A DNA stretch of 64,000 bases from assembly GCA_045803545.1 (NCBI GenBank), contig JBJMOW010000005.1, forward strand, positions 1,472,001 to 1,536,000, given 5' to 3'. Positions 1 to 64,000 of this stretch are shown piece after piece (the stretch's first letter is position 1; each line of letters opens with the position of its first letter). The position numbers and the translations under genes were made by a program. The DNA is from Gemmatimonadaceae bacterium (GTDB lineage Bacteria; Gemmatimonadota; Gemmatimonadetes; Gemmatimonadales; Gemmatimonadaceae). A model generated the notes under the pieces. The model worked only from the letters and a program-made list of their open reading frames with translations. It had not been told where the DNA came from and did no database searches.

Positions 1-1338
1 GGCGTAAATGAAACCGTCGCGTGCCCACGAAGCGCCGGCGACGCCCACCAGGGTGTCGGTGACGACAGTCGGCGCGCCGCCCGATAACGGAATGAATTGC
101 AGGTACCCCGACCTCATGTACCCGACCGATCGACCGTCCGGCGAGAAAAACGGCGTGTTCGCTCCGTCCGACCCTGGGACGGCGATCCCGTGCAGCTGGT
201 CGCGCGCGCGAATCCATAGCGTCCCGCGGGGAACACCGACGTACGCCAGGTAAGATCCGTCGGGGGATAACGCCATGCGGCCCCAGAATCCTCCACCCCC
301 AACCATCGCTTCACTGGAATCCAGAACGAAGTTGTAGCGCACTACGCGCTTCGCGGTTGTCGGGCGCATCCATCCCCACAGCGCAGCGATCGCCAGTAGC
401 GCCGCTAATGTGCTGACGGCATACAGCGGTCTCCGGGAACGGCCGGAAGAACGCCCCGTTTTGGCCGAGGAGCCCACAGTTGCCGACGAAGCGTTGTTCA
501 ATGCATCCGAGAACTCGCGTGCGGAGGCGAATCTGTCCGCGGGCAGTTTCTCCAATGCGCGCGAGATTGCTGCATCTACATGCGCCGGCACGCTTCGGCG
601 CTGCTGCGTTAGACTCCGCGGCTCCTCCGTCATAACGCGCGCGACGATCGCCTGCGCCGTTGGCCCGGTGAACGGAGGCTCGCCGGAAAGCATTTCGTAA
701 GCAACGGCGCCGAGCGAGTAGATGTCGCTTCGGGCGGTGATGGTGCGCTCTCCCATTGCCTGCTCGGGACTCATGTAGCTCGGCGTTCCGAGGGAGAGTC
801 CCGTCTGCGTCATGCGCGCGCCGCCCGCCTGGGTGACGGCGAGCGCGATTCCAAAATCCGCAACGATCGCACTGCCGTCGTGCAGAAGAATGTTCTCGGG
901 CTTGATATCCCGGTGGATGATGTTGTGCCTGTGGGCGTAATCGAGCGCGCTGGCGACTTCAGTCGCGATGCGTACGGCGTCGGGGACAGGGAGTTGTTGT
1001 TCGGTCTCGAGCCTCTGGCGCAGCGACTTTCCTTCGACGTAAGGCATCACGTAATACGGTCTTCCGCGCAGCTCGCCCGCGTCGTCGCCAACTACTCCTG
1101 AATCGATCAGGCTCAGGATGTGGGGATGCTGGAGATTGGCGGTGACTCTGATTTCCTGCAGGAACCGATCGGCGCCGAGCACTGCTGCGAGCTCGGCGTG
1201 GAGAATCTTGATGGCGACTTTGCGATCGTGCTTCTTGTCGTGAGCGAGATAGACGATGGCCATCCCGCCACTCCCCAATTCGCGCTCGATCCTATAGGCG
1301 GAGAAAGCACGCTGCACCTGTTCAAGACGCTCAGTCAT
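1..1338 (-). CDS. Ser/Thr protein kinase with TM segment and TolB-like beta-propeller (3' part runs off window)
   Basis: Manual translation from ATG at 1338: MTERLEQVQRAF..ERELGSGGMAIVYLA..VAIKIL..HRDIKPEN..DFG..GTPSYMSPEQ, hydrophobic LAALLAIAALWGW, then ALSPDG/PFFSPDG; open to position 1 and absent from the ORF track. Confidence 0.93.
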   Translation of the reverse strand, partial: MTERLEQVQRAFSAYRIERELGSGGMAIVYLAHDKKHDRKVAIKILHAELAAVLGADRFLQEIRVTANLQHPHILSLIDSGVVGDDAGELRGRPYYVMPYVEGKSLRQRLETEQQLPVPDAVRIATEVASALDYAHRHNIIHRDIKPENILLHDGSAIVADFGIALAVTQAGGARMTQTGLSLGTPSYMSPEQAMGERTITARSDIYSLGAVAYEMLSGEPPFTGPTAQAIVARVMTEEPRSLTQQRRSVPAHVDAAISRALEKLPADRFASAREFSDALNNASSATVGSSAKTGRSSGRSRRPLYAVSTLAALLAIAALWGWMRPTTAKRVVRYNFVLDSSEAMVGGGGFWGRMALSPDGSYLAYVGVPRGTLWIRARDQLHGIAVPGSDGANTPFFSPDGRSVGYMRSGYLQFIPLSGGAPTVVTDTLVGVAGASWARDGFIYA

Positions 1339-1353
1339 TGTTGAACCCCGCGC

Positions 1354-3945
1354 TCAATTCGAGCTCGCGACCAGCTTCTGAAAGCGCGGATTTTTGCGCA
1401 ACGGGTCAAACCACGGATCGACACGCAGTTCGGCCGCCGATAGATCGGCGGGAATGCTCAGTACTTGCTCGAGCGTCGCCACCGCTTCGTCGTAAGCGCC
1501 CGCAATGACTTCGCTTCTAGCGATCAACTCGAGGTTCCTCGCCGCGCGGAGTGCGTCAACCGATACCGGGGTCTTCGCCATCGAGAGCTTCCCCTCGGCG
1601 ATAGCTCGCTGCGGATCGCCCGCGACCGCGTAGGCGAGCGCGAGATCAGCGTGCAGCTCCGAATCGAAGAACGTTCCGTTCAGGGAGCGCGGAGCGACAG
1701 CGATCACGGAATCCGCGAGCGTGGAGGCGAGCTGGCGGTGATTGGTGTAGAACGCCAACATCGCGCGGCTGGCCAGATACCCAGCCGTCCCGTCCATTCC
1801 GCTCGGAGCGCCGCCGCTCTCCATTAGTTTCAACAAATCCGCATCGGTGACCGACGGCCAGAACTTACGACTGTCGTCAGCCATTACCTGTTCCTTGAAT
1901 TCTCCAGGGTCGACACGAAGCCGGGCTTCCTTCAGGACTGCGAGCGCGCGCTTGACGTCGCCGGACCGAAGCATGACCACCCTCGACAGGTAGGTGTACC
2001 CGGAAAGCTTCTCAGGCTCGAGCTCGATCAGCCGTCCGCAGCTCTTCTCGGCATCGTCGTATCTGCGATTCAATATCTGGGTTTCACAAACGGCGTCTAC
2101 GAACGTCGCGTTGCGGGGATCGAGCTGAGTCGAGCGCGCCATATCGGCAAGCGCCTCGTCATACTTGCCCTGCCGCCTGTGAACGAGACCTCGGAGATTC
2201 CATGGGTCCGCGTCGTTCGGCGCCAGTTTTTGCGCGCTGTCCAGCGCATCGAGCGCGCGCGTGTAGTCCAGAAGACCGTGATAGTAATAGTTCGCCAACG
2301 CGAGATATCCCGTGGCGGACGCCGGATCGAGCGACAACGCCTTGTCGATGGCCGCCTTCGCGATCTCGAGCCGGCGTGGGTTGTTGTCGCGATACCAGTA
2401 GGCGTTCAGCTCGGCGATACCCATCCACGCGTAGGCTAGCGCGAAGTGCGGATCGAGCTCCACGGCGCGCTGCAAGAGCGCCGAGCCACGGAGATAGCCG
2501 GTTGCACTGCTGCCCGTGCTGCCGGCGAGGCGAATCCCGCGCAGGTAATAATCGTAAGCCGCCGCATTGTTCGTGGGTCGCGATGCGAGCGCTTCCTTCT
2601 CGGTCCCACTCACCCTGACTCGCATCGCTTGCGCCACACTCTCGGCAACCTTTGCCTGAATGTCGAACACGCCGGTCGCTTCGCCTTGGTACGGCTCCGA
2701 CCAGACTTGTGCTCCTGTGCTGGCGCGCTGTAACACTGGCGTGATCTTCACCAGCTTGGTACCCGGGCGCGACCGATCCCAGCGGACGGTTCCGGTAAGC
2801 AGATAGGTCGCGCCCAGCTCTTTGCCGATTTGCTGAGGGGGCTTGGTAGTGTTCGCGTAAGCCTTGGAGCTCTGTCTCCCAATCACTGTGAGACCGACGA
2901 GCGTTCCCAGCTTGCTCGAGATCTCGTCCGTGATCCCCTCGGCGAAGTACTCGTCATCCTTGCCGCCGAGATTATCGAAGGGAAGAACCGCCAGCGACGG
3001 AGCGCTGTCAGTAGCTGCGGCGGTGTTCGCCTCAGACGCGCGGTGCCGTCGCCAGTACACAGTGGACGAAGTCAGTAGCGCGAGAACGGCAGCCGCCGCC
3101 ATCGCCATGAACATTCCCCGTCGATCGGATTTCGCGAGCGGAGCGACCGCGCCGACGTGCGGCGTCGTTGCTCCGCTCGGCGTCACTGCTGCTTCGAGCT
3201 CGGCAATCATCTCCGCGGCTGACTGGGGACGATCGGCGGCGCGCTTCTCCAGGGAGCGCATGATGAGATAGGACAGCTCGCGTGGCACCGAAGGACGTCT
3301 CACGTCGATCGGCTCCGGCCGCTCCGTCATGTGTGCAGCGAACGTCGCCTGTGGGGAGCGCGCGCTAAATACCTGCTGCCCGGTGAGCATCTCATAGGCC
3401 ATCGCGCCCACGCCATAAAGATCTGCGCGATGATCAGTGGTCGGATCAGCGGCGGCTTGCTCGGGCGCCATGTACGCCGGAGTACCTAGCGCAACGCCGA
3501 GCGAAGTGAGCGAGGATCCCGGATTGGTCGAAGCACTCAAGGCTTTCGCAACACCGAAGTCCGCGACCACCGCGTGACTGCCGGTTAGAAGCACGTTGTC
3601 CGGCTTGATGTCGCGGTGAACTACGCCGTGTTCGTGCGCGTAAGACAGCGCACTCAATACGTCCCGGAGAATTCTCGCTGCGTCCTGCACCGGCAGTTCT
3701 CCCGTTCGTGCGAGTCTCGCACGCAACGATTCCCCCTCGATAAACGGCATCGTGTAGTAGGGAAGACCGTCACTAATTCCCGCTGCGTGAACCGGGACTA
3801 TGTGCGGGTGCTGGAGCCTGGCCGCGAGTTGAATTTCGCGCCGGAAGCGCTCGACGTTTACTGTGGCGGCAAGGTCGGGCGGGAGTACCTTGATGACGAC
3901 TTTTCGCCCGAGTGAAACCTCTTCGGCGAGGAACACGCGCGACAT
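1354..3945 (-). CDS. Ser/Thr protein kinase with TM, TolB_N-like (SLAVLPF..EYFAEG) and TPR domains; true start probably near 4020
   Basis: HRDIKPDN, DFG, GTPAYMAPEQ motifs and TPR-like helices; frame continues upstream through ERELGGGG to a TAA at 4036-4038. Confidence 0.92.
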   Translation of the reverse strand: MSRVFLAEEVSLGRKVVIKVLPPDLAATVNVERFRREIQLAARLQHPHIVPVHAAGISDGLPYYTMPFIEGESLRARLARTGELPVQDAARILRDVLSALSYAHEHGVVHRDIKPDNVLLTGSHAVVADFGVAKALSASTNPGSSLTSLGVALGTPAYMAPEQAAADPTTDHRADLYGVGAMAYEMLTGQQVFSARSPQATFAAHMTERPEPIDVRRPSVPRELSYLIMRSLEKRAADRPQSAAEMIAELEAAVTPSGATTPHVGAVAPLAKSDRRGMFMAMAAAAVLALLTSSTVYWRRHRASEANTAAATDSAPSLAVLPFDNLGGKDDEYFAEGITDEISSKLGTLVGLTVIGRQSSKAYANTTKPPQQIGKELGATYLLTGTVRWDRSRPGTKLVKITPVLQRASTGAQVWSEPYQGEATGVFDIQAKVAESVAQAMRVRVSGTEKEALASRPTNNAAAYDYYLRGIRLAGSTGSSATGYLRGSALLQRAVELDPHFALAYAWMGIAELNAYWYRDNNPRRLEIAKAAIDKALSLDPASATGYLALANYYYHGLLDYTRALDALDSAQKLAPNDADPWNLRGLVHRRQGKYDEALADMARSTQLDPRNATFVDAVCETQILNRRYDDAEKSCGRLIELEPEKLSGYTYLSRVVMLRSGDVKRALAVLKEARLRVDPGEFKEQVMADDSRKFWPSVTDADLLKLMESGGAPSGMDGTAGYLASRAMLAFYTNHRQLASTLADSVIAVAPRSLNGTFFDSELHADLALAYAVAGDPQRAIAEGKLSMAKTPVSVDALRAARNLELIARSEVIAGAYDEAVATLEQVLSIPADLSAAELRVDPWFDPLRKNPRFQKLVASSN

Positions 3946-4221
3946 CCCGCCACCGCCAAGCTCGCGCTCGACTATATAGTTGTTGCCAAGCGTGCGTTGA
4001 AGCTGCTCCCTCAGGTCCGTCGCGGAGTCCCCCGGTTACTTGCAAATCCTAATGTAGGAGCGCTCCAGCTTTGCGGCCAACATTTGTTTGGCGTAGTGCA
4101 ACCCTTTGGTGATGATCAGGTTCTGGCAAGCACTTTAAACGAAGCGAGCAGCAGAAGGGTGATTGAAGCAGCAACGTGGTTGAGGCCCGGCACGCGAGGA
4201 GTTCCGCGATTCGCCCGCGCT

Positions 4222-4710
4222 TTACGGACGCTGAGCTGGCCCGGGATAGACGCTCGCTAACAACCGCCACGCGTTGCCCTCGCGCACCCAAGTGGAAATG
4301 AAGACACCTTTGCCGCGGAGTTTCTGTCCGACCGCAGTGGTGCGCTGCGTGTACTCGCCGCTGACAACGGCGTAATCACTCAAGAGGTGAACATGCACAT
4401 GGGCGTAGGTCACCGAGTCGTACGGCTGTTGATGCTGTGCACGGCTGGTCTCGACCCACTGCTGCTTCGTGAATACTAAGCCCTTTGGCGCGATAAATCG
4501 GAAGCTATCATCCATTAAGGCGGCGGAGGCCTCGACCTCACCTCGGAGCGCCGTCTGGACCCAGGCGGCCTGGAGCGCCAGGATGGAGTCTTCGGCTGGC
4601 GTGAGGCGCATGTCCTGTGTCGCGGTCGGCCTCGACGAGGACGTCAGGCCACCGCAGGCGCCGACACTGGCAACGAGTGATAGGAGTAGAACGATTGTCT
4701 TCCGGTGCAT
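4222..4710 (-). CDS. NTF2/SnoaL-like (DUF4440) lipoprotein
   Basis: Signal with lipobox-like VGAC; NTF2-like pattern (ALMDDSFRFIAPKG..FISTWVREGNAWRLL). Confidence 0.75.
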   Translation of the reverse strand: MHRKTIVLLLSLVASVGACGGLTSSSRPTATQDMRLTPAEDSILALQAAWVQTALRGEVEASAALMDDSFRFIAPKGLVFTKQQWVETSRAQHQQPYDSVTYAHVHVHLLSDYAVVSGEYTQRTTAVGQKLRGKGVFISTWVREGNAWRLLASVYPGPAQRP

Positions 4711-4744
4711 AGGATCTCCTTAAGGAGAGTGCCGGGAAAAAGAT

Positions 4745-4980
4745 TTCGATGCCGTTACCCGGTCGATCGCGGCATTCTGCATCCGGCAAAGTTTTCCGGA
4801 GAGATCAACGGACAGACGATGACGCTGACTGTCATGCTCACTGATACCAATCGCCTGCTCGGACCGGTGACACTGATCTATGGTAACGAGCCGAAGATGG
4901 GGCCATGTCCGATTTGTCGCGTCCCAAAAAGTCGCATCGAACAACTGAACCAGCAGCGGCGGGCTTCCTCGACACCTTGA
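4745..4980 (+). pseudogene. Probable 3' remnant of a small gene (ends MGPCPICRVP)
   Basis: Protein-like stretch YPVDRGILHPAKFSGEINGQTMTLTV..GPCPICR with no credible start or RBS. Confidence 0.3.
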
Positions 4981-5003
4981 TTGAAGCGGCATACCTTGCG
5001 GGT

Positions 5004-5516
5004 ATGAAAACACAAATTGGTTTCTTCATCGTTGCATCCCTCATCGCTGTTTCGCCACGCGATGTCGTCGCTCAACAGGCGTCGCCACCAGCTGCCCTCG
5101 ACCTGACGGGAACCTGGATCATCAACCGCGCCAAGAGCGATTTCGGCACGTTGCCGCCGCCGACGATTGATTCCTCGGTCGTTACCCGCGTCGGAACAAT
5201 GTACGAGATCGATGCCACGAATGATTTCGGCGGCCAGGGTACTCAACATCGCGTGATCAAGTGGCCGGTCGGCGCAGGAGAGACGACGACTGATCTTGGC
5301 AATGGCGCGACAATGCAGACCACGACCAAGCTCGCTAACGACACGGCGACGTTCGTCAGCAAAATATCGGTACAAGGTCAAGCTGTCGCGCTTCAGAGCG
5401 GTCGCGTGTACTTATCAGCGGATAAGAAGACTCTCACCCGCGAAATGGACATCCAGCCGCTGGCCGGTCCGAGCACCGATCCGCTCCATTTCCGAATGGT
5501 TTACGATCGCAAATGA
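5004..5516 (+). CDS. Secreted hypothetical protein, lipocalin-like (DLTGTW..N..KSDFG)
   Basis: Signal peptide MKTQIGFFIVASLIAVSPRDVVAQ; beta-rich body. Confidence 0.7.
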   Translation: MKTQIGFFIVASLIAVSPRDVVAQQASPPAALDLTGTWIINRAKSDFGTLPPPTIDSSVVTRVGTMYEIDATNDFGGQGTQHRVIKWPVGAGETTTDLGNGATMQTTTKLANDTATFVSKISVQGQAVALQSGRVYLSADKKTLTREMDIQPLAGPSTDPLHFRMVYDRK

Positions 5517-5549
5517 GGTGACAGCGCCGGCGTAGCCCGTCGAAGCATG

Positions 5550-6884
5550 CTACTCCGCGCCGTTGGTCGGACACTTCTCCGGCATGGTTTCGTAGTGCGG
5601 TTGCCGGCCATAGATATTGGCACCAGGAACGAACCAGCCTTCGCGCCCATCTTTCGCACGCACCTTCACCCACCACTGCGAGTTGATCGGGCGTACCAGA
5701 TCGTATCCACGCTCGGCATACATCCCGATGTCATCCGGGTCGCCATTGCCGAAGAAAAAGTCGCCGCCGGCTTCCTTGCCGCGGAAGTACCAAAGTCCAC
5801 CGCCCTCTGAACCATACATCAGGGGGTATAGAGTATCCGCCGGCGTGAAATAATACGTCCATCCCTCTGCCTCGATCTTCACGTTTCGCCTGAAGACGAC
5901 CATCCCGGCCTGCATCACATGCATTTCGCCGGTGACGGCGGTGAACCTGTCACCTCGCTTCAGCATGAACGCCGTGCGCGCCGTCGTTCCAGGCTCGGCG
6001 AAAATCCGCGTCGTATCACACGTCAGCCATTCACCGAATGAGCAACCCTCGTACTGGCAGATGTCTTTGTAAACCATCGGAACCTTCGGCTCTGGATTGC
6101 CTTCGACCAGGAATGTTGAGGGCAGCTTCGAAATCGAATCGGCAAGCTGTCGCAGTTTTTCGGTCGTGACACGCTCATCCCACACGACTGCCATTCTTTC
6201 GACATCCGACGAGCGAACGGGAAGCCACGGAGTGTAAGGCTTTAATGATCCGTCGGTGTTCCAGCCAGTCAGGTGGGCCGGCTTTTCGCAGACCGTCCAG
6301 GTACTGTCTTTCACGCTGCTGCTTACGACCAGAGAGACGGTGTCCCGCGTCACGTTGACGCTGCCATGCCATTTTGCATCGACGCCGCGCTGCAGCAAGG
6401 CAACGCGTGTAATCTCCGCATCCGCGTTGACTCTTCTGACATAATGATCATCGCCGGCATAAGCGATCTTTATCACGCGCGGACGAACGAATGCGAAGCG
6501 CACGTCGGCACTTGTATATCGTCGCACCGAAGTCGTGTCGTAGAATCGGCAAGGATTTCCATATTGGGGCGACGGTCCACTCGCAGTGAACTCCTCGGAG
6601 TGGAGTCGCGCCTCGAGTACCGTTTTAACTGCCGTGAGATCTTCGCGGCCGAAGTCGGTGCCCGTGGTGTCGGTGACAACGAGCGAATCGTTCGGGATCA
6701 CGATGACGGTATCCGAAGGTTCCTCCGAGCCGACAGTCGCAGACGATTGTGACGTGCCCGGTTGCGCGGAGGCCGGTTGAGGCGAAACCTGCGCAGCATT
6801 GCGTGCGGGCTGTGCTGCGCGCTCACATGAAATGATGAGCGGCACACAGAGCGCAGTCAGGACAAGCGCGTAACGCTTTGGCAT
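5550..6884 (-). CDS. Hypothetical lipoprotein
   Basis: 444-aa ORF; N-terminal lipobox-like IISC; C-terminal part with C-x3-C (CQYEGC) and SH3-like WWVKVR..GREGW. Confidence 0.7.
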   Translation of the reverse strand: MPKRYALVLTALCVPLIISCERAAQPARNAAQVSPQPASAQPGTSQSSATVGSEEPSDTVIVIPNDSLVVTDTTGTDFGREDLTAVKTVLEARLHSEEFTASGPSPQYGNPCRFYDTTSVRRYTSADVRFAFVRPRVIKIAYAGDDHYVRRVNADAEITRVALLQRGVDAKWHGSVNVTRDTVSLVVSSSVKDSTWTVCEKPAHLTGWNTDGSLKPYTPWLPVRSSDVERMAVVWDERVTTEKLRQLADSISKLPSTFLVEGNPEPKVPMVYKDICQYEGCSFGEWLTCDTTRIFAEPGTTARTAFMLKRGDRFTAVTGEMHVMQAGMVVFRRNVKIEAEGWTYYFTPADTLYPLMYGSEGGGLWYFRGKEAGGDFFFGNGDPDDIGMYAERGYDLVRPINSQWWVKVRAKDGREGWFVPGANIYGRQPHYETMPEKCPTNGAE

Positions 6885-7029
6885 ACTCTAAGACGGTCGC
6901 GATCGATATCGCGCAACCGCTTCTTCGACCGCGATCGAGGTAAGAAAAAGGTGGCCGCGACCTTGGCAAAATCGTCTTATAACACCAGTAATTCAGTTCC
7001 GCTTGACGCTCGAATTCGAGGAGCTAGTA

Positions 7030-7710
7030 GTGCCTCTGGCTCGCACCAAATCCTTTTTAGTTCTTATCGCCGCCTCGTCGGCGATCGTTGGCAGCGCTCC
7101 TGCTCAACAAGCGACTCCGGGAAATACCCTGGCCGGCGCGCAGGCATTCATCACTCCCGACTCGGCGCGCTTCGTGTTCCCGCGTCAGGCAAATGATTCG
7201 TACGAGTGGGACGTGCCAATCTCCGAGGATCACGGCGGCGGCGGCTACGTGTGGGATGTGAGCTGGGAGACTCCCGCCGACAGAAAAGGAATCGATCCGT
7301 GTGCGCTCTGGGTCGTTCAGTATCCGAAGTCCGGTGGGCCGCGACATGGGCCGCTCAAGGCGCTGATCGAGTGGCTGAGGATCGAGCCGATGGTCAGAAG
7401 CACGAAGGACCTTTCCAACGTCGAAGCGGTGCGCAAAGTCGATCGCAAGAACGTGTTCGCAACACTCGAGGACGGGCGGCTGGTTTTTATCGTCCGTGGT
7501 GCTGACGCGGTCCGAAACATTTTTCCGACGATTCCATCGCAGGTCACGTTCAGGGCGATCATCGAGTCGACCAGAACCCCGCAGCACCGGTGGGGCGCCG
7601 GATCGGTACACGACTATAAGACAGTCATCGTCAACGATCCGCATTCGCCCGACATCGCCGAGACTCGGCGCAGCAAGTGTGACAACATCGGAGATGATCC
7701 GAACGGATAG
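7030..7710 (+). CDS. Secreted hypothetical protein
   Basis: GAGGAG RBS before GTG 7030; signal-like SFLVLIAASSAIVGSAPAQ. Confidence 0.6.
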   Translation: MPLARTKSFLVLIAASSAIVGSAPAQQATPGNTLAGAQAFITPDSARFVFPRQANDSYEWDVPISEDHGGGGYVWDVSWETPADRKGIDPCALWVVQYPKSGGPRHGPLKALIEWLRIEPMVRSTKDLSNVEAVRKVDRKNVFATLEDGRLVFIVRGADAVRNIFPTIPSQVTFRAIIESTRTPQHRWGAGSVHDYKTVIVNDPHSPDIAETRRSKCDNIGDDPNG

Positions 7711-7733
7711 TCTCGGAGCGCGACATCGTCCAA

Positions 7734-10433
7734 CTATCGCCTTGAAGCCGGCAGTGCCTTGGCTGACTTCAACTCCTCGAACCAGTTGTCGACGACGATG
7801 ATGTTGTCAGGCGCGTTTGTCTCCAGAGGCCGAATCATGAGGAACCGCCGGTCGTCCCGAGACACTGCATACTGCGGGGTGTATCGCATGGATGCGTATC
7901 CCGCGGCAGGAAAAAGTGTTGTCGAGCGGCCGACCGCGAATGGCCCGTCGGCATTCACCGCGACTGCTACGAGATCGCCCGATGCGTCGCGATAGAACAA
8001 TTCTGTACCGCGATGGGACCAGACCGGCTCCGTCCCACCGTCCGTCGTAACCGGCCACTTCCCTCCACGCGTGTTCGGAAAAGGGACCACGTAGATATCG
8101 TCCGTTCCGGCCTCGTTCGAAGAGTACGCCAACCATCGTCCGTTGGGTGAAATGGTTGGCGCTGTTTCCGTGAATGTGGTCGCCACCAGCGGGATCGGTG
8201 CGGTATCAACTCCGGGCCGCATCGCCAGTATGTCGCCCGCGCTCGGCCTATCCGTCTCGAAGATCAACCACCTCCCGTCCGGCGACCATCCTGCATTGAA
8301 CAGATTACCGGTTCGGCGAAACTGCACTGCTCGCGATGCGCCACCGTCAGCGCGCTCGATCTCTACATAGCTGGAGCCCTTCGTTGGGTTCGATGTGAAC
8401 GCCACCGACCTACCGTCCGGTGACCAGGCCGGCTGAAAGTTTTCATTTCCGTCACCAGCCAATAGGATGCTCGGCCCTCGATCCAGCCGCTTGATCCAGA
8501 TCTTGAACGGCTCGCCGCGGGCGCTCCGCGTCACTGCGAGCTGCTTCCCGTCCGGTGAGACCGCCGGGAAACTCAACAATTCGCCCGACCAGTCGGGGTC
8601 GACCGCTTCTGCTATGCCTTGGCGCGTGACCCACACCAGCTCCTGCTTTCCAGCTTCCGCGCCAGTCGAATAGACCAGTGTGCCGGTCGCTGAAATCGCC
8701 AGGTCCGCCGAGCCGCCAAGGCCCGCGCGAATGCCTTCGGTAAGCGCGACCGGTTCACCTGTGAGGGTCATGGAATTCTGATCGAACGGCACTGCCATCA
8801 ATGTCTTGTCATCGGTCACGTAGAGTAGATGGCCGGACGACGCGTACCTGGCGAAGGTTGCGTCCTGAACGATTACCCTGTGTTTGCCCGATGGGATTTT
8901 GGCGACCGCAATCGCGTAAGAAAAACGCCCCTTGACGCCCTTTTTTCCGCTGTAGGTGACTGTGAACAGCACACCTTTGCCGTTGGGGAGCACATCGGGC
9001 CAGGTGTGATCGATTTCACCGTTCGCGGTATCGAGAGTGGTGAACCGGTTTGGGATGGCGCCTGCTTTTGCTTCCACACGAACGAGACCCGCAGTTCCGT
9101 CATTGTCTGCGTAGATCATCCCGTCGGCTCCCCACGACGCGCCCGCCAATCCGGTCAACGTGTCGTTGACTGTAATCGATGGACCACCTTGGGTGAGAGT
9201 AATCGGTGGACCACCCTCGATCGACGCGATTCGAACTCCTTCACCTTGGAGAAAGCCAACGTGCTTACCATCGGGAGAGAAAAAAGGGTTGGTCACCCCT
9301 TCTGTGCCGGGTAAGGCGATCGCGTGCAGCTGATCGCGAGATCGAATCAGGAGCTGCGACCTCGGGCCGCCGATGTAGGCGAGCAGCTTACCGTCAGAAG
9401 AAAGCGCGATGCGTCCCGACCAGGACGAGCCTTTCGCGATCGCCTCCGTTGAATCCATTACCAACCTGGACCGCACGATCGACTTCGACGAAGACGGCCG
9501 CATCCACCCGAGGATTGCCGCGCCGGTCATCAGGACTGCCAAAGATATTACTCCAAACAGAAGCGCTCTCTCCCAACCGGTTCCGCTTTTTTTACTCGTG
9601 GTCCAGGTGTCTCGCGATGGACGGGTGGAAGGATTGTTCACGGAGTCAGCGGACTCGCGAACTGATGCCACCGGATCGTTGGCGCCCTTTGGAACCACCT
9701 TGGACCCCGCGCTCTCCGGGGCCGCAGCGCGACTCAAACGATTTGCCAGCGCTTCGATTTCTGAATCTGGTTCCATCTCGAGCTCTTGACGCACCAGCTC
9801 CTGATAGAGACGGGCCTGTCTCAGCGCCCCGGCGCGATCTCCGGCGGCGGCCAGAGCGAGCATCAGCTTTTTCGTGGCGTGCGGAGAGAGCGAGTCGGAG
9901 TTGGCGAGTGTGCGCCACCAGATCACGCTCTGTGAGCGATCACCAGCCTCGGTCGAGGCATTGGCGAGATATTCCAACGCGTTGTGATAGTCCTGTCGCA
10001 GGCGCGTTCGGTTCGCATCGATCAACGATTCGAGCTCGCGACCCTCGCCGAAATGCACGCCGTCGAGAAGACTTCCTTTGTAGATGCTCGCCGCTCGCGC
10101 CCAGTCATTCGCGGCGATTGCCTCGTCGAACAACCATACATCTGCGTTGACGCGTTCTTGGTTGAGTCTGAGATCCTGGGACGTGGAAAGAATTAGATCG
10201 TCGCCAAGGCTTTGCCTGATCGCATAGACGGCCTGATTGAGGGCGTGACCCGCGCGGTCGGCCTCGCTTTCCGGCCAGAGGTATGATTCGATGCGGTGGC
10301 GCGAAAGACCTTGCTTGCCACCCAGGGCGAGGACTGCGAGGAGTGCCAACGGTCGCTTTTGTTGTGCGACCAGCGGGACTGAACCGACATCAGCCCGCAA
10401 AGACAGGGTCCCGAGAAGCTCGATGACCAACAT
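7734..10433 (-). CDS. SARP/BTAD transcriptional regulator fused to TM helix and TolB-like beta-propeller
   Basis: N-terminal wHTH/BTAD (LLGTLSL..LLAVLAL..LWPE..L.QAVYAIRQSLG), TM at WERALLFGVISLAVLMTGAAILGW, repeated SPDG/WSPDG. Confidence 0.88.
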   Translation of the reverse strand: MLVIELLGTLSLRADVGSVPLVAQQKRPLALLAVLALGGKQGLSRHRIESYLWPESEADRAGHALNQAVYAIRQSLGDDLILSTSQDLRLNQERVNADVWLFDEAIAANDWARAASIYKGSLLDGVHFGEGRELESLIDANRTRLRQDYHNALEYLANASTEAGDRSQSVIWWRTLANSDSLSPHATKKLMLALAAAGDRAGALRQARLYQELVRQELEMEPDSEIEALANRLSRAAAPESAGSKVVPKGANDPVASVRESADSVNNPSTRPSRDTWTTSKKSGTGWERALLFGVISLAVLMTGAAILGWMRPSSSKSIVRSRLVMDSTEAIAKGSSWSGRIALSSDGKLLAYIGGPRSQLLIRSRDQLHAIALPGTEGVTNPFFSPDGKHVGFLQGEGVRIASIEGGPPITLTQGGPSITVNDTLTGLAGASWGADGMIYADNDGTAGLVRVEAKAGAIPNRFTTLDTANGEIDHTWPDVLPNGKGVLFTVTYSGKKGVKGRFSYAIAVAKIPSGKHRVIVQDATFARYASSGHLLYVTDDKTLMAVPFDQNSMTLTGEPVALTEGIRAGLGGSADLAISATGTLVYSTGAEAGKQELVWVTRQGIAEAVDPDWSGELLSFPAVSPDGKQLAVTRSARGEPFKIWIKRLDRGPSILLAGDGNENFQPAWSPDGRSVAFTSNPTKGSSYVEIERADGGASRAVQFRRTGNLFNAGWSPDGRWLIFETDRPSAGDILAMRPGVDTAPIPLVATTFTETAPTISPNGRWLAYSSNEAGTDDIYVVPFPNTRGGKWPVTTDGGTEPVWSHRGTELFYRDASGDLVAVAVNADGPFAVGRSTTLFPAAGYASMRYTPQYAVSRDDRRFLMIRPLETNAPDNIIVVDNWFEELKSAKALPASRR

Positions 10434-10452
10434 TTTGCCGCCTGGAGCCCTG

Positions 10453-10494
10453 TGACTTCTACGTGATTCTCTGCTGACTCCGCGCTCCTATCAT
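10453..10494 (+). promoter_or_regulatory. Three 11-bp-period direct repeats plus -10 box (candidate SARP-activated promoter)
   Basis: TGACTTC 10453, TGATTCT 10464, TGACTCC 10475, then TATCAT 10489-10494. Confidence 0.5.
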
Positions 10495-10564
10495 GCGCCT
10501 CAGTGCCGCCCGGGTCAACGGGGAACTGGACCTGCTGGCAGCCTCAACCTGATGGAGGCTCTTT

Positions 10565-11041
10565 ATGAAGTACGGTACAACGACTGTAGCTCTCGCGGCA
10601 TTGGGTGTCGCCGCCGCGTGCAGCGGCGATCTAAACCGGTCCCTGAGTCCCGATGGGATCTCGAGGGCGAACAACGAGGCATTCGCGCGAAGTGGAACTG
10701 TCAACATCCAGAAGGACTGCACCGCCTACGCGCTACGGGCCGGCGACACGTGCACGATCACGAAATCGAACCTCAAGGAGATCGGGATTGGTACGACGAT
10801 CCATTATCTCCAGGCGGCTAATCCTGACTTCACCTTGAGCAGTGACGTTGTCCTCGACCCGCCAGGGCCCGGCAACAACGCCGCGTTCGGCCATTGCACT
10901 CTCAGCCTGGTGACCGGCATTGGCGTGTGCGTGCTTTCCGGCGGGACAGGCAAATTCATGTTCTTCAATGCGAGCGTCGACGTCACGCCACTCGGCGGCC
11001 CAATCTTCGCCTGGGACGGGACGTACAGTTACAGTCGGTAA
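10565..11041 (+). CDS. Lipoprotein, allene-oxide-cyclase/dirigent-like beta-barrel
   Basis: GGAGG RBS, lipobox AAAC, motif G.C..SGGTGKF. Confidence 0.65.
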   Translation: MKYGTTTVALAALGVAAACSGDLNRSLSPDGISRANNEAFARSGTVNIQKDCTAYALRAGDTCTITKSNLKEIGIGTTIHYLQAANPDFTLSSDVVLDPPGPGNNAAFGHCTLSLVTGIGVCVLSGGTGKFMFFNASVDVTPLGGPIFAWDGTYSYSR

Positions 11042-11101
11042 ACTGAACGCGCATGCATCGCAAAGTCTTTCGTGCATGCGCGCGTCACTTTACGAAACTG
11101 C

Positions 11102-11899
11102 TCATCGCGCCGACTCGAGTCGCCTGATCTGGTCGACTGCGTCGTCGATCTTGTACTGCAGAAAAATGTCACCCAGCGCTACCGAGGCTTTGGTAGGATC
11201 GCCATCCACACCCGTTGCCGCGGTGCGCGCGCCCGTGCTCGGCGCCAGCTTGTCGGATCTGATCCAACGATGCTGTCCGTCGAGCGCCATCAGCTCCGAC
11301 GTGTCGTCGAGGCCGGCGTGAACATCGTTGGCCGGCAGTCCGTGTGAAGTCGCATACGCTTTTGCCTGCTGCTTTTCTTTCGCGTAGAGATCCGCAACGA
11401 AGAAGACGCGCACACCGCGCGGCTTCCACTGCGCGTCGAGCTCCTTTGCGACGGCTGCCAGCTCGGCCTGGCCACCGCCATGGTCGCCCATCAGGAAGAC
11501 GTTCTTAAATCCGGCGTCGGCCGCGCTCACGGCGATGTCGTGCACGGCTCGCTGAAACGTCTGGGGATCGAACGACACCGATCCCGGAAAGCGCATGTGC
11601 CCGGTCTTCTTCGACAAGTCGCCGGTGATCGCGAATGGAAGCACCGGATAAACCAGCGCGTCGCCGAGCTTGATGGCGATCGACCCGGCGACCCAGCGCG
11701 CGATGAAGTTGTGCTTTCCGATCGCCATGTGCGGGCCGTTCTGCTCGGTGCTGCCGGTGTAAATGATCGCACTGTTTTTGCCCGCCGCGATTGCGCGCTC
11801 CACTTCCGGCCAGGTGAGATCTTCTATATAGACTGACTGCTGCGCACCAAGAGCTTCACCACATGCCATCAGGGCGAAAACCATCACACCTGGTTTCAT
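11102..11899 (-). CDS. Creatininase/creatinine amidohydrolase family protein
   Basis: GSTEQNGPHM, HMRFPGS, GDHGG and HAGLDDTS motifs. Confidence 0.85.
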   Translation of the reverse strand: MKPGVMVFALMACGEALGAQQSVYIEDLTWPEVERAIAAGKNSAIIYTGSTEQNGPHMAIGKHNFIARWVAGSIAIKLGDALVYPVLPFAITGDLSKKTGHMRFPGSVSFDPQTFQRAVHDIAVSAADAGFKNVFLMGDHGGGQAELAAVAKELDAQWKPRGVRVFFVADLYAKEKQQAKAYATSHGLPANDVHAGLDDTSELMALDGQHRWIRSDKLAPSTGARTAATGVDGDPTKASVALGDIFLQYKIDDAVDQIRRLESAR

Positions 11900-13134
11900 C
11901 GCATGTTACCCGTGTGGCCCAGTGAGAACCGGCCCGGTTCCGGCCACACAGCCAGACCGTGGGGCTCGTGTCCGACCGGAATCCGGTGAGTGAGCTGGCC
12001 AGTCTTCGTGTCGAACACGTACACCTCGTCATCGTAACGACCGGACACCCATAGCTCTTTGCCGTCGGCCGAGACGTTGCCCATGTCCGGACTGCCCCCG
12101 CCGGGAACGTGCCAGTTGGCGACGACGCTGTCAGTCTCCGGATCGAGCACGGAGATGGAACCCGGGCCGTGACGCCCGGCCTTCAGACTGTTCCAGCCGC
12201 GATTGGTGATGTAGAGCAGCTTGCCGTCCCGGCTCGGGAAGATTCCGTGAGTGCCGACGCCGGTTTCGACGAAATCGATTCGCTCGAACTTATAGGGATC
12301 GACGACGAAGACGCCGTTCAACTTCATATCCGCGACGTAGAACTTGGAGCCGTCCGCGGATGAGCGGATATCCTGAGGCATCGATGGCACCCGCATCATC
12401 GCCGCAAATCCGGCCGTCCGATGCTGCTTGCGCCCGAAGAACCGCGCGATGGGCGCCGGAACATAGTTCTGCCATGCCGCGGGGTCGAGCACGAGGTATC
12501 CGACAACCTTCCTCGTCGCGAGATCGATCTTCACCAGCTGTCCGGAGAATTCACACGTCGCGATGGCGTAGCGGTTGTCGGCGGTGAACTCGACCTGGTC
12601 GAGTCCCTTGCACGATACCGGCAGCGCCTCGATCAGCGTCATGGTGTGCGGATCACGGAAATCGATGCGACGAATTGCCTCGGCGATCACCATCGCGTAC
12701 TTGCCGTCGGGAGTGAAGTAGAGATTGTACGGATCATCAACCTTCACAGCTTTGCCTGCGATGCCGGTTTTCGGATCGATGGGCGTCAGTGTGCCGCTCG
12801 AGTTGTTGGCGACCCATAGTGTGGACAGGTCGTACGAGGGCACGACATGCTGCGGGACTCTGCCGGTCGGAAAGGTGCGCACGACCTGGTAGGTGCGCGG
12901 ATCGATCTCGGTGACCGTCCCCGACTTCGAGTTCGGAACGTAGACCATCGGCAGCGCGCGCCTCGCGGCTGGAGCGAGCTCGTTGGCGCCCGTCAGTGCA
13001 TAGATGTTCACGCTCGCGCCCGCCTTCGAAGCCGCGGCGAACGCAGTGTGGCTGGAATCGGATTTACTTCCGCAGGCCGTTACTCCTGCGACGACAATCA
13101 CTGACGTCAGTCTGCCGACAGTTTTCTTTTTCAA
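11896..13134 (-). CDS. YncE/YVTN beta-propeller lipoprotein
   Basis: Lipobox VTAC; repeats VYVPNS..TVTEID, LWVANN, LYITNR, IPVGHEPHGLAV; stop overlaps the creatininase start. Confidence 0.85.
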   Translation of the reverse strand: MKKKTVGRLTSVIVVAGVTACGSKSDSSHTAFAAASKAGASVNIYALTGANELAPAARRALPMVYVPNSKSGTVTEIDPRTYQVVRTFPTGRVPQHVVPSYDLSTLWVANNSSGTLTPIDPKTGIAGKAVKVDDPYNLYFTPDGKYAMVIAEAIRRIDFRDPHTMTLIEALPVSCKGLDQVEFTADNRYAIATCEFSGQLVKIDLATRKVVGYLVLDPAAWQNYVPAPIARFFGRKQHRTAGFAAMMRVPSMPQDIRSSADGSKFYVADMKLNGVFVVDPYKFERIDFVETGVGTHGIFPSRDGKLLYITNRGWNSLKAGRHGPGSISVLDPETDSVVANWHVPGGGSPDMGNVSADGKELWVSGRYDDEVYVFDTKTGQLTHRIPVGHEPHGLAVWPEPGRFSLGHTGNMR

Positions 13135-13267
13135 TTGCCGGAGGGAAAGCGAAACGATGATGGCGGGCGCTCAGTCAGTGGAGCGCCCTTACATCTCGCT
13201 TTGTGACAGCCGGGTTTAGCTGTGCCGCAATTGACCATGTCGGGCTTCTGGTGCACGTTCTTTCACC

Positions 13268-15970
13268 ATGCCTGATCGCATCGAACAGGCTCAACGCGCA
13301 TTTACGGCGTACACTGTCGAACGCGAGCTCGGCAGCGGCGGGATGGCTACGGTCTATCTCGCCCACGACAGAAAACACGATCGCAAAGTAGCGATCAAGA
13401 TTCTGCACGCTGACCTGGCCGCAATACTCGGCTCGGACCGTTTCCTCCAGGAAATCAGAGTTACTGCCAACCTCCAGCACCCGCACATCCTCGGACTGAT
13501 CGATTCGGGGTTGATCGGCGACGATGGAGGCGTGCTGAGAGGACGGCCATACTATGTGATGCCGTATCTCGACGGTGAATCGCTCCGTCAACGCCTCGAC
13601 AACGAGCAGCAGCTTCCGATTGCTGATGCGGTCCGCCTCGCCACAGAAGTTGCCGGCGCGCTCGACTACGCGCACCGACACAGCGTTGTCCACCGTGATA
13701 TCAAGCCGGAAAACATTCTTCTGCACGATGGTAGCGCAATCGTCGCCGACTTTGGAATTTCGCTGGCGCTAACTCAGGCTGGCGGCGCGCGCATGACGCA
13801 GAGCGGCATTTCACTCGGCACGCCCACCTACATGAGTCCCGAACAAGCGTCCGGTGAGCGCTCGGTTACTCCACGCAGCGATATCTATTCGCTCGGCGCC
13901 GTCACCTACGAGATGCTGTCGGGTGAGCCGCCCTTTGGCGGCGCTAACGCACAGGCAGTCATCGCGAAGGTGATGACGCAGGAGCCGCGTCCGCTCACGA
14001 GCCAGCGTCGGAGCGTTCCGCTGCACGTTGCGTCAGCCGTCTCACGCGCGCTCGAGAAGGTGCCAGCGGACAGGTTCGCCTCCGCACACGAGTTCGCGGA
14101 AGCACTGAACAATCCGTCGTCCGTGACTGCGAGCACCCCACGTCGCGAGGCGGTCGCGACGGATCGCACGAAGTGGATGTTGTACGGCGCCGCATCGCTC
14201 GCCGGGCTTTTTCTGGGAATCTCCATCTGGGCCCTCGCTCGTCCCGCATCTCCGAGAGCGGTGGTGCGGTACAGCATTGCGTTCGATTCCGCCGAGGCCT
14301 TGGCTCCGGATGCTCCGTATTGGGGGCGGCTCGACATCTCGCGAGATGGATCCCGACTCGCTTACCTCGGCGGGCCGCTCGGACAGATCTTCATACGACC
14401 ACGAAATCAGCTGCACGCCACCGCGCTCAACGGGACAGAGGGCGCGTTAACGCCCTTCTTCTCGCCGGACGGCAATCAGGTTGGATTCTCTACGATCCGC
14501 ACTGTTTTTGACCTGCACATCGTGTCCGTTGCCGGCGGTCCGCCGGTGCTGGTGACGGATTCGCTGGTCAGCGTGGCAGGGGCCTCGTGGGGCGCGGACG
14601 GATACATCTACATCGACTCGCGCGGCCCTCTCCCCTTGTCTCGAGTGGAAGCCAGGCAAGGCGCGACACCAAAGCTGTTCACAACACTGGACACTGCGGC
14701 CGGGGAGATCGATCACACCTGGCCGGACGTGCTGCCCAATGGCCAGGGTGTGCTGTTCACCGACACTTTCGGCGCGAAAAGCGGACACCGCGACAGATCG
14801 ATATTCAGCATCGCCGTCGCCGAAATCCCGTCGGGCAAACATCGCGTGATCGTAAACGACGGCATGTACGCGCGCTACGCCGCGTCGGGCCATTTGCTCT
14901 ATGTGACAGCAAACAAGACGTTGATGATCGTGCCATTCGATCAGAACACAATGAAACTCACCGGCACTCCGACCTCCCTGATCCAGGGCGTCCGAATGGG
15001 CGCCTACGGATCTGCCGATGTGGTCGTCTCACTCGATGGCACGCTCGTATATGCCACGGGCGCCGAGCAGACCAAACGCGATCTCGTGTGGGTAGCGCGC
15101 GACGGCAGTCAGAACAGTATCGATCCGGATTGGCAGGCCGGGTTTATGTATCCGGCGCTTTCCCCCGATGGAAAAGAGCTCGCCGTCACAGTGCGACCCA
15201 GTGGTCAGACATCAGACATCTGGATCAAACACCTCGATCGCGGGCCGGCCAGCAGGTTGACGCTCGATGGACTCGATCACTATGGCCCAGCCTGGACCGC
15301 AGACGGCAAGCTGGTTACCTACGTATCGAACGCGGCAGGGTTTTTCGATCTGTGGACGAAGCACGCCGATGGAAGTGCGCAACCGGTGATTCAACTCGCC
15401 ACGAAACAAGATTGGTTCAATCCGCGATGGTCGCCTGACGGTAGATGGTTGCTCTTCAACACCGGCATCGGTGATCGCAACCTCGGCGACATCTTCGGCA
15501 TCCGCCCGGGAATCGACACGATTCCGCTTACAATCGTCTCGACCGGCTTCACCGATCAGTCTCCCGACGTCTCACCGAATGGAAATTGGCTGGCCTATCA
15601 ATCGAACGAGACTGGCAGGTTCGAGATTTACGTCGTGCCGTTTCCCAACACGCGCGCTGCCAAGTGGGCGATATCGACGCGCGGCGGTACCGAGGCGCGG
15701 TGGGCTCATTCCGGACGCGAGCTGTTCTACCGCGACGGCAAAGGCAACCTAGTCGCGGTGGAGGTCGAGACCAATCCGGCTTTCGCCGTCGGTCGATCAG
15801 TGCCGCTGTTTTCGACTTCCGGTTTTTCCAGCGATTTCGATCCAAGCTACGCGGTTTCGCCCGACGACCGCCGCTTCCTGATGATTCGCCCGCTCACCGC
15901 TGGCGGCTTCGACAAGCTGATCGTTGTCGATAACTGGTTCGAAGAGCTGAAAGGAAGATTGCGGAAGTAG
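13268..15970 (+). CDS. Ser/Thr protein kinase with TM and TolB-like beta-propeller
   Basis: LGSGGMATV, VAIKIL, HRDIKPEN, DFG, GTPTYMSPEQ; PD40-like SPDG repeats. Confidence 0.95.
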   Translation: MPDRIEQAQRAFTAYTVERELGSGGMATVYLAHDRKHDRKVAIKILHADLAAILGSDRFLQEIRVTANLQHPHILGLIDSGLIGDDGGVLRGRPYYVMPYLDGESLRQRLDNEQQLPIADAVRLATEVAGALDYAHRHSVVHRDIKPENILLHDGSAIVADFGISLALTQAGGARMTQSGISLGTPTYMSPEQASGERSVTPRSDIYSLGAVTYEMLSGEPPFGGANAQAVIAKVMTQEPRPLTSQRRSVPLHVASAVSRALEKVPADRFASAHEFAEALNNPSSVTASTPRREAVATDRTKWMLYGAASLAGLFLGISIWALARPASPRAVVRYSIAFDSAEALAPDAPYWGRLDISRDGSRLAYLGGPLGQIFIRPRNQLHATALNGTEGALTPFFSPDGNQVGFSTIRTVFDLHIVSVAGGPPVLVTDSLVSVAGASWGADGYIYIDSRGPLPLSRVEARQGATPKLFTTLDTAAGEIDHTWPDVLPNGQGVLFTDTFGAKSGHRDRSIFSIAVAEIPSGKHRVIVNDGMYARYAASGHLLYVTANKTLMIVPFDQNTMKLTGTPTSLIQGVRMGAYGSADVVVSLDGTLVYATGAEQTKRDLVWVARDGSQNSIDPDWQAGFMYPALSPDGKELAVTVRPSGQTSDIWIKHLDRGPASRLTLDGLDHYGPAWTADGKLVTYVSNAAGFFDLWTKHADGSAQPVIQLATKQDWFNPRWSPDGRWLLFNTGIGDRNLGDIFGIRPGIDTIPLTIVSTGFTDQSPDVSPNGNWLAYQSNETGRFEIYVVPFPNTRAAKWAISTRGGTEARWAHSGRELFYRDGKGNLVAVEVETNPAFAVGRSVPLFSTSGFSSDFDPSYAVSPDDRRFLMIRPLTAGGFDKLIVVDNWFEELKGRLRK

Positions 15971-15981
15971 GGCAAACTACG

Positions 15982-16752
15982 CTAGCTGCACGCGCCGAGT
16001 ACTGCGTCGTAGACCGCTTTGGTCTCCTTCGAGGGAGCGACTCCAATTTCCCTCGCGATCAACCGACGGCACTTCTCGTACGCCCAGAGCGCTTCCGCGG
16101 TATTCCCAGCTGCAGCAAGACTCCGTATCAGCAAGCGATGACCACTTTCGCGTAGCGGTTCGAGTCCCATCAACTCGTGCGCGGCTTCGACGGCGAGGCT
16201 GTATTCATGATTCCACAGATAGACTTCGCCGCGACACTCGAGCGCACGTAGCAGCACGTTGCGAAGACGGTTGCGACGTGATTCGATCCATGACCCACGC
16301 CAACCCGGAAGAAACGGTCGCCGAGCGATGTGGTGAGCGACAGCTGACGGCCCATAGGCACGTCCGGGATCACCGACGCGAATCGCAGTCTCCGCTTCGT
16401 GGATCGCGTCGGCTGCTGCCTCGAGGTCGAGCCACGTTGACTCCGGCAGATGAAGCTCGTAGTAGCCCGCGCCACCGGTGAGTGCGCCCGACGACAATTT
16501 CGCTCTGACAAGCAGCGCTCTGAGTTTGCTCATCACCGCGTTGAGCGCGGTGTCGGACGAAGACGGTACTTCGCTCGGCCATAGTGCATCGGCCAGCTCG
16601 GTGCGCTCGACCGGTCGACCACGCTCGGCGGCCAGATAGGCGAATGCGACTCGTCCCTGCTGGCCGGGGAACTCGGGCTGATCGAAAAGCTGACCACACA
16701 CTTCGAGCGACACACGGCCGGCGAGATGAATTCTTACCTGATGTGACTCCAA
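15982..16752 (-). CDS. Stand-alone SARP-family (wHTH + BTAD) transcriptional activator
   Basis: LADALWP..ALNAVMSKLRALL, EPLRESGHRLLIRSLAAAGNTAEAL..Y..L..EIGVAPS. Confidence 0.88.
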   Translation of the reverse strand: MESHQVRIHLAGRVSLEVCGQLFDQPEFPGQQGRVAFAYLAAERGRPVERTELADALWPSEVPSSSDTALNAVMSKLRALLVRAKLSSGALTGGAGYYELHLPESTWLDLEAAADAIHEAETAIRVGDPGRAYGPSAVAHHIARRPFLPGWRGSWIESRRNRLRNVLLRALECRGEVYLWNHEYSLAVEAAHELMGLEPLRESGHRLLIRSLAAAGNTAEALWAYEKCRRLIAREIGVAPSKETKAVYDAVLGACS

Positions 16753-16847
16753 GCTTATTCCATCCCTCCACCAACCTCATCGCAACAGCGTCTACTTATC
16801 TTCGCGTTCCGAGTCCCAAAACATATGAATAGACGGAGGAAGACACC

Positions 16848-17000
16848 ATGGCGACCAAGAAAGTGGCGTGCGATTGCGGCAAGACGATTACCGAACGGAG
16901 TGACGACGAGCTGGTGAAGGCGGTGCAAAAGCACGCGCAGGACGTGCATCGCATGGACCTCAGTCGCGACCAGGTCCTGGCGATGGCGGAGCCGACATGA
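16848..17000 (+). CDS. DUF1059-like small metal-binding protein (50 aa; below the ORF-track cutoff)
   Basis: GGAGG RBS; MATKKVACDCGKTITERSDDELVKAVQKHAQDVHRMDLSRDQVLAMAEPT; ATGA overlap with the next gene. Confidence 0.8.
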   Translation: MATKKVACDCGKTITERSDDELVKAVQKHAQDVHRMDLSRDQVLAMAEPT

Positions 17001-17485
17001 AAACGAATCCGCTCATTGTACTGGCGCTGGTAGTAGGCGGCGGTGGCCTCGCCGCGACCCACTCGAATACTCGCGCGGCAAGCGCGGCGTCTTGCAACGT
17101 TCAGGGGGTGTGGCAAGCCGAGAGGGTGACGGTAAATGGACAGCCTTACACGGCCGCGATGGAAGTGAAGATTGTGACGAAGAATCACTTCATGTGGGTG
17201 CAGCAGGAGAATCGGCGTGATACCCTCCCACTCAGAACCTTTCAGGACACCGCGCGCGTATTCAACGACGCCGGCGGCTACGGCACCTACAGGCTGTCAG
17301 GCAACAACTACATAGAGCGCATCGAGGCTTTTCCGGATCCGACATTCATTGGTAAGGAGTGGCCAGCGACTTGTAAGACAACGCGAACTCAGTGGACGCA
17401 TAGCTACATATCGCCGGAGCGCACCGATGCGAACGGGCGCACGAGACGCGACACGGTGGTGGAGGTTCTCCGACGGGTGGAATGA
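16997..17485 (+). CDS. Secreted lipocalin-like protein
   Basis: Signal peptide; VQGVW..KIVTKNHFMWV..AGGYGTYRLSGNNYIERIE. Confidence 0.7.
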   Translation: MKTNPLIVLALVVGGGGLAATHSNTRAASAASCNVQGVWQAERVTVNGQPYTAAMEVKIVTKNHFMWVQQENRRDTLPLRTFQDTARVFNDAGGYGTYRLSGNNYIERIEAFPDPTFIGKEWPATCKTTRTQWTHSYISPERTDANGRTRRDTVVEVLRRVE

Positions 17486-17624
17486 GACCATACGTTGAAC
17501 CTTTCGGCTTTTTCATTCAATTTGAGAGCTGGCAGGACATCTCGCTGGTCAAGCGGGCTCACTCGTATCGAACGAAGCGGCGTAATCGCCGAATCGATAA
17601 ACCACCATCCACCCGAGGTGTGAT

Positions 17625-18518
17625 ATGAGAGACCTGATGGGAATACGACTCGCCGGCGCCGCGGCGGTCATTGCGCTCAGTGCGTGCGCAACGATGACCG
17701 TCAACCAGGCGAGCGAGGAAGCGGCGATACGCGCCGCAGAGGCCGAGTACATGGCGGCGTTCAATGCGCACGACGCCAATCGACTCCTCGCGGTTCACAC
17801 GCCCGATGCGGTTCTGATGGTGGCCAACGCCCCGTTGTCGACGGGTGCTACCGCTATGCGAAGCTCTTTCAGCGACCTCTTCAGCCAGGAATCACCGACA
17901 CTGAGCTTTACACCGACGAGGATCGAAGTCACGAGCCCGACGACCGCGTACGATTATGGGACTTACACCCTCAATCTCAATACGCCGCAAGGCCAGGTGA
18001 CTGATCGCGGCAACTATACAACGCTATGGCGCAAAATCGACGGTCAGTGGCGAATTGCTCTCGACGCTCCGGTAACGTCGACACCGATGCCGATGGCGGG
18101 CGCAACCGCAATGGCGAGTCCAATGTATCCGCCTGACGTCCAGATAGTGTCCAACAGCGGTCTCGCCTGGAACGCCTTCACGCCGCCGGGCTTCGATCCC
18201 GGAATGAAGCTCGCCGTCATCAGCGGTGATCCGAGCAAGGCTGGTCCGTACACGGTGCGACTGCAGTTCCCAGCCGGTTACAGATTCCCGGTGCATTGGC
18301 ATCCCAGCGCCGAGAACCTGACCGTTGTCTCGGGAACGTTCCAGCTTGCGATGGGAAATACCGCCAACTGGAGCGCGCTCCGGAATTACGGACCCGGCGA
18401 CTACCTATATATCCCGCCGCGTCACTCTCATTTTGGCGGCAGTCCGTCCACCGGTGCATCGGTAATTCAGCTGCACGGCATGGGTCCATTCCAGGTGATA
18501 GTCGGCCCGGGAATGTAG
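17625..18518 (+). CDS. Lipoprotein, NTF2-like (DUF4440) domain fused to a cupin domain
   Basis: Lipobox LSAC; GNYTTLWRKIDGQWRIALD; cupin PVHWHPSAENLTVVSG..H.H. Confidence 0.8.
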   Translation: MRDLMGIRLAGAAAVIALSACATMTVNQASEEAAIRAAEAEYMAAFNAHDANRLLAVHTPDAVLMVANAPLSTGATAMRSSFSDLFSQESPTLSFTPTRIEVTSPTTAYDYGTYTLNLNTPQGQVTDRGNYTTLWRKIDGQWRIALDAPVTSTPMPMAGATAMASPMYPPDVQIVSNSGLAWNAFTPPGFDPGMKLAVISGDPSKAGPYTVRLQFPAGYRFPVHWHPSAENLTVVSGTFQLAMGNTANWSALRNYGPGDYLYIPPRHSHFGGSPSTGASVIQLHGMGPFQVIVGPGM

Positions 18519-18547
18519 GCGCAACGGCAGTCCAGGTTGACCTTGAG

Positions 18548-18583
18548 CGAGCCTCCGCGTCCCTGCGGAGGCTCGTTTTTTTT
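18548..18583 (+). terminator. Intrinsic terminator
   Basis: CGAGCCTCCGCG/TGCGGAGGCTCG stem followed by T8. Confidence 0.85.
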
Positions 18584-18622
18584 GCGGCCGCCCGGCTGGG
18601 AGTCGCTGATGACTGAGCCCGC

Positions 18623-20216
18623 TCAAAAGCGCGATCCGGCGAGCTTGACATCCGCGTTTGCCCAGGCTTTCTGAAGTCTCTCCTCTGCTTGAGCGGCTTG
18701 ACCAATCCTCCCCTGTGCCCGCAACGCCAGCGCGAGTCCATAAAGCGACCAGCCGTTCTCCGGAAAGCGCTTGAGATCTTCCTGATAAACCGTCTCTGCT
18801 TCTCCAGGATGATTGCCTTTGAGCAGCGCCGCGCCGAGTGACTGACGCAGCGGATAGTACCAGCGTGGCGGCTCATTATAGACCAACGAGTCGTCAATTG
18901 CGACCGCCTGACGGAAATGCGAAACAGCGTCGTCAAACTTTCCGCTGCGAGCGGCGATCTCTCCCATCAACGCGTGCATCGCAATCGAAGTTACCGGCTT
19001 GGATCCGTTGTCCGCCGCGGTCCCAGCATCGATCGCCTTTACAGTGTCGAGCGCCGTTTGCGCCCTCGCGAAATCGCCCATCGCTGCCAACGCGATGCCT
19101 CGTGCGTAGTACGCCAACGCCGTGCGCACGCGCGTCTGCGACGGCGGCAACGGCTCGGCGAGAACCTCGTTCCATCGTCCGAACGTGGTCAACATCAGCG
19201 CGTGATACGGCATCACCTCCTGCCACATCTCGACAGCACTCGGGCCCGCGGCCTCGATTTTGTCGCTGAGCGTTTTCGCCCGCTGAAATCGCGTCTGCAC
19301 TCCGCCCAGCCAGCATCGCGGCGAACGCCAGAAAGTGAATGTTATGCGGGTAGTACATCATTGAGTAGAACGACGGCTCTTTCTGCCCCTCCATGAACAT
19401 TTCGTCCGTGTGGACCGCGTGAACGTTGCTCGACACGGCATCGTTGTACCGACCAACACGGATGTAAATGTGCGCGGGCATGTGGACCATGTGTCCTTCG
19501 CCCGGCATCAGCGACGCGAGCCGCTCGGCGCACGGAACAGCGAGCTCGGGATGAACCGCCTCGACTGCATGTATATAGTAGTGGCAGGCACCCGGATGAT
19601 TCGGATTCCTGGCAATTACCGACTCGAGCTGTCGAACGATTTGATCCGTGCCCGGATACGGTTGCCCGTCGAGTGTCCAGTAATTCCACGGCCGCAAATC
19701 CATCATCGACTCCGATGCAAGTGACGCCGCATCGAGATCATTCGGAAATCTCGCGGCGACGTCGCGCATGGCTCCAGCGTAGGCGGAATCGAGTTTCGCT
19801 CTGTCGTCCCGAGGAACGGCGGCGTACCGCGCGGCGATCGCGGTGGCATAAGCTTGCTGCCAGGCTGGCCTCGTGACAGCGAGCGAAAGCGCTTTCTGTG
19901 CGGCCTGGAACGCCTTGACTCCGCTAGTCGAGTCCATGCCTGCGTTGACGTGCGGGCCATAAGCGTACGCGATTCCCCACCAACACATCGCGCACGCCGG
20001 ATCCAGTTCTGCAGCGTGCGTGAAAGAGCGGATGGCTTCCGCGTGATTGAAGCCGTAGGCGAGCCGCAAGCCCTGATCGAAGTAACGCTGCGCCTCCGGA
20101 ACTGTGGTGCCGATGTCCTTGTGGTACGTGCCGAGGTTGTCGTAGAGCGGCACATTGCTTTGCGCGGAGAGCGTTGCGGCGGCGAAACAAAGAGCGGAAA
20201 TGATGAACCGAAACAT
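18623..20216 (-). pseudogene. Secreted TPR protein interrupted by a +1 frameshift near 19280 (or a sequencing error)
   Basis: N-part (FDQGLRLAYGFNHAEAIRSF..HPGACHYYIHAVE..HMPAHIY) and C-part (YNEPPRWYYPLRQSLG..PENGWSLYGL) lie in different frames; junction reads TCA GCG G GCG AAA ACG. Confidence 0.8.
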
Positions 20217-20301
20217 CGTGACTCCTTTGGTCTCGGCATCGACATTAGGCTCGCCGCGCCCGGCACGCAAGCAACCAACGGCGCGTTATACGAAAGGTGG
20301 G

Positions 20302-22167
20302 TTATTGCTCGCGAATCTGCAGTCGAGTGTTGATTCCTGGATTCTCAAGCATCTGAACCGCGCCCCGCGGCCACTTGATCTCGATGCGGTCGACTTTGGA
20401 TTGATCTCCGAGTCCGAAGTGCAACACCTTGCTCGATTGAGCGAGATATCCGCCGGCTGGATTCACCTGGCGGATCATTACCGTATTCCCGATCCAGAGT
20501 CGGGCGACGGCACCGATGGCGTCGCGATTGCTGCGAGTTCCCGTCAGCGCGAGCTCGATGTAGTTGCGGCGCGGAAATCGATTCGCGAAGAAGTATGGAC
20601 GGTCGTTGAAGTTGTTGGTGACGATTTCGAGTCGGCCGTCTCCGCCGAAATCAGCGACTGCCGCGCTGCGTGAGCTGCGTGCCGCCTTCGTGCCGGCGAT
20701 CTCCTTTTCCTGGTACGTCCCTCCACTTGGTGGCTCGACGCCAAACATCGCCGCTCGCTCCGCGAAGGTCCCGTCGCCGTTGTTCATCATCAGCTGATTG
20801 GGCCAATAGTAGAATGGGTAGCCCATGCCCGAAGTAATGAACGCATCCTCGTGGCCGTCGTTGTCGAAGTCGCCGGAGGCGATTCCCCACGGCCAGAACG
20901 TTTCCATTCCCGCCGCAAGCGCTGTTTCCTCGAAATGTCCTTTGCCGAGGTTACGGTAGAGGGCGTTGCCGAAGAGGAATTCGTCGTACTTCTCACCGTG
21001 AACCGCGAATTCATTCCGTTCATTCTGAACGAAGCGAGCATCATTCTCGTCGCCAGTTGGGCCCCCCGGCGAGCGGAAGCGCTGATGCTGAAACTGCGTC
21101 GCCGCCGGCAACGATGCCTGATGCGAGTCGAGTCCCATCCACATGTCGGAATGCATGTCGACGACGAATAGGTCGAGACGCCCGTCGCCGTCGTAGTCGA
21201 ACACCTTCGCACCGATTGCGCCGTGTGGAGTGGCGCCCAGCGTTTCGAGCGTGACGTCGGTAAAGGTTCCATTGCCGTTGTTGCGATAGAGCTGGCCGCG
21301 GCCGAACATGCTCGGCACAAACACATCGATGAAACCGTCATCGTCATAGTCGAACACCGCGAGGTCGCCTGCCCAGCCACGACCGCGCATTCCTGCCTTG
21401 TCGGTTACGTCGGTGAAGGTGCCGTCCCCATTGTTGTGATAGAGGATGTTGGATTCGTGGGCGCTGGTCATCAGCCCCTCGAGGCTTGCCTTTCCTTCGT
21501 AATGATGATCGGCGGCATCGAGATTGTCGGTAGTCCACGCCGCGGTGTTGGCGAGAAAAAGATCGAGCCGTCCATCGTTGTCGTAGTCGAAGAACACCGC
21601 CGTCTGCGAGTGACCGACATGAGCAACGCCCGCTTTCGCGGTCACGTCCTCGAAGGTGCCATCACCGCGGTTGTGGAAGAGGACATTGCCGCCGCGGGTG
21701 GTGGTGACGAACAGATCCTGGAATCCATCGTTGTCGTAGTCGGCGAAGGTCGCGGCGACCGAGACACTGCCGCCGAGCGCCACACCCGCCCTGGCGGTGA
21801 CGTCTTCGAAGGTAGCGTCGCCCTTGTTGCGGTAGAGAGCGTTCGGACCGTGCTGATTCAGAAAGTAGATGTCGTCGCGTCCATCGCCATCGAAATCGCC
21901 GACGGCGAGCCCGGAACCGTGATCGTACAGATTGATGCGGAAACGCTCACCTTGTTCGCTGTTGAGATTGTGCATCTGAAACGCAATCCCAGCCTGCTGC
22001 GCGCGTTCCTCAAACCCAGGGCTTTTGCGCAGGCGCGCGTGGATCAAGCCATAGCCGGCAAAGGAGACGGCGGCGGCGATCGTCACTGCAAGCACGATGA
22101 CTGGAAAACTCGATCTTGTTTCGTCGGTGGCGTTGGGCATTTGCGCCCAACGTCGTGTGTGGACCAA
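20302..22167 (-). CDS. CRTAC1-family FG-GAP/VCBS repeat protein with ASPIC/UnbV domain
   Basis: Repeated DYDNDG..DL and LY.N.GDGTF.DVT motifs; C-terminal GYLAQSSKVLHFGLG..IKWP. Confidence 0.9.
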   Translation of the reverse strand: MVHTRRWAQMPNATDETRSSFPVIVLAVTIAAAVSFAGYGLIHARLRKSPGFEERAQQAGIAFQMHNLNSEQGERFRINLYDHGSGLAVGDFDGDGRDDIYFLNQHGPNALYRNKGDATFEDVTARAGVALGGSVSVAATFADYDNDGFQDLFVTTTRGGNVLFHNRGDGTFEDVTAKAGVAHVGHSQTAVFFDYDNDGRLDLFLANTAAWTTDNLDAADHHYEGKASLEGLMTSAHESNILYHNNGDGTFTDVTDKAGMRGRGWAGDLAVFDYDDDGFIDVFVPSMFGRGQLYRNNGNGTFTDVTLETLGATPHGAIGAKVFDYDGDGRLDLFVVDMHSDMWMGLDSHQASLPAATQFQHQRFRSPGGPTGDENDARFVQNERNEFAVHGEKYDEFLFGNALYRNLGKGHFEETALAAGMETFWPWGIASGDFDNDGHEDAFITSGMGYPFYYWPNQLMMNNGDGTFAERAAMFGVEPPSGGTYQEKEIAGTKAARSSRSAAVADFGGDGRLEIVTNNFNDRPYFFANRFPRRNYIELALTGTRSNRDAIGAVARLWIGNTVMIRQVNPAGGYLAQSSKVLHFGLGDQSKVDRIEIKWPRGAVQMLENPGINTRLQIREQ

Positions 22168-22237
22168 CCCAGCACGAGCAGAGGTTGGGTGAGTGTATCA
22201 CGATGTTTGGCGAGCGGCCGGAATCTCTCGGTGGCTA

Positions 22238-22852
22238 CTAGTCTCCCGCTCGATCAAAGAGTCGCTGCGCCACCGCGTCCAGCGAGCTGCCGGCGGCTTC
22301 GAGTGCGACTGCGACATGGTAGACCAGGTCGGCCGCTTCCTCCGCGGCTTGATTGGCGTCGCCGTCGGCGAGCGCGGCGATGAGCTCACCGGTTTCTTCG
22401 CCGATCTTCTTGAGCCGGAGATTGCGATCGGTGAGCAGCTTCTTCGTGTAACTCGCTGACTTCGTCTCCACGTCTGCGACGCGTTTGGCAATTATCTTCG
22501 AGAGCGCAGACCAGGCACTTGCGGTTGCGAGCGAATCATCGAAGCACGATTGGGCACCGGAGTGGCAGGCCGGCCCCGCAGAGATAACGCGGGCGAGCAC
22601 CGTGTCGCCATCGCAATCGGCGGTGAGCGACACGACCCGTTGCAGGTTGCCGCTCGTCGCGCCCTTCCGCCACAGGCCGCGGGTGCGGGAGCGGTAATGC
22701 ATCTCGCCCGTTTTCAGGGTGAGCTCGAGCGCCTCCCGATCCGCGTTCGCAACCATCAATACCTGTCCGCTCACTGCGTCCTGTGCGACGACGACGATCG
22801 TTCCTTTGTCGGCGTCGAAGCGCAACTCATCCAGATCCAATCGCAGGGTCAT
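22238..22852 (-). CDS. hisIE: Bifunctional phosphoribosyl-AMP cyclohydrolase / phosphoribosyl-ATP diphosphatase
   Basis: SRTRGLWRKGATSGN, DCDGD, ACHSG..SCF, KKIGEE, EAADLVYH. Confidence 0.95.
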   Translation of the reverse strand: MTLRLDLDELRFDADKGTIVVVAQDAVSGQVLMVANADREALELTLKTGEMHYRSRTRGLWRKGATSGNLQRVVSLTADCDGDTVLARVISAGPACHSGAQSCFDDSLATASAWSALSKIIAKRVADVETKSASYTKKLLTDRNLRLKKIGEETGELIAALADGDANQAAEEAADLVYHVAVALEAAGSSLDAVAQRLFDRAGD

Positions 22853-23655
22853 CGCTGATCGCTCACCAGAAATTCGCGTGTTACCTCCGCGAGGTTTGCA
22901 TTGGTGGCGATGGCGTCGCCGCCGAACGACGTCGCACGACCACGCCAGTCGGTGAAAACGCCACCCGCTTCGACGATGATCGGCAGCAGCGCGGCGGCGT
23001 CCCAGTCGGAGACAACTTCGTCAACCATGATGTCGGCGCGACCGGTGGCGACGAGCAGGTAACCGTAACAATCGCCCCACGTCCGCATCGCGCCTACCTC
23101 GGTCTGTAGTCGCACCCAACGCTCGCGACGCGCTCTGTCGCGCAGAAATCTCGCGTCGGACGTAAGCAGTCGCGCGTCGGTCAGTCGATCCGTCGTCGAA
23201 ACTCGCGCGCGCGATCCGTTCCACCAGCAGCCTTGCCCCGTGGCTGCCAGAATTGTCTCGTCGAGTGCCGGGAAATACGCTGCGCCCGCGATCACGGAGT
23301 CGCCTTCCGCCACAGCGACGAGCGTTCCCCAGAGCGGCACCGATTGCAGAAAAGTGAAGGTCCCGTCGATCGGATCCAGAATCCAGCGTCGCACCGCCTC
23401 GGGTCTCGACTGCGGCAGCTCTTCGCCGAGGATTCCGTCGTCGGGAAATCTCCGCTCGATCCACTCACGAGCGGCGCGTTCGGCGTTGACGTCGGCGACA
23501 CTCACCGGCGATCCATCGCTCTTGATACGCGTCTCCGGATTCCTTCCGAAATAATTCTTCGCGACGTCGCCGGCTACACGCGCGACTTCGGCGACCGCAT
23601 CCATATATGTTTGCGTGTTGTCGGCGCCGAGTTCCAGAAGGCGAGTTTCCGTCAC
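22849..23655 (-). CDS. hisN: Histidinol-phosphate phosphatase, inositol monophosphatase family
   Basis: [32 protein letters not shown]; lies in the his operon; GTG start overlaps the hisF stop. Confidence 0.88.
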
Positions 23656-24413
23656 GCGGCGCTCCTTACACGAATGCCCGACGCCGCCAGCGCGGACTTC
23701 ACAGCGCGAATATCGGCAGTCCCATCGTGGAGAACTCCAGCCAGCAGCGCCGCTTGAGCGCCACCGTTTACGAAAGCGGCAACGACGTCTGCCGCTGACC
23801 CGGCGCCACCGGATGCGATCACCGGTACTGACACCGCGCCCGATACCGCGGCGGTCAGCGCGATATCGTACCCCGAGCGAGCACCATCGCGATCGATGCT
23901 GGTGAGAAGGATCTCGCCGGCGCCGAGCTCGGCGCACCTGACTGCCCACTCGACGGCATCGATCCCCGTCGGTTCCCTCCCGCCGTTGATGTAAACCTCC
24001 CATCGCGCGCCTTGTCGCAGCGCATCGATGCTCCCCACGACGCACTGTGATCCGAACCAGTCGGCCGCCTCGCTCAGTATCTGTGGGCGACGCACCGCCG
24101 CGGTGTTGATGGCGGTCTTGTCGGCGCCGGCGCGCAATGCCTCCGCGATGTCATCGACCGTGCGCATTCCTCCACCGACAGTCAGCGGAATGAACAATCG
24201 CTCAGCGGTGCGTCGAACGAGGTCGAGCAGGGTGCTTCGACCTTGATCCGTCGCCGAGATGTCGAGATAGACGATCTCGTCGGCGCCCTGCATCTCGTAC
24301 CGTTCGGCAAGGACCACGGGATCGCCGGCGTCACGAAGATTCACGAAGCCGGTTCCTTTGACGACCCGCCCGTCCTTTACATCTAGGCAGGCGATCACTC
24401 TCTGCGTCAGCAT
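23652..24413 (-). CDS. hisF: Imidazole glycerol phosphate synthase cyclase subunit
   Basis: [47 protein letters not shown]. Confidence 0.97.
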
Positions 24414-24423
24414 CGCTGGTCTC

Positions 24424-25005
24424 TCATCGTGGGCGGTCGACACTGACCGCGACAGTCCCCTTGGTGCTGACCGTGTCGCCAGTATCGACGAGCGCATCAC
24501 GGAGCGCGAGGCCGAGCGCCTTGAATGCGGCTTCGACGACGTGGTGGCGATCGCGACCACGCAGTACCACGACGTGGATGGTCGCGCGCGCCTCGTTGCT
24601 GAACGATCGCATCCAGTGATCGTACAAACCGCTAGGCAGCGGTCCTTCGTAGTAACGGCGCCCGCCGATATCGACCGAAACCTGAACCAGCGCATCGTCC
24701 ATTGGGATAACACGATTGCCGTAGCGAGCGGCACCCGCAGGGACGATGTCGCGAAACGCGCGACCGACGGTAAGCGCGACATCCTCGATCAAATGGTGCG
24801 GGAGATCGCCGCGCGCCGTCACCCTCAGACCGAGTCCGGAGTAGCGGGCGAACGCGGTGAGCATGTGATCGAGAAATCGGTTGCCGGTGTCGATCGGTTT
24901 TTTGCCAGAGGCGGCTTGCTCGATTGCGCTGCTCGCGCCGTTGTCTCCCGGCAGAATCTCGACGCTGATCGATGTCTCGTTCGTCTCTCGCTTCGTCACG
25001 CCCAT
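24424..25005 (-). CDS. hisB: Imidazoleglycerol-phosphate dehydratase (monofunctional)
   Basis: [33 protein letters not shown]. Confidence 0.95.
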
Positions 25006-25712
25006 GCGGACATTTCCTCGATGAGTGTTTGCGGATTCAGGGCACCCGTGTAGAGCGCCATGCCAACGATCGCCGCGACAGCTCCCGCGTCGGCGAGCGC
25101 GCGGATGTCGTCAATGCTTCGTACTCCACCCGAGGCCTGAACTGGAATCGTCGATCGCGCAGTGATTTCCTCGACGAGTCTGACGTCGGGGCCTTCCAGG
25201 CGACCCTCGCGCTCGACCGCCGTCACCAGAACGGCAGCGAGCGCAAGCGGCGCGAGGCATTCGACGAATTCGATCACATCGCGTAAGCTGGTTCGCGACC
25301 AGCCGCGCGAGAGCACTCGTCGCCCCGATGCATCGGCGGCAACGATGATCTGGTTTGGGTAGCGCCTCACCGCATCCTCGAGCCAGGCGCCGTCCTCGAC
25401 AGCACGTGTGCCGAGCACGACCTCTGATGCGCCGGCGTCGAGCAGCTCATCGATGGTATCGAGATCTCGCACGCCGCCACCGCACTGGAAGCTCCCCGCT
25501 CCTTGGAGGATTTCTCGAACGGTCTCGCGATTGGAGCCGCGTCCGGTGGCGGCGTCGAGATCGACGATGTGAATGCGGGAGAATCCGAGGCTTGTCCACT
25601 CGCCTGCAACGGCGACAGGATCCGCGATCCTGACGCGTTCCTCGGCGTACGATCCGCCGACGAGCTGCACGCAGGCCCCGTCGCGGATGTCGATGGCGGG
25701 AATCACTTGCAT
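24996..25712 (-). CDS. hisA: ProFAR isomerase
   Basis: MQVIPAIDIRDGACVQL, HIVDLDAA, GGGVR, ASGGVRS. Confidence 0.95.
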   Translation of the reverse strand: MQVIPAIDIRDGACVQLVGGSYAEERVRIADPVAVAGEWTSLGFSRIHIVDLDAATGRGSNRETVREILQGAGSFQCGGGVRDLDTIDELLDAGASEVVLGTRAVEDGAWLEDAVRRYPNQIIVAADASGRRVLSRGWSRTSLRDVIEFVECLAPLALAAVLVTAVEREGRLEGPDVRLVEEITARSTIPVQASGGVRSIDDIRALADAGAVAAIVGMALYTGALNPQTLIEEMSAWA

Positions 25713-26377
25713 GTCATTGAATCACGCGCCGCATCGACGACTCGAATCTCCGAATCGAGGAGATCGTCGATGACGGCGTTGATGAAAGCGCGACCGGCAG
25801 CGGAGCTCTTCTCCGGGTGAAACTGGACGCCGACGGTATTGGCGCGGCGAACGACCGACGCGAAGGTCGTGTCCTGGTGCGTCGTCGATGCCAGCACGAA
25901 GGATTGATCGTCCGGGCGACAGACATAAGCATTGGCGAAATACGCCGTCTGCAACCGGCCTAATGGGGCAACGTCGTCGCGCCATTCGATGTCGTTCCAT
26001 CCCATGTGCGGCACGGTCGGAGTGCGGAGCCTGGTGACGTTGCCGGCGATGAAACCGAGACCCTGACCAGGTCCTTCCTCGCTACCGTCGAAGAGAAGCT
26101 GCATGCCGAGGCAAATGCCGAGGCACGGCAGGCCGTCCTCGAGTGCGGACGCGACGGATGGCCGCGCGCTCTGCATCGCCCGCGCCGCGGCGCCGAAAGC
26201 TCCGACGCCCGGCAGCACCAGGAGATCCGCGCTGATGGCGCGCCTCAGATCGGTCTCGACGGAGATGTCCCGATCATCTCTGGCGATGGCCTTGAGCAGC
26301 GAGTGCAGGTTGCCGGCGCCGTAATCGTAGACTGCGATTGTGCTCCGTCTGCCACCATTTATTGCGCGCGAGATCAC
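25703..26377 (-). CDS. hisH: Imidazole glycerol phosphate synthase glutaminase subunit
   Basis: DYGAGNLHS, LPGVGAF, GICLGMQ, PHMGWN, QFHPEKS. Confidence 0.95.
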   Translation of the reverse strand: MISRAINGGRRSTIAVYDYGAGNLHSLLKAIARDDRDISVETDLRRAISADLLVLPGVGAFGAAARAMQSARPSVASALEDGLPCLGICLGMQLLFDGSEEGPGQGLGFIAGNVTRLRTPTVPHMGWNDIEWRDDVAPLGRLQTAYFANAYVCRPDDQSFVLASTTHQDTTFASVVRRANTVGVQFHPEKSSAAGRAFINAVIDDLLDSEIRVVDAARDSMTCK

Positions 26378-27444
26378 GTAGCCTCCTCGAGCGCGTCGAG
26401 GAAACGATGCATCATCTCCCAAGGTCCAACCGCGACACGGATGGCGTCGCCGATGCCGCGAAGTTGCGGCAGTGCACGAACGCGGACTCCGAGCCGCTCC
26501 AGACGAGACGCGAGTGCCACGCACTCGGTGACCGGCGCGAGGAGGAAGTTTGCGGCCGACTCGAATGTGTCGATGCCGCGCATCTTCAGCTCGGCGCGGA
26601 GGCGCGAACGGTTGACGACGACTTGCTTGATTCGCTCGCCGACCCATGCGCGTTCACTGGTGAGAGTAGCAATGGCGGCACGCTCGGCGGGTGAGCTGAC
26701 CTTGTACGGTCCGCGCGCCTTCATTACCTCGGCGACCAGCTCTGGTGCGCCCACTCCGTAGCCAACGCGGAGTCCCGCCAGCCCGAACGCCTTCGACATC
26801 GTGCGCGTCACGATTACCGGCCGGCCGCTGCGGACAAGATCTACAAAGTCATCGCCACCGAATTCGACGTACGCCTGATCGATGATGACGAGCCCCGGTG
26901 CGCGCTCCACGATTTGCTCTACGCTTTCGCGCGAAAGGGCACTACCGGTCGGATTGTTCGGTGTACAGAGGTAGATGATGCGCGCACCTGACTCTACCAT
27001 CGCGTCGACGTCGACATCGAGCGAATCGGTCAGCGGAACAGCGACGGGAACGAGTCCGTTGGTGCGCGCAAAAACGGGAATCATGCTGAACGACGGATCG
27101 GGCAGGCACAGCACTTCGCCCGGCTGGGCGAAAGCGCGGATTGCAGAATCGAGCACATCATCCGAGCCGCAGCCGCACACTATCATTTCTGCAGACACGC
27201 CGACGTACCGCGCGAGTGCCTCGGCGAGTGCCGGCTCGTAAGCGACCGGGTAGCGGGCGATACTTCCATGTCGCGCCGCGGCGATCGCCCGCAACGCAGC
27301 CGGTGGCGCGCCCCACAGATTGGTGTTGTCGCTCAGATCCAGTGCGACGGTTTCGCGCGGCGCGGAGTACAGCCCAATGTCGCGATAGCCCTCGCGCAAC
27401 AGCGAAGCGATCGAATCAGCTCCTGAAGTGACGTTGGTTGTCAT
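26374..27444 (-). CDS. hisC: Histidinol-phosphate aminotransferase
   Basis: PNNPTG, RTMSKAFGLAGLRVGY. Confidence 0.95.
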   Translation of the reverse strand: MTTNVTSGADSIASLLREGYRDIGLYSAPRETVALDLSDNTNLWGAPPAALRAIAAARHGSIARYPVAYEPALAEALARYVGVSAEMIVCGCGSDDVLDSAIRAFAQPGEVLCLPDPSFSMIPVFARTNGLVPVAVPLTDSLDVDVDAMVESGARIIYLCTPNNPTGSALSRESVEQIVERAPGLVIIDQAYVEFGGDDFVDLVRSGRPVIVTRTMSKAFGLAGLRVGYGVGAPELVAEVMKARGPYKVSSPAERAAIATLTSERAWVGERIKQVVVNRSRLRAELKMRGIDTFESAANFLLAPVTECVALASRLERLGVRVRALPQLRGIGDAIRVAVGPWEMMHRFLDALEEAT

Positions 27445-28784
27445 TGATTGACCCGGAATTCACTTCGCTTTGCCTGCGCACGCGGCGCCAGCGCCGCTGC
27501 TGCGTGCGCGGGCAGACCCTCAGCGGATGCGAGAATCGCGGTGTCACTGGCGAGTCGTTGCGCCGCTTCGGGCGTCACTTTCTGGTACGAGGTCCAGCGA
27601 ACGAAATCGAGGGTGCCGAGTCCGGAGTAGCTGCGCGCCAGACCGCCGGTGGGCAAAACGTGATTGCCGCCCGTGAGGTAATCGCCGAACACGACCGACG
27701 AAGACTCGCCGACAAACACGCAGCCGGCGTTGCGCACGTCGGGAAGCACTCGCTCCGGATCGTCGAAGGCCAGCAGCAGATGTTCGGGCGCGAATTCATT
27801 TGCGAACCGGATTGCTTCTGTTATCGACGCGGCGGTGACGAGAACGCCCGATTGTTCGAGCGCTGCACGAATTACATCGGCGCGCGGCGCATCGGTGAGG
27901 ATCTGTTCGACGGCGTTGGCGATCGACACCGCTGTCGCATCATCTATACAAATGACGACGACGCAGGCGTTCACATCGTGCTCCGCTTGCGCCACGACCT
28001 CGTGGGCGATCGTGTCGGCGTCGCAAGTCGCATCGCAAATCACCAGCAGCTCGCTCGGGCCCGCGGGAGAGTCGATCGCCACATCCCGGCACACCTGCAG
28101 TTTCGCTTCGGCGACGTAGGCATTGCCAGGCCCGACGATTCGATCGACTCGTGGAATGGTTTCAGTGCCGTAGGCCATCGCGGCGATTGCGCCTGCGCCG
28201 CCGACGGAGAAAACGCGATCTATTCCGGCGATCTCGCACGCCGCGAGAACTATGGACGCCGGGCTTCCATCACTTTGCGGCGGTGAACAGAGCACGATCT
28301 CGGCAACACCAGCGATGCGCGCGGGGATTCCCGCCATCAGTACGCTGCTCGCATACGCCGCGCGTCCGCCCGGCGCATAAATGCCGACACGCTCCAATGG
28401 ATCGGACCATCTCCCGACGGTCACACCCGGTTCCGTTTCGACTTCGACGGTCCGCGGCGGGAACGCACCGTGAAAAGACCCGATGTTCCGCGCCGCACGC
28501 TCGAGCGCGGATCGCACAGGGGGAGCAACATCATCAAGTGCCCGCCGTCGCACAGCACGCGAAACTTCGAGCGCATCGATCGACACTCCGTCGTACGCGA
28601 GCGCCATCTCCCTCAGCGCGTGATCGCCATCGCACCGGACACGCCCAATAATTCGTTCAGTCGCCTCGCGCACCAGCGAGCTGGTCGCGCTCGAGCGTCG
28701 CAGCACTGACCTGCCGTCGCCGGCGGATAACGAGCTCAGCGCGCCTGCAAATTTCCAGCAGGTGTCCTCGATTGTCTGGGTCAT
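27441..28784 (-). CDS. hisD: Histidinol dehydrogenase
   Basis: GPGNAYVAEAK, IDSPAGPSE, AQAEHD, APEHL, GDYLTGGNHVLPT. Confidence 0.97.
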   Translation of the reverse strand: MTQTIEDTCWKFAGALSSLSAGDGRSVLRRSSATSSLVREATERIIGRVRCDGDHALREMALAYDGVSIDALEVSRAVRRRALDDVAPPVRSALERAARNIGSFHGAFPPRTVEVETEPGVTVGRWSDPLERVGIYAPGGRAAYASSVLMAGIPARIAGVAEIVLCSPPQSDGSPASIVLAACEIAGIDRVFSVGGAGAIAAMAYGTETIPRVDRIVGPGNAYVAEAKLQVCRDVAIDSPAGPSELLVICDATCDADTIAHEVVAQAEHDVNACVVVICIDDATAVSIANAVEQILTDAPRADVIRAALEQSGVLVTAASITEAIRFANEFAPEHLLLAFDDPERVLPDVRNAGCVFVGESSSVVFGDYLTGGNHVLPTGGLARSYSGLGTLDFVRWTSYQKVTPEAAQRLASDTAILASAEGLPAHAAAALAPRAQAKRSEFRVNQ

Positions 28785-29644
28785 GGCATCAGCCGCTCCA
28801 CCCGCGTGACGAGAATGCCACTGGCGTCGAGAGCCTTGAGCGCACCGATCGTTTTGTAGACCGTTCCCGCGTCGACCACCGCGTGCACCGCCACGCGATC
28901 ACCGCCGTTGAGGATGTCGATCACCGTCGGACCGTTGATCCCAGGGATGACCTGCTTCACTGCATCGAGCGATCGCCGCGGCACATTTGCCATCAAGTAC
29001 CTCTTGCCGCGCGCTCTGACAACGGAATCGAGCGCCATAATGAGCGAATCGAGCGCCTCTCGCCGGTCGCGCTCGAACGCGGCGTCGCATCGCGTGACGA
29101 GGTGCGCGCGGGAGGAGAGCAACGTGCCGATCTCCCGCAGTCCGTTGACCTTGAGAGTCGAGCCAGTCGAGGTGATGTCGACGATGACGTCGGCGATGCC
29201 GAGCAGCGGCGCGATTTCCGCAGCGCCCGAGATCGGCACTATTACGACGTTCTGGTTTCGTTCCTGAAAGAATTCCCGCGTGACGTTGGGGAACGAAGTC
29301 GCAATGCGCATTTCCGGCGCGATGTCGTCGACGGTGATAATTGGACTGTCGTCGCGGACAGCGGCGACGAGTCGGCAATCGCCAAAGCCGAGATCGAGCC
29401 TTCGCTCGACGGGACGTCCCGATTCGCGCACCAGGTCCCAGCCGGTGACTCCAACGTCGGCGACACCGTCGGCAACGAATTCCGGAATGTCATTGGCCCG
29501 AACGAACAGCGCCTCGAACTCTCCGCCGAGTGATGCGGTAAGAGCCCGGTCGCTGCCTGATAGCACGGGCAGTCCGGCGTCTCTGAAGAGCTCGCGCGCA
29601 TCGTCAGCAAGCCGTCCTTTGTTTGGCAGCGCGATTCTAAGCAT
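28781..29644 (-). CDS. hisG: ATP phosphoribosyltransferase, long form
   Basis: MLRIALPNKGRL, VRANDIP, DITSTGSTL; C-terminal regulatory domain present (287 aa). Confidence 0.96.
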   Translation of the reverse strand: MLRIALPNKGRLADDARELFRDAGLPVLSGSDRALTASLGGEFEALFVRANDIPEFVADGVADVGVTGWDLVRESGRPVERRLDLGFGDCRLVAAVRDDSPIITVDDIAPEMRIATSFPNVTREFFQERNQNVVIVPISGAAEIAPLLGIADVIVDITSTGSTLKVNGLREIGTLLSSRAHLVTRCDAAFERDRREALDSLIMALDSVVRARGKRYLMANVPRRSLDAVKQVIPGINGPTVIDILNGGDRVAVHAVVDAGTVYKTIGALKALDASGILVTRVERLMP

Positions 29645-29681
29645 GGGAAGCGGGAAGCGGGAAGCGGGAAGCGGGAAGCGG
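29645..29681. repeat. (GGGAAGC)x5 heptamer array abutting the hisG start
   Basis: gggaagcgggaagcgggaagcgggaagcgggaagcgg. Confidence 0.95.
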
Positions 29682-29708
29682 ATAACGCGGCTACGAGAAT
29701 CGGGAAAT

Positions 29709-29736
29709 AAAAAACCCGTCCAGGAATCGGACGGGC
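29709..29736 (-). terminator. his attenuator terminator
   Basis: Minus strand GCCCGTCC-gattcct-GGACGGGT followed by a T run. Confidence 0.85.
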
Positions 29737-29774
29737 TGCGGAAGCTTTGTTAGTGGAGTCTGACTAGCTGATTT

Positions 29775-29864
29775 CTATAGTCTGACGTTCACGCGCAAGA
29801 GCGTCCGCGGCCCGAAATGGCCGTGGCGCGGGTGCGCATGGTTGGTGAAGGTGTTTGTCGTCAT
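29775..29864 (-). CDS. hisL: his operon leader peptide MTTNTFTNHAHPRHGHFGPRTLLRVNVRL
   Basis: 4 His in 8 codons; lies between the promoter and the terminator upstream of hisG. Confidence 0.8.
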   Translation of the reverse strand: MTTNTFTNHAHPRHGHFGPRTLLRVNVRL

Positions 29865-29872
29865 TGACCAGC

Positions 29873-29901
29873 ATGTTAACCGGCGGGTGCGATCAGCGCA
29901 A
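29873..29901 (-). promoter_or_regulatory. sigma70-type promoter for the his leader
   Basis: TTGCGC-N17-TAACAT, 8 nt before the leader ATG. Confidence 0.6.
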
Positions 29902-29924
29902 TAACCGGCGCGCTTTCCGTAAGG

Positions 29925-30066
29925 GACGACTCGTAACGGACGACTCGTAACGGGCGACCCGTAACCGGTAACCCGTAACGCGTTACCCGTTACCCGTTAC
30001 CCGTTACCCGTTACCCGCGTCCCGCTTCCCGCTTCCCGCTTCCCGCCTCCCGCCTCCCGCCTCGCG
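29925..30066. repeat. Compound heptamer array between the divergent his and aroF promoters
   Basis: GTAACCC/GTAACGC units, central palindrome GTAACGCGTTAC, then (GTTACCC)n, (GCTTCCC)n and (GCCTCCC)n. Confidence 0.9.
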
Positions 30067-30067
30067 C

Positions 30068-30096
30068 TTTACTTTTCCGCCGACATACTCTACCTT
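30068..30096 (+). promoter_or_regulatory. sigma70-type promoter for the aroF leader
   Basis: TTTACT-N17-TACCTT, 8 nt before the leader ATG. Confidence 0.55.
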
Positions 30097-30104
30097 CGGT
30101 GCAA

Positions 30105-30191
30105 ATGACCGCATTGTGGTTCGGAGTGACCTACTACGCTGGCTTTATCGGCTACTTGCCGATAGGGGGCCCCGGGTCGCGCGTGCGGTAA
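30105..30191 (+). CDS. Aromatic amino-acid leader peptide MTALWFGVTYYAGFIGYLPIGGPGSRVR
   Basis: 1 Trp, 2 Phe and 3 Tyr in codons 5-17; upstream of a terminator and DAHP synthase. Confidence 0.8.
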   Translation: MTALWFGVTYYAGFIGYLPIGGPGSRVR

Positions 30192-30227
30192 ATAGCAACG
30201 AGCAGGAAAAAGCGCAGCAACACCACC

Positions 30228-30266
30228 AGGGCCTTCGCCGAACGCGGGGGCCCTTTCTCTTTTTCT
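30228..30266 (+). terminator. aroF attenuator terminator
   Basis: AGGGCCTTCGC-cgaac-GCGGGGGCCCT followed by TTCTCTTTTTCT. Confidence 0.8.
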
Positions 30267-30324
30267 ATTTCGGCGCCCGCGAGAACGAGACCCGATCTCT
30301 CACCATCACTCGGGGATGTGTGTC

Positions 30325-31239
30325 ATGCCAGGAACGGAGTCGATTCTTCAGACGTCAGTCGCACGAACGCACGCGCATAACGCGCACAACGCGTCCGCCG
30401 CCGCGCGCGATCATGCGCGGCCGTACCGGCTGGCGGCGCACTCATCGCCCGCGCACGCGACTCGGCCGGTGCGCGTGAACGACAGCGTGACGATCGGTGG
30501 CGCGCAAATCACGGTCATTGCAGGACCGTGCTCCGTCGAAAATGGCGAGATGATCGTCGATGTCGCGAACCGCGTCCGGCAGCTCGGCGCGGTGATGCTG
30601 CGCGGCGGCGCTTTCAAGCCCCGCACTTCTCCGTATTCGTTCTCGGGACTCGGTGCATCGGCGCTCGAGCTGTTGGAGTTGGCGCGGAACGCGAGCACGC
30701 TCCCCGTCGTCACCGAGGTGATGGATACGCGACAGGTCGAGCTCGTCTCGCGCAGTGCCGACATGCTTCAGGTCGGCGCCCGCAACATGCAGAACTTTTC
30801 GCTGCTCGAGGAAGTCGGCAGAAGCAACAAGCCAGTGCTGCTGAAGCGTGGATTGTCGGCGACGACGACGGAGCTCCTGCTTGCCGCCGAGCACGTAATG
30901 GCGGCGGGCAACTCCAACGTCGTCCTGTGTGAGCGCGGAATCCGCACCTTCGAGACTTCGACGCGAAGCACGCTCGATGTTTCAGCGATTCCGGTGCTGA
31001 AGGAGGAGACGCACTTGCCGGTGATTGTCGATCCCAGTCACGCCGGCGGACGGGCGCGACTGGTGATTCCGCTGGCGCTGGCGAGCATCGCGGCCGGCGC
31101 CGACGGCATCATGGTGGAAGTGCACCCCGATCCGGAGTCAGCGCTGTCGGATGGAGAACAGTCGCTGACGATCGAGATGTTCGGCGAGCTGATGCGCGCG
31201 GCAGGACCCGTTGCCAGAGCTGTTGGGCGAACGCTTTAA
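30325..31239 (+). CDS. aroF: 3-deoxy-7-phosphoheptulonate (DAHP) synthase, type I-beta
   Basis: IAGPCSVE, RGGAFKPRTSPYSF, QVGARNMQNF, LCERGIRTFE, DPSH, EVHPDP..ALSDG. Confidence 0.95.
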   Translation: MPGTESILQTSVARTHAHNAHNASAAARDHARPYRLAAHSSPAHATRPVRVNDSVTIGGAQITVIAGPCSVENGEMIVDVANRVRQLGAVMLRGGAFKPRTSPYSFSGLGASALELLELARNASTLPVVTEVMDTRQVELVSRSADMLQVGARNMQNFSLLEEVGRSNKPVLLKRGLSATTTELLLAAEHVMAAGNSNVVLCERGIRTFETSTRSTLDVSAIPVLKEETHLPVIVDPSHAGGRARLVIPLALASIAAGADGIMVEVHPDPESALSDGEQSLTIEMFGELMRAAGPVARAVGRTL

Positions 31240-31294
31240 TCTCACTCCCGTGTTACGCGTAGCGCGTCACGGGTAACGCGTAACCGGTAACGCG

Positions 31295-33798
<2,504 letters not shown>

Positions 33799-33821
33799 TT
33801 ACAGAAACTTCTCTGGTCAGC

Positions 33822-33920
33822 TCACGCGCTGGTGCACCACGCACGCACGCGCCGGTCCGTCTCTCCGAGAGAGGCGCACGGGCAAATGGGACACATGGTG
33901 TAGAGCGCGAATGTAGTCAT
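33822..33920 (-). CDS. Met/Cys leader peptide MTTFALYTMCPICPCASLGETDRRVRAWCTSA
   Basis: M-C-P-I-C-P-C cluster; ends 30 nt before the terminator that precedes metY. Confidence 0.7.
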   Translation of the reverse strand: MTTFALYTMCPICPCASLGETDRRVRAWCTSA

Positions 33921-33954
33921 CTGTTCGACTGAAGAGCGTTGGATAAAGAAATAG

Positions 33955-35175
33955 TTATCGGTCGTGGTCGGACGTGTCAAGCGTTCGACTCCAACTGCAA
34001 CTGTATTTGTCTGCAACAAGCAGCGCGTGGATGTCCTGCTCATTCAGCAGTTTCTTTCTATCCGCGAGCTCCTTGAATCGCCTAAACAGAGTACTCAGCT
34101 CCGCATCGCTCAGCTCGTAGCCCAACGACTCTGTCTTGGCGCGAAGCGCGTGACGCCCCGAGTGTTTCCCGAGCACAAGGCCAATGCCGTTCCAACCAAC
34201 GGTGTCGGCGCTCATGATCTCGTAGGTCGATCGGTTCTTGATCACACCATCCTGGTGGATCCCGGCCTCGTGCGCAAAAGCGTTGGCGCCGACAATCGCC
34301 TTGTTGGGCGGCACGCCGATTCCCGTGCACTCTGAGACCAGCCGAGACGCGCGAGAGAGCTCGCGGGTCTCAATGTTGGTGTAAAGACCGAAGAGTGGAC
34401 GACGGGTATGAAGCGCCATTACAACTTCCTCCAGCGCTGCATTGCCGGCGCGCTCGCCGATGCCATTGATGGTGCACTCAGCCTGTCGCGCGCCCGCCCG
34501 CACCCCGGCAAGAGAATTCGCAACGGCGAGGCCGAGATCATCGTGGCAATGGGCCGAGATGGTTACTCCCTCGATGCCAGGGACATTGTCGCGAACCCCC
34601 GCTATGAGGCTACCGTATTCCTCGGGTGTCGAATAGCCGACCGTGTCAGGAACGTTCAATGTCGTCGCTCCACATTGTAGCGCGGCGGTAAAAACCTCGT
34701 ATAGAAACGGTGGATCGGATCTGGCCGCGTCTTCCGCGGAGAACTCCACTTCTGCGCCGAGCGACGTCGCATGCGCGACCGCCACCGTTACCGCCTCGAT
34801 CACCTGTCGACGCGTCATCCCGAGCTTGTGCTGCATGTGCAGGTCGGACGTCGCAAGAACGATATGGATACGCGCGCTCGTCGCCGGCTCCACGGCACTC
34901 CAGCAACGATCGATGTCGCGCTCGACGGCACGCGCGAGTCCGCAAATCGTGGGCGCATCATCGGCGCAGCCTATTTCGCGCGCGATGCGCTGCACCGCGG
35001 CCCAGTCTCCGTCCGACGCGGCAGGAAATCCCGCTTCGATCACATCCACCCTCAAACGCGCGAGCTGGTGCGCGACCCCGAGTTTCTCCTCGAGCGACAT
35101 TGTGCACCCGGGCGCCTGCTCGCCATCACGAAGCGTAGTGTCGAAGATCCGGACACGGCCGTCATCAGTTGTCAT
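33955..35175 (-). CDS. leuA: 2-isopropylmalate synthase, short form (406 aa, no C-terminal regulatory domain)
   Basis: [54 protein letters not shown] overlaps the ilvC stop. Confidence 0.9.
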
Positions 35176-36194
35176 GCGCTCGCCGCCCCCGGCAGTATTT
35201 CCTTGGCGTTGACGAACGGCATCATCCGGCGCAGCGAACGGCCCACATCCTCGATGCGGTGGGTGGTCTCCGCCGAACGCGTGCGCTTGAATTGCGGGAG
35301 TCCTGAATCGTTCTCGGCGATCCATTCGCGCGCGAATGACCCGTCGCGGATGTTCGACAACAGGTCGCGCATCGTAGCGCGGGTCCGCTCGTCGACGATG
35401 CGCGGCCCCGCCACGTAATCGCCGTACTCGGCGGTGTCCGACACCGAGTAGCGCATGTAGTTGAGTCCGCCCTGGTACATCAGATCGACAATGAGCTTGA
35501 GCTCGTGCATGCACTCGAAGTAGGCGACCTCGGGTTGGTATCCGGCATCGACCAGTGTGTCGAAGCCGGCCTTGACCAATGCTGAGACCCCGCCGCAGAG
35601 CACTGCCTGCTCACCGAACAGATCGGTTTCGGTTTCTTCCTCGAAGGTGGTGATCAGCGCGCCCGCCCTGGTCGATCCGATCGCCTTGGCGTATGCGAGG
35701 GCGTCATCGAGCGCGTGTCCCGACGCATCCTGGTGCACGGCCACCAATGCGGGAACGCCGCCGCCCTGTGTGAAGACCTCGCGCACGCGATGGCCCGGCG
35801 CCTTTGGCGCGACCATGCTGACATCGACACCGGCGGGCGGAACGATCTGACCAAAGCGAATGTTGAATCCGTGCGCGAACATCAGGGTCTTGCCCGGACC
35901 GAGATGGCGCTGGATGTGATCGCAGTACAGTCGCGCCTGCCCCGTGTCAGGAGTGAGAATCATGATGACCTGGGATTGCTTCGCCGCATCGTCCACCGTT
36001 ACGACCGCGAGCCCGGCGTTTTGTGCAGCGGCACGACTGCGCGAGTCTTCGCGCAAGCCCACTATGACATCCACCCCACTATCTCTGAGATTCAGAGCGT
36101 GCGCGTGTCCCTGACTGCCGTAACCGATGATCGCCACTCGCCGCCCCGCCAGACGCTCTACATCTGCGTCACCGTCGTAAAAGAGTTTCGTCAT
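35172..36194 (-). CDS. ilvC: Ketol-acid reductoisomerase
   Basis: [34 protein letters not shown]. Confidence 0.97.
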
Positions 36195-36201
36195 GGTGTC
36201 C

Positions 36202-36744
36202 TCAACACGCCCCGTCAGCTTGCCACCACGGTCGCGCGACCTCTTCGCGCGCCGCGGTTTCCGCCGGCGACATATTGACGTCGAGCGCCATCGCCAGGCT
36301 TCCGGACCGCATCGTCTCGCAGGCGCCGAACACTTTGGCGCGCTCGATCATCTCCCCCAGTCGGGCCGGCGTATCGGTCATCTCGAAAACAACGGTCGGG
36401 CCGAAGGTCCCGACGATTTTTGCGCCGAATCCTTCCGCCACCGTTCTGATCTCCTCGCGTCGAGGCTCGGGCACGTGGATCTTCACCAGCGCCGTCTCTC
36501 GCACCACATACTCCCCATTCGTCACGTCAGTTACCTCCAGTACTTCGATTAGTCGGTTGAGTTGCTTGATCGTTAGCTGCACATCGGGCGTCTCCACTAC
36601 AACGGTGATACGTCGCACTCCCGGAGTCTCGCTGTCCCCCAGGGCGATGCTATGGACCGCGAGGGCACGACCGCGCAGCAATCCAAGCAAGCGATTGAGC
36701 GCCGCGGGTCGATCCTCCACCAGCGCGACGAGAGTGTGTCTCAC
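36202..36744 (-). CDS. ilvN: Acetolactate synthase small (regulatory) subunit
   Basis: [40 protein letters not shown] overlaps the ilvB stop. Confidence 0.9.
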
Positions 36745-38558
36745 GCGTGCGCCTGCGCCCCCTCGCGGGTGATCATCTCGCCGATGCTGCTCCCCGGCGG
36801 CACCAGCGGAAATACGTTCGCTTCGCGCTCGACCCTGAAGTCGAGCACCGCCGAGCCGTCGTGATTCCAGGCGCACTCGATTGCATCGTGCGCCTGCTCG
36901 ATGCGATCGACGGTGAACCCGCGCAGTCCGTACGCTTCGGCGAGACCGGCGAAGCTGGGACCCGACAGTGGCGTGCCGCTGTAGCGCTTGCCCTCGAACA
37001 ACTGCTGCCACTGACGCACCATGCCGAGGTAGCCGTTGTTCACGATCGCCACTTTCACATTCCGGATTCCCTCCTGATTGATCGTCGCCAACTCCTGGTT
37101 GGTCATCTGGAATCCGCCGTCGCCGACGATCGCCCAGATCGTTTCGTCGGGATGCGCGATCGCCGCTCCCATCGCCGCCGGTACGGCAAACCCCATCGTG
37201 CCCGCGCCGCCGCTGGTGATATGTGTGCGTGGACGTCGCCACTCGATCAGCTGCGCCGCCCACATCTGGTGCTGGCCGACGTCGGTGACGACGCGATAGC
37301 CGCCGCGTTCGTTGAGCGCTGCGTTCAGCGCAGCATAGACATCGTGCGGCATCAGCTCCGCGGTGTCAGGCCGGCGCAGATACGGCTGGCGGTGCTGGTG
37401 CGTCGTCTGACTATCTCGAATGTCCTGCAGCCAAACGAGCGCATCACGCGCCGGAGTTTCTTCGATTAACGCGAGCAAAGCCGCGCGTGCATCGCCGACG
37501 ATGGCGACGGCGACTTTCACGTTCTTGCCGATCTCCGCCGGATCGATGTCGACGTGAATCACTCGCGCCCGCGGCGCAAATGTGGATGCCTTGCCGGTGA
37601 CGCGATCGTCGAAGCGCGCGCCGATGTTGATCAGCACGTCGCACTCCTGAATCGCGCGATTGACGTGCACCCAGCCGTGCATGCCCGGCATGCCAATGCT
37701 GAGCGGATGATCCTCGGGAAACGCACCGATTCCCTGAAGAGTCGTAATCACCGGAATGCCGGTGCGCTCGGCAAACACGCGCAACTCCGCTGCGGCGCCC
37801 GAGATGATCACGCCTTGCCCGGCGAGAATTAACGGCTTGCTCGCGTTGGCAAGGAGCCGAGCTGCCTGCTTCACCGCCTCCCGCGTCCCGCCTCCCGCCT
37901 CCCGCCCCTCGCGCACGCCGAGCGAGACGTTCCAGTCGGGGACCACTTTTGCCTGCTGGGCATCCTTGGTGACATCGATCAGCACCGGCCCTGGACGCCC
38001 ACTGCGCGCGATGTGAAACGCCTCGTGAAACACGCTCGGCAGGTCATCGGCGCACGTCACTCGATAATTGTGCTTGGTGATGGGCAGCGTGATGCCGGTG
38101 ATGTCGGTTTCCTGAAACGCATCTTTCCCCAGCACAGCGCTCGACACCTGTCCAGTGATCGCCACCAGCGGGGTGCTATCCATCCAGGCATTGGCGATCG
38201 GAGTGACAAGATTGGTCGCACCTGGTCCGCTGGTCGCGACGCAGACGCCGGGCTTACCGGTTGAGCGAGCGTAACCTTCCGCGGCGTGACCCGCGCCCTG
38301 CTCGTGTCTACACAGCACGTGACGCAGGCAATCGCGGTACTCCCACATCGCGTGGTAGAACGGCATGATCGCGCCCCCGGGAATGCCGAACATCACTTCG
38401 ACATTTTCGCGGAGCAGAGCTTCGCACATCACCTGCGCGCCAGTGCGTTCGCGAGCGGGAGGCGGGAGGGGGGCGGCGAGAGGCGGGAAGCCGGAGGTGG
38501 GCAACGGCAGACCGACAGCGGGTACGGGTACGGAAAACGGAGAGCGCGCGTCGGTCAT
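36741..38558 (-). CDS. ilvB: Acetolactate synthase large subunit
   Basis: [54 protein letters not shown]. Confidence 0.96.
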
Positions 38559-40366
38559 CGTCCGACTCCGGCCGGAGTCGGCCTGTATGTATCCCGCATC
38601 GAGTGAGTGAGCGCGTCGATCGCGACCGTCGTTGACTTTGTCGTTGGCTCGACGCCGTTGCTCGCGCCGTTCGATGAGTGAGGCCATTCGAGAACAGCGC
38701 CACGACCTGCGTTCGTCACCATCGCCGCGTAACGCGACAGCCATCCGCGCGTATACCGTGGCTTTGGCGCAGTCCACTCGGCGCGACGTGCACGCAGTTC
38801 CGCCGGATCGAGCTCCGCATCCAGTTTGCGATTCGTCAGATCGATGCACACGATGTCCCCATCGCGCAGCAGACCGATCGGACCACCTTCGCCGGACTCG
38901 GGCGAGACGTGACCGATGCACAGCCCGCGGGTGCCGCCCGAGAATCTTCCATCGGTGAGTAACGCCACCTCGGCGCCGATGGGCATTCCCTTCAGCATGC
39001 TGGTGAGCGCCAGCATCTCGCGCATCCCGGGACCACCGCGCGGACCCTCGCCGCGAATCACCAGCACTTCGCCCGGACGAATTCCATTCGCGCGCACTGC
39101 CGCGGCCGCCGACTCCTCGTCTTCGAAAACACGCGCCGGCCCGCGAAACGTCATCTGATGCTGCTCGACCGCACCGACTTTGATCACCGCGCCGCCCGGA
39201 GCGAGATTGCCGAACAGGACGCATAGCGCGCCCCGCTCCGCATGCGGACGAGTGATCGGCCGAATACACTCCTCGTTGAGGTTGCGCACGCCGTCGAGAT
39301 TCTCGGCGATGGTTTTTCCGGTGACAGTGAGCGCATCGGGGAACAGTGTGCCTGGCTTCTTCGCCAGTTCCGCCAGCAGAGCGGGGACACCGCCCGCCGC
39401 GTCGACATCCTGAATGTGCCACTGCCGATCGGCGTCCCACGCCGGCGATACTTTCGCCAGATGCGGCACGCGCTCAGCGACTTCGTTGAATCGCGCCAGC
39501 GGATACTCGATGCCGGCTTCATGCGCGACGGCGATTACGTGCAATAGTGTGTTGGTCGAGCCGCCCATTGCCACATCGAGCGCGACTGCATTGTCGATTG
39601 CTTCGGCGGTGACGATGTCGCGGAAGCGAATGCCCCGGCGAAGGAGCTCCAGCACCTGCGTTGCTGCGGCACGCGCCAGACGATGGCGATCGGGTGAGAC
39701 GGCGAGAATGGTTCCGTTGCCGGGAAGCGCGACGCCCAGCGCTTCGCAAAGACAGTTCATGGAGTTAGCGGTGAACATCCCGCTACAGCTTCCGCACGTC
39801 GGACAGCCGGCGATCTCGAGCTCCTCGAGCCGAGTGTCGTCGATGGTGCCCGCGGCCCGCGCGCCCACCGCCTCGAACACCGAGATCAGATCGACCTTCT
39901 GACCGCCGCGATCGACGCCGGCGCGCATCGGTCCACCGGAAATGAAAATCGTCGGGATGTTGGCGCGCGCCGCGCCCATCAGCATTCCCGGCACGATCTT
40001 GTCGCAGTTGGGGATGCACACCATCGCGTCGAAGCAGTGCGCGTTCACCATCGTCTCCACGGAGTCGGCGATTAACTCGCGCGACGGCAGCGAGAAACGC
40101 ATTCCGTCGTGTCCCATCGCAATGCCGTCGTCGACGCCGATGGTGTTGAACTCGAACGGCACTCCGCCGGCGGCGCGCACCGCTTCCTTCACCACGCGAC
40201 CGAACTCCTGAAGGTGGACGTGACCGGGAATGATCTCGACGAACGAATTGCAGATCGCGACGAACGGCTTGTCGAAATCGCCGCGTTCGCGGATCTGTCC
40301 CGTCGCACGCAACAGACTGCGGTGAGGGGCGCGCTCGAATCCCTTTTTGATGGTGTCGGAGCGCAT
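38555..40366 (-). CDS. ilvD: Dihydroxy-acid dehydratase
   Basis: [39 protein letters not shown]. Confidence 0.97.
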
Positions 40367-40406
40367 TTACGGTTTTTGCCTTCTCGGCGGTTGCACGTTG
40401 GTCATG

Positions 40407-40450
40407 AAAAATCGAAGGGCCTCGTCCCCGTGTTTTGGGGAGAGGCCCTC
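40407..40450 (-). terminator. ilv attenuator terminator
   Basis: Minus strand GAGGGCCTCTCCCC-aaaacac-GGGGACGAGGCCCTTC followed by GATTTTT. Confidence 0.8.
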
Positions 40451-40509
40451 TTTCTAGTTGCAACCGAGCGCCTCTCCCGTTTAGGGGAAGAGGCGGTGTC
40501 TGTGAGTGA

Positions 40510-40611
40510 TTACATCGTGTTCAGACCAGTTCTCTTCCCAGTGCCAATAAGTCCCACCCCAATAAGCAGGAGGGACAAAATGAGACCGAGGAGGAGCTGG
40601 CTGCGGATCAC
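40510..40611 (-). CDS. ilv leader peptide (GTG start) VIRSQLLLGLILSLLLIGVGLIGTGKRTGLNTM
   Basis: Strong Leu/Ile/Val run; lies between promoter and terminator; start codon uncertain. Confidence 0.75.
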   Translation of the reverse strand: MIRSQLLLGLILSLLLIGVGLIGTGKRTGLNTM

Positions 40612-40658
40612 GTTAATGGTCGTGTCGATGTGCGAATGTGAATTGCGTCGTCGGCGGC

Positions 40659-40688
40659 AGCATAACCCCCGATCGAGAACGTTGTCAA
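40659..40688 (-). promoter_or_regulatory. sigma70-type promoter of the ilv operon
   Basis: TTGACA-N18-TATGCT. Confidence 0.65.
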
Positions 40689-40699
40689 GTGCGAAACAT

Positions 40700-40942
40700 T
40701 GCTAACGGAAAGCTGGACGCCGGAAACGGACAACGGGTAACGGTCAGCAGGAAACGGGTAACAGGCAACCGAACACAGGTTACTGATTACGGGTTACGGA
40801 TTGCGCGTGTCCATCAAACAGCGCCCATCTGATCAAAATGATGCGCTACCAGTAACCAGTAACCAGTAACCAGTTTCCCCGTTGCCCGTTGCCCGCTTCC
40901 CGCTTCCCGCCTCCGCCTCCCGCTTCCCGCTTCCCGCTTCCC
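40700..40942. repeat. Heptamer arrays between the divergent ilv and amt promoters
   Basis: Degenerate GGGTAAC-type units at about 40720-40800; CCAGTAA, GTTGCCC and GCTTCCC units at 40848-40942. Confidence 0.8.
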
Positions 40943-41042
40943 GAGTCGTGCGCGTCTTGCACTCATTGTGGCAGAATTGCTCAGTTGCTCGGTGATTTGT
41001 GCATGGCTGAGCTTGGGTTTGTGCAAAAGTTGCAAATTCTGC

Positions 41043-41071
41043 TTGACAACTTGAAACCAGCCGAATATGCT
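41043..41071 (+). promoter_or_regulatory. sigma70-type promoter of the amtB operon leader
   Basis: TTGACA-N17-TATGCT, 9 nt before the leader ATG. Confidence 0.75.
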
Positions 41072-41080
41072 TTGCCGCAC

Positions 41081-41188
41081 ATGATTCTCGCTCGCCGCGT
41101 CTCTTCCAATAACCCGGGAAACAATCGCCAGCTCCCACAGAACCTGTGGGACGTCTTCGATCGTTCCGGGATGAGCGCAATGAGATAA
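41081..41188 (+). CDS. Putative Asn/Gln leader peptide MILARRVSSNNPGNNRQLPQNLWDVFDRSGMSAMR
   Basis: 5 Asn + 2 Gln in codons 10-21; lies between promoter and terminator upstream of amtB. Confidence 0.7.
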   Translation: MILARRVSSNNPGNNRQLPQNLWDVFDRSGMSAMR

Positions 41189-41216
41189 GCAGCAACTCCA
41201 AGCTCCAGCTGTCATC

Positions 41217-41258
41217 GCCCCGCGTTTCGATCGAATGAACGCGGGGCTTTTTGTTTTT
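41217..41258 (+). terminator. Terminator in the amtB 5' leader (attenuator)
   Basis: GCCCCGCGTT-N11-AACGCGGGGC followed by TTTTTGTTTTT, about 40 nt before the amtB start. Confidence 0.88.
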
Positions 41259-41297
41259 CGCAGCAACAACTCTCACCCGTCGCGCCGGAGGAAAACT

Positions 41298-42806
41298 GTG
41301 AAGTGGTTCAAATGGAGCGCAGTGCTGGTCGTACTCGGTTTGCTCGCGTCGCCTGTTGCGTTGTTTGCGCAGGCGGCCGAGGCCGCAAAAATCGACTCTG
41401 TAGCAATACAGACCACCGCCAATTCCACGTCGATCAATTTCGTGTGGACGCTGATCGCCGGGTTCCTGGTGATGTTCATGCAGGCCGGGTTCGCGCTGGT
41501 CGAAACAGGATTCACCCGCTCCAAGAACGCCGGTCACACCATGACCATGAACTTCATGGTCTATGCGATCGGCATGCTCGCCTACTGGGCAATCGGTTTC
41601 GCGTTGCAGGCTGGCGGAATCGGCGCGCTCACGACACTCGGCGGCTACGACAAGCTCAACACCGAGTTCGCCGTTAACATCGGCGGTCACGCGTGGGGCT
41701 TGTTCGGGATGCAGGGCTTCTTCCTCACCGGCGTCGCGTACAACGCGTCGATCTTCGCGTATTTCCTGTTTCAGATGGTGTTCATGGACACCACGGCGAC
41801 GATTCCCACGGGCGCGGCGGCGGAACGATGGAAGTTCTCGGCGTTTTGCATTTTCTCAGTCTTTATCGCCGCCGTCATCTACCCGATTTACGCCAACTGG
41901 GTTTGGGGCAACGGCTGGCTCTCCGCACTCGGTAAGAACGCCGGGCTCGGCCACGGCCACGTCGATTTTGCGGGATCGTCGGTGGTGCACATGACCGGCG
42001 GCGTGCTCGCATTGGTCGCCGGCAAACTCATTGGTCCACGGCGCGGCAAGTACAACGCCGACGGAACTGCCAACGCCATTCCCGGACACAACATCCCAAT
42101 GGCGCTGCTCGGCACGTTCATCCTGGCCTTCGGTTGGTTCGGCTTCAACCCGGGCTCCACGCTCGCCGGCATGGATTCGCGCATCGCGGTCATCGCCACC
42201 AACACCATGCTGGCGGGAGCCGCCGGTGCGATCGCGGCGATGATCTACGTCTGGAGACTATACGGGAAGCCCGATCCATCAATGCTCGCCAACGGGATGC
42301 TCGCCGGTCTCGTCGCGATCACCGCGCCGTGCGCGTTCGTCACTGCGCCGTCGGCGGTTCTCATCGGCGCTGTCGCGGGAGTTCTCGTCTGCTTCGCCGT
42401 GGTCTTCATCGAGCGCAGGCTCAGGATCGACGATCCCGTCGGCGCGAGCTCGGTCCACGGTGTCTGCGGCCTCTGGGGCGTTCTGTCAGTCGGATTGTTG
42501 GCCGACGGCACTTATGGCGACGGGTTGAACGGTGTCGCAGGCAACGTGCGAGGACTCTTTTACGGCGACGCGAGCCAGCTCGGTGCCCAGCTGATCGGCA
42601 TCACCACCAACATCGTCTGGGTCGGACTCGCCGGCTACGCGGCCTGGAAAATCACCGGCTGGCTAACCAGTGGACATCGCGTATCGCCCGCTATCGAAGA
42701 GCACGGACTCGATCTGCCGGAGATGGGAGCACTCGCCTATCCCGATCAGGCCGATCTGTCGTCCGGAGTCGTGATCGCCACCGACGCCGTCCGTCCCGCT
42801 GCGTAG
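41298..42806 (+). CDS. amtB: Ammonium transporter
   Basis: GGAGG RBS; FMQAGFALVETG, DFAGSSVVHMTGG, GWFGFNPGS, GLVAIT, DDPVGASSVHG (both pore His present). Confidence 0.97.
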   Translation: MKWFKWSAVLVVLGLLASPVALFAQAAEAAKIDSVAIQTTANSTSINFVWTLIAGFLVMFMQAGFALVETGFTRSKNAGHTMTMNFMVYAIGMLAYWAIGFALQAGGIGALTTLGGYDKLNTEFAVNIGGHAWGLFGMQGFFLTGVAYNASIFAYFLFQMVFMDTTATIPTGAAAERWKFSAFCIFSVFIAAVIYPIYANWVWGNGWLSALGKNAGLGHGHVDFAGSSVVHMTGGVLALVAGKLIGPRRGKYNADGTANAIPGHNIPMALLGTFILAFGWFGFNPGSTLAGMDSRIAVIATNTMLAGAAGAIAAMIYVWRLYGKPDPSMLANGMLAGLVAITAPCAFVTAPSAVLIGAVAGVLVCFAVVFIERRLRIDDPVGASSVHGVCGLWGVLSVGLLADGTYGDGLNGVAGNVRGLFYGDASQLGAQLIGITTNIVWVGLAGYAAWKITGWLTSGHRVSPAIEEHGLDLPEMGALAYPDQADLSSGVVIATDAVRPAA

Positions 42807-42890
42807 CGGGAAGCGGGAAGCGGGAAGCGGGAAGCGGGAAGCCGGTAACGGGTAACGCGTTACCGGTTACGCGTTACGGGTTACGGGCAA
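42806..42890. repeat. Heptamer array between amtB and glnK
   Basis: (GCGGGAA)x5, then GGTAAC units with the palindrome GTAACGCGTTAC. Confidence 0.92.
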
Positions 42891-42927
42891 CAGATCTGAA
42901 TTCATTTTTTCACGCAACGAGGATCTA

Positions 42928-43326
42928 ATGAAACTCATTAGCTGCGTCATCCGCCCGGAGCGACTGGGGGCGGTGAAGGAAGCCTTGTTTCAAGCTGGTG
43001 TTACTGGAATCAGCATCAGCCGCGTCAGCGGACACGGCGGCGAACACGAGGTCGTCGAGCATTATCGCGGCTCGTCGGTCGTGCTCGAGTTCCGCGAGAA
43101 AGTCAAAGTCGAGATGGCGTGCTCGGAGCCGTTCGTCGAGCCGACAATAAGGGCGATTCTGTCCTCAGCTCGCACCGGCGAAGTCGGCGACGGAAAAATA
43201 TTCGTCCAGCCGCTGGAGCAAGTCATTCGGATTCGCACCGGCGAGCGCGACAACGCCGCGCTCACCCCCATTACCGCCGACGATGTCCAGCGCCGCGCGC
43301 GCGGCTTAGCGCTCTCAGCCGTTTAA
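42928..43326 (+). CDS. glnK: P-II family nitrogen regulator with divergent T-loop
   Basis: YRG, KVKVE, ARTGEVGDGKIFV..IRIRTGE; directly downstream of amtB. Confidence 0.93.
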   Translation: MKLISCVIRPERLGAVKEALFQAGVTGISISRVSGHGGEHEVVEHYRGSSVVLEFREKVKVEMACSEPFVEPTIRAILSSARTGEVGDGKIFVQPLEQVIRIRTGERDNAALTPITADDVQRRARGLALSAV

Positions 43327-43362
43327 ACGAACGCCACCCTACGCCTCACAGGAGACCACGAG

Positions 43363-44637
43363 ATGCACCGAACATCCGCAGTTGCTCGCGTATCGCCTCC
43401 CCCATCCCGAGCGGGGCCCTTGCTGATTCACCTTGTTGCATTGATGCTGGCGCTTCTTGTCGCCGTCGTCGCCAACGCGCAAGGCGTGAAGCTCCAGCCC
43501 AGCGATTCAGTCGCTCCGGCAGTGTTGAGAGCCGACTCCAAGTATTCTCCCGCCGACACCACCGCAAAAGTCGACGCGGCCGCAAAAGCCGACGCCGCCG
43601 CCGCGCTTCCCAAGTGGTTCGAGGATCTTGCGCTGAACGCCTTCGTCTCCACCGCCTACGAGTACAACACCAACCGCCCCGCTCCCGGCACCAACAGCTA
43701 CCGCGTCTTCGACTTCAACGACAACTCGTTCAACCTCGACGTCGCCGAAGTCGTCGTGCAGATCGCCGCATCGAAACCGAACGACGCCGGCTTTCGCGTT
43801 GACGTCGATGCGGGAAATTCGATTCCGCAGATCGCGAAAACTCAGGATCAGACGGCGACTCAGTTCGATCTCCAGCAAGCATTCGCCACCTACATCGCGC
43901 CGATCGGCTCCGGTCTCCGCTTCGACGTCGGCAAGTACGTCACCCACCTCGGGTACGAGGTGATCGAGGGTTACGACGGCTACAACGACAACTACAGCCG
44001 GTCGATTCTCTTCGGCTACGCGATCCCGTTCACTCACACCGGGGTCAAAGCGACCTACGCCTTCTCGAGCAAAGTCGCTGGCATGTTCGAAGTGGTGAAC
44101 GGGTGGGATCTGCTGCGCGACAACAACCGCTCGAAGTCGCTCGGCGCACAGCTCACGTTGACACCGGCAGCGCCGTTCAGCGTACTCCTGAACTGGATCG
44201 GCGGACCGGAGCTCGCCAACGACAATCACACCAAGCGCAACGTCTTCGACGTCGTCGCGATACTCAAACCGACCAATCGGCTGACGCTCGGCGTCAACGG
44301 TGATTACGGGATCGAGGACGGCACCAGTCGAGTGAATCCCGGCTCTGATGCGATCTGGAAAGGCATCGCCGGCTATGCCGTGCTCGGACTCAAAGAAAAT
44401 CTCTCCGTCGGTTTACGCGGCGAGACCTTCCACGACGACGGTGGCGTCCGACTCGGCACCGATACGAAAGCGAGATTGTCGGAAGCTACGCTCACACCAG
44501 TCTACAAGTTCACCAATCACGTACTGGCGCGCGGAGAAGTTCGCTTCGACAAGGCGAACCAACCAATCCTCGCCAAGCGCGGAACGCTGAGCGACAAGCA
44601 GACGACGATCGGCCTCAACGTGATCTTTGTGTATTGA
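43363..44637 (+). CDS. Outer-membrane beta-barrel porin (BBP2/OmpL-like)
   Basis: Signal-like N-terminus; GKYVTHLGYEVIE..NYSRS.LF..AIPFTHTG; terminal aromatic residue (VIFVY). Confidence 0.78.
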   Translation: MHRTSAVARVSPPPSRAGPLLIHLVALMLALLVAVVANAQGVKLQPSDSVAPAVLRADSKYSPADTTAKVDAAAKADAAAALPKWFEDLALNAFVSTAYEYNTNRPAPGTNSYRVFDFNDNSFNLDVAEVVVQIAASKPNDAGFRVDVDAGNSIPQIAKTQDQTATQFDLQQAFATYIAPIGSGLRFDVGKYVTHLGYEVIEGYDGYNDNYSRSILFGYAIPFTHTGVKATYAFSSKVAGMFEVVNGWDLLRDNNRSKSLGAQLTLTPAAPFSVLLNWIGGPELANDNHTKRNVFDVVAILKPTNRLTLGVNGDYGIEDGTSRVNPGSDAIWKGIAGYAVLGLKENLSVGLRGETFHDDGGVRLGTDTKARLSEATLTPVYKFTNHVLARGEVRFDKANQPILAKRGTLSDKQTTIGLNVIFVY

Positions 44638-44647
44638 TGAGGCCGCA

Positions 44648-45940
44648 ATGATCCAGGCCGACACACTCGCCCCGGTGGTGCTGGCGTTGGCGATCGTCCT
44701 CGCTTCGGCAAAGCTCGGCGGCGACGCCGCCGAGCGTGTGGGGCAACCGGCGGTTCTTGGCGAGCTCGTCGTCGGGGTGCTTGTCGGCAACCTCACCCTC
44801 GTTGGCGTGGACTGGTTCGGATTCATCACCACCAACGCCACCGTCGGAGTGTTGGCGCAGCTGGGCGCTGTCATCCTGCTCTTTGAAGTAGGACTCGAAT
44901 CCACGGTCCGCGACATGATGAAGGTCGGAGTGCGTTCGCTGGTGGTGGCTGTGCTCGGCGTCGTCACGCCGTGGGCGCTCGGCTGGTGGGTCGGTGCGCT
45001 GCTCCTCCCGCAGCAAAGTGTCTACGTTCACGCCTTCATCGGCGCGGCGCTGACCGCAACGAGTGTCGGCATTACGGCGCGAGTGCTCAAGGATCTGGGG
45101 TACGCACAATCGGCGGAAGCGCGCATCATCCTCGGCGCGGCGGTGATCGACGACGTGCTCGGCCTGGTCGTTCTCGCCGCTGTTGCCGCGTTCATTTCAG
45201 CCGCCGACAGCGGCGCCGGTTTATCGTACGGCGCGCTGGTGATCGTGCTCGGCAAAGCGATTGTCTTTCTGTTCGGCGCGCTGTCGCTCGGCGTCGTTTT
45301 CTCGCCGCGGCTATTCGGCTTCGCGTCACGACTCCGCGGAAGCGGTGTGCTGCTGGCGACGGCGCTCGTCTTCTGTTTTACGCTAGCGTGGCTGGCCAGC
45401 GTCATCGGCTTGGCGCCGATCGTCGGCGCTTATGCTGCGGGGCTCGTCCTCGAAGACCTGCACTACCGCGACCTTATGGCGAAGGAGGAGAGGCGACTCG
45501 AGGAACTCGTTCGACCGATCTCGTCGTTTCTGGTCCCGGTCTTTTTTGTTTTGATGGGAATGCGCGTCGACCTGAGCGCATTTGCGCGACTGGAGATCGT
45601 CGGTCTGGCGGCGGCACTCACCGCTGCGGCGGTGGTGGGCAAGCAGGCATGCGCGATTGGCGCGATTGGTGCGAAGCTCGACGCGTTGTCGATCGGAATC
45701 GGCATGATCCCGCGAGGCGAGGTTGGGCTCATCTTCGCCAATATCGGACTTACGCTGGTCGTCCGCAACGAGCACGTTGTCGATTCGGCGACGTTCTCTG
45801 CGGTCGTCATTGTGGTGATGATGACGACGCTGATAACGCCGCCCGCGCTGAAATGGAGTCTTGGTCGGGGAGCCCGATCACAAACCCTGAGGGAGGACGT
45901 GCGATGGAGGACGGAGGCGGCGAAGCGGGCGGCGGGATAG
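44648..45940 (+). CDS. Cation:proton antiporter (CPA2/NapA-like)
   Basis: LLFEVGLE, ATSVGITARVL, AAVIDD, GMIPRGEVGLIFA. Confidence 0.92.
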   Translation: MIQADTLAPVVLALAIVLASAKLGGDAAERVGQPAVLGELVVGVLVGNLTLVGVDWFGFITTNATVGVLAQLGAVILLFEVGLESTVRDMMKVGVRSLVVAVLGVVTPWALGWWVGALLLPQQSVYVHAFIGAALTATSVGITARVLKDLGYAQSAEARIILGAAVIDDVLGLVVLAAVAAFISAADSGAGLSYGALVIVLGKAIVFLFGALSLGVVFSPRLFGFASRLRGSGVLLATALVFCFTLAWLASVIGLAPIVGAYAAGLVLEDLHYRDLMAKEERRLEELVRPISSFLVPVFFVLMGMRVDLSAFARLEIVGLAAALTAAAVVGKQACAIGAIGAKLDALSIGIGMIPRGEVGLIFANIGLTLVVRNEHVVDSATFSAVVIVVMMTTLITPPALKWSLGRGARSQTLREDVRWRTEAAKRAAG

Positions 45941-45946
45941 CGGAGT

Positions 45947-46050
45947 GACCCGTAGCGCGTAACCCGTAACGCGTAACCGGTAACGCGTTACCCGTTACCC
46001 GTTGCCCGTTGCCCGTGGCCCGTGGCCCGATACCAGTTACCAGTTACGGG
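45947..46050. repeat. Heptamer array left of the four-helix-bundle gene
   Basis: GTAACCC/GTAACGC, then GTTACCC>GTTGCCC>GTGGCCC>GTTACCA gradient. Confidence 0.9.
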
Positions 46051-46052
46051 CG

Positions 46053-46415
46053 TTAGTTCGAGTCGCCCCGCAGTTTTTTCAGAAGACCGTGCAGCATCTT
46101 GCGGACATCGATGATGCGAGGGAGAAGGCTCGTGAAATCCTGCTCGGTCATCAGCTTAAGATCGCGAGCGAGTTGAACGTGTCCCTCGAGTTCGGTTGCT
46201 GAAGCAATGGCGTAACCGAGATAACGCGCAAACTCACGGGGACTCGTATGCGCGCTGCCCTCGACGATATTCGTCGGCACCGACATCGCGGCGCGCAAGA
46301 GTTGGTCGCGCACCGTGGCGCTACGAGTTCCGCGCATGCGCGCAGTGACTCGCTCCGCATCAATCGCGACCTGCAGCGCCGCCTCCCAGACACGAAGTTT
46401 CCTGAAGTCAGCCAC
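46053..46415 (-). CDS. Four helix bundle protein (23S rRNA IVS protein / TIGR02436-like)
   Basis: DFRKLRVWEAA..DQLLRAAMSVPTNIVEG..EFARYLGYAIASATEL..LARDL..KMLHGL. Confidence 0.9.
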   Translation of the reverse strand: MADFRKLRVWEAALQVAIDAERVTARMRGTRSATVRDQLLRAAMSVPTNIVEGSAHTSPREFARYLGYAIASATELEGHVQLARDLKLMTEQDFTSLLPRIIDVRKMLHGLLKKLRGDSN

Positions 46416-46529
46416 GCCGAACCCTACACCGCAGCCCGTCCGGCGCTTCCATCATTTCCCCGCTCCAATCAGCGGAAATCTGGCCGCAGCTATCGGGCTT
46501 CGGACATCGAACTTCGGATGTCGGGCTCC

Positions 46530-46655
46530 GGGTAACGCGCAACGCGCAACGGGTAACGGGTAACGGGTAACGGGTAACGGGTAACGGGTAACGGGTAACG
46601 GGTAACGGGTAACGGGTAACGCGTTACGGGTTACGCGTTACAGGAAACGCATTAC
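46530..46655. repeat. Heptamer array right of the four-helix-bundle gene, including (GGGTAAC)x10
   Basis: Ten perfect GGGTAAC copies at 46551-46620, followed by GCGTTAC/GGGTTAC. Confidence 0.97.
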
Positions 46656-46658
46656 GTG

Positions 46659-47774
46659 TTATCCGCGGACAACCAATCCCTCAATCTCCTCTCCAACCTC
46701 CACCGTCGAGCACGCCCTCCCTCCTATCTGCACAATGTCCGCAGTAACGCAGCCCTTCCCGATTGCCGCACCGACAGCAGTCTCCACCGTCACCGCCTCC
46801 CGCTCGAGCCCGAAAGAATACCTGAGCATCATCGCCACGCTGAGAATCGTCCCGATCGGATTCGCAATTCCCCGCCCCGCAATATCCGGTGCCGACCCGT
46901 GAATCGGCTCATACAGTCCGCATCGCCCGCCTGCGCCCTTCCGTCTCGCGTCTCCCGCCTCGTCGCCCAACGACGCCGACGGAAGCACGCCGAGCGACCC
47001 GGCGAGCATCGAGGCTTCGTCGGTGAGAATGTCGCCGAACATGTTCTCGGTCACGATAACGTCAAAGTCCCGCGGCTGGCGCAGCAGCATCATCGCACAC
47101 GCGTCGACCAGCACGTGTTCCAGCGCCACGTCAGGGAATTCCTCCCGCAAAACACGCGTGACGGTCGATCGCCACAGCCGCGACGTCTCGAGCACGTTCG
47201 CCTTGTCGACCGACGTCAGCTTGCGCCCGCGTGAGCGCGCCAGCCGCGCGGCGACACGCGTGACACGCTCGATCTCGCCGGTCGTATAAGAACAGACGTC
47301 GACCGCCCGCTCACCGCCATCAACTCGCTCGCGCCGCTTGTCGCCGAAGTAGATGCCGCCCGTCAGCTCGCGCACGACGATGAAATCAACCCCCACGATC
47401 AGCTCGGTCCGTAGCGGCGACCGGGCCGCGAGCAAAGGATGAACTGTTACCGGGCGAAGATTGGCGTACACCCCCAGCTCCCGCCGCAAGCCAAGTAGTC
47501 CCTGCTCCGGGCGCATGTGCGCGGCGGGATCGTCCCAACGCGGACCACCAACCGCCCCGAGCAGGACGGCGTCGGCGCTCAGACAAAGATCGATGGTTTC
47601 CGGCGGGAGCGGGGTTCCGCGTACGTCGAGCGCGGAGCCGCCGATCAACCCCTCCTCCAGCTCGATCGTATGACCGTATCGTGATGCCACCGCGCGCAGA
47701 ATTCGCACGCCTTCGGCGACAACCTCCGGTCCGATGCCATCGCCGGGAAGGACGGCAATCTTTAGAAACGCCAC
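46659..47774 (-). CDS. leuB: 3-isopropylmalate dehydrogenase
   Basis: LPGDGIGPEV, RELTGGIYFG, VDKANVL, NMFGDILTDEA, EPIHGSAPDIAG. Confidence 0.97.
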   Translation of the reverse strand: MAFLKIAVLPGDGIGPEVVAEGVRILRAVASRYGHTIELEEGLIGGSALDVRGTPLPPETIDLCLSADAVLLGAVGGPRWDDPAAHMRPEQGLLGLRRELGVYANLRPVTVHPLLAARSPLRTELIVGVDFIVVRELTGGIYFGDKRRERVDGGERAVDVCSYTTGEIERVTRVAARLARSRGRKLTSVDKANVLETSRLWRSTVTRVLREEFPDVALEHVLVDACAMMLLRQPRDFDVIVTENMFGDILTDEASMLAGSLGVLPSASLGDEAGDARRKGAGGRCGLYEPIHGSAPDIAGRGIANPIGTILSVAMMLRYSFGLEREAVTVETAVGAAIGKGCVTADIVQIGGRACSTVEVGEEIEGLVVRG

Positions 47775-47796
47775 GAGCGGCGAGGAAGTCTGACTG

Positions 47797-48417
47797 TCAG
47801 CGTGTCGAGACGCGCGCGGGATGCGCCGCCTCGTAGGCGGCGATCGCCGTCTCCTCGCCGAGCAGGAATCCGAGCTCGTCGACCCCGTTCAGCAGACAGT
47901 GTTTCGCGAACGGATCCACGGGGAACGAGTGCATTGACCCGTCGGGTAACGTCGCCGTCAGCGTGGTGAGCTCTATCGTGACGCGGGCTTGCGGCGACTT
48001 GGCGAGCTGGTCCCCCAGACTAACGTGCGCAGCCGGGGTAAGGACGACGGGGAGCAGTCCGTTCTTGAGCGCGTTGCTGCGGAAGATGTCCGCGAAACCG
48101 GTGCTGATGATGGCGCGAAAGCCGAAATCGAGCAGCGCCCACGGCGCGTGCTCGCGCGACGAGCCGCAGCCGAAGTTGTGGCCGGCGACGAGGATTGATG
48201 CCTCGAGCGCGTCGGCGGAGTTGAGCGGAAAGTCGGCGCGGGGCTGGCCGCGTTCATCGACTCGCCAATCGGCGAACAGATGCGCGCCGAGTCCGCGACG
48301 CTCGATCGTCTTGAGAAAGCGCGCCGGAATGATCTGATCGGTGTCGACGTTGTCGGCCGGCAGCACGACGCACGAAGACGTGAGCCTCGTGAATGGTTGC
48401 ATCACCGTCTCGATCAC
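47797..48417 (-). CDS. leuD: 3-isopropylmalate dehydratase small subunit
   Basis: [45 protein letters not shown]. Confidence 0.97.
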
Positions 48418-49826
48418 GACAGGCTCCGCACGTCTGCGATCGCTCCGGTCACCGCGGTCGCCGCTGCTGTCAGCGGACTTGCCAGGAAAGTGCGGCCGCC
48501 TTTGCCCTGGCGTCCTTCGAAGTTGCGATTGCTGGTGCTAACCGCGCTCTGGCCCGGCGCGAGCTGATCGCCGTTCATCGCAATGCACATCGAGCAGCCT
48601 GCTTCACGCCATTCTGCGCCGGCTTCCTTGAACACTCGGTCGAGCCCTTCCGCTTCTGCCTGACTTTTGACATTGCGCGAGCCGGGCACGACCAGCATCC
48701 GCACTCCGGGTGCAACCCGACGTCCACGCATTACCGTTGCCGCCTCGCGCAGATCGGAGATACGCGAGTTAGTACAGCTCCCCACGAACACCACGTCGAC
48801 AGCGCGGCCGAGCAGTGCCTGCCCCGGCTCGAGCGCCATGTAGCGGAGCGCCTTGTCGAGATCGGCGCGCTCGGTCCCGCTCGCCGCAGAGTCGGGGTCA
48901 GGAACACGTCCGTCGATGGGAATCGCCATCGACGGGTTGGTGCCGAAAGTAATCATTGGAGCCAGGCTGTCTGCCCGCAGATTCAGCGTGCGATCGTACG
49001 ACGCGTCATCGTCGCTGACGAGTTGCCGCCAGCGATCGACCGCACCATCCCAGTCGCCGCCCGCCGGCGCAAACGGCCGGCCGGCTATGTACTCGGCAGT
49101 CGTGTCGTCGGGCGCAATGAGGCCGGCGCGCGCGCCTGCCTCGATCGACATGTTGCAGATGGTCATCCGGTTTTCCATCCCTAGCGCGCGAATCGCTGAA
49201 CCGGTGTACTCGAGCACGTGTCCGGTTGCGCCCCCGACGCCGATCCTGGCGATGATGGCGAGGATGATGTCCTTTGCCGTAACCCCGGGAGGAAGCGTTC
49301 CATCGATGGACAGCTGCATGCTGCGCGGCTTGCGCTGCAGCAGCGTCTGGGTTGCGAGAACGTAGCCCACTTCCGACGTCCCGATTCCAAACGCCAGCGC
49401 GCCAAACGCGCCGTGGGTGCTGGTGTGACTGTCACCGCAGACGATGGTCATGCCCGGCTGTGTAAGCCCCTGCTCCGGTCCGATGACGTGAACGATTCCC
49501 TGCCGACTGTCTTCGAGTCCGAACAGGCTAATGCCGAATTCGTCGCAGTTCGTCTCAAGCTGCGTGAGCTGCGCCGCCGCCTGGGAATCGAGCACCTGCA
49601 GACGGCCATGCGCCCGGGGCGTCGTCGGCGTCGAATGATCCATCGTCGCCAGCGTCAGCTCGGGTCGCCGCACCCCAACACCGCGACGCCGCAACTCGGC
49701 GAACGCCTGCGGCGACGTCACCTCGTGCACGAGATGCAGATCGACGTAAAGTACCGCCGGCGTGCTCTCGGTCTCGGCCCGAGCGACGTGGTCGTCCCAA
49801 ATCTTGTCGACGAGTGTTTGTGGCAA
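48414..49826 (-). CDS. leuC: 3-isopropylmalate dehydratase large subunit (probable TTG start)
   Basis: (M)[62 protein letters not shown]. Confidence 0.95.
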
Positions 49827-49827
49827 A

Positions 49828-49950
49828 GCGGGAAGCGGGAAGCGGGAAGCGGAAAGCGGGAAGCGGGAAACGGGCAACGGGCAACGGGCAACGGGCAACG
49901 GGCAACGGGCAACGGGCAACGGGTTACGCGTTACGCGTTACGCGTAACGG
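49828..49950. repeat. Compound heptamer array filling the space between the leu attenuator and the leuC start
   Basis: About 6 GCGGGAA, 7 CGGGCAA, then GCGTTAC units. Confidence 0.95.
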
Positions 49951-49985
49951 AAAAAAAAAGGCCCCTCGACATTTTCCGGGGGCCC
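49951..49985 (-). terminator. leu attenuator terminator
   Basis: Minus strand GGCCCCCG-gaaaatgt-CGAGGGGCC followed by T9. Confidence 0.85.
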
Positions 49986-50009
49986 GTCTGCCGCAATTCG
50001 CGAGAAATC

Positions 50010-50087
50010 TTATACGCGCACAGACAGACCGCCCCTATCAACGAGGTTCGAAATAAGAATAGAAAGTCGGGAGCCCGTAGCGCGCAT
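50010..50087 (-). CDS. leu leader peptide MRATGSRLSILISNLVDRGGLSVRV
   Basis: 4 Leu, 2 Ile, 3 Val including CTT/ATT/GTT codons; ends 24 nt before the terminator. Confidence 0.7.
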   Translation of the reverse strand: MRATGSRLSILISNLVDRGGLSVRV

Positions 50088-50221
50088 TGAACGAATGTCG
50101 AAGCAGGAAACGCAAGCCGCCGTCTGCCGGTTGCGGATTGGGAATGTATTTGTCGCTAACGGGTCGGTCAAGCGTTGTCGGCGCAGACCCTCAAATAAGA
50201 ATCGTAGTTGCGGCTTGTAGC

Positions 50222-50482
50222 TTAGCGATTCCGCGAGCCGAACGTAGTGAAGCGGCCGAACAAATCGCTCCAGCCTTTGGTGCTCGTCTTCCACGATTGC
50301 TCGTTGCGCGCACGCAGCCGCGCCTCGGTCAGCCCGATCGTGCGGTTGACGCGCGGTGGCTTGTCCGCGGTCGTCTCTGATTCGTTGACGCTGGCCAGCG
50401 TTTTCTCTTTCCTGGCCGCAATGTCGTCATCGCGGTGCTTATTCTTTAACCCAAACAGTCGCTCCCTGAGGCTCTTTTTCAT
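50222..50482 (-). CDS. 86-aa basic hypothetical protein (paralog of 54634-54894)
   Basis: Shares KSLR..LFG and IG.TE.RLRARN..SW with the second copy. Confidence 0.7.
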   Translation of the reverse strand: MKKSLRERLFGLKNKHRDDDIAARKEKTLASVNESETTADKPPRVNRTIGLTEARLRARNEQSWKTSTKGWSDLFGRFTTFGSRNR

Positions 50483-50821
50483 TCAGTTCTCTCGAGTGTG
50501 AAATTGCCCGGGTTGGCGTGGCGCGCGTTCCTCATCGATTCGCCTGTATGCTTCGACACACCATGCGTCGGCCTGCTTGGCGATGGCGCGGAATTCCGGT
50601 GACGGGCGCTCTCCCGATTGCCCGGCCGAGTCCTCACTGAGGCTTATCATCTCACGCACGTGGATCACGATCTCGGCGAACGGCACTCCCCGATTCTGAT
50701 CCGCCGCGACTCGCGTCTGTACCGCCAGCCGCAACGTTCTTATAAATGCGAAAATGCCGCCGCCGTCGTTGGACACGAGGCGACGCGAGAGTGGTGGGAT
50801 ACTGTTCGGCGGCTTGTTCAT
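50483..50821 (-). CDS. Hypothetical protein
   Basis: 112-aa ORF packed between same-strand genes; stop abuts the next ATG. Confidence 0.55.
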   Translation of the reverse strand: MNKPPNSIPPLSRRLVSNDGGGIFAFIRTLRLAVQTRVAADQNRGVPFAEIVIHVREMISLSEDSAGQSGERPSPEFRAIAKQADAWCVEAYRRIDEERAPRQPGQFHTREN

Positions 50822-50843
50822 AAGCGCTTTGGCACAGGCGAGA

Positions 50844-51974
50844 CTACGACTGACGTGGGAGATGGACCGAAAAAACCGTCCCCCGCTCGTCGGACGACAT
50901 CACTTCAATTCTTCCCTTGTGCGCGTGGGCGATTCGATCTGCGATGTAGAGTCCCAACCCGAGGTTAGCCGAGGGCCCAGTGGATTGGTTCGGCGTTGTC
51001 TGCATCTTCATCGCGTTGAAGATCCCATCCAGCTGCTCTTCAGGAATAGCAGTGCCGTGATTGTGCACGGCGATGGTGACCTCGTCATCGCTTCCCTGCA
51101 CATCGACGGAGACGGTGCTCCGCTCCGATCCATGCTCCAGCGCGTTACCAAGCAGATTGGTCACCGCCTGCGACATTCGCTCATAGTCCCAGTGGCCCGT
51201 GAGCGCACCGCGAGCGTTGACCTTGATTCTGCGCTTTGGATGCGCGGCCAGAACCTCGTTCACCACCTCGTGCACCAGCTTACCCATGTTCATGCTGGCA
51301 CGGGTGATCGGAATACCACCGCCGAGCCGGCCGCGCGTGAAATCGAGCAGAGCGCCAACCATGTTGTTCATGCGCGTGGTCGCGCTGACTATGCGGGTGG
51401 TTAGCGTCAGATGCGGCTCCTCGAGCTCCTTCGTCTCGAGCATGAACTTCGACGACGTCAACACTGCTCCGATCGGCGATCTGAGATCGTGACCGAGGAT
51501 CGCGAGGAACATCTCCTTGGACCTGTCGAGATCCTCAGTGAAGCGCATCACCGACTCGGCGAGTGATTGGTCGATGGCTTCGTTGAATCGTGTCAGGTCG
51601 TCGAGGTCGGTCTGGGTTGGTTGCGACTGACCGCGTATCCAGAGACGGATCACACTGGCGCGCAGCGCGCGGTACTCCGCTACCATCTGGTCGATGGTGA
51701 ATCCACTTTCGGCCCTGCCGGTGCCGTGCTTTTCGGCAGCGGTTCGCTCCATGGAGGTTGGCAGCGGAGCGAGCCCTCTCGATTTTGCCGACTGCTCGAG
51801 ATCGCCTTGCGGTGTCTGAAGATCCCTTGCAATCACCATCAGCATCTCGCTGGCGTGGTCGCTGAGCGCAGTAATACCCATCGATGCGCTCGCTGGAGCG
51901 CAGGTCTTCGCGAACGCCCCCCACTCCGCCAGAATGAGTTCGCGATTTCCGAGTATGAAATCGGCCAGCCGCAT
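50844..51974 (-). CDS. Soluble sensor histidine kinase with RsbRD_N-like N-terminal domain
   Basis: MRLADFI..ILAEW..HGTGRAESGF..VAEYRALR; H-box GHDLRSP; N-box NLLGNA; G-box GLGLYI. Confidence 0.9.
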   Translation of the reverse strand: MRLADFILGNRELILAEWGAFAKTCAPASASMGITALSDHASEMLMVIARDLQTPQGDLEQSAKSRGLAPLPTSMERTAAEKHGTGRAESGFTIDQMVAEYRALRASVIRLWIRGQSQPTQTDLDDLTRFNEAIDQSLAESVMRFTEDLDRSKEMFLAILGHDLRSPIGAVLTSSKFMLETKELEEPHLTLTTRIVSATTRMNNMVGALLDFTRGRLGGGIPITRASMNMGKLVHEVVNEVLAAHPKRRIKVNARGALTGHWDYERMSQAVTNLLGNALEHGSERSTVSVDVQGSDDEVTIAVHNHGTAIPEEQLDGIFNAMKMQTTPNQSTGPSANLGLGLYIADRIAHAHKGRIEVMSSDERGTVFSVHLPRQS

Positions 51975-52077
51975 CGTATTGGCCGCGGCGGTTGCCGTCT
52001 GTGGCATGAGTGCGGGCGCGGGTAGTTGCAAGGAATTCAGGTCTGTGTGTAGCGGGCGGTCAGATAACCCATGGATG

Positions 52078-52497
52078 TCATTGGTCGTTTACTTCGGTCC
52101 CGGACATGCGCGTCGCGCGCTGGGCCGTAGCGCGCTTGGCAAGTTCCTGAGAAACGGTGGACAGAAAATCCTTGTAGGAAAGCGGTTTCGCGATGTAGCC
52201 GTCACAGCCCGCGGCGCGAATCCGTGCCTCATCGCCTTTCATCGCCAACGCGGTCAGGGCGATGACGGGAATCTCGCGGGTGACGAGGCCGGCCTTGAGC
52301 AGCGCAGTCGCCTTCAGGCCGTCCATGCCGGGAAGTTGAATATCCATCAGAATGAGATCGGGCTGCTCGTTGTCTGCCAGCGCAACTCCTGCCTCCGCAT
52401 CGAGTGCTTTGAGCACCGTGTGTCCCGCGTTCTCGAGCAGGAATGTGGCGAGGGTCATGTTGGCGGGGTTGTCTTCGACTACCAGCACTTTCGCCAT
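52078..52497 (-). CDS. Single-domain response regulator (DivK-like)
   Basis: VLVVEDN, LILMDIQLPGMDG, IALTALAMKGD..GCDGYIAKP. Confidence 0.93.
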   Translation of the reverse strand: MAKVLVVEDNPANMTLATFLLENAGHTVLKALDAEAGVALADNEQPDLILMDIQLPGMDGLKATALLKAGLVTREIPVIALTALAMKGDEARIRAAGCDGYIAKPLSYKDFLSTVSQELAKRATAQRATRMSGTEVNDQ

Positions 52498-52498
52498 A

Positions 52499-54628
52499 TC
52501 AAACTGCCGCGTGGCGATGGGAGATGGCTCGCCGGACTTCGCTCGCGAACTGACCGCCGGTGAAGTCACCTTTTTCCAGAATGGTGGCTACGAGTCCGTT
52601 CAACTTGCCTCGATCCTCGGCGGTGATTGTCTTGGACGTGACGATCACGATCGGTATGCTCGCGGTGCCGACGTGCTCATGAAGCGCTGCTACGACGTCG
52701 AAGCCGGTCACGTCGGGCATCATCAAATCGAGCACGATCAGATCGGGCAGCTCTCGTCGCGCGATTTCAATCGCGTCGCCGCCGCCGTAAGCGCGCAGGA
52801 CATTGCTCGCGAGCCCCTCAACGTGGAATGCGACCAGGTCCACTGCGCGAGGGTCGTCGTCGACGATCAGGATCTTGAGCTGTGCGCCAGTGTTCAGCGG
52901 AACCAGCCCCAGTGCGACGAGCGATTCATACAGCTCCTGACGTGACAGCGGTTTTTGCATCACCGCCGCGGCGCCGAGCGCGAATCCCTTATTTCGGTCG
53001 GCGACTATGGAGACTATCACGATCGGTACGTGCTTGAGCGAGGGCATCTGCTTCAGGCGCCCGAGCAACTCCCAGCCATCCATCCCTGGCAGCATGAGAT
53101 CGAGGGTGATCAGCGATAGCGCTTGCTGTTCGGCAAGGACGAGCGCCACTTCCGCACTCGGGGCGTGAAGGATCGTGAACCCCTCGGCTTCGAGCTGAAC
53201 TCGAATGAGCTCGGCGGACTTGAAATCATCCTCGATGACGAGAGCGATGCGATCGCTTGGCAGAAGCTCGACGGCGACGGTTACGTTGATTTGCTCTTCA
53301 ACGGCTTTCTCGTCCTCGGATCTCAAGGGAAGCCATACCGTGAATCGCGAGCCTTTGCCCTCGGTGCTCTCCACGGCCAGCGTTCCACCATGGAGCTCTG
53401 AGAGCAGCTTGATCATCGCCAGGCCAAGTCCTGTTCCCTGATACTTCCTGGCGAGACCGCTGTCGATCTGACTGAACGGCTTGAACAACGCCTCCATGCC
53501 CTCCGGCGTGATGCCGATTCCAATGTCAGTGACGCTGATTTCGAGAAACTCAGCGAAGCCATTGTTGGCCAGCGGAAAGACGCGGCCGGTCGCGTCGTAC
53601 TGGAGACGGCCAACCTCGGCTCTCGAAACGCGGCTCGCTTGCAGTGAGACTTCGCCGCCGTCGGTGCTGAACTTCACCGCGTTGGAGAGCAGGTTGTAAA
53701 CGATCTGCTTTACCTTCCGCGCGTCGGCGCGAATGGAACCGAGCTCACGCGGCGCATTCAAGGTGAGCCTGATGTGGCGCGCCTGCGCTTTTTCCTTGAC
53801 GATCGACAGGCTGTTCGCGAACAGGGACGATATCTGCACTGGCTCCAGATCCAGCATCATCTTCCCGGCTTCAACCTTCGAAAGATCCAGGATGTCGTTG
53901 ATCAGGGACAGCAGATGCTTGCCGCTGCTGAAGATGTCGCCGATGAATTTTTTCTGTTGATCGGTGAGGTTTCCGATCAGGCCGTCCCCCAGCACCTCTG
54001 AGAAACCAATGATCGCGTTGAGCGGTGTTCTCAGCTCATGCGACATGTTGGCGAGAAATTCGGACTTCATCCGGCTAGCTTCCTCGAGCTCGACGTTCTT
54101 CTGCTGCAGCCGCTGTTCGAGCTTTCTGCGTTCGTCCTCGATCTGCTTGCGGGCAGTATTGTCTGTCCCAATCAGCAGGTATCCGATAATGATGTCCTTC
54201 ACGTCGCGCAGTGCGGTTACCGACACCACGGCCGGAAAGCGGCTCTTGTCCTTACGGATGTAGGTGAGCTCATAGATGTCCTCGATGCCACGCGAGGCCT
54301 TGAACACCAACGCCTCGAAGCCGGGCGCGATCTCCGTTCCGACTTCGGCGCTCAGCGCTCTGGCACGAGCGACGATTTCCTGCGCGTCGGAGATGTCGGC
54401 AGGCGTAATCTTGTTCACCACTTCCACCGCTTCGTAGCCAAGCATGCGCTCGGCGCCAACATTGAAGATCTGGATCACCCCGTTCGCGTCGGTGGCGATA
54501 CTGGAGAAGTTGGCGCTGTTGAAGATTGCGTTCTGTAGAGCGTCAGCGCTGAGAACTGCCGCGGTACGACGGCGCCACAGGTTGAAGACGCCGTTACCGT
54601 TACCGTTGGTGTGCGGGTGCGTGGTCAT
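52499..54628 (-). CDS. PAS-domain hybrid histidine kinase with two receiver domains
   Basis: AAGGAG RBS; PAS (FNVGAERMLGY), MSHELRTPLN, NLLSNAVKF, GTGLGL, two DLM(L/M)P receiver motifs. Confidence 0.95.
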   Translation of the reverse strand: MTTHPHTNGNGNGVFNLWRRRTAAVLSADALQNAIFNSANFSSIATDANGVIQIFNVGAERMLGYEAVEVVNKITPADISDAQEIVARARALSAEVGTEIAPGFEALVFKASRGIEDIYELTYIRKDKSRFPAVVSVTALRDVKDIIIGYLLIGTDNTARKQIEDERRKLEQRLQQKNVELEEASRMKSEFLANMSHELRTPLNAIIGFSEVLGDGLIGNLTDQQKKFIGDIFSSGKHLLSLINDILDLSKVEAGKMMLDLEPVQISSLFANSLSIVKEKAQARHIRLTLNAPRELGSIRADARKVKQIVYNLLSNAVKFSTDGGEVSLQASRVSRAEVGRLQYDATGRVFPLANNGFAEFLEISVTDIGIGITPEGMEALFKPFSQIDSGLARKYQGTGLGLAMIKLLSELHGGTLAVESTEGKGSRFTVWLPLRSEDEKAVEEQINVTVAVELLPSDRIALVIEDDFKSAELIRVQLEAEGFTILHAPSAEVALVLAEQQALSLITLDLMLPGMDGWELLGRLKQMPSLKHVPIVIVSIVADRNKGFALGAAAVMQKPLSRQELYESLVALGLVPLNTGAQLKILIVDDDPRAVDLVAFHVEGLASNVLRAYGGGDAIEIARRELPDLIVLDLMMPDVTGFDVVAALHEHVGTASIPIVIVTSKTITAEDRGKLNGLVATILEKGDFTGGQFASEVRRAISHRHAAV

Positions 54629-54633
54629 GGCCG

Positions 54634-54894
54634 CTACTCCTTCGCCGGTGTCGTATCGCCAGCCATGAATTTCTTCCATGCCCGCGCGCTCATCATCCAG
54701 GAGCCCTGATTACGCGCACGAAGGCGCTGTTCCGTCACTCCGATGATGCGTGGGACACGGCGTTTGTGCAGCGTGGTTCCGTTTTCGTTGAAGACCGCGG
54801 GGGCCGATTTCGGGCTGGCAGCAGCGGCGGCTTTCCGTTGATCGAGAAAGCCGAATAGGGTCTGTCTTAGACTCTTCCTGTTGTTGCTTTTCAT
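54634..54894 (-). CDS. 86-aa basic hypothetical protein (paralog of 50222-50482)
   Basis: MKSNNRKSLRQTLFG..VPRIIGVTEQRLRARNQGSW. Confidence 0.7.
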   Translation of the reverse strand: MKSNNRKSLRQTLFGFLDQRKAAAAASPKSAPAVFNENGTTLHKRRVPRIIGVTEQRLRARNQGSWMMSARAWKKFMAGDTTPAKE

Positions 54895-55142
54895 TTGTGC
54901 GCCTGGCATGGAGGGCGTCGCCAGTAGCGCCGGATGCTGCCTTAATCGAGGCAGATCGAAATGCGGGCTGGTGGGATCTTCCCGCACACATTCTTCATGA
55001 GAACGTGTGCTAAATATAACTCATTACACGCTTTGGTGGGCTTATTCCGACTGAAATACACAGGCCTGCTCCATCATCAAATCACGGAACAAGACGTGCG
55101 CTGACTCTGTCAATACCTGTAGTAACTCGCCTGACGCGTCCG

Positions 55143-55664
55143 ATGCCCGCATCCAGAAACAAACCCCCGAAACCAGCCAGCCGCACCCGCATCGGCGATC
55201 GGCTTCGACACGATCTTCCGACCCTCGTCGTGCGGTATGTGGACCGGCTGCGCACCGATCCGTTGTTCTCGAGAGCGGAGTCGCTGCCCAATCCGGTTCT
55301 GGAAGCCCACGCAATGAGCTTCCTCGGCGATCTCTTCCAATCGCTCGTGGTGCTCGAGAACGCTGAAGGACTCGATGATGCCGATGAATCAGAGCTGCTG
55401 GCCGAAGGCAGCCGGATCCAGCGTTTCATTTCCGAGCTGCACGGTCGCCAGCGACACCGGCTTGGCTGGACAGAGCACGCACTCGAACGTGAGTATCAGA
55501 TCCTCAGAGAGGAAGTCGACTCGCTGGTGCGACGACACGCGCCGGATGCGGATCGCGCCGGTGATTTCAGCTGGGCGATCGATGTACTAAACCTCCGGCT
55601 CAACAACGCGCGCGCCGCGAGCGTCGCCGCCTATGAGACGGCGGCGAGCGAGAGTCGAACCTAG
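55143..55664 (+). CDS. Stand-alone RsbRD_N-like helical domain protein
   Basis: SELHGRQRHRLGW..LEREYQILRE resembles the N-terminal domain of the kinase at 50844-51974. Confidence 0.65.
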   Translation: MPASRNKPPKPASRTRIGDRLRHDLPTLVVRYVDRLRTDPLFSRAESLPNPVLEAHAMSFLGDLFQSLVVLENAEGLDDADESELLAEGSRIQRFISELHGRQRHRLGWTEHALEREYQILREEVDSLVRRHAPDADRAGDFSWAIDVLNLRLNNARAASVAAYETAASESRT

Positions 55665-55963
55665 GCCAGCGCTTCCCTGTCTTCTGTCCCGCGCTCCACC
55701 GTCGCTTCATGACTCCACAAACCGAGCGGCTGCAGCGCGTGCTGCGCGATAAACCCACAGTGCTGGCAAACGATCATCACCGCCGGAATCGTCACAGTGC
55801 TCGCGCCGTTGCGCGCGCTCGTCTCCTGCACCTCGATGCGTGAGTACTCACTCACCGTCCACTGACTGTCGTCGCAACGCGGACAACCGCCGGCGCCACG
55901 CGACTTGAGTGCGCTGACGATTCGCTGCTTGTCGGTGCTCGAGATTCCCTTGTAATTCGACAT
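55661..55963 (-). CDS. Small zinc-ribbon protein
   Basis: AAGGAG RBS; CPRC and CQHCG pairs. Confidence 0.75.
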   Translation of the reverse strand: MSNYKGISSTDKQRIVSALKSRGAGGCPRCDDSQWTVSEYSRIEVQETSARNGASTVTIPAVMIVCQHCGFIAQHALQPLGLWSHEATVERGTEDREALA

Positions 55964-56235
55964 CTGTGCTCCTTGGTTCGAATGACGCGTGTCAATCCGG
56001 TCTGGTCGATCGAAGATTGCAACGGCGACAATTTTGGGCGTCGCCAGGATCGCCAGGGCGCTGTCTCAGTGAGACCGCGTAGAGCGCCGGCTGGTGGGAG
56101 ACGTCCGGCGCAGGAACCATTCACACTTAATCTACGCTAAAGCGCAGCGTAACGCTTCGAGAATCACGCCGCTCGCCTCTTCTTATAGTAGCAGGCTCGC
56201 CCAAACCACGATCGATCTTGTAGTTTTTCAGCACT

Positions 56236-56772
56236 ATGATGCGTGCGCTGTTCGGCTCGGCGAGCCTGTTGCTGTGCGTTGCGCCCAACATCTCCTGGGC
56301 GCAAGGCTATCCGCCGAGTCAGCGCGGCTCTGTCTCACAGAATGTCGCCTATACTACGATTTCGATCGCCTACGGCCGCCCAGTCGCGCGCGGCCGAGCG
56401 TTGTTTGGCAGTCTGGTGCCGTGGGATCAGATATGGCACCCGGGCGCTGACTCGGCGACACGCATCACTTTCAATCACGACATCGTCGTCGAAGGCAAGC
56501 CGCTGCGCGCGGGTGAGTACACGCTGTGGCTGATTCCGCGACAGACTGCGCCGTGGACGCTCATCTTCAGCCGCGCCGCGCACGTCTTTCACAAACCGTA
56601 TCCCGGTGAGCGCTACGAAGTTCTGCGCGTCGACATCAAACCCGAGCAAGTCTCGCACGTCGAGTCCTTCACGATCTACTTCCCTTCCGTTCTCCGCGAC
56701 GAAGCGGTGATGCAATTGCACTGGGGAACGACGGCGATTCCAGTCCACATCACCGCGCCGTACACGCCCTAG
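56236..56772 (+). CDS. DUF2911 domain secreted protein
   Basis: PSQRGSVSQ..I.YGRP.ARGR.LFG.LVPW..W..GA..AT..F..D. Confidence 0.88.
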   Translation: MMRALFGSASLLLCVAPNISWAQGYPPSQRGSVSQNVAYTTISIAYGRPVARGRALFGSLVPWDQIWHPGADSATRITFNHDIVVEGKPLRAGEYTLWLIPRQTAPWTLIFSRAAHVFHKPYPGERYEVLRVDIKPEQVSHVESFTIYFPSVLRDEAVMQLHWGTTAIPVHITAPYTP

Positions 56773-56784
56773 CAGGGTCACTCA

Positions 56785-58437
56785 CTACTGCGCGCCCGGG
56801 ACTCCCTGCGCGCTTTCGGCGGTAATCGTGTAACTGTAATCCCCTGACTGACAGTCATGCCCTGTGAAGGTACCGGCATCATAGTCCTCGCAGCGATAGG
56901 GGAACGAGATTACGGTGTGAAAAGTCGTCGCGTGGATCGTACCCGATGCAATCTTGGTCTGGTCCGCCCCAAAGATCTTGAACACGAACGAGTAGTCGTT
57001 GCCGAATTTGAGATTGCCGTACATGTACTCGACGTCACCGTTGAAAATGTGGGTGTTGTCGAAATTCGGGTCGGGATCGTCGACCTGCTGAAAATCCTCC
57101 GTGTAGTACGAGACGTCGCCCGCATTGGTGCCGTACTGGAAGTCGGTGAACGCGCGGTCGGGAATGGGGCCAGCTGCGCTGGTGTGGGTTTGACTGCAAA
57201 CCCTGACGAAAGCGGGTGAGACGTTCACAGTGAAGCCCTCGAAGACGATCGGCTCCAGGCGCATCTCGTCGATGCATTCGATGTGCTGAGCGACAGTGCC
57301 GAAATCGGGATCTTCGTAGGTTCCGTTGAACTCCAGGTAACTCGCTGTCGCGGGATCGAACTGGAAGTCGGTGAGCAATTGTCCGTCGACTTCGTCGCGG
57401 AACGCGAACGTCAACGGACCGGTCATGAGAGGCAGATGACCGCTGACGTTGGACTGCCAGCTTTCGTTGCGGCGCCAGTTCTCCAACACGCGATAATCGG
57501 TGCGAGCGCCGTTATCGGTGAAGATGTAATAACCCTCGCTGAATTTCGTCCCGACGTAATCCCTCAGGCTGAAATACGAGCCGAACCAGGTGAAATCGTT
57601 CGGCACATAGATGTTGATCGCCTGGGTAGTGCTGTTGTTCGACGCATCCCAGTCGCCCGGATTCACAGATTCAGCGCGCACTGTCAGCTGCTTCGTTCCC
57701 CGCTCGGTGAAGATGTGATTGAAGATGCACGACACACTGCGACCGGCATCGACCCAGACTCCGCTCCCGCGGCCAACGTCCACTCCGTCCACCGCGAGGA
57801 CACAGACAGTATTCGCGCCGACGTCGCCGTTCTTCTCGGAGATCAACGCCGAGATCTGGATCGGCGTCTCCATCCGCGCCTGCCCCGGAGCGAAGATGCG
57901 ATCGACCGAGACGTCGGGCCGCAGCTTCACGGTTTCAGTCGCCGAGACAATGTCGCTGTGCTTGCCATCGACGCCGACAACAGTGCCCTGCACTCCCAGC
58001 TTGCTGCCGCGCACTCTCCCGGCCAGCGTCGTTTGATAGGTCGGCGAGCTCAGGTTTTTGTAGCTCGTCGTCGTCTGCAGCGTACCGTTCGGCGCGAATT
58101 GTTTGAGCTGAATCTTGTTAAGCAGTCGCGACGCGTCGGGGTTATCGATAGTCCCGGTGGCAACGTCGAGGGTCGTGCTGCCATTGATACCGAGGAGCGC
58201 CCTCGCCTCCAGACTCGCCGCCCCGGCAAACCCACGCGCGTTCTTTTTCCCCTTGTCGCGATACTTGATGCTATTGGCGAAGCGTGTCGGGCCTCGTCGA
58301 GCCGTGGTGGCTGAAACGTCGCGTCGCAGGTGCGAGGGCGGGCTGATCGGTGCGGTCACGGAGTTGTCCGCGCAAGCGGCAGCTGCGATGAGGGCTCCGA
58401 GCAGAGCAAACGATCTGACCCAAGTGTTCGACTCCAT
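56785..58437 (-). CDS. Lipoprotein with CARDB-like Ig domain
   Basis: GAGG RBS, lipobox AAAC; PDVSVDRI..E.NGD.GA..NPGDWDASNNS. Confidence 0.7.
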   Translation of the reverse strand: MESNTWVRSFALLGALIAAAACADNSVTAPISPPSHLRRDVSATTARRGPTRFANSIKYRDKGKKNARGFAGAASLEARALLGINGSTTLDVATGTIDNPDASRLLNKIQLKQFAPNGTLQTTTSYKNLSSPTYQTTLAGRVRGSKLGVQGTVVGVDGKHSDIVSATETVKLRPDVSVDRIFAPGQARMETPIQISALISEKNGDVGANTVCVLAVDGVDVGRGSGVWVDAGRSVSCIFNHIFTERGTKQLTVRAESVNPGDWDASNNSTTQAINIYVPNDFTWFGSYFSLRDYVGTKFSEGYYIFTDNGARTDYRVLENWRRNESWQSNVSGHLPLMTGPLTFAFRDEVDGQLLTDFQFDPATASYLEFNGTYEDPDFGTVAQHIECIDEMRLEPIVFEGFTVNVSPAFVRVCSQTHTSAAGPIPDRAFTDFQYGTNAGDVSYYTEDFQQVDDPDPNFDNTHIFNGDVEYMYGNLKFGNDYSFVFKIFGADQTKIASGTIHATTFHTVISFPYRCEDYDAGTFTGHDCQSGDYSYTITAESAQGVPGAQ

Positions 58438-58490
58438 AAGCACCTCTCGGCAAAAGCGATGATTACTCATTTCGCTCACATTGGGTCACT

Positions 58491-60089
58491 CTAGACCGAT
58501 TGCGACAATCCAATCAGAATCGCCGCGCGATCCGCCGTGATCGACTTCCCGGTTTGCGCCTGCAGCGTTGCGCGATAGTCCTTCAGCTTCGCGTCGGCCT
58601 GTTTCGTCTTCCCGTTCTCGCGGGCTTGCTGCGCCTGCGCTAAATCGCTCGCAAGATCGTCGGCGACTCCCTTGTTGGTGACGAAGCGGCGCGTCAGGTT
58701 CGTCAGGCTGGCGAACGTCACACTCACGGTGAATGTCGTCGATGCAGTGGCCGTATTGCCGGCGTTGTCAGTCGCCGTCGCCGAGTACGTGTGCGGTCCG
58801 AGGCCGAACACGTAGGCGTCACCATCGATCGGCGCACAGGTATTCGATGCGATGCCGGATTCCGCGTCGCTCGCCGTACACGTGATCGAGACGTGCGCGT
58901 CGACGCTGTAATCGGCAGGGTGGGTCGAGTAAGAAATCGTTGGTGGCGTGGCATCAGCAACTGACACGCGCCACAGCACGGCACCGCTCGTATAGAACCC
59001 GCCGGGCGTCCACTGAACCTGCGCCTGGCCGACGATCAATCCGCGATTGTTGATGCCGTGTGCGTCGGCGGCAGGTCCGGAGCGCGGCACACCCAGGTCA
59101 GTCAAAGTGCCATCGTGCGACCAGAGCACCGGAGCGAAGTTGAAGGTCCCAAACGATATGCCGACGACATCGCCTGCTTCGTTCAGACCGTACGCCCGCG
59201 AAAAGGACTGGGATGCGCCTGGCACCATCGGCAAAGTCTCGAATGCGCCATGTCTGAACACCATCGCGCGCCCGAAATAGTACTGGATGGTGCCTGCCAT
59301 CTCTGCGAGAAAATCTCCGGCGTCATTGAACATTTGCCCGGTCGCAATGTCCGCCCCTACCGGGCCCACACCTGCTGGCAACGTGATTTCCGTCGACGTG
59401 CCGCCAGACCAGATCTGCGGCCGACCAGAAGCTACGCCATAGTTAAGACTTTGCCCGATGATAGTCCCCGCGGCATTGATTCCCGTCGCCCAGGCCAAGT
59501 CTGTCCCAGGCAGTTTCCCGAGATCCACGACGCCGCCCTCGGCGGGCCATAGAGCGGCGCTCGGACCGGTGAAGTCGTCGAAACCGTTGCCAACGATGTC
59601 GCCGTGCTCGTTGATCGATTGCGCTCTGCTGCTACCATAAGGGTTGTACGGTGCCAGTGTTGGGAGCGCCCTGATGACTCCATTTTCCCATACCACTGCC
59701 GAATAACGCCCGTCGGCGTCCTGCGACTCGCCTACGATCACCCCGGCATTATTGACCTGGTACGCTCGAGAGAAATGTCCGCCAAGCGTGCCGAGGTCAG
59801 TGAAGACTCCGTTCTGCCAACTGATCGCCCGCTGCTCCTGACCGTCCGGCGTATAGCCCCAACCGACGGCGAGCCCGTTGTCGTTGATGTCAACGAGCAT
59901 CGTGTACTGGCCGTTGAATTGGCCAATCGCGACGACGTCGATGCCGGTGGAGCTCTTCTCCCAGGTGACATTGGTGATCTGCTGCCGCCCGCCCGAAGAA
60001 TCCACACGCAACGACTGCTTCGGTGCAACGGGGCTGTCCGTGCATGCAACGATGAGCAACGCAGACGCAACCAACGTGAAACGACGCAT
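58491..60089 (-). CDS. Lipoprotein with HAF-type extracellular repeats and C-terminal Ig-like/helical domains
   Basis: GAGG RBS, lipobox IVAC; repeated DLGTLGG..A..IN..G.IVG. Confidence 0.82.
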   Translation of the reverse strand: MRRFTLVASALLIVACTDSPVAPKQSLRVDSSGGRQQITNVTWEKSSTGIDVVAIGQFNGQYTMLVDINDNGLAVGWGYTPDGQEQRAISWQNGVFTDLGTLGGHFSRAYQVNNAGVIVGESQDADGRYSAVVWENGVIRALPTLAPYNPYGSSRAQSINEHGDIVGNGFDDFTGPSAALWPAEGGVVDLGKLPGTDLAWATGINAAGTIIGQSLNYGVASGRPQIWSGGTSTEITLPAGVGPVGADIATGQMFNDAGDFLAEMAGTIQYYFGRAMVFRHGAFETLPMVPGASQSFSRAYGLNEAGDVVGISFGTFNFAPVLWSHDGTLTDLGVPRSGPAADAHGINNRGLIVGQAQVQWTPGGFYTSGAVLWRVSVADATPPTISYSTHPADYSVDAHVSITCTASDAESGIASNTCAPIDGDAYVFGLGPHTYSATATDNAGNTATASTTFTVSVTFASLTNLTRRFVTNKGVADDLASDLAQAQQARENGKTKQADAKLKDYRATLQAQTGKSITADRAAILIGLSQSV

Positions 60090-60200
60090 GGCGACCTCGG
60101 GTGGGTGAGTCTTGGGGATTCTGATAAGCTCAGCCGTTTGGCCGCGGGTCCAAGGTATGTCAGTAAACAAATCGCGCCAGAGGGAGATGCTTTGCTGCAG

Positions 60201-60326
60201 ACTGAGGCCTGAGGACTAAGTGCATCGATCATCGCGGACTAAGTGAGGATTGCAGCCTAAAGCGCTTTAGTCATCAATCATCGATTAGTCAGCAATCACA
60301 GATGCCTTTAGTCATCAGGCCTCAGT
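60201..60326. repeat. 126-bp element bounded by about 26-bp imperfect inverted repeats
   Basis: ACTGAGGCCTGAGGACTAA (60201-60219) vs TTAGTCATCAGGCCTCAGT (60308-60326), 18/19 complementary. Confidence 0.7.
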
Positions 60327-60330
60327 TCAG

Positions 60331-60360
60331 TTGAAATATGTCTAGTTACTAGACATATTT
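60331..60360 (+). promoter_or_regulatory. Promoter overlapped by a perfect 27-bp palindromic operator
   Basis: TTGAAA-N17-CATATT; AAATATGTCTAGT-T-ACTAGACATATTT at 60334-60360. Confidence 0.8.
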
Positions 60361-60364
60361 GGTC

Positions 60365-60889
60365 ATGATCGCAAGGCAGACGGCGGCGGCGGCGCGGGCA
60401 GACCTGAAATGGCTGACGAACTCAGCCGCGCTGCTGCGTCGGCGGCTCCGCCACACCCCCGAGGAAGCACAGTGGTGGGGTCTGGTGCGGCTGCTCGTTA
60501 CCGACCTCGAAATGACGCTCGCAACAGCAGCGGAAGTCGCAACCGCTGCACTGCGCTCCTTGCCGGAGACCAACCGCAGACGACCACGCCGACACGCTCC
60601 GACCCCGGCCAAACAGGATCCGACTGGCACCGCTGCAATAGTGATCGATCTCCCGCGCTATCAATCGACTTTTCTTGCCAATCTGTCCCGTGCGCTCATC
60701 CTCGAGACTCCCCGTCGCCGTGGCCGAACCAGCGAAGTCACTCGCGGTAACGCCGTCGAGGCAGCCCGCGATTATGGAATCGATGTCGGCTTGTTGCGTT
60801 CGGCACTAAACCGAACGCCGAGCGAGCGTCTGCAACTGCTGGACGCAAATCTGGAATTCGTTCGCGCGGCATCGCGCCAGTCAAAATGA
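60365..60889 (+). CDS. Hypothetical protein, putative antitoxin/regulator
   Basis: Helical N-terminus; C-terminal YGIDVGLLRSALNRTPSERL; ATGA-coupled to a nucleotidyltransferase. Confidence 0.6.
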   Translation: MIARQTAAAARADLKWLTNSAALLRRRLRHTPEEAQWWGLVRLLVTDLEMTLATAAEVATAALRSLPETNRRRPRRHAPTPAKQDPTGTAAIVIDLPRYQSTFLANLSRALILETPRRRGRTSEVTRGNAVEAARDYGIDVGLLRSALNRTPSERLQLLDANLEFVRAASRQSK

Positions 60890-61368
60890 GCTTCGCTTCC
60901 ATGCTCGGCGGCCTCACGAAAATAAAGATTCGGTTCGTCGTCATCGGCGGCGTCGCCGCCGCAATCCACGGTTCGTCGCGAGTGACGAATGACCTCGACA
61001 TTTGCTACGACGCTGGAGATAGAGCGAATGTCGCCGCGCTCGCCAGGCTACTCGCAGGGTGGAAGGCTTATCCGCGCGGTGTCGAGCAAGATTTGCCATT
61101 TATCATGGACGACCGCACGATGCGGGGCGCTCCCATAATGACACTGGCAACTACCGAGGGAGACCTCGACATCATGGATCGGGTGGCCGGAGTCGGCGAC
61201 TACGCAATCGTTCGCAAGCACTCGCAAGAGATCACCGCACTCGGTTTGTCTTTTCAGGTCATCGACCTGGCGTGGCTCATAAAGGCCAAGCGCGCGGCGG
61301 GCAGACCGCGCGACTTCGATCACCTTCCGGAGTTGGAGGCGCTGCTGGAGCTCCGCAAAAAGCCGTAA
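60886..61368 (+). CDS. Nucleotidyltransferase (Pol-beta superfamily, AbiEii/DUF6036-like)
   Basis: FVVIGGVAAAIHGSSRVTNDLD and LIKAKRAAGRPRD motifs. Confidence 0.82.
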   Translation: MSFASMLGGLTKIKIRFVVIGGVAAAIHGSSRVTNDLDICYDAGDRANVAALARLLAGWKAYPRGVEQDLPFIMDDRTMRGAPIMTLATTEGDLDIMDRVAGVGDYAIVRKHSQEITALGLSFQVIDLAWLIKAKRAAGRPRDFDHLPELEALLELRKKP

Positions 61369-61438
61369 GGCGTATGCAACTGTGGCACTGGTCGACCATC
61401 GCTGCCCCTTCGGGGGGTTGCCGAAACGTAATTTGCTC

Positions 61439-61493
61439 TTGACGCGCGCCCCGCGGAGATGCTAGTGTATTAGCACCTGCTAGTGTGCTAGCA
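61439..61493 (+). promoter_or_regulatory. Promoter with two tandem TGCTA-N6-TAGCA operators
   Basis: TTGACG at 61439; TGCTAGTGTATTAGCA at 61460-61475 and TGCTAGTGTGCTAGCA at 61478-61493. Confidence 0.72.
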
Positions 61494-61515
61494 GGTCGAT
61501 ACCCCGTTCAGTGTC

Positions 61516-61947
61516 ATGGCCGCGGTCCTCAGGAGGCCGATGTTGGGAAAACGCGAAGGAAAGCAACTTTCACTGGACGCACTCGGAGCGCGCGAGCGGG
61601 AGATCGTCGAGACGTTGTTCGCCCAACAGGAAGCGACGGTCGCCGACGTGCTTGGCAGCCTCCGGTCTCCACCCAGCTACTCCGCTGTGAGAGCGATGCT
61701 CACCCTCCTCGAGCAGAAGGGTTACGTAAAACACCGTCGAGATGGACTCCGCTACGTCTACTCGCCCACTGTGAACACGGCTGACGCGAAAGGCCCGGCG
61801 CTGCGGAAACTGGTCGATACCTTTTTCGGCGGCTCACCCGCCCGCGCGGTAGCGACACTATTGGAGCTGCCGCAGGGCGCAGACGAAGAGCTGACGATCA
61901 AGGATCTGCGGAAAGCGGTGCTCGCCGCAAGGAAGCAAGGGCGATGA
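61516..61947 (+). CDS. BlaI/MecI/CopY family transcriptional repressor
   Basis: REREIVETL..ATVADV..SYSAVRAMLTLLEQKGYV..DGLRYVYSP..LVDTFFGGS. Confidence 0.92.
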   Translation: MAAVLRRPMLGKREGKQLSLDALGAREREIVETLFAQQEATVADVLGSLRSPPSYSAVRAMLTLLEQKGYVKHRRDGLRYVYSPTVNTADAKGPALRKLVDTFFGGSPARAVATLLELPQGADEELTIKDLRKAVLAARKQGR

Positions 61948-63203
61948 CCGGGCAGCTTCTGATCACGCTCGCAATTCGCACGGGCGCCATCGCGGCGCTC
62001 TCGCTCGTCGCGGGTGTGGTGCTGCGAAAAGCCCGGCCGAGCACCCGCAGCGTGCTCTGGAATTCGGCGCTGTTTGCTTGCCTGATTACGCCGCTCGCGT
62101 GGATCGCCGCGCCGCCGGTAACTGTATCCGTGCCCGCGCGATTCGTCTTTCAACACCTGGACGCGGTGTCCCCAACGACAATCGCGTCGCTCGCACCTGC
62201 TGCTAGGAATGCCAAGGTATCGGATGCGACCCAGCGGTTCTCCGACCCTGAAGGCTTCGAGACAAACGGTCAGGCGCTGATCGCCCTTTGGTTGGCGGGG
62301 GTGGTGCTGGTCGGGTTCCGATTCGTTCGCCAGGTGCTGGCCGCGCGTAGACTCGTGCGTGGCGCCACCGCGGCCAAACATGCGCTGTTGCGCGATATAC
62401 TTGCCCAAGCGAGAGCATCTCTCGAAATACAAAGAGACGTAGCGGTGCTCCATTCCACGCAGATCGACATCCCTCTCGCCACTGGCATTCTGCGACCGGT
62501 AATTCTCCTGCCAGCGTCGGTCAGCGAATGGAGTGCGGAGGAGCTGCGCATCGTTCTTCTCCACGAGCTTGCGCACGTCCGGCGGGCCGACATCGTTGCC
62601 CGCGTGGCTGCGATGTGCGTCTGCGCTATTCACTGGTTCAATCCCCTCGTCTGGCTGCTGGGCAACCTTTCCACTCGCGACGCCGAGCTGGCTGCCGACG
62701 ATCTCGTTCTTTCCGCCGGCGTTCGGCCCTCCACTTATGCCGATGCGCTTCTCAACGTCGCCGGCAGTGTGCTCCGGTTGCCCCTGATCCAGCCGGCGGT
62801 GCCATTGGCTCGGCGCGCTTTTCTGGCGCACCGGGTCCACGCCATCCTGCGTGAATCGAAGCGTCGTGGAGAAATCGGCCGCGCCGCGGGAATGCTCGTG
62901 GTCTCAGCCACATGCGCTGCAGCTTTGCTGGCAGCCTGCGTGAGGCTTTCGCCCCAGTCAGCGGCCGCTTTCACGACGACCTCAGATAATTCAACCTGGA
63001 TCGGCGGTGCAGCCGACGAGTTGATTCGGGCGCTCGACGACGCGAGTCCGCAGGTGCGGATGGCAGCCGCGCACTCACTGGGACAGCTCCACGCCCAGCG
63101 TGCGCGCCCACGGCTGCTCGATCTCGCCAACGATGCAGACAAAAACGTCCGCTACGAGGCCAATCTGGCGCTCAGCGCACTCGATGCCCGGCAATCACCA
63201 TGA
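61944..63203 (+). CDS. M56 family (BlaR1-like) metallopeptidase with C-terminal HEAT repeats
   Basis: PLATGILRPVILLP, HELAH, HWFNPLVW, ELAADDLV; ALDDASPQVRMAAAHSLG. Confidence 0.92.
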   Translation: MTGQLLITLAIRTGAIAALSLVAGVVLRKARPSTRSVLWNSALFACLITPLAWIAAPPVTVSVPARFVFQHLDAVSPTTIASLAPAARNAKVSDATQRFSDPEGFETNGQALIALWLAGVVLVGFRFVRQVLAARRLVRGATAAKHALLRDILAQARASLEIQRDVAVLHSTQIDIPLATGILRPVILLPASVSEWSAEELRIVLLHELAHVRRADIVARVAAMCVCAIHWFNPLVWLLGNLSTRDAELAADDLVLSAGVRPSTYADALLNVAGSVLRLPLIQPAVPLARRAFLAHRVHAILRESKRRGEIGRAAGMLVVSATCAAALLAACVRLSPQSAAAFTTTSDNSTWIGGAADELIRALDDASPQVRMAAAHSLGQLHAQRARPRLLDLANDADKNVRYEANLALSALDARQSP

Positions 63204-64000
63204 CATTGAAACTGTTCCTCGCCGCTCCGGTGATCATAGCGACATTCGCGCTCCATCGGGGATCGACGAGTGCGTCGCCGGTCGCAGCGCAGCCTGACTG
63301 CGGCTGCACCGATGATCCTCCGTTCGTCCGCAACCCTTTTCGCGTCAAGCCAACGCGCGCCGATCTCGCGCGAATCACCGACGACCTGGCGCGTGATTGT
63401 GCGACCGCAGCAATTGCCTCGCGTAAACTCGGGATGGTCGCAGATGCGTCCTCCGTCGCACCGCTGATCAACGCGCTCCATCACAAGTCGTGTCGGGTGC
63501 GGACGGCGGCGGCGGACGCGCTCGGCGAACTCCGCGATCGGCGCGCAGTAGCTGCGCTCGTCGCCGCGCTGGCCGATTCCGACCCCCGCGTCCGCTCGAG
63601 CGCCGGGTGGTCGCTGGCAAGCATCCCCGATTCTACGGCGGTCCCGGCGTTGTTGATCGCCGTGACGGACAGCGAGAAACACGTGCGGCAGGCGGCGGCC
63701 TCGGCACTTGGCGCAATCGGTGATCCGCGCGCCGGCCCGGCGCTGACGAAAGCTTTACGCGATTCGGAGAAAGACGTTCGACAAGCTGCCGCGCAAAGTC
63801 TCGGTCAGCTGCGGCAACCTGCAGCGATCGCTCAGGCAAAGGAATCTCCCGCCGAGCGTTGCGCGTGGGAGGGCTGGCTGCCGCCCGCGAGAGGGCGCGA
63901 GCGAGTGCGCAACTCGAGGCGACTCGATGCCGCTTCAGTCAATCGTCTCACCGTGCTCACTCGCACGGGCGACAAAAACTCGAGGATGCTCGCGGCGGAG
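63200..64000 (+). CDS. Secreted HEAT-repeat protein (runs off window)
   Basis: Manual translation: MTLKLFLAAPVIIATFAL.., LINALHHKSCRVRTAAADALG, ALADSDPRVRSSAGWSL, DSEKHVRQAAASALG; ATGA overlap with the M56 gene. Confidence 0.88.
   Translation, partial: MTLKLFLAAPVIIATFALHRGSTSASPVAAQPDCGCTDDPPFVRNPFRVKPTRADLARITDDLARDCATAAIASRKLGMVADASSVAPLINALHHKSCRVRTAAADALGELRDRRAVAALVAALADSDPRVRSSAGWSLASIPDSTAVPALLIAVTDSEKHVRQAAASALGAIGDPRAGPALTKALRDSEKDVRQAAAQSLGQLRQPAAIAQAKESPAERCAWEGWLPPARGRERVRNSRRLDAASVNRLTVLTRTGDKNSRMLAAE

Follow-up and report, generated by a model that had tools for sequence, protein, structure and literature searches.

The window (the whole stretch of DNA analysed, 64,000 nucleotides of a Gemmatimonadaceae genome) harbours a 28-kb block in which genes for histidine, aromatic, methionine and branched-chain amino acid (BCAA) synthesis and for ammonium uptake follow one another contiguously (Table 1). 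With gene identities assigned using NCBIfam and Pfam, the order runs hisG-D-C-H-A-B-F-N-IE (-), aroF (+), metY-metX (-), ilvD-B-N-C-leuA (-), amtB-glnK-BBP2 porin-CPA2 antiporter (+), an ORF for a four-helix-bundle protein (-) and leuC-D-B (-). This confirms the contiguity of his, aroF, metYX, ilv-leuA, amtB-glnK and leuCDB described in an earlier note on this DNA and, as that note also stated, no transcription-factor gene is found among the listed genes of the block. Genome tblastn identified the his set as the only full one in the assembly, and the sole ilv and leu sets of the genome also lie within the block. The start of the DAHP synthase is uncertain (the match to its profile starts at position 51 of 338), and leuC has a predicted TTG start directly 3' of a heptamer array. 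The window contains no tRNA genes and no match to Rfam 15 families at gathering score, and a search of positions 40300-41400 at E<=10 gave no credible cis-regulatory match.

Table 1. Features of the block and its leaders (window positions; hairpin energies in kcal/mol).
Feature	Position	Strand	Details
his operon hisG-D-C-H-A-B-F-N-IE	22238..29644	-	NCBIfam; genome tblastn
his terminator hairpin	29714..29736	-	-15.1, U tail
His leader ORF	29775..29864	-	29 aa, MTTNTFTNHAHPRHGHFGPRTLLRVNVRL, 4 His
his candidate antiterminator	29801-29813	-	
his promoter-like TTGCGC-17-TAACAT	29873..29901	-	consensus match only
aro promoter-like TTTACT-17-TACCTT	30068..30096	+	consensus match only
Aromatic leader ORF	30105..30191	+	28 aa, MTALWFGVTYYAGFIGYLPIGGPGSRVR, 1 Trp, 2 Phe, 3 Tyr
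aro candidate antiterminator	30159-30173	+	
aro terminator hairpin	30228..30254	+	-20.2
DAHP synthase, type I-beta, aroF-type	30316..31239	+	NCBIfam/Pfam
metY (O-acetylhomoserine sulfhydrylase)-metX	31295..33708	-	NCBIfam/Pfam
met terminator hairpin	33768..33792	-	-20.9, U8 tail
Met/Cys leader ORF	33822..33920	-	32 aa, MTTFALYTMCPICPCASLGETDRRVRAWCTSA
met antiterminator	33852-33865	-	
met promoter-like TTGACA-17-TAACTA	33952..33980	-	
ilvD-ilvB-ilvN-ilvC-leuA	33955..40366	-	NCBIfam/Pfam
ilv terminator	40416-40449	-	-25.5
ilv relay of repeated segments	40532-40539 (in ORF), 40485-40494, 40470-40478	-	
Leu/Ile/Val leader ORF	40510..40611	-	33 aa, GTG start, 15/32 codons L/I/V
ilv promoter-like TTGACA ... 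TTATGCT	40660..40688	-	
Palindromic box TGCA-AAAGT-TGCA	41022..41034	+	perfect TGCA-N5-TGCA, 8 nt 5' of -35 hexamer
Nitrogen promoter-like TTGACA-17-TATGCT	41043..41071	+	
Asn leader ORF	41081..41188	+	35 aa, MILARRVSSNNPGNNRQLPQNLWDVFDRSGMSAMR
Asn leader internal hairpin	41134-41150	+	
Asn leader antiterminator segment	41155-41171	+	
Nitrogen-leader terminator hairpin	41217..41247	+	-19.5, U tail
amtB-glnK-BBP2 porin-CPA2 cation/proton antiporter	41298..45940	+	NCBIfam/Pfam
Four-helix-bundle protein (PF05635)	46053..46415	-	between heptamer arrays
leuC-leuD-leuB	46659..49826	-	NCBIfam/Pfam
leu terminator hairpin	49960..49984	-	-14.9, U9 tail
Leu/Ile leader ORF	50010..50087	-	25 aa, MRATGSRLSILISNLVDRGGLSVRV
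leu candidate antiterminator	50026-50035	-	
leu promoter-like TTGACC-17-TACATT	50143..50171	-	

Six operons (his, aroF, metYX, ilvDBNC-leuA, amtB-glnK-porin and leuCDB) are each preceded by a promoter-like site, an upstream ORF (uORF) of 25-35 codons whose start and stop are conserved, and a U-tailed hairpin, with every uORF and hairpin lying where expected. These intrinsic terminators (-14.9 to -25.5 kcal/mol) lie between the uORF and the first gene, and are present in 38/39, 14/14, 20/20, 7/7, 16/16 and 11/11 homologues of the six leader sets. The proposal that each uORF is enriched in the residues of its own pathway holds for his, aro, met and ilv and, weakly, for leu, which has the weakest composition bias of the six; the nitrogen leader is marked by Asn and, since Asn is not the product of the operon, its link to the pathway is indirect.

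The his and aro uORFs both begin with an ATG 8 nt past the promoter-like site, making the former near-leaderless. A His-rich uORF was found at all 27 of the hisG loci that had sufficient upstream sequence, and its modelled switch operates in 17/17 copies with the ribosome on the first His and in 2/20 with the ribosome on the last. The aromatic leader is kept in 9/9 aroF upstream regions, and another genus has an F/Y/W leader of unrelated sequence. The Met/Cys leader is present at 14/14 metY loci with full upstream DNA, with a modelled switch point directly after Cys15 and switching in all 14 homologues. Met/Cys leaders unrelated in sequence are found across Gemmatimonadales, and at 9/24 metY loci of other genera. 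At eight loci of one related genus (20 of the 24 loci were scanned) the same metY leader site is occupied by a SAM-II riboswitch (RF00521), which senses SAM directly and was not detected in the window; this swap between genera shows two mechanisms serving the same regulatory niche. The BCAA-type leader precedes 19/19 ilvD loci with upstream DNA and recurs, with divergent sequence, in 7/10 genomes of other genera; its switch was not reproduced by equilibrium or staged folding (2/16 and 0/18 copies).

As evidence, the six composition matches, which the earlier note called unlikely by chance, carry less weight than claimed: taken one leader at a time, the binomial P is 7.6e-4 for met, 1.5e-3 for ilv, 1.7e-3 for his, 5.5e-3 for Asn, 1.7e-2 for aro and 6e-2 for leu, while loose scanning of the genome returned many unrelated uORFs at P of about 1e-3. 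We judge the six leaders to be real because they are conserved in relatives, the check across related genomes proposed in that note having given, besides the counts above, 14/23 usable leuC loci and 36 Asn leader copies. In a stricter scan of the 979 genes with a gap of at least 150 nt, 47 had a strong hairpin and 18 of them a uORF too; amino-acid or nitrogen leaders account for seven of these 18 (four in the block, those of gltB and of a pheA-like gene, and one rich in Cys), and the ilv and aro leaders were missed. The leaders of gltBD and the pheA-like gene lie elsewhere in the genome, and no leader was found for thrA, either in this genome or at the loci of three relatives. The segment said to be complementary to each hairpin outperforms shuffled sequences for ilv (5/500) and met (15/500), is borderline for Asn (31/500) and does not exceed them for his (193/500), aro (218/500) or leu (124/500). 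In the models, a ribosome at the stall codon gives more sequestration of the terminator arm than one at the stop, a difference present in 34/38 copies of the Asn leader, 14/14 of met, 5/7 of aro and 8/11 of leu. That some uORFs are chance frames within conserved structured leaders under protein control, leu being the likeliest case, would fit its composition (P = 0.06), the lack of a leader at 9/23 leuC loci and the frequency of uORF-hairpin pairs under loose criteria (173/1199 genes). We nevertheless consider this very unlikely, as the leaderless leuC loci are mostly placed directly behind hisIE or aroF, and leu homologues, including those in other genera, retain Leu/Ile despite sequence divergence.

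The leader of amtB stands out as the block's most unusual feature. It occurs in 36 distinct copies within one genus, and wherever the gene downstream of a copy is recognised, it is one of three amtB types, glnK, glnA or a porin. A start codon is found in 36/36 copies, 16-19 codons 5' of the hairpin; indels in the ORF are all multiples of 3 among 24 aligned copies; of the single-base differences, a share of 0.58 is synonymous in frame versus 0.22 and 0.14 in the other frames; and non-majority letters show a third-position bias (50 versus 21 and 17). The Asn columns of an N-x-x-N-N motif are kept in 35/36, 35/36 and 36/36 copies, with AAT/AAC exchange only, counts that are partly circular because 25/36 copies were found by a pattern demanding Asn codons. 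Among the 11 copies recovered by the terminator pattern alone, Asn is kept in 11, 10 and 11, an Asn codon being changed in only one copy, and the adjacent Gly is kept in 3. Gln was rejected as the main sensed codon: since the single conserved Gln lies within a hairpin stem and is Arg in one copy, the selected codons appear to be Asn. Translation of this leader is an assumption, given that just 1/36 copies has a Shine-Dalgarno-like sequence. The antiterminator helix shows covariation no greater than shuffles, and the duplex beats 95/100 shuffles in only 18/36 copies. Against 401 genomes of the phylum, a sample with six other genomes of the genus, a profile of the leader matched its own genus only; two weak matches were antisense to a coding gene, and a pattern match (L051) that proved a chance match in a coding region was discarded. 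No N-x-x-N-N leader was found at 19 amt loci in 17 genomes of other genera, and at two amtB loci of another genus the promoter box is shared and the uORFs lack the motif.

Arrest-peptide leaders of the TnaC type would be expected to be under selection for peptide residues rather than for codons or RNA pairing. The C-terminal half of the Asn leader peptide (PQxxW..ERxG) is strongly conserved, as would also be expected from an arrest peptide or from RNA structure, so the nascent NxGNNRxxPQxxW..ERxG might stall the ribosome on sensing a free metabolite (e.g. glutamine), the stall position deciding termination as in TnaC with tryptophan, with the other five leaders being classical. An alignment of 25 peptides shows nine invariant residues, among them Pro, Gln, Trp and Gly well away from the Asn cluster, the ORF length is fixed, and an amtB uORF of another genus (L380) has a similar PQ-x-W stretch without the Asn cluster. 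Yet the invariant C-terminal residues overlap paired RNA and are encoded by nearly one codon each (CCA 36/36, CAG 35/36), which argues for constraint on the RNA rather than the peptide; moreover, arrest near the C terminus would cover the antiterminator and favour termination, and the stop position shifts by up to 5 codons. We regard arrest as distinctly unlikely. A new riboswitch for glutamine or another ligand, with an incidental ORF, would account for the high nucleotide conservation, the nested fold of 35 predicted pairs and a gene context resembling that of glutamine riboswitches (as described in the available part of PMC8632094), but appears highly improbable, given that only 1/35 pairs covaries, that no Rfam family matches, and that the start codon, in-frame indels, third-position bias and AAT/AAC-only exchange are as set out above.

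The palindromic box at the nitrogen promoter recurs at a fixed position, with 7-8 of 8 matches to TGCA-N5-TGCA, in 15/34 nitrogen promoters and in 0/14 met and 0/17 ilv promoters (0/31 controls), and the same box is also found 5' of glnA elsewhere in the genome. This fixed position and the contrast of 15/34 with 0/31 imply a transcription factor: the box is likely the putative site of a nitrogen regulator and, judging from sequence, a separate factor probably acts on the same promoter as the Asn attenuator, contrary to the earlier picture of control without transcription factors. The genome's single AsnC-domain gene was rejected as the box factor, since this ORF of 117 codons seems too short to hold a DNA-binding domain and has no perfect box in its own upstream region.

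We consider it probable that all six operons are under ribosome-mediated attenuators, and that the one before amtB-glnK reads Asn codons as a proxy for glutamine. A ribosome stalled on cognate codons would free a segment 8-16 codons from the middle of the ORF, which would pair with the 5' arm of the terminator and allow RNA polymerase to read through; a ribosome at the stop codon would cover this antiterminator segment, and the terminator would form. At the nitrogen leader, less glutamine would mean less charged Asn-tRNA. The genome contains asnS and gatB, with AsnRS and GatCAB encoded, while glnS, asnA and glnD were not found in the 93% complete assembly, nor was an archaeal-type non-discriminating AspRS, and asnA was not found in five relatives either; these absence calls are weak because rpoB is also missing from the assembly. 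With AsnRS and GatCAB, and without AsnA or GlnRS, the amide nitrogen of Asn would come via glutamine-dependent AsnB or transamidation, so that Asn-tRNA charging should drop as glutamine drops. Three AsnB genes sit among polysaccharide genes, and AsnB matches are absent in 2/5 leader-carrying relatives. With Asn codons making up only 3-5 of ~30 in the nitrogen leader, its predicted sensitivity is low, a low share of regulatory codons predicting low sensitivity in the accessible text of PMC1183508. A broader reading, which we hold as quite possible if tentative, is that the nitrogen regulon is read via the ribosome: an Asn-codon attenuator family, copied before three amtB types, glnK, glutamine synthetase and a porin, would use Asn charging as a glutamine gauge without GlnD and, together with the His, aromatic, Met/Cys, BCAA and Cys leaders, give near-complete ribosome-read control of biosynthesis, in which operons could shuffle freely, each having a sensor of its own.

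The usual readers of nitrogen status in bacteria are proteins (GlnD/PII/NtrBC, GlnR/TnrA or NtcA). Glutamine riboswitches are another readout, and an attenuator counting Asn codons would, if true, add a third way, one that senses an amino acid which the operon does not itself produce. A comparative study from 2010, covering attenuators of many phyla, reportedly predicted an Asn/Asp leader for asnA in Bacteroidetes. In the literature searched, which covered supplementary motif lists in part, we did not find a prior description of an Asn-codon switch for nitrogen genes, a Gemmatimonadota leader, or an Asn or Met leader for these genes; the available part of one supplement of PMC8632094 held no matching leader.

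Attenuation itself is an old mechanism, and four of its six cases here belong to ordinary types, though in a new phylum. Leaders of the his, aro, ilv and leu operons directly fit the classical attenuators (trp, his, leu, thr, ilvGMEDA, ilvBN as well as pheA of E. coli/Salmonella), which in the accessible sections of PMC1183508 share a uORF with cognate codons, an antiterminator in or just past the ORF and an intrinsic terminator before biosynthesis operons; here, by contrast, six occur in one 28-kb block of a Gemmatimonadota genome, and the Met/Cys and Asn specificities fall outside those named in these sections. The Corynebacterium ilvB uORF, as portrayed in the portions available of PMC10272879 and PMC11109978, is likewise BCAA-rich with a terminator and antiterminator before ilv, whereas the leader here precedes ilvD and has a five-segment repeat relay, the two being likened by description rather than as a sequence family. 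Having codons for sulfur amino acids in a uORF that precedes sulfur genes is a trait shared with the mycobacterial polycysteine leaderless ORFs or 'ribulon' (10.1101/834739), actinobacterial cys leaders without terminators (PMC1262725) and the Rhodobacterales cysS uORF (PMC8632094), insofar as the available text of these sources describes them; as there, several leaders here are near-leaderless and one family serves several operons, but the codons here are mixed Met and Cys, an intrinsic terminator is present, and the leader would control metY-metX. For Actinobacteria methionine operons, the same portion of PMC1262725 gives no conserved RNA element upstream. Glutamine riboswitches and the gltD motif (PMC8632094, in part) are also cis-RNAs before nitrogen-assimilation genes, likely reporting glutamine; what sets the Asn leader apart is the absence of an Rfam match and a conserved reading frame with synonymous variation. 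The extension of attenuation to sulfur amino acids and nitrogen that had been proposed stands as candidate leaders conserved in relatives.

The most plausible reading of the block is a group of self-regulated operons, inherited vertically and often rearranged, in one subclade of a genus that looks largely auxotrophic. A transferable module, as suggested earlier, is unsupported, and we consider it unlikely that the block moves horizontally as a prototrophy island, turning auxotrophic members of the genus into prototrophs. Carriage is patchy (of 109 genomes of the genus, 21 have ilvD, 26 leuC and 15 metY; each occurs in 5/31 high-quality ones), also inside the carrier clade, where ilvD requires 6 changes for 6 carriers; the block houses the genome's only his, ilv and leu sets; its neighbours look accessory, with a tRNA-Gln 28 kb away; and G114, a genome of the other gyrB clade, has the nitrogen module with a close leader. 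GC content is 63.0% versus 60.1 +/- 0.9 in 126 tiles (maximum 61.7), with a GC3 of 0.749 versus 0.714; this could reflect protein composition instead, and makes an older acquisition conceivable. However, the four tyrosine integrases are at least 450 kb distant or on another contig, none of 17 flanking proteins scanned belongs to a mobility family, and there was no flanking direct repeat pair among the largest 20 of 40 repeat families. Fourfold-site identity to relatives, near saturation, is 37-63% for cluster genes, similar to the 46-57% of gyrB, IlvD identity declines with taxonomic rank, and most genomes are incomplete MAGs, G114 being possibly mis-binned. A synteny check across related genomes likewise gave no support to a module: gene order is shuffled and the block split in relatives, and other genera cluster only ilv and leu. 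The block marks a prototrophic subclade, most high-quality genus genomes having no ilvD, leuC or metY match, which bears on the cultivation of these bacteria. On a tree of gyrB, chosen because rpoB is missing from the assembly and matched in 62/68 genomes, carriers of ilvD, leuC, metY or the Asn leader make up 14/25 genomes of one clade versus 1/37 of the other.

The region around the attenuator candidates (Table) was found, using NCBIfam and Pfam, to comprise an uninterrupted run of hisGDCHABFN-IE, a DAHP synthase gene, metY-metX, ilvDBNC-leuA, amtB-glnK-porin-antiporter and leuCDB. No other complete set of his, ilv or leu genes occurs in the assembly that holds the window (G000; 3.7 Mb, 93% complete), whereas second copies of aroF, amtB, glnK and hisA are found elsewhere in it. 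All six blocks open with a sigma-70-like site, an ORF of 25-35 codons and a U-tailed hairpin; Rfam gave no match for the leaders of the window. Because their profile matches are partial, LeuA and the DAHP synthase seem from sequence to lack their feedback domains, and attenuation may be the main control of both. Degenerate heptamer arrays occupy most operon junctions, adjoin the start codons of hisG and leuC, and could promote rearrangement; the block holds three of the three runs of one unit type genome-wide, and five of 47 of another.

Features of the window and of a second contig of the same assembly (C2)
Feature	Location	Strand	Remark
Uninterrupted operon run	window 22238-49826
DAHP synthase	window 30316-31239		match begins at position 51 of 338-position profile
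LeuA	window 33955-35175		match confined to positions 3-384 of 516-position profile
TGCA box	window 41022-41034	+	upstream of nitrogen promoter
Asn leader ORF	window 41081-41188	+	terminator 41217-41247
Degenerate heptamer arrays	window 29645, 29950-30060, 31250-31345, 40700-40950, 42800-42900, 45940-46040, 46500-46660, 49830-49940
TPR-protein gene	window 18623-20270	-	apparently split, two overlapping frames near 19300; frameshift or assembly error
Leader before gltBD	C2 ~840-1030	+	Ile/Leu-rich uORF and terminator
Leader before pheA-like gene	C2 ~10100-10270	+	Phe/Tyr-rich uORF and terminator; 3 kb from gltBD
Leader before beta-carbonic-anhydrase-like gene	C2 ~744200-744411	+	32-codon uORF with 11 Cys, terminator

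The earlier note had judged six matches between peptide and pathway to be unlikely by chance. Judged on a single genome, however, peptide composition gives only a modest signal (P between 8e-4 and 0.06). A loose scan returned 173 uORF-hairpin pairs among 1199 genes, and a strict-hairpin scan, which missed the ilv and aro leaders, retained 18 of 979 genes, seven of them amino-acid or nitrogen leaders. It is conservation in relatives, and not composition in one genome, that decides that the leaders are real. A His-rich uORF precedes hisG at 27/27 loci with sufficient upstream DNA (three of the 30 loci were too short), an aromatic uORF is present in all nine aroF upstream regions, a branched-chain uORF at 19/19 ilvD loci, a Met/Cys leader at 14/14 metY loci (a fifteenth is truncated) and a homologous leader at 14 of the 23 leuC loci, most of the remainder lying directly behind hisIE or aroF. 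These counts and the genus tallies include the window, together with one or two loci of genomes flagged as unpublished (G127, G074); such loci were excluded from the Asn-codon tally, folding models, duplex shuffles and first-His modelling, and the conclusions are independent of them. The six leaders are thus borne out as genuine conserved elements that most likely act as attenuators, and we consider the full reading, with Asn sensing, to be probable.

No published report of these leaders was found in the literature searched. Four of the six are of familiar kinds, met here in a phylum new for them; the Met/Cys leader represents a variant that has seldom been described. Most of the interest lies in the nitrogen regulon's Asn leader. 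The proposed extension to sulfur amino acids and nitrogen is upheld by the metY leaders and by 36 distinct Asn-leader copies, for which an attenuator role is predicted.

Seven of ten genomes from other genera carry an unrelated Leu/Ile/Val-rich uORF and terminator before ilvD. Of the metY loci taken from other genera and from other families, 24 in all (20 of them covered by the Rfam scan), nine possess a Met/Cys-rich uORF of unrelated sequence, eight (all from one genus) a SAM-II riboswitch and six neither, while one lacks upstream DNA. Since composition is kept without sequence and a riboswitch can stand in its place, comparative support for the predicted met leader is strong. PMC2965389 describes leader peptides trading places with other sensors and also reports a His leader from Firmicutes. 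In the metY leaders L386-L393, from one genus, the SAM-II riboswitch has upstream of it another conserved, structured element that includes a hairpin. Loci L396 and L397 were noted alongside these, L396 having a riboswitch-like stretch and terminator in tandem before a Met/Cys uORF.

For the Asn leader, a peptide-derived pattern run over the 109 genus genomes found matches in 23, compared with none for the reversed pattern used as control; one match, in coding sequence, was discarded. A terminator-only pattern led to 41 loci: 19 with a U-tailed hairpin, 17 with the nitrogen element, and 11 new. Across the 36 distinct copies analysed (two loci were excluded), the start codon always lies 16-19 codons upstream of the CCCACAG hairpin, and the three Asn columns are kept in 35, 35 and 36 copies, counts that are partly circular as to how copies were found, with only AAT/AAC variation save for two exceptions. 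In the 11 terminator-found copies an Asn codon is altered in just one, and the adjacent Gly in eight. The synonymous share of single-base differences is 0.58 in frame versus 0.22 and 0.14 out of frame. AAT fills 29-33 of 36 copies per Asn column, opposite to the genome preference (AAT 5118 vs AAC 9456). The genes behind the leader encode three amtB types, glnK, glnA or a porin. An exact-pattern scan of a wide genome collection returned 83 stretches; among the 80 listed with titles, all 27 from Gemmatimonadota carry the full element (one ends with its contig before the start codon) and the other 53 do not. No nitrogen element was found outside its own genus, either when 401 phylum genomes were searched with a profile or at 19 amt loci in other genera. 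At two amtB promoters of another genus (L379, L380), the same TGCA box as in the window lies 8 nt upstream of TTGACA and is followed by different uORFs whose hairpins are weaker; these could be nitrogen leaders that have diverged or arisen independently. A 2010 survey may, reportedly, have proposed an Asn/Asp leader upstream of asnA.

In folding models where the ribosome masks 10 nt beyond the A site, the terminator 5' arm is paired away while the ribosome sits on the regulatory codons and becomes available once it reaches the stop codon. This pattern was obtained for 34/38 Asn, 14/14 met, 5/7 aro and 8/11 leu leaders; the modelled his switch occurs in 17/17 with the ribosome at the first His and in 2/20 at the last, and the change in the window's met leader falls directly after Cys15. 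Against such a switch, the ilv relay failed to change state in these models (2/16, 0/18), and the his, aro and leu antiterminator duplexes were not better than shuffles. Asn-leader duplexes exceeded shuffles at the 5% level in 18/36 copies, and the Asn antiterminator is 95.5% paired, with no covariation.

As to why asparagine might be sensed, AsnB and GatCAB both take their amide from glutamine, so that the level of Asn-tRNA would be expected to follow glutamine. G000 encodes AsnRS, GatB and three AsnB proteins; GlnRS, AsnA and GlnD had no match in this 93% complete assembly, absences that weigh little because rpoB is missing too, and AsnA was not found in five relatives either. Against a simple Asn route, the three asnB genes of G000 lie among polysaccharide genes and two of five leader carriers have no AsnB. 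A second AspRS was not found.

The earlier note also saw no transcription-factor gene inside the cluster, but a reading of control without such a factor is not supported. Of 34 nitrogen promoters, 15 carry a TGCA-N5-TGCA palindrome (7-8 of 8 matches) exactly 8 nt upstream of the -35 hexamer, the window's among them, versus 0 of 31 controls (14 met, 17 ilv). Further sites separate a divergent gene pair at C2's glnA locus and precede amtB in other families. Because this box, which we take to be similar to Lrp-family sites, implies a putative factor, attenuation-only control does not follow from a block free of regulators.

The suggestion of a transferable module fared no better. The genus genomes carry ilvD in 21, leuC in 26, metY in 15 and hisG in 62 of 109 cases, the first three each in 5 of 31 high-quality genomes. 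Synteny held in part: the same operons lie close together in eight relatives, often with gltBD, thrABC or glnA, but their order differs and in two better assemblies tens of kilobases break up the block; outside the genus, ilv and leu alone are neighbours. This shuffled order argues against a module, as do the absence of an integrase nearby, fourfold-site identity of block genes like that of gyrB, and carriers nearly confined to one clade of a gyrB tree of 62 genomes (14/25 versus 1/37; 6 changes vs 13.6 when shuffled). The high GC of the block (63.0%, above all 126 tiles) and its patchy presence could fit an older transfer.

Elsewhere in G000, a putative seventh leader precedes gltBD, with a related uORF in five relatives (L160, L161, L166, L171, L172). 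C2 also holds a leader before a pheA-like gene, named by eye from its N-terminal sequence, and a Cys-rich one.

What the first reader, a model, noticed from the sequence alone, without database searches (positions are those of the whole stretch)
41043..41300. Candidate nitrogen-sensing attenuator: Asn/Gln leader peptide upstream of amtB-glnK
Seen: a strong promoter (TTGACA-17-TATGCT), a 35-codon ORF with N-N-P-G-N-N-R-Q-L-P-Q-N, and a 10-bp-stem U-tailed terminator about 40 nt before amtB. TTCGATCG..CGGGATGA (41156-41174) can pair with TCAT..CCCG..CGATCGAA (41212-41235) as an antiterminator. CCCGGGAAAC over the Asn codons can sequester GTTCCGGG. Established: amtB-glnK is normally controlled by NtrC, GlnR, TnrA, AmtR, NtcA or NrpR. 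Asn/Gln supply, and GatCAB transamidation of Asp/Glu-tRNA in many bacteria, depend on glutamine nitrogen. Inference: ribosome stalling at amide codons reports nitrogen limitation directly. I know of no described Asn/Gln attenuator for ammonium uptake. The five neighbouring attenuators of the same design support this reading.
Basis: partly seen in the sequence, partly recalled or inferred. Interest (0 to 1): 0.92.

Follow-up and report, generated by a model that had tools for sequence, protein, structure and literature searches.

The report
Asparagine-codon leader controlling ammonium-uptake genes
A short, conserved, apparently translated mini-gene with fixed asparagine codons sits before a transcription stop signal upstream of ammonium-uptake genes in a group of uncultured soil bacteria, and probably lets the ribosome itself report nitrogen shortage.

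Summary
Window 41043-41258 holds a sigma-70-type promoter, a 35-codon sORF (41081-41188), a long hairpin inside the sORF, an alternative antiterminator pairing and an intrinsic terminator 40 nt before amtB. The organism is an uncultured Gemmatimonadaceae MAG. The leader recurs in 33 of 109 genomes of its genus and in soil metagenomes. It was not found in 148 genomes of other genera of the family. Of 93 unique copies, 92 keep an in-frame ATG and an open frame. The stop stays at one position as TAG, TAA or TGA. Two adjacent Asn codons lie in an unpaired loop. They show 0 first- or second-position changes against 18 third-position changes, 17 of them synonymous. All 90 classifiable copies precede nitrogen-assimilation genes: two Amt types, GlnK, a BBP2 porin or GlnA. 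Best reading (confidence 0.6): a classical ribosome-mediated attenuator whose regulatory codons are Asn, used as a proxy for glutamine-derived amide nitrogen. AsnRS and GatB are present; GlnRS and AsnA were not found. No experiment supports it yet. It is a new variant of a known mechanism; my literature searches found no description.

The parts
41022..41034 (+). Palindrome TGCA-N5-TGCA, 8 nt upstream of the -35 hexamer. It is a possible binding site for a transcription factor acting in addition to the attenuator.
   Evidence: Read. A strict match at the same 8-nt distance occurs in 22 of 97 homologous leaders, with looser versions in others. Its function is inferred only.
41043..41071 (+). Sigma-70-type promoter, TTGACA-17-TATGCT. 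The predicted start near 41078 would leave almost no 5' UTR before the sORF in this genome.
   Evidence: 10 of 12 positions. A TTGAC[ATC] hexamer is present in 93 of 97 homologues with enough upstream sequence. The transcription start is inferred.
41081..41188 (+). Leader sORF of 35 codons plus stop: MILARRVSSNNPGNNRQLPQNLWDVFDRSGMSAMR.
   Evidence: An in-frame ATG and open frame are kept in 92 of 93 unique copies, against 0 and 3 of 93 in the other two frames. ATG-to-hairpin lengths are 45, 48, 51, 54 or 57 nt. The stop at the same position is TAG in 85, TAA in 3 and TGA in 1.
41108..41125 (+). Proposed regulatory codons: Asn10-Asn11-Pro-Gly-Asn14-Asn15. Asn14-Asn15 (41120-41125) are the invariant pair.
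   Evidence: Codon table of 101 copies: Asn in 100 and 101 of 101 at the pair, and in 98 of 101 at the upstream Asn. Parsimony on 98 copies gives 0/0/7 and 0/0/11 changes at codon positions 1/2/3; 17 of the 18 are T<->C. The pair lies in an unpaired internal loop of the 1:2 hairpin.
41097..41178 (+). Segment 1:2, a long imperfect hairpin inside the sORF that acts as anti-antiterminator. It includes the inner hairpin 41131-41153.
   Evidence: -33.8 kcal/mol. Helices 3-5 are 83-96% paired across 98 copies.
41156..41235 (+). Antiterminator (2:3). 41156-41172, the last sORF codons before the usual stop position, pairs with 41212-41235, the 5' arm and loop of the terminator.
   Evidence: -23.6 kcal/mol; it is the MFE when the terminator's 3' arm is absent, in 6 of 7 genomes tested. 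Its main helix is 96.9% paired across 98 copies. One lineage (G021) carries matching changes in segments 2, 3 and 4.
41217..41258 (+). Intrinsic terminator (3:4): a 10-11 bp GC-rich stem, an 11-nt loop and the run TTTTTGTTTTT.
   Evidence: -20.9 kcal/mol. It is 95.5% paired across 98 copies. By my strict structural rule a terminator is found in 95 of the 116 untruncated unique matches (121 unique; 5 truncated). The 21 misses comprise 14 chance hits and 7 homologues: 6 with weakened or interrupted terminators or T-runs, and the decayed copy L225.
41298..42806 (+). amtB, an ammonium transporter with a signal-peptide-like N-terminus; GTG start behind GGAGGA.
   Evidence: Pfam Ammonium_transp, E = 2.7e-110.
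42928..43326 (+). glnK (P-II protein).
   Evidence: Pfam P-II, E = 2.1e-24.
43363..44637 (+). BBP2 (OmpL-like) beta-barrel porin, probably the third gene of the operon. In other genomes its orthologue carries its own copy of the leader.
   Evidence: Pfam BBP2, E = 8.5e-73. Fifteen of 90 classified leaders directly precede such a porin.

Best explanation
This is a ribosome-mediated (leader-peptide) transcription attenuator of the trp/his type, with asparagine as its regulatory codons. It controls nitrogen-scavenging genes rather than an amino-acid pathway.

Transcription starts at a sigma-70-type promoter and the sORF is translated at once. When Asn-tRNA(Asn) is plentiful, the ribosome runs to the stop codon. 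There it covers segment 2; after release the very stable 1:2 hairpin re-forms. Either way segment 3 is free to pair with segment 4, and RNA polymerase terminates about 40 nt before amtB.

When charged tRNA(Asn) is scarce, the ribosome stalls on the Asn-x-x-Asn-Asn codons. These lie in the 5' strand of the 1:2 hairpin. Stalling frees segment 2, which begins about 31 nt downstream of the second Asn codon. Segment 2 then pairs with the terminator's 5' arm and loop (2:3). The terminator cannot form in time, and amtB-glnK-porin is transcribed.

In this genome the amide nitrogen of Asn can only come from glutamine. AsnB-type enzymes or GatCAB would supply it, and no AsnA was found. Asn charging therefore serves as a proxy for nitrogen status.

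Shown here: the sequence elements, their conservation, selection on the ORF and on Asn identity, compatibility of the three helices, and the exclusive link to nitrogen genes. Inferred: translation itself, the stalling, the kinetic competition and the response to nitrogen.
For: (1) Anatomy matches the classical design: promoter, sORF, 1:2 (-33.8), 2:3 (-23.6) and 3:4 (-20.9 kcal/mol).

(2) The sORF behaves as coding. Of 93 unique copies, 92 have an in-frame ATG and an open frame, against 0 and 3 of 93 in the other frames. There are five length classes, all multiples of 3. The stop stays at one position while switching among TAG, TAA and TGA.

(3) Asn identity is under selection. The two adjacent Asn codons show 0 changes at four first/second positions and 18 at two third positions, 17 of them T<->C. 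These codons lie in an unpaired loop. Neighbouring codons change at all positions: 11/8/29, 10/5/22, 3/3/8. The nearby four-fold Pro site uses G, C, T and A in 30, 24, 33 and 9 copies, so purines are not disfavoured by mutation.

(4) Asn makes up 13% of leader residues (401 of about 3046) against 3.46% in long ORFs of the genome. The rarer AAT codon dominates: about 86% in the leader against a 35% genome share.

(5) The rest of the peptide is not conserved as a peptide. The penultimate residue is S, F, L, T or H. Some copies carry 4-5 extra codons. One copy (G508) replaces the PQxLW hairpin with another hairpin yet keeps Asn-Asn.

(6) All 90 of 90 classifiable leaders precede Amt type 2 (30), GlnK (28), AmtB type 1 (15), BBP2 porin (15) or GlnA (2).

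(7) The same genome uses leaders of like design for his (H-A-H-P-R-H-G-H inside a hairpin's 5' strand), ilv, aromatic and Cys/Met genes.

(8) Metabolic logic: asnS and gatB are present, glnS and asnA were not found, and three AsnB-type genes exist.
Against: No experimental or expression data bear on the leader; RNA contigs did not cover it.

The sORF has no Shine-Dalgarno sequence, whereas amtB has GGAGGA. Initiation would have to be leaderless-like here and SD-independent in the copies with a 30-60 nt 5' UTR.

At equilibrium the terminator always wins, even with a ribosome masked on the Asn codons. The switch must therefore be kinetic, as in the classical cases, and this is unproven.

Covariation is weak because the copies are close relatives: 13 and 4 pairs have double changes, not clearly above the slid controls.

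Most of the sORF is also RNA-paired, so peptide and RNA constraints are confounded outside the Asn loop. The metagenome and genome-collection copies were found with a pattern that fixes the inner hairpin and segment 2, so those parts are conserved by construction in that subset.

No Asn-rich leader stands before asnS or the asnB-type genes.

One copy (L225) has a frameshifted sORF.

The three AsnB-type genes lie in what look like polysaccharide clusters, so the real route to Asn is uncertain.
Confidence: 0.6

Rival explanations
1. The leader is a protein- or ligand-binding RNA switch with a terminator as its expression platform: an ANTAR-type antiterminator target, a riboswitch, or a T-box-like tRNA(Asn) sensor. 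On this reading the conserved AAUAAU internal loop is the binding site and the ORF plays no sensing role.
For: The whole sORF is embedded in a conserved long hairpin, and the invariant AAYAAY sits in its internal loop. There is no SD sequence. Protein-mediated antitermination at terminators before glnK and amtB is documented in Geobacter (PMC2995071, passages read).
Against: No Rfam family matched at gathering score in the window, and nothing relevant matched at E<=10 in 40700-41450. Start, frame and stop are conserved in 92 of 93 copies, with the stop switching among three stop codons. The third positions of the Asn codons accept only pyrimidines (one A among 196 letters), although nearby free sites accept purines. 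That pattern fits a codon, not a loop motif. A search for ANTAR domains in the genome found none, but its control rang nowhere, so it is inconclusive.
Confidence: 0.15
2. The leader is a translation-coupled attenuator, but the signal is not Asn-tRNA charging. The alternatives are general translation capacity, stalling at the Pro/Arg-rich stretch (N-P-G-N-N-R-P-L-P), or a nascent-peptide arrest that senses a metabolite such as glutamine.
For: Pro at three positions and Arg are common in the same stretch. Leader ORFs with Pro codons control Mg2+ transporter genes in Salmonella; that mechanism is recalled from memory, and only the search-listing abstract of PMC3641672 was seen. The C-terminal half of the peptide, LWD-x-I-E-R-x-G, is highly conserved.
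Against: Pro, Gly and Arg positions are replaceable: P77 S12 N6...; G70 R23...; R91 L4 A3... of 101. The Asn pair is not replaceable. The C-terminal conservation coincides with paired RNA. The penultimate residue varies (S44 F38 L14 T3 H1 G1). Some copies carry 4-5 extra codons, and G508 replaces PQxLW. These features are unlike known arrest peptides.
Confidence: 0.15
3. The promoter, sORF and terminator form an independent small gene or sRNA unit, and amtB is transcribed from elsewhere. The terminator simply ends that unit.
For: The attenuated transcript of about 170 nt would be a discrete RNA. Attenuator RNAs and leader peptides with functions in trans are known in Sinorhizobium (abstracts in the search listing).
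Against: The unit always lies 10-140 nt upstream of, and on the same strand as, a nitrogen gene of five different families (90 of 90). The conserved 2:3 pairing has no purpose in a plain terminator. No separate promoter is evident in the 40 nt before amtB.
Confidence: 0.05

Closest known systems
Classical leader-peptide transcription attenuators of amino-acid operons (trp, his, leu, thr, ilv, pheA)
   Same: It shares the promoter-proximal sORF with clustered regulatory codons in segment 1 and the three overlapping helices 1:2, 2:3 and 3:4. It also shares an intrinsic terminator just before the first structural gene and a stop codon placed so that a terminating ribosome masks segment 2. The same genome has such leaders for his, ilv, aromatic and Cys/Met genes.
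   Different: The controlled genes are ammonium transporters, P-II, a porin and glutamine synthetase, not the pathway that makes the sensed amino acid. Asn would act as a proxy for nitrogen status. There is no SD sequence. I found no Asn-codon attenuator, and none for amtB, in the literature searches.
GnfK/GnfR (ANTAR) antitermination at terminators upstream of nifH, glnK and amtB in Geobacter sulfurreducens (PMC2995071, passages read)
   Same: Nitrogen-assimilation genes, glnK and amtB among them, are preceded by intrinsic terminators that are overcome under nitrogen limitation.
   Different: There an RNA-binding response regulator is the antiterminator and no leader peptide is involved. Here a conserved translated sORF with Asn codons takes that place. 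No ANTAR-type RNA family matched. The search for the ANTAR protein domain was inconclusive.
Glutamine riboswitches (glnA RNA and Downstream-peptide motifs; names recalled, and one paper's reference list cites them)
   Same: It is a cis-acting RNA leader that ties the expression of nitrogen genes to an amide-nitrogen metabolite.
   Different: Those are small ligand-binding RNAs of cyanobacteria and marine bacteria without a sensing ORF. No Rfam model matched here.
Proline-codon leader ORFs mgtL/mgtP of Salmonella mgtA/mgtCBR. Only the search-listing abstract of PMC3641672 was seen; it mentions two short leader ORFs. The gene names and the proline codons are recalled.
   Same: A leader ORF whose codons for one amino acid control transcription into genes that do not make that amino acid, so that tRNA charging serves as a physiological proxy.
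   Different: The amino acid, the regulon (Mg2+ transport and virulence) and the lineage all differ. Termination there is partly Rho-dependent (recalled).

Membership tests
Ribosome-mediated (leader-peptide) transcription attenuator | A conserved short ORF with start and stop lies between the promoter and the terminator. | tested here: met
   Of 93 unique copies, 92 keep an in-frame ATG and an open frame (0 and 3 of 93 in the other frames). One uses GTG. The stop sits at one position in 89 of 95 copies with a terminator (TAG 85, TAA 3, TGA 1); one more stops one codon earlier (TAG) and five run 4-5 codons further. One decayed copy was set aside (L225).
Ribosome-mediated (leader-peptide) transcription attenuator | A cluster of codons for one amino acid is kept by selection on codon identity. 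| tested here: met
   Asn-x-x-Asn-Asn: Asn in 98, 100 and 101 of 101 copies. Changes at codon positions 1/2/3 are 0/0/7 and 0/0/11 at the pair. Asn makes up 13% of the leader against 3.46% of the genome.
Ribosome-mediated (leader-peptide) transcription attenuator | An intrinsic terminator lies directly upstream of the regulated gene. | tested here: met
   Stem 41217-41247 plus a T-run, 40 nt before amtB. It is 95.5% paired across 98 copies.
Ribosome-mediated (leader-peptide) transcription attenuator | Mutually exclusive helices 1:2, 2:3 and 3:4, with the regulatory codons in segment 1 and the stop codon next to segment 2. | tested here: met
   Folds. Cells paired are 87.1% and 87.6%, against 33-46% in the slid controls. 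The geometry was read from alignment A2. Covariation itself is weak.
Ribosome-mediated (leader-peptide) transcription attenuator | The sensed amino acid is the product of the regulated operon. | tested here: not met
   The downstream genes are Amt, GlnK, porin and GlnA. No such leader stands before asnS or the asnB-type genes. This is the respect in which the element is a new variant.
Ribosome-mediated (leader-peptide) transcription attenuator | Read-through rises when the cognate tRNA is uncharged, and this depends on sORF translation. | not testable with these tools
   Needs reporter, Term-seq, Ribo-seq or in vitro coupled assays.
Known RNA families (glutamine riboswitch, T-box, ANTAR target and all others in Rfam 15) | A match to the family's covariance model. 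| tested here: not met
   There were 0 matches at gathering score in the 64-kb window. Only chance-level matches to unrelated families appeared at E<=10 in 40700-41450.
ANTAR-protein-dependent antitermination | An ANTAR-domain protein is encoded in the genome. | tested here: inconclusive
   PF03861 had no match in G000 (93% complete), but the control genomes gave no match either.

The most novel reading that the evidence does not exclude
In one soil genus of Gemmatimonadaceae the nitrogen-scavenging regulon is switched on by the ribosome itself. The regulon comprises two ammonium-transporter types, GlnK, a porin and glutamine synthetase. A leader peptide with Asn codons reads Asn-tRNA charging as a measure of glutamine-derived amide nitrogen. 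This control acts alongside, or has partly replaced, the NtrC/sigma-54, GlnR, NtcA or ANTAR-type control used elsewhere. The element has spread within genomes to up to three loci.
Probability: 0.55. Interest if true: 0.85.

Novelty: new variant of a known kind. Interest (0 to 1): 0.8.

Why it matters
In all textbook systems nitrogen status is sensed by proteins (P-II/GlnD, NtrBC, GlnR, TnrA, AmtR, NtcA, NrpR) or, in a few lineages, by a glutamine riboswitch or an ANTAR regulator. A leader-peptide attenuator on amtB, glnK and glnA would add a third principle: translation speed at amide-amino-acid codons as the nitrogen sensor. It would also show that the attenuator design can be recruited for a global nutrient response rather than for feedback on a single pathway.

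It would give a first handle on gene regulation in Gemmatimonadaceae, an abundant but almost uncultured soil group. The prediction is unusually testable because the Asn codons lie in an unpaired loop. They can be recoded without touching any predicted helix.

Tried and rejected
- **Rfam**, at gathering score on the whole window and at E<=10 on 40700-41450, found nothing relevant.
- **Whole-leader fold energy** against shuffles is not significant: z = -1.75.
- **Equilibrium folding with a ribosome masked** on the Asn codons or on the stop always keeps the terminator. It cannot show the switch; truncated, co-transcriptional folds were used instead.
- **Covariation counts** on 98 copies show high compatibility but few double changes. 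Some measures do not exceed the shuffled or slid controls, so structure support rests on compatibility plus one lineage with matched changes.
- **The covariance model R1** on 150 other family genomes gave one weak hit outside the genus (G046, E = 2.9e-4). It proved to be a Phe/Tyr-rich leader before a prephenate-dehydratase-like gene, picked up through its similar terminator; it is not a homologue.
- **amtB orthologues of other genera** in the order (L003, L004, L005) have no such leader.
- **Upstream regions in G000** of asnS, the three asnB-type genes and the second amt gene hold no Asn-rich sORF.
- **Sequencing runs.** Six soil metatranscriptome runs hold small shares of the stretch. Four were laid. 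They cover pieces of the amtB body only, two of them letter-perfect, and give no cover on 40967-41368. This is uninformative for the leader.
- **The ANTAR domain search** is inconclusive because its control gave no match.
- **The search of earlier findings** was not open.
- **My first filter for true homologues** used a faulty regular expression and was replaced by a structural terminator rule. Two small scripting slips occurred and were corrected in the following calls.
- **Rows dropped.** These were 14 chance pattern hits inside long ORFs, 5 copies truncated by contig ends, L225 (frameshifted) and G508 (not matched by the pattern; looked at separately). The copy from the unpublished genome G505 was left out of A2 and.
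Full report
**What is in the window**

- A promoter TTGACA-17-TATGCT at 41043-41071. It matches 10 of 12 positions; the scan found 2 promoter-like sites in 1.2 kb against 0.3 expected.
- A sORF at 41081-41188, of 35 codons: MILARRVSSNNPGNNRQLPQNLWDVFDRSGMSAMR.
- A GC-rich stem at 41217-41247 followed by TTTTTGTTTTT.
- amtB starting with GTG at 41298 behind GGAGGA.

Pfam confirms AmtB (41298-42806), a P-II protein (42928-43326) and a BBP2 porin (43363-44637). Rfam finds no known RNA family in the window at gathering score, and nothing relevant in 40700-41450 at E<=10.

**Who carries it**

The genome (G000: 3.7 Mb, 6 contigs, 93% complete, 60% G+C) belongs to an uncultured genus of Gemmatimonadaceae. 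A scan of 185,579 species' genomes with a pattern covering only the inner hairpin and segment 2 returned 43 loci. All were titled Gemmatimonadaceae, Gemmatimonadales, Gemmatimonadetes or Gemmatimonadota MAGs.

BLAST of the leader against 109 genomes of the genus found it in 33, with up to three copies per genome. Against 400 genomes of the family it matched only members of the genus at E<1e-10. A covariance model built from 98 copies was run on 150 other family genomes from 77 genera. It matched only the genus, apart from one weak hit that is a Phe/Tyr leader before a prephenate-dehydratase-like gene. amtB orthologues of 57-77% identity in other genera of the order lack the leader.

These negative results partly rest on unpublished genomes, as flags. 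One positive copy (G505) is unpublished and was left out of the final alignment.

**The sORF behaves as a translated frame**

From 167 collected stretches, 121 are unique. By a rule that looks only for a hairpin of -12 kcal/mol or better followed by a T-run, 95 have a terminator. Of the rest, 14 are chance hits inside long ORFs and 5 are cut by contig ends. Seven are evident homologues, six with weakened or interrupted terminators or T-runs and one decayed copy, L225.

Of the 93 terminator-bearing copies with enough upstream sequence, 92 have an ATG 28-75 nt upstream of the hairpin, in its frame and open through it. The other two frames give 0 and 3 of 93. The one exception starts with GTG.
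- The distance from ATG to hairpin takes five values: 45, 48, 51, 54 and 57 nt, in 1, 13, 8, 40 and 31 copies. Repeated insertions and deletions have therefore kept the frame.
- The stop lies at the same position as TAG (85), TAA (3) or TGA (1). One copy stops one codon earlier, and five copies, this window's among them, run on for 4-5 codons.
- One metagenomic copy (L225) has frameshifts and a weakened terminator and looks decayed.

Against translation, there is no Shine-Dalgarno sequence before the ATG. In this window the predicted start leaves only about 3 nt of 5' UTR. The his and aromatic leaders nearby are similarly close to their promoters. Most other copies have 30-60 nt of UTR.

**Asn is the conserved meaning**

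I anchored codons on the inner hairpin in 101 copies.
- The pair four and five codons upstream is Asn in 101 and 100 of 101. The single exception is AAA.
- A third Asn three codons further up is present in 98 of 101.
- The hairpin loop codon is Asn in 65 of 101.
- Peptides carry 2 to 6 Asn, most often 4. Asn is the commonest residue: 401 of about 3046, or 13%.
- In long ORFs of the genome Asn is 3.46% of codons and AAT is the minority codon (35%). In the leader AAT is about 86%.

On a tree of the 98 aligned copies, parsimony gives 0/0/7 and 0/0/11 changes at positions 1/2/3 of the two paired Asn codons. Seventeen of the 18 changes are T<->C. The neighbouring codons change at all positions: 11/8/29, 10/5/22, 3/3/8, and 3/12/23 in the hairpin loop. 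The four A's of the pair and the first codon's third base lie in an internal loop that is unpaired in the 1:2 hairpin; the second codon's third base closes helix P3. RNA pairing therefore does not explain why the A's are frozen.

The nearby four-fold Pro site shows G, C, T and A in 30, 24, 33 and 9 copies. The absence of purines at the Asn third positions is therefore selection against Lys, not mutational bias.

By contrast the rest of the peptide looks constrained as RNA.
- The codon after the pair is R, L, A, C, G or P.
- The next codon varies at its first two bases with a fixed G.
- The penultimate residue is S, F, L, T, H or G.
- One genome (G508) has replaced the PQxLW hairpin with a different hairpin while keeping N-S-N-P-R-N-N.

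**Alternative structures**

In G000 the 1:2 hairpin (41097-41178) is worth -33.8 kcal/mol, the 2:3 pairing (41156-41172 with 41212-41235) -23.6, and the terminator -20.9. I removed the transcript 5' of the edge of a ribosome stalled on the Asn pair and ended it before the terminator's 3' arm. The antiterminator is then the minimum-energy fold in 6 of 7 genomes tested.

With the full terminator present, it always wins. Any antitermination must therefore be kinetic. My recollection is that the same is accepted for the trp attenuator.

Across 98 copies, 87.1% of cells pair in the 1:2-plus-terminator structure and 87.6% in the 2:3 structure. Sliding the partners by 1-3 columns gives 33-46%. Double-sided changes are few (13 and 4 pairs) and not clearly above the controls, because the copies are close relatives.

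One lineage (G021) shows matched changes in all three interacting strands: GAA to GAG in segment 2, U to C in segment 3, and C to G in segment 4.

The geometry fits the classical model. Segment 2 begins about 31 nt after the second Asn codon, beyond a stalled ribosome. The usual stop codon directly follows segment 2, so a terminating ribosome covers it.

**What it controls**

Of 100 unique leaders (G505 excluded), 10 have too little downstream sequence. The first gene after the other 90 is always a nitrogen-assimilation gene:

| First downstream gene | Copies |
|---|---|
| Second type of ammonium transporter (about 32% identical to AmtB of G000) | 30 |
| P-II protein | 28 |
| AmtB of the G000 type | 15 |
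| BBP2 porin orthologous to the third gene here | 15 |
| Glutamine synthetase | 2 |

This is the composition of a nitrogen-limitation regulon. It is the strongest argument that the element reports nitrogen status.

**Metabolic logic**

G000 has asnS (480 bits, above cut-off) and gatB. It has no glnS above cut-off and no asnA. Three AsnB-type genes score above cut-off, although they sit in what look like polysaccharide clusters. Asn-tRNA could be made through AsnB and AsnRS or by GatCAB transamidation. In either case the amide nitrogen comes from glutamine.

**Context**

The window is dense with amino-acid operons that have their own leaders.
- his: M-T-T-N-T-F-T-N-H-A-H-P-R-H-G-H..., with the His codons in the 5' strand of a hairpin and a terminator before hisG.
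- ilvD-B-N-C: a Leu/Ile/Val-rich sORF.
- DAHP synthase: a Trp/Phe/Tyr-rich sORF.
- A Cys/Met enzyme...Y-T-M-C-P-I-C-P-C....
- leuCDB: a terminator, but a less obvious sORF.

The organism therefore uses this design routinely, and the Asn leader looks like a recruitment of it.

**Literature**

Full-text searches used these terms:
- leader peptide + attenuation + amtB;
- asparagine codons / leader peptide / attenuator;
- Gemmatimonad + leader peptide;
- nitrogen limitation / ribosome stalling / leader peptide / glutamine synthetase / attenuation;
- regulatory codons + leader peptide + asparagine;
- amtB + glnK + antitermination + leader.

None found a description of such an element. A survey of premature terminators (PMC2965389) has no mention of amtB, ammonium, glnA, asparagine or nitrogen in its main text; its supplements were not read. 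The closest precedent I saw is ANTAR-dependent antitermination at terminators before glnK and amtB in Geobacter (PMC2995071, passages). The held library lacks most subscription journals, so 'not described' is provisional.

**Verdict**

The element is a conserved cis-regulatory leader of a nitrogen regulon; I am about 90% sure of that. It is very probably translated. The most likely mechanism is ribosome-mediated attenuation with Asn as the sensed codon (0.6). The rivals are an RNA switch read by a protein, ligand or tRNA (0.15), a translation-coupled switch with another signal (0.15), and an independent small gene (0.05). It is a new variant of a known mechanism and is directly testable.

Noticed in passing
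window 29645-30069, 31259-31344, 40848-40943, 42803-42891, 45938-46047, 46529-46649, 49826-49949: Intergenic tandem arrays of heptamers (units such as CCCGCTT, ACCCGTA, ACCAGTA, CGGGCAA; 4-15 copies) flank the attenuator-controlled operons. They often lie between a leader terminator or a gene end and the next gene start, for example between amtB and glnK and just before hisG. Their function is unknown. They recall the short tandem heptamer repeats of cyanobacteria (recalled).
   Followed up: partly
window 41022-41034: The palindrome TGCA-N5-TGCA lies 8 nt upstream of the -35 hexamer. A strict match at the same distance is present in 22 of 97 homologous leaders, with degenerate versions in others. 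It is a possible operator for a nitrogen regulator acting on top of the attenuator.
   Followed up: partly
window 29705-29866 (-), 30099-30270 (+), 33760-33920 (-), 40367-40690 (-), 49950-50090 (-): Five further candidate leader-peptide attenuators stand before hisG, a DAHP synthase, a Cys/Met PLP enzyme, ilvD-ilvB-ilvN-ilvC and leuC. None has an Rfam match. The his, aromatic and Cys/Met sORFs carry the fitting codons. The leu sORF is uncertain.
   Followed up: partly
L270 (G046:C104, about 43060-43260, minus strand): A Phe/Tyr/Trp-rich leader (...S-T-F-T-Y-F-Y-F-W-P-S...) with a terminator of the same GC-rich stem and TTTTTGTTTTT type precedes a prephenate-dehydratase-like gene in another genus of the family. 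The attenuator design therefore seems widespread in Gemmatimonadaceae.
   Followed up: partly
L004 (G027:C5), about 60-100 nt upstream of its amtB orthologue: An amtB orthologue in another family of the order follows glnA and is preceded by TGGCACGGTGTATGCT, together with several TGCAC repeats. This looks like a sigma-54 promoter with enhancer-type sites; the consensus is recalled. Related lineages would then use the conventional control.
   Followed up: no
L033, L034, L061 (G318, G051, G124b), just downstream of the leader terminator: In leaders that precede glnK, a short ORF resembling the first ~20 codons of the G000-type amtB (signal-peptide part) remains between the terminator and glnK. 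This suggests that the leader-glnK arrangement arose by deletion of amtB from a leader-amtB-glnK operon.
   Followed up: no
G000:C4:286925-303961: All three AsnB-type (glutamine-hydrolysing asparagine synthetase family) genes lie close together inside what look like polysaccharide-synthesis clusters. The true route to asparagine in this organism is therefore open.
   Followed up: no
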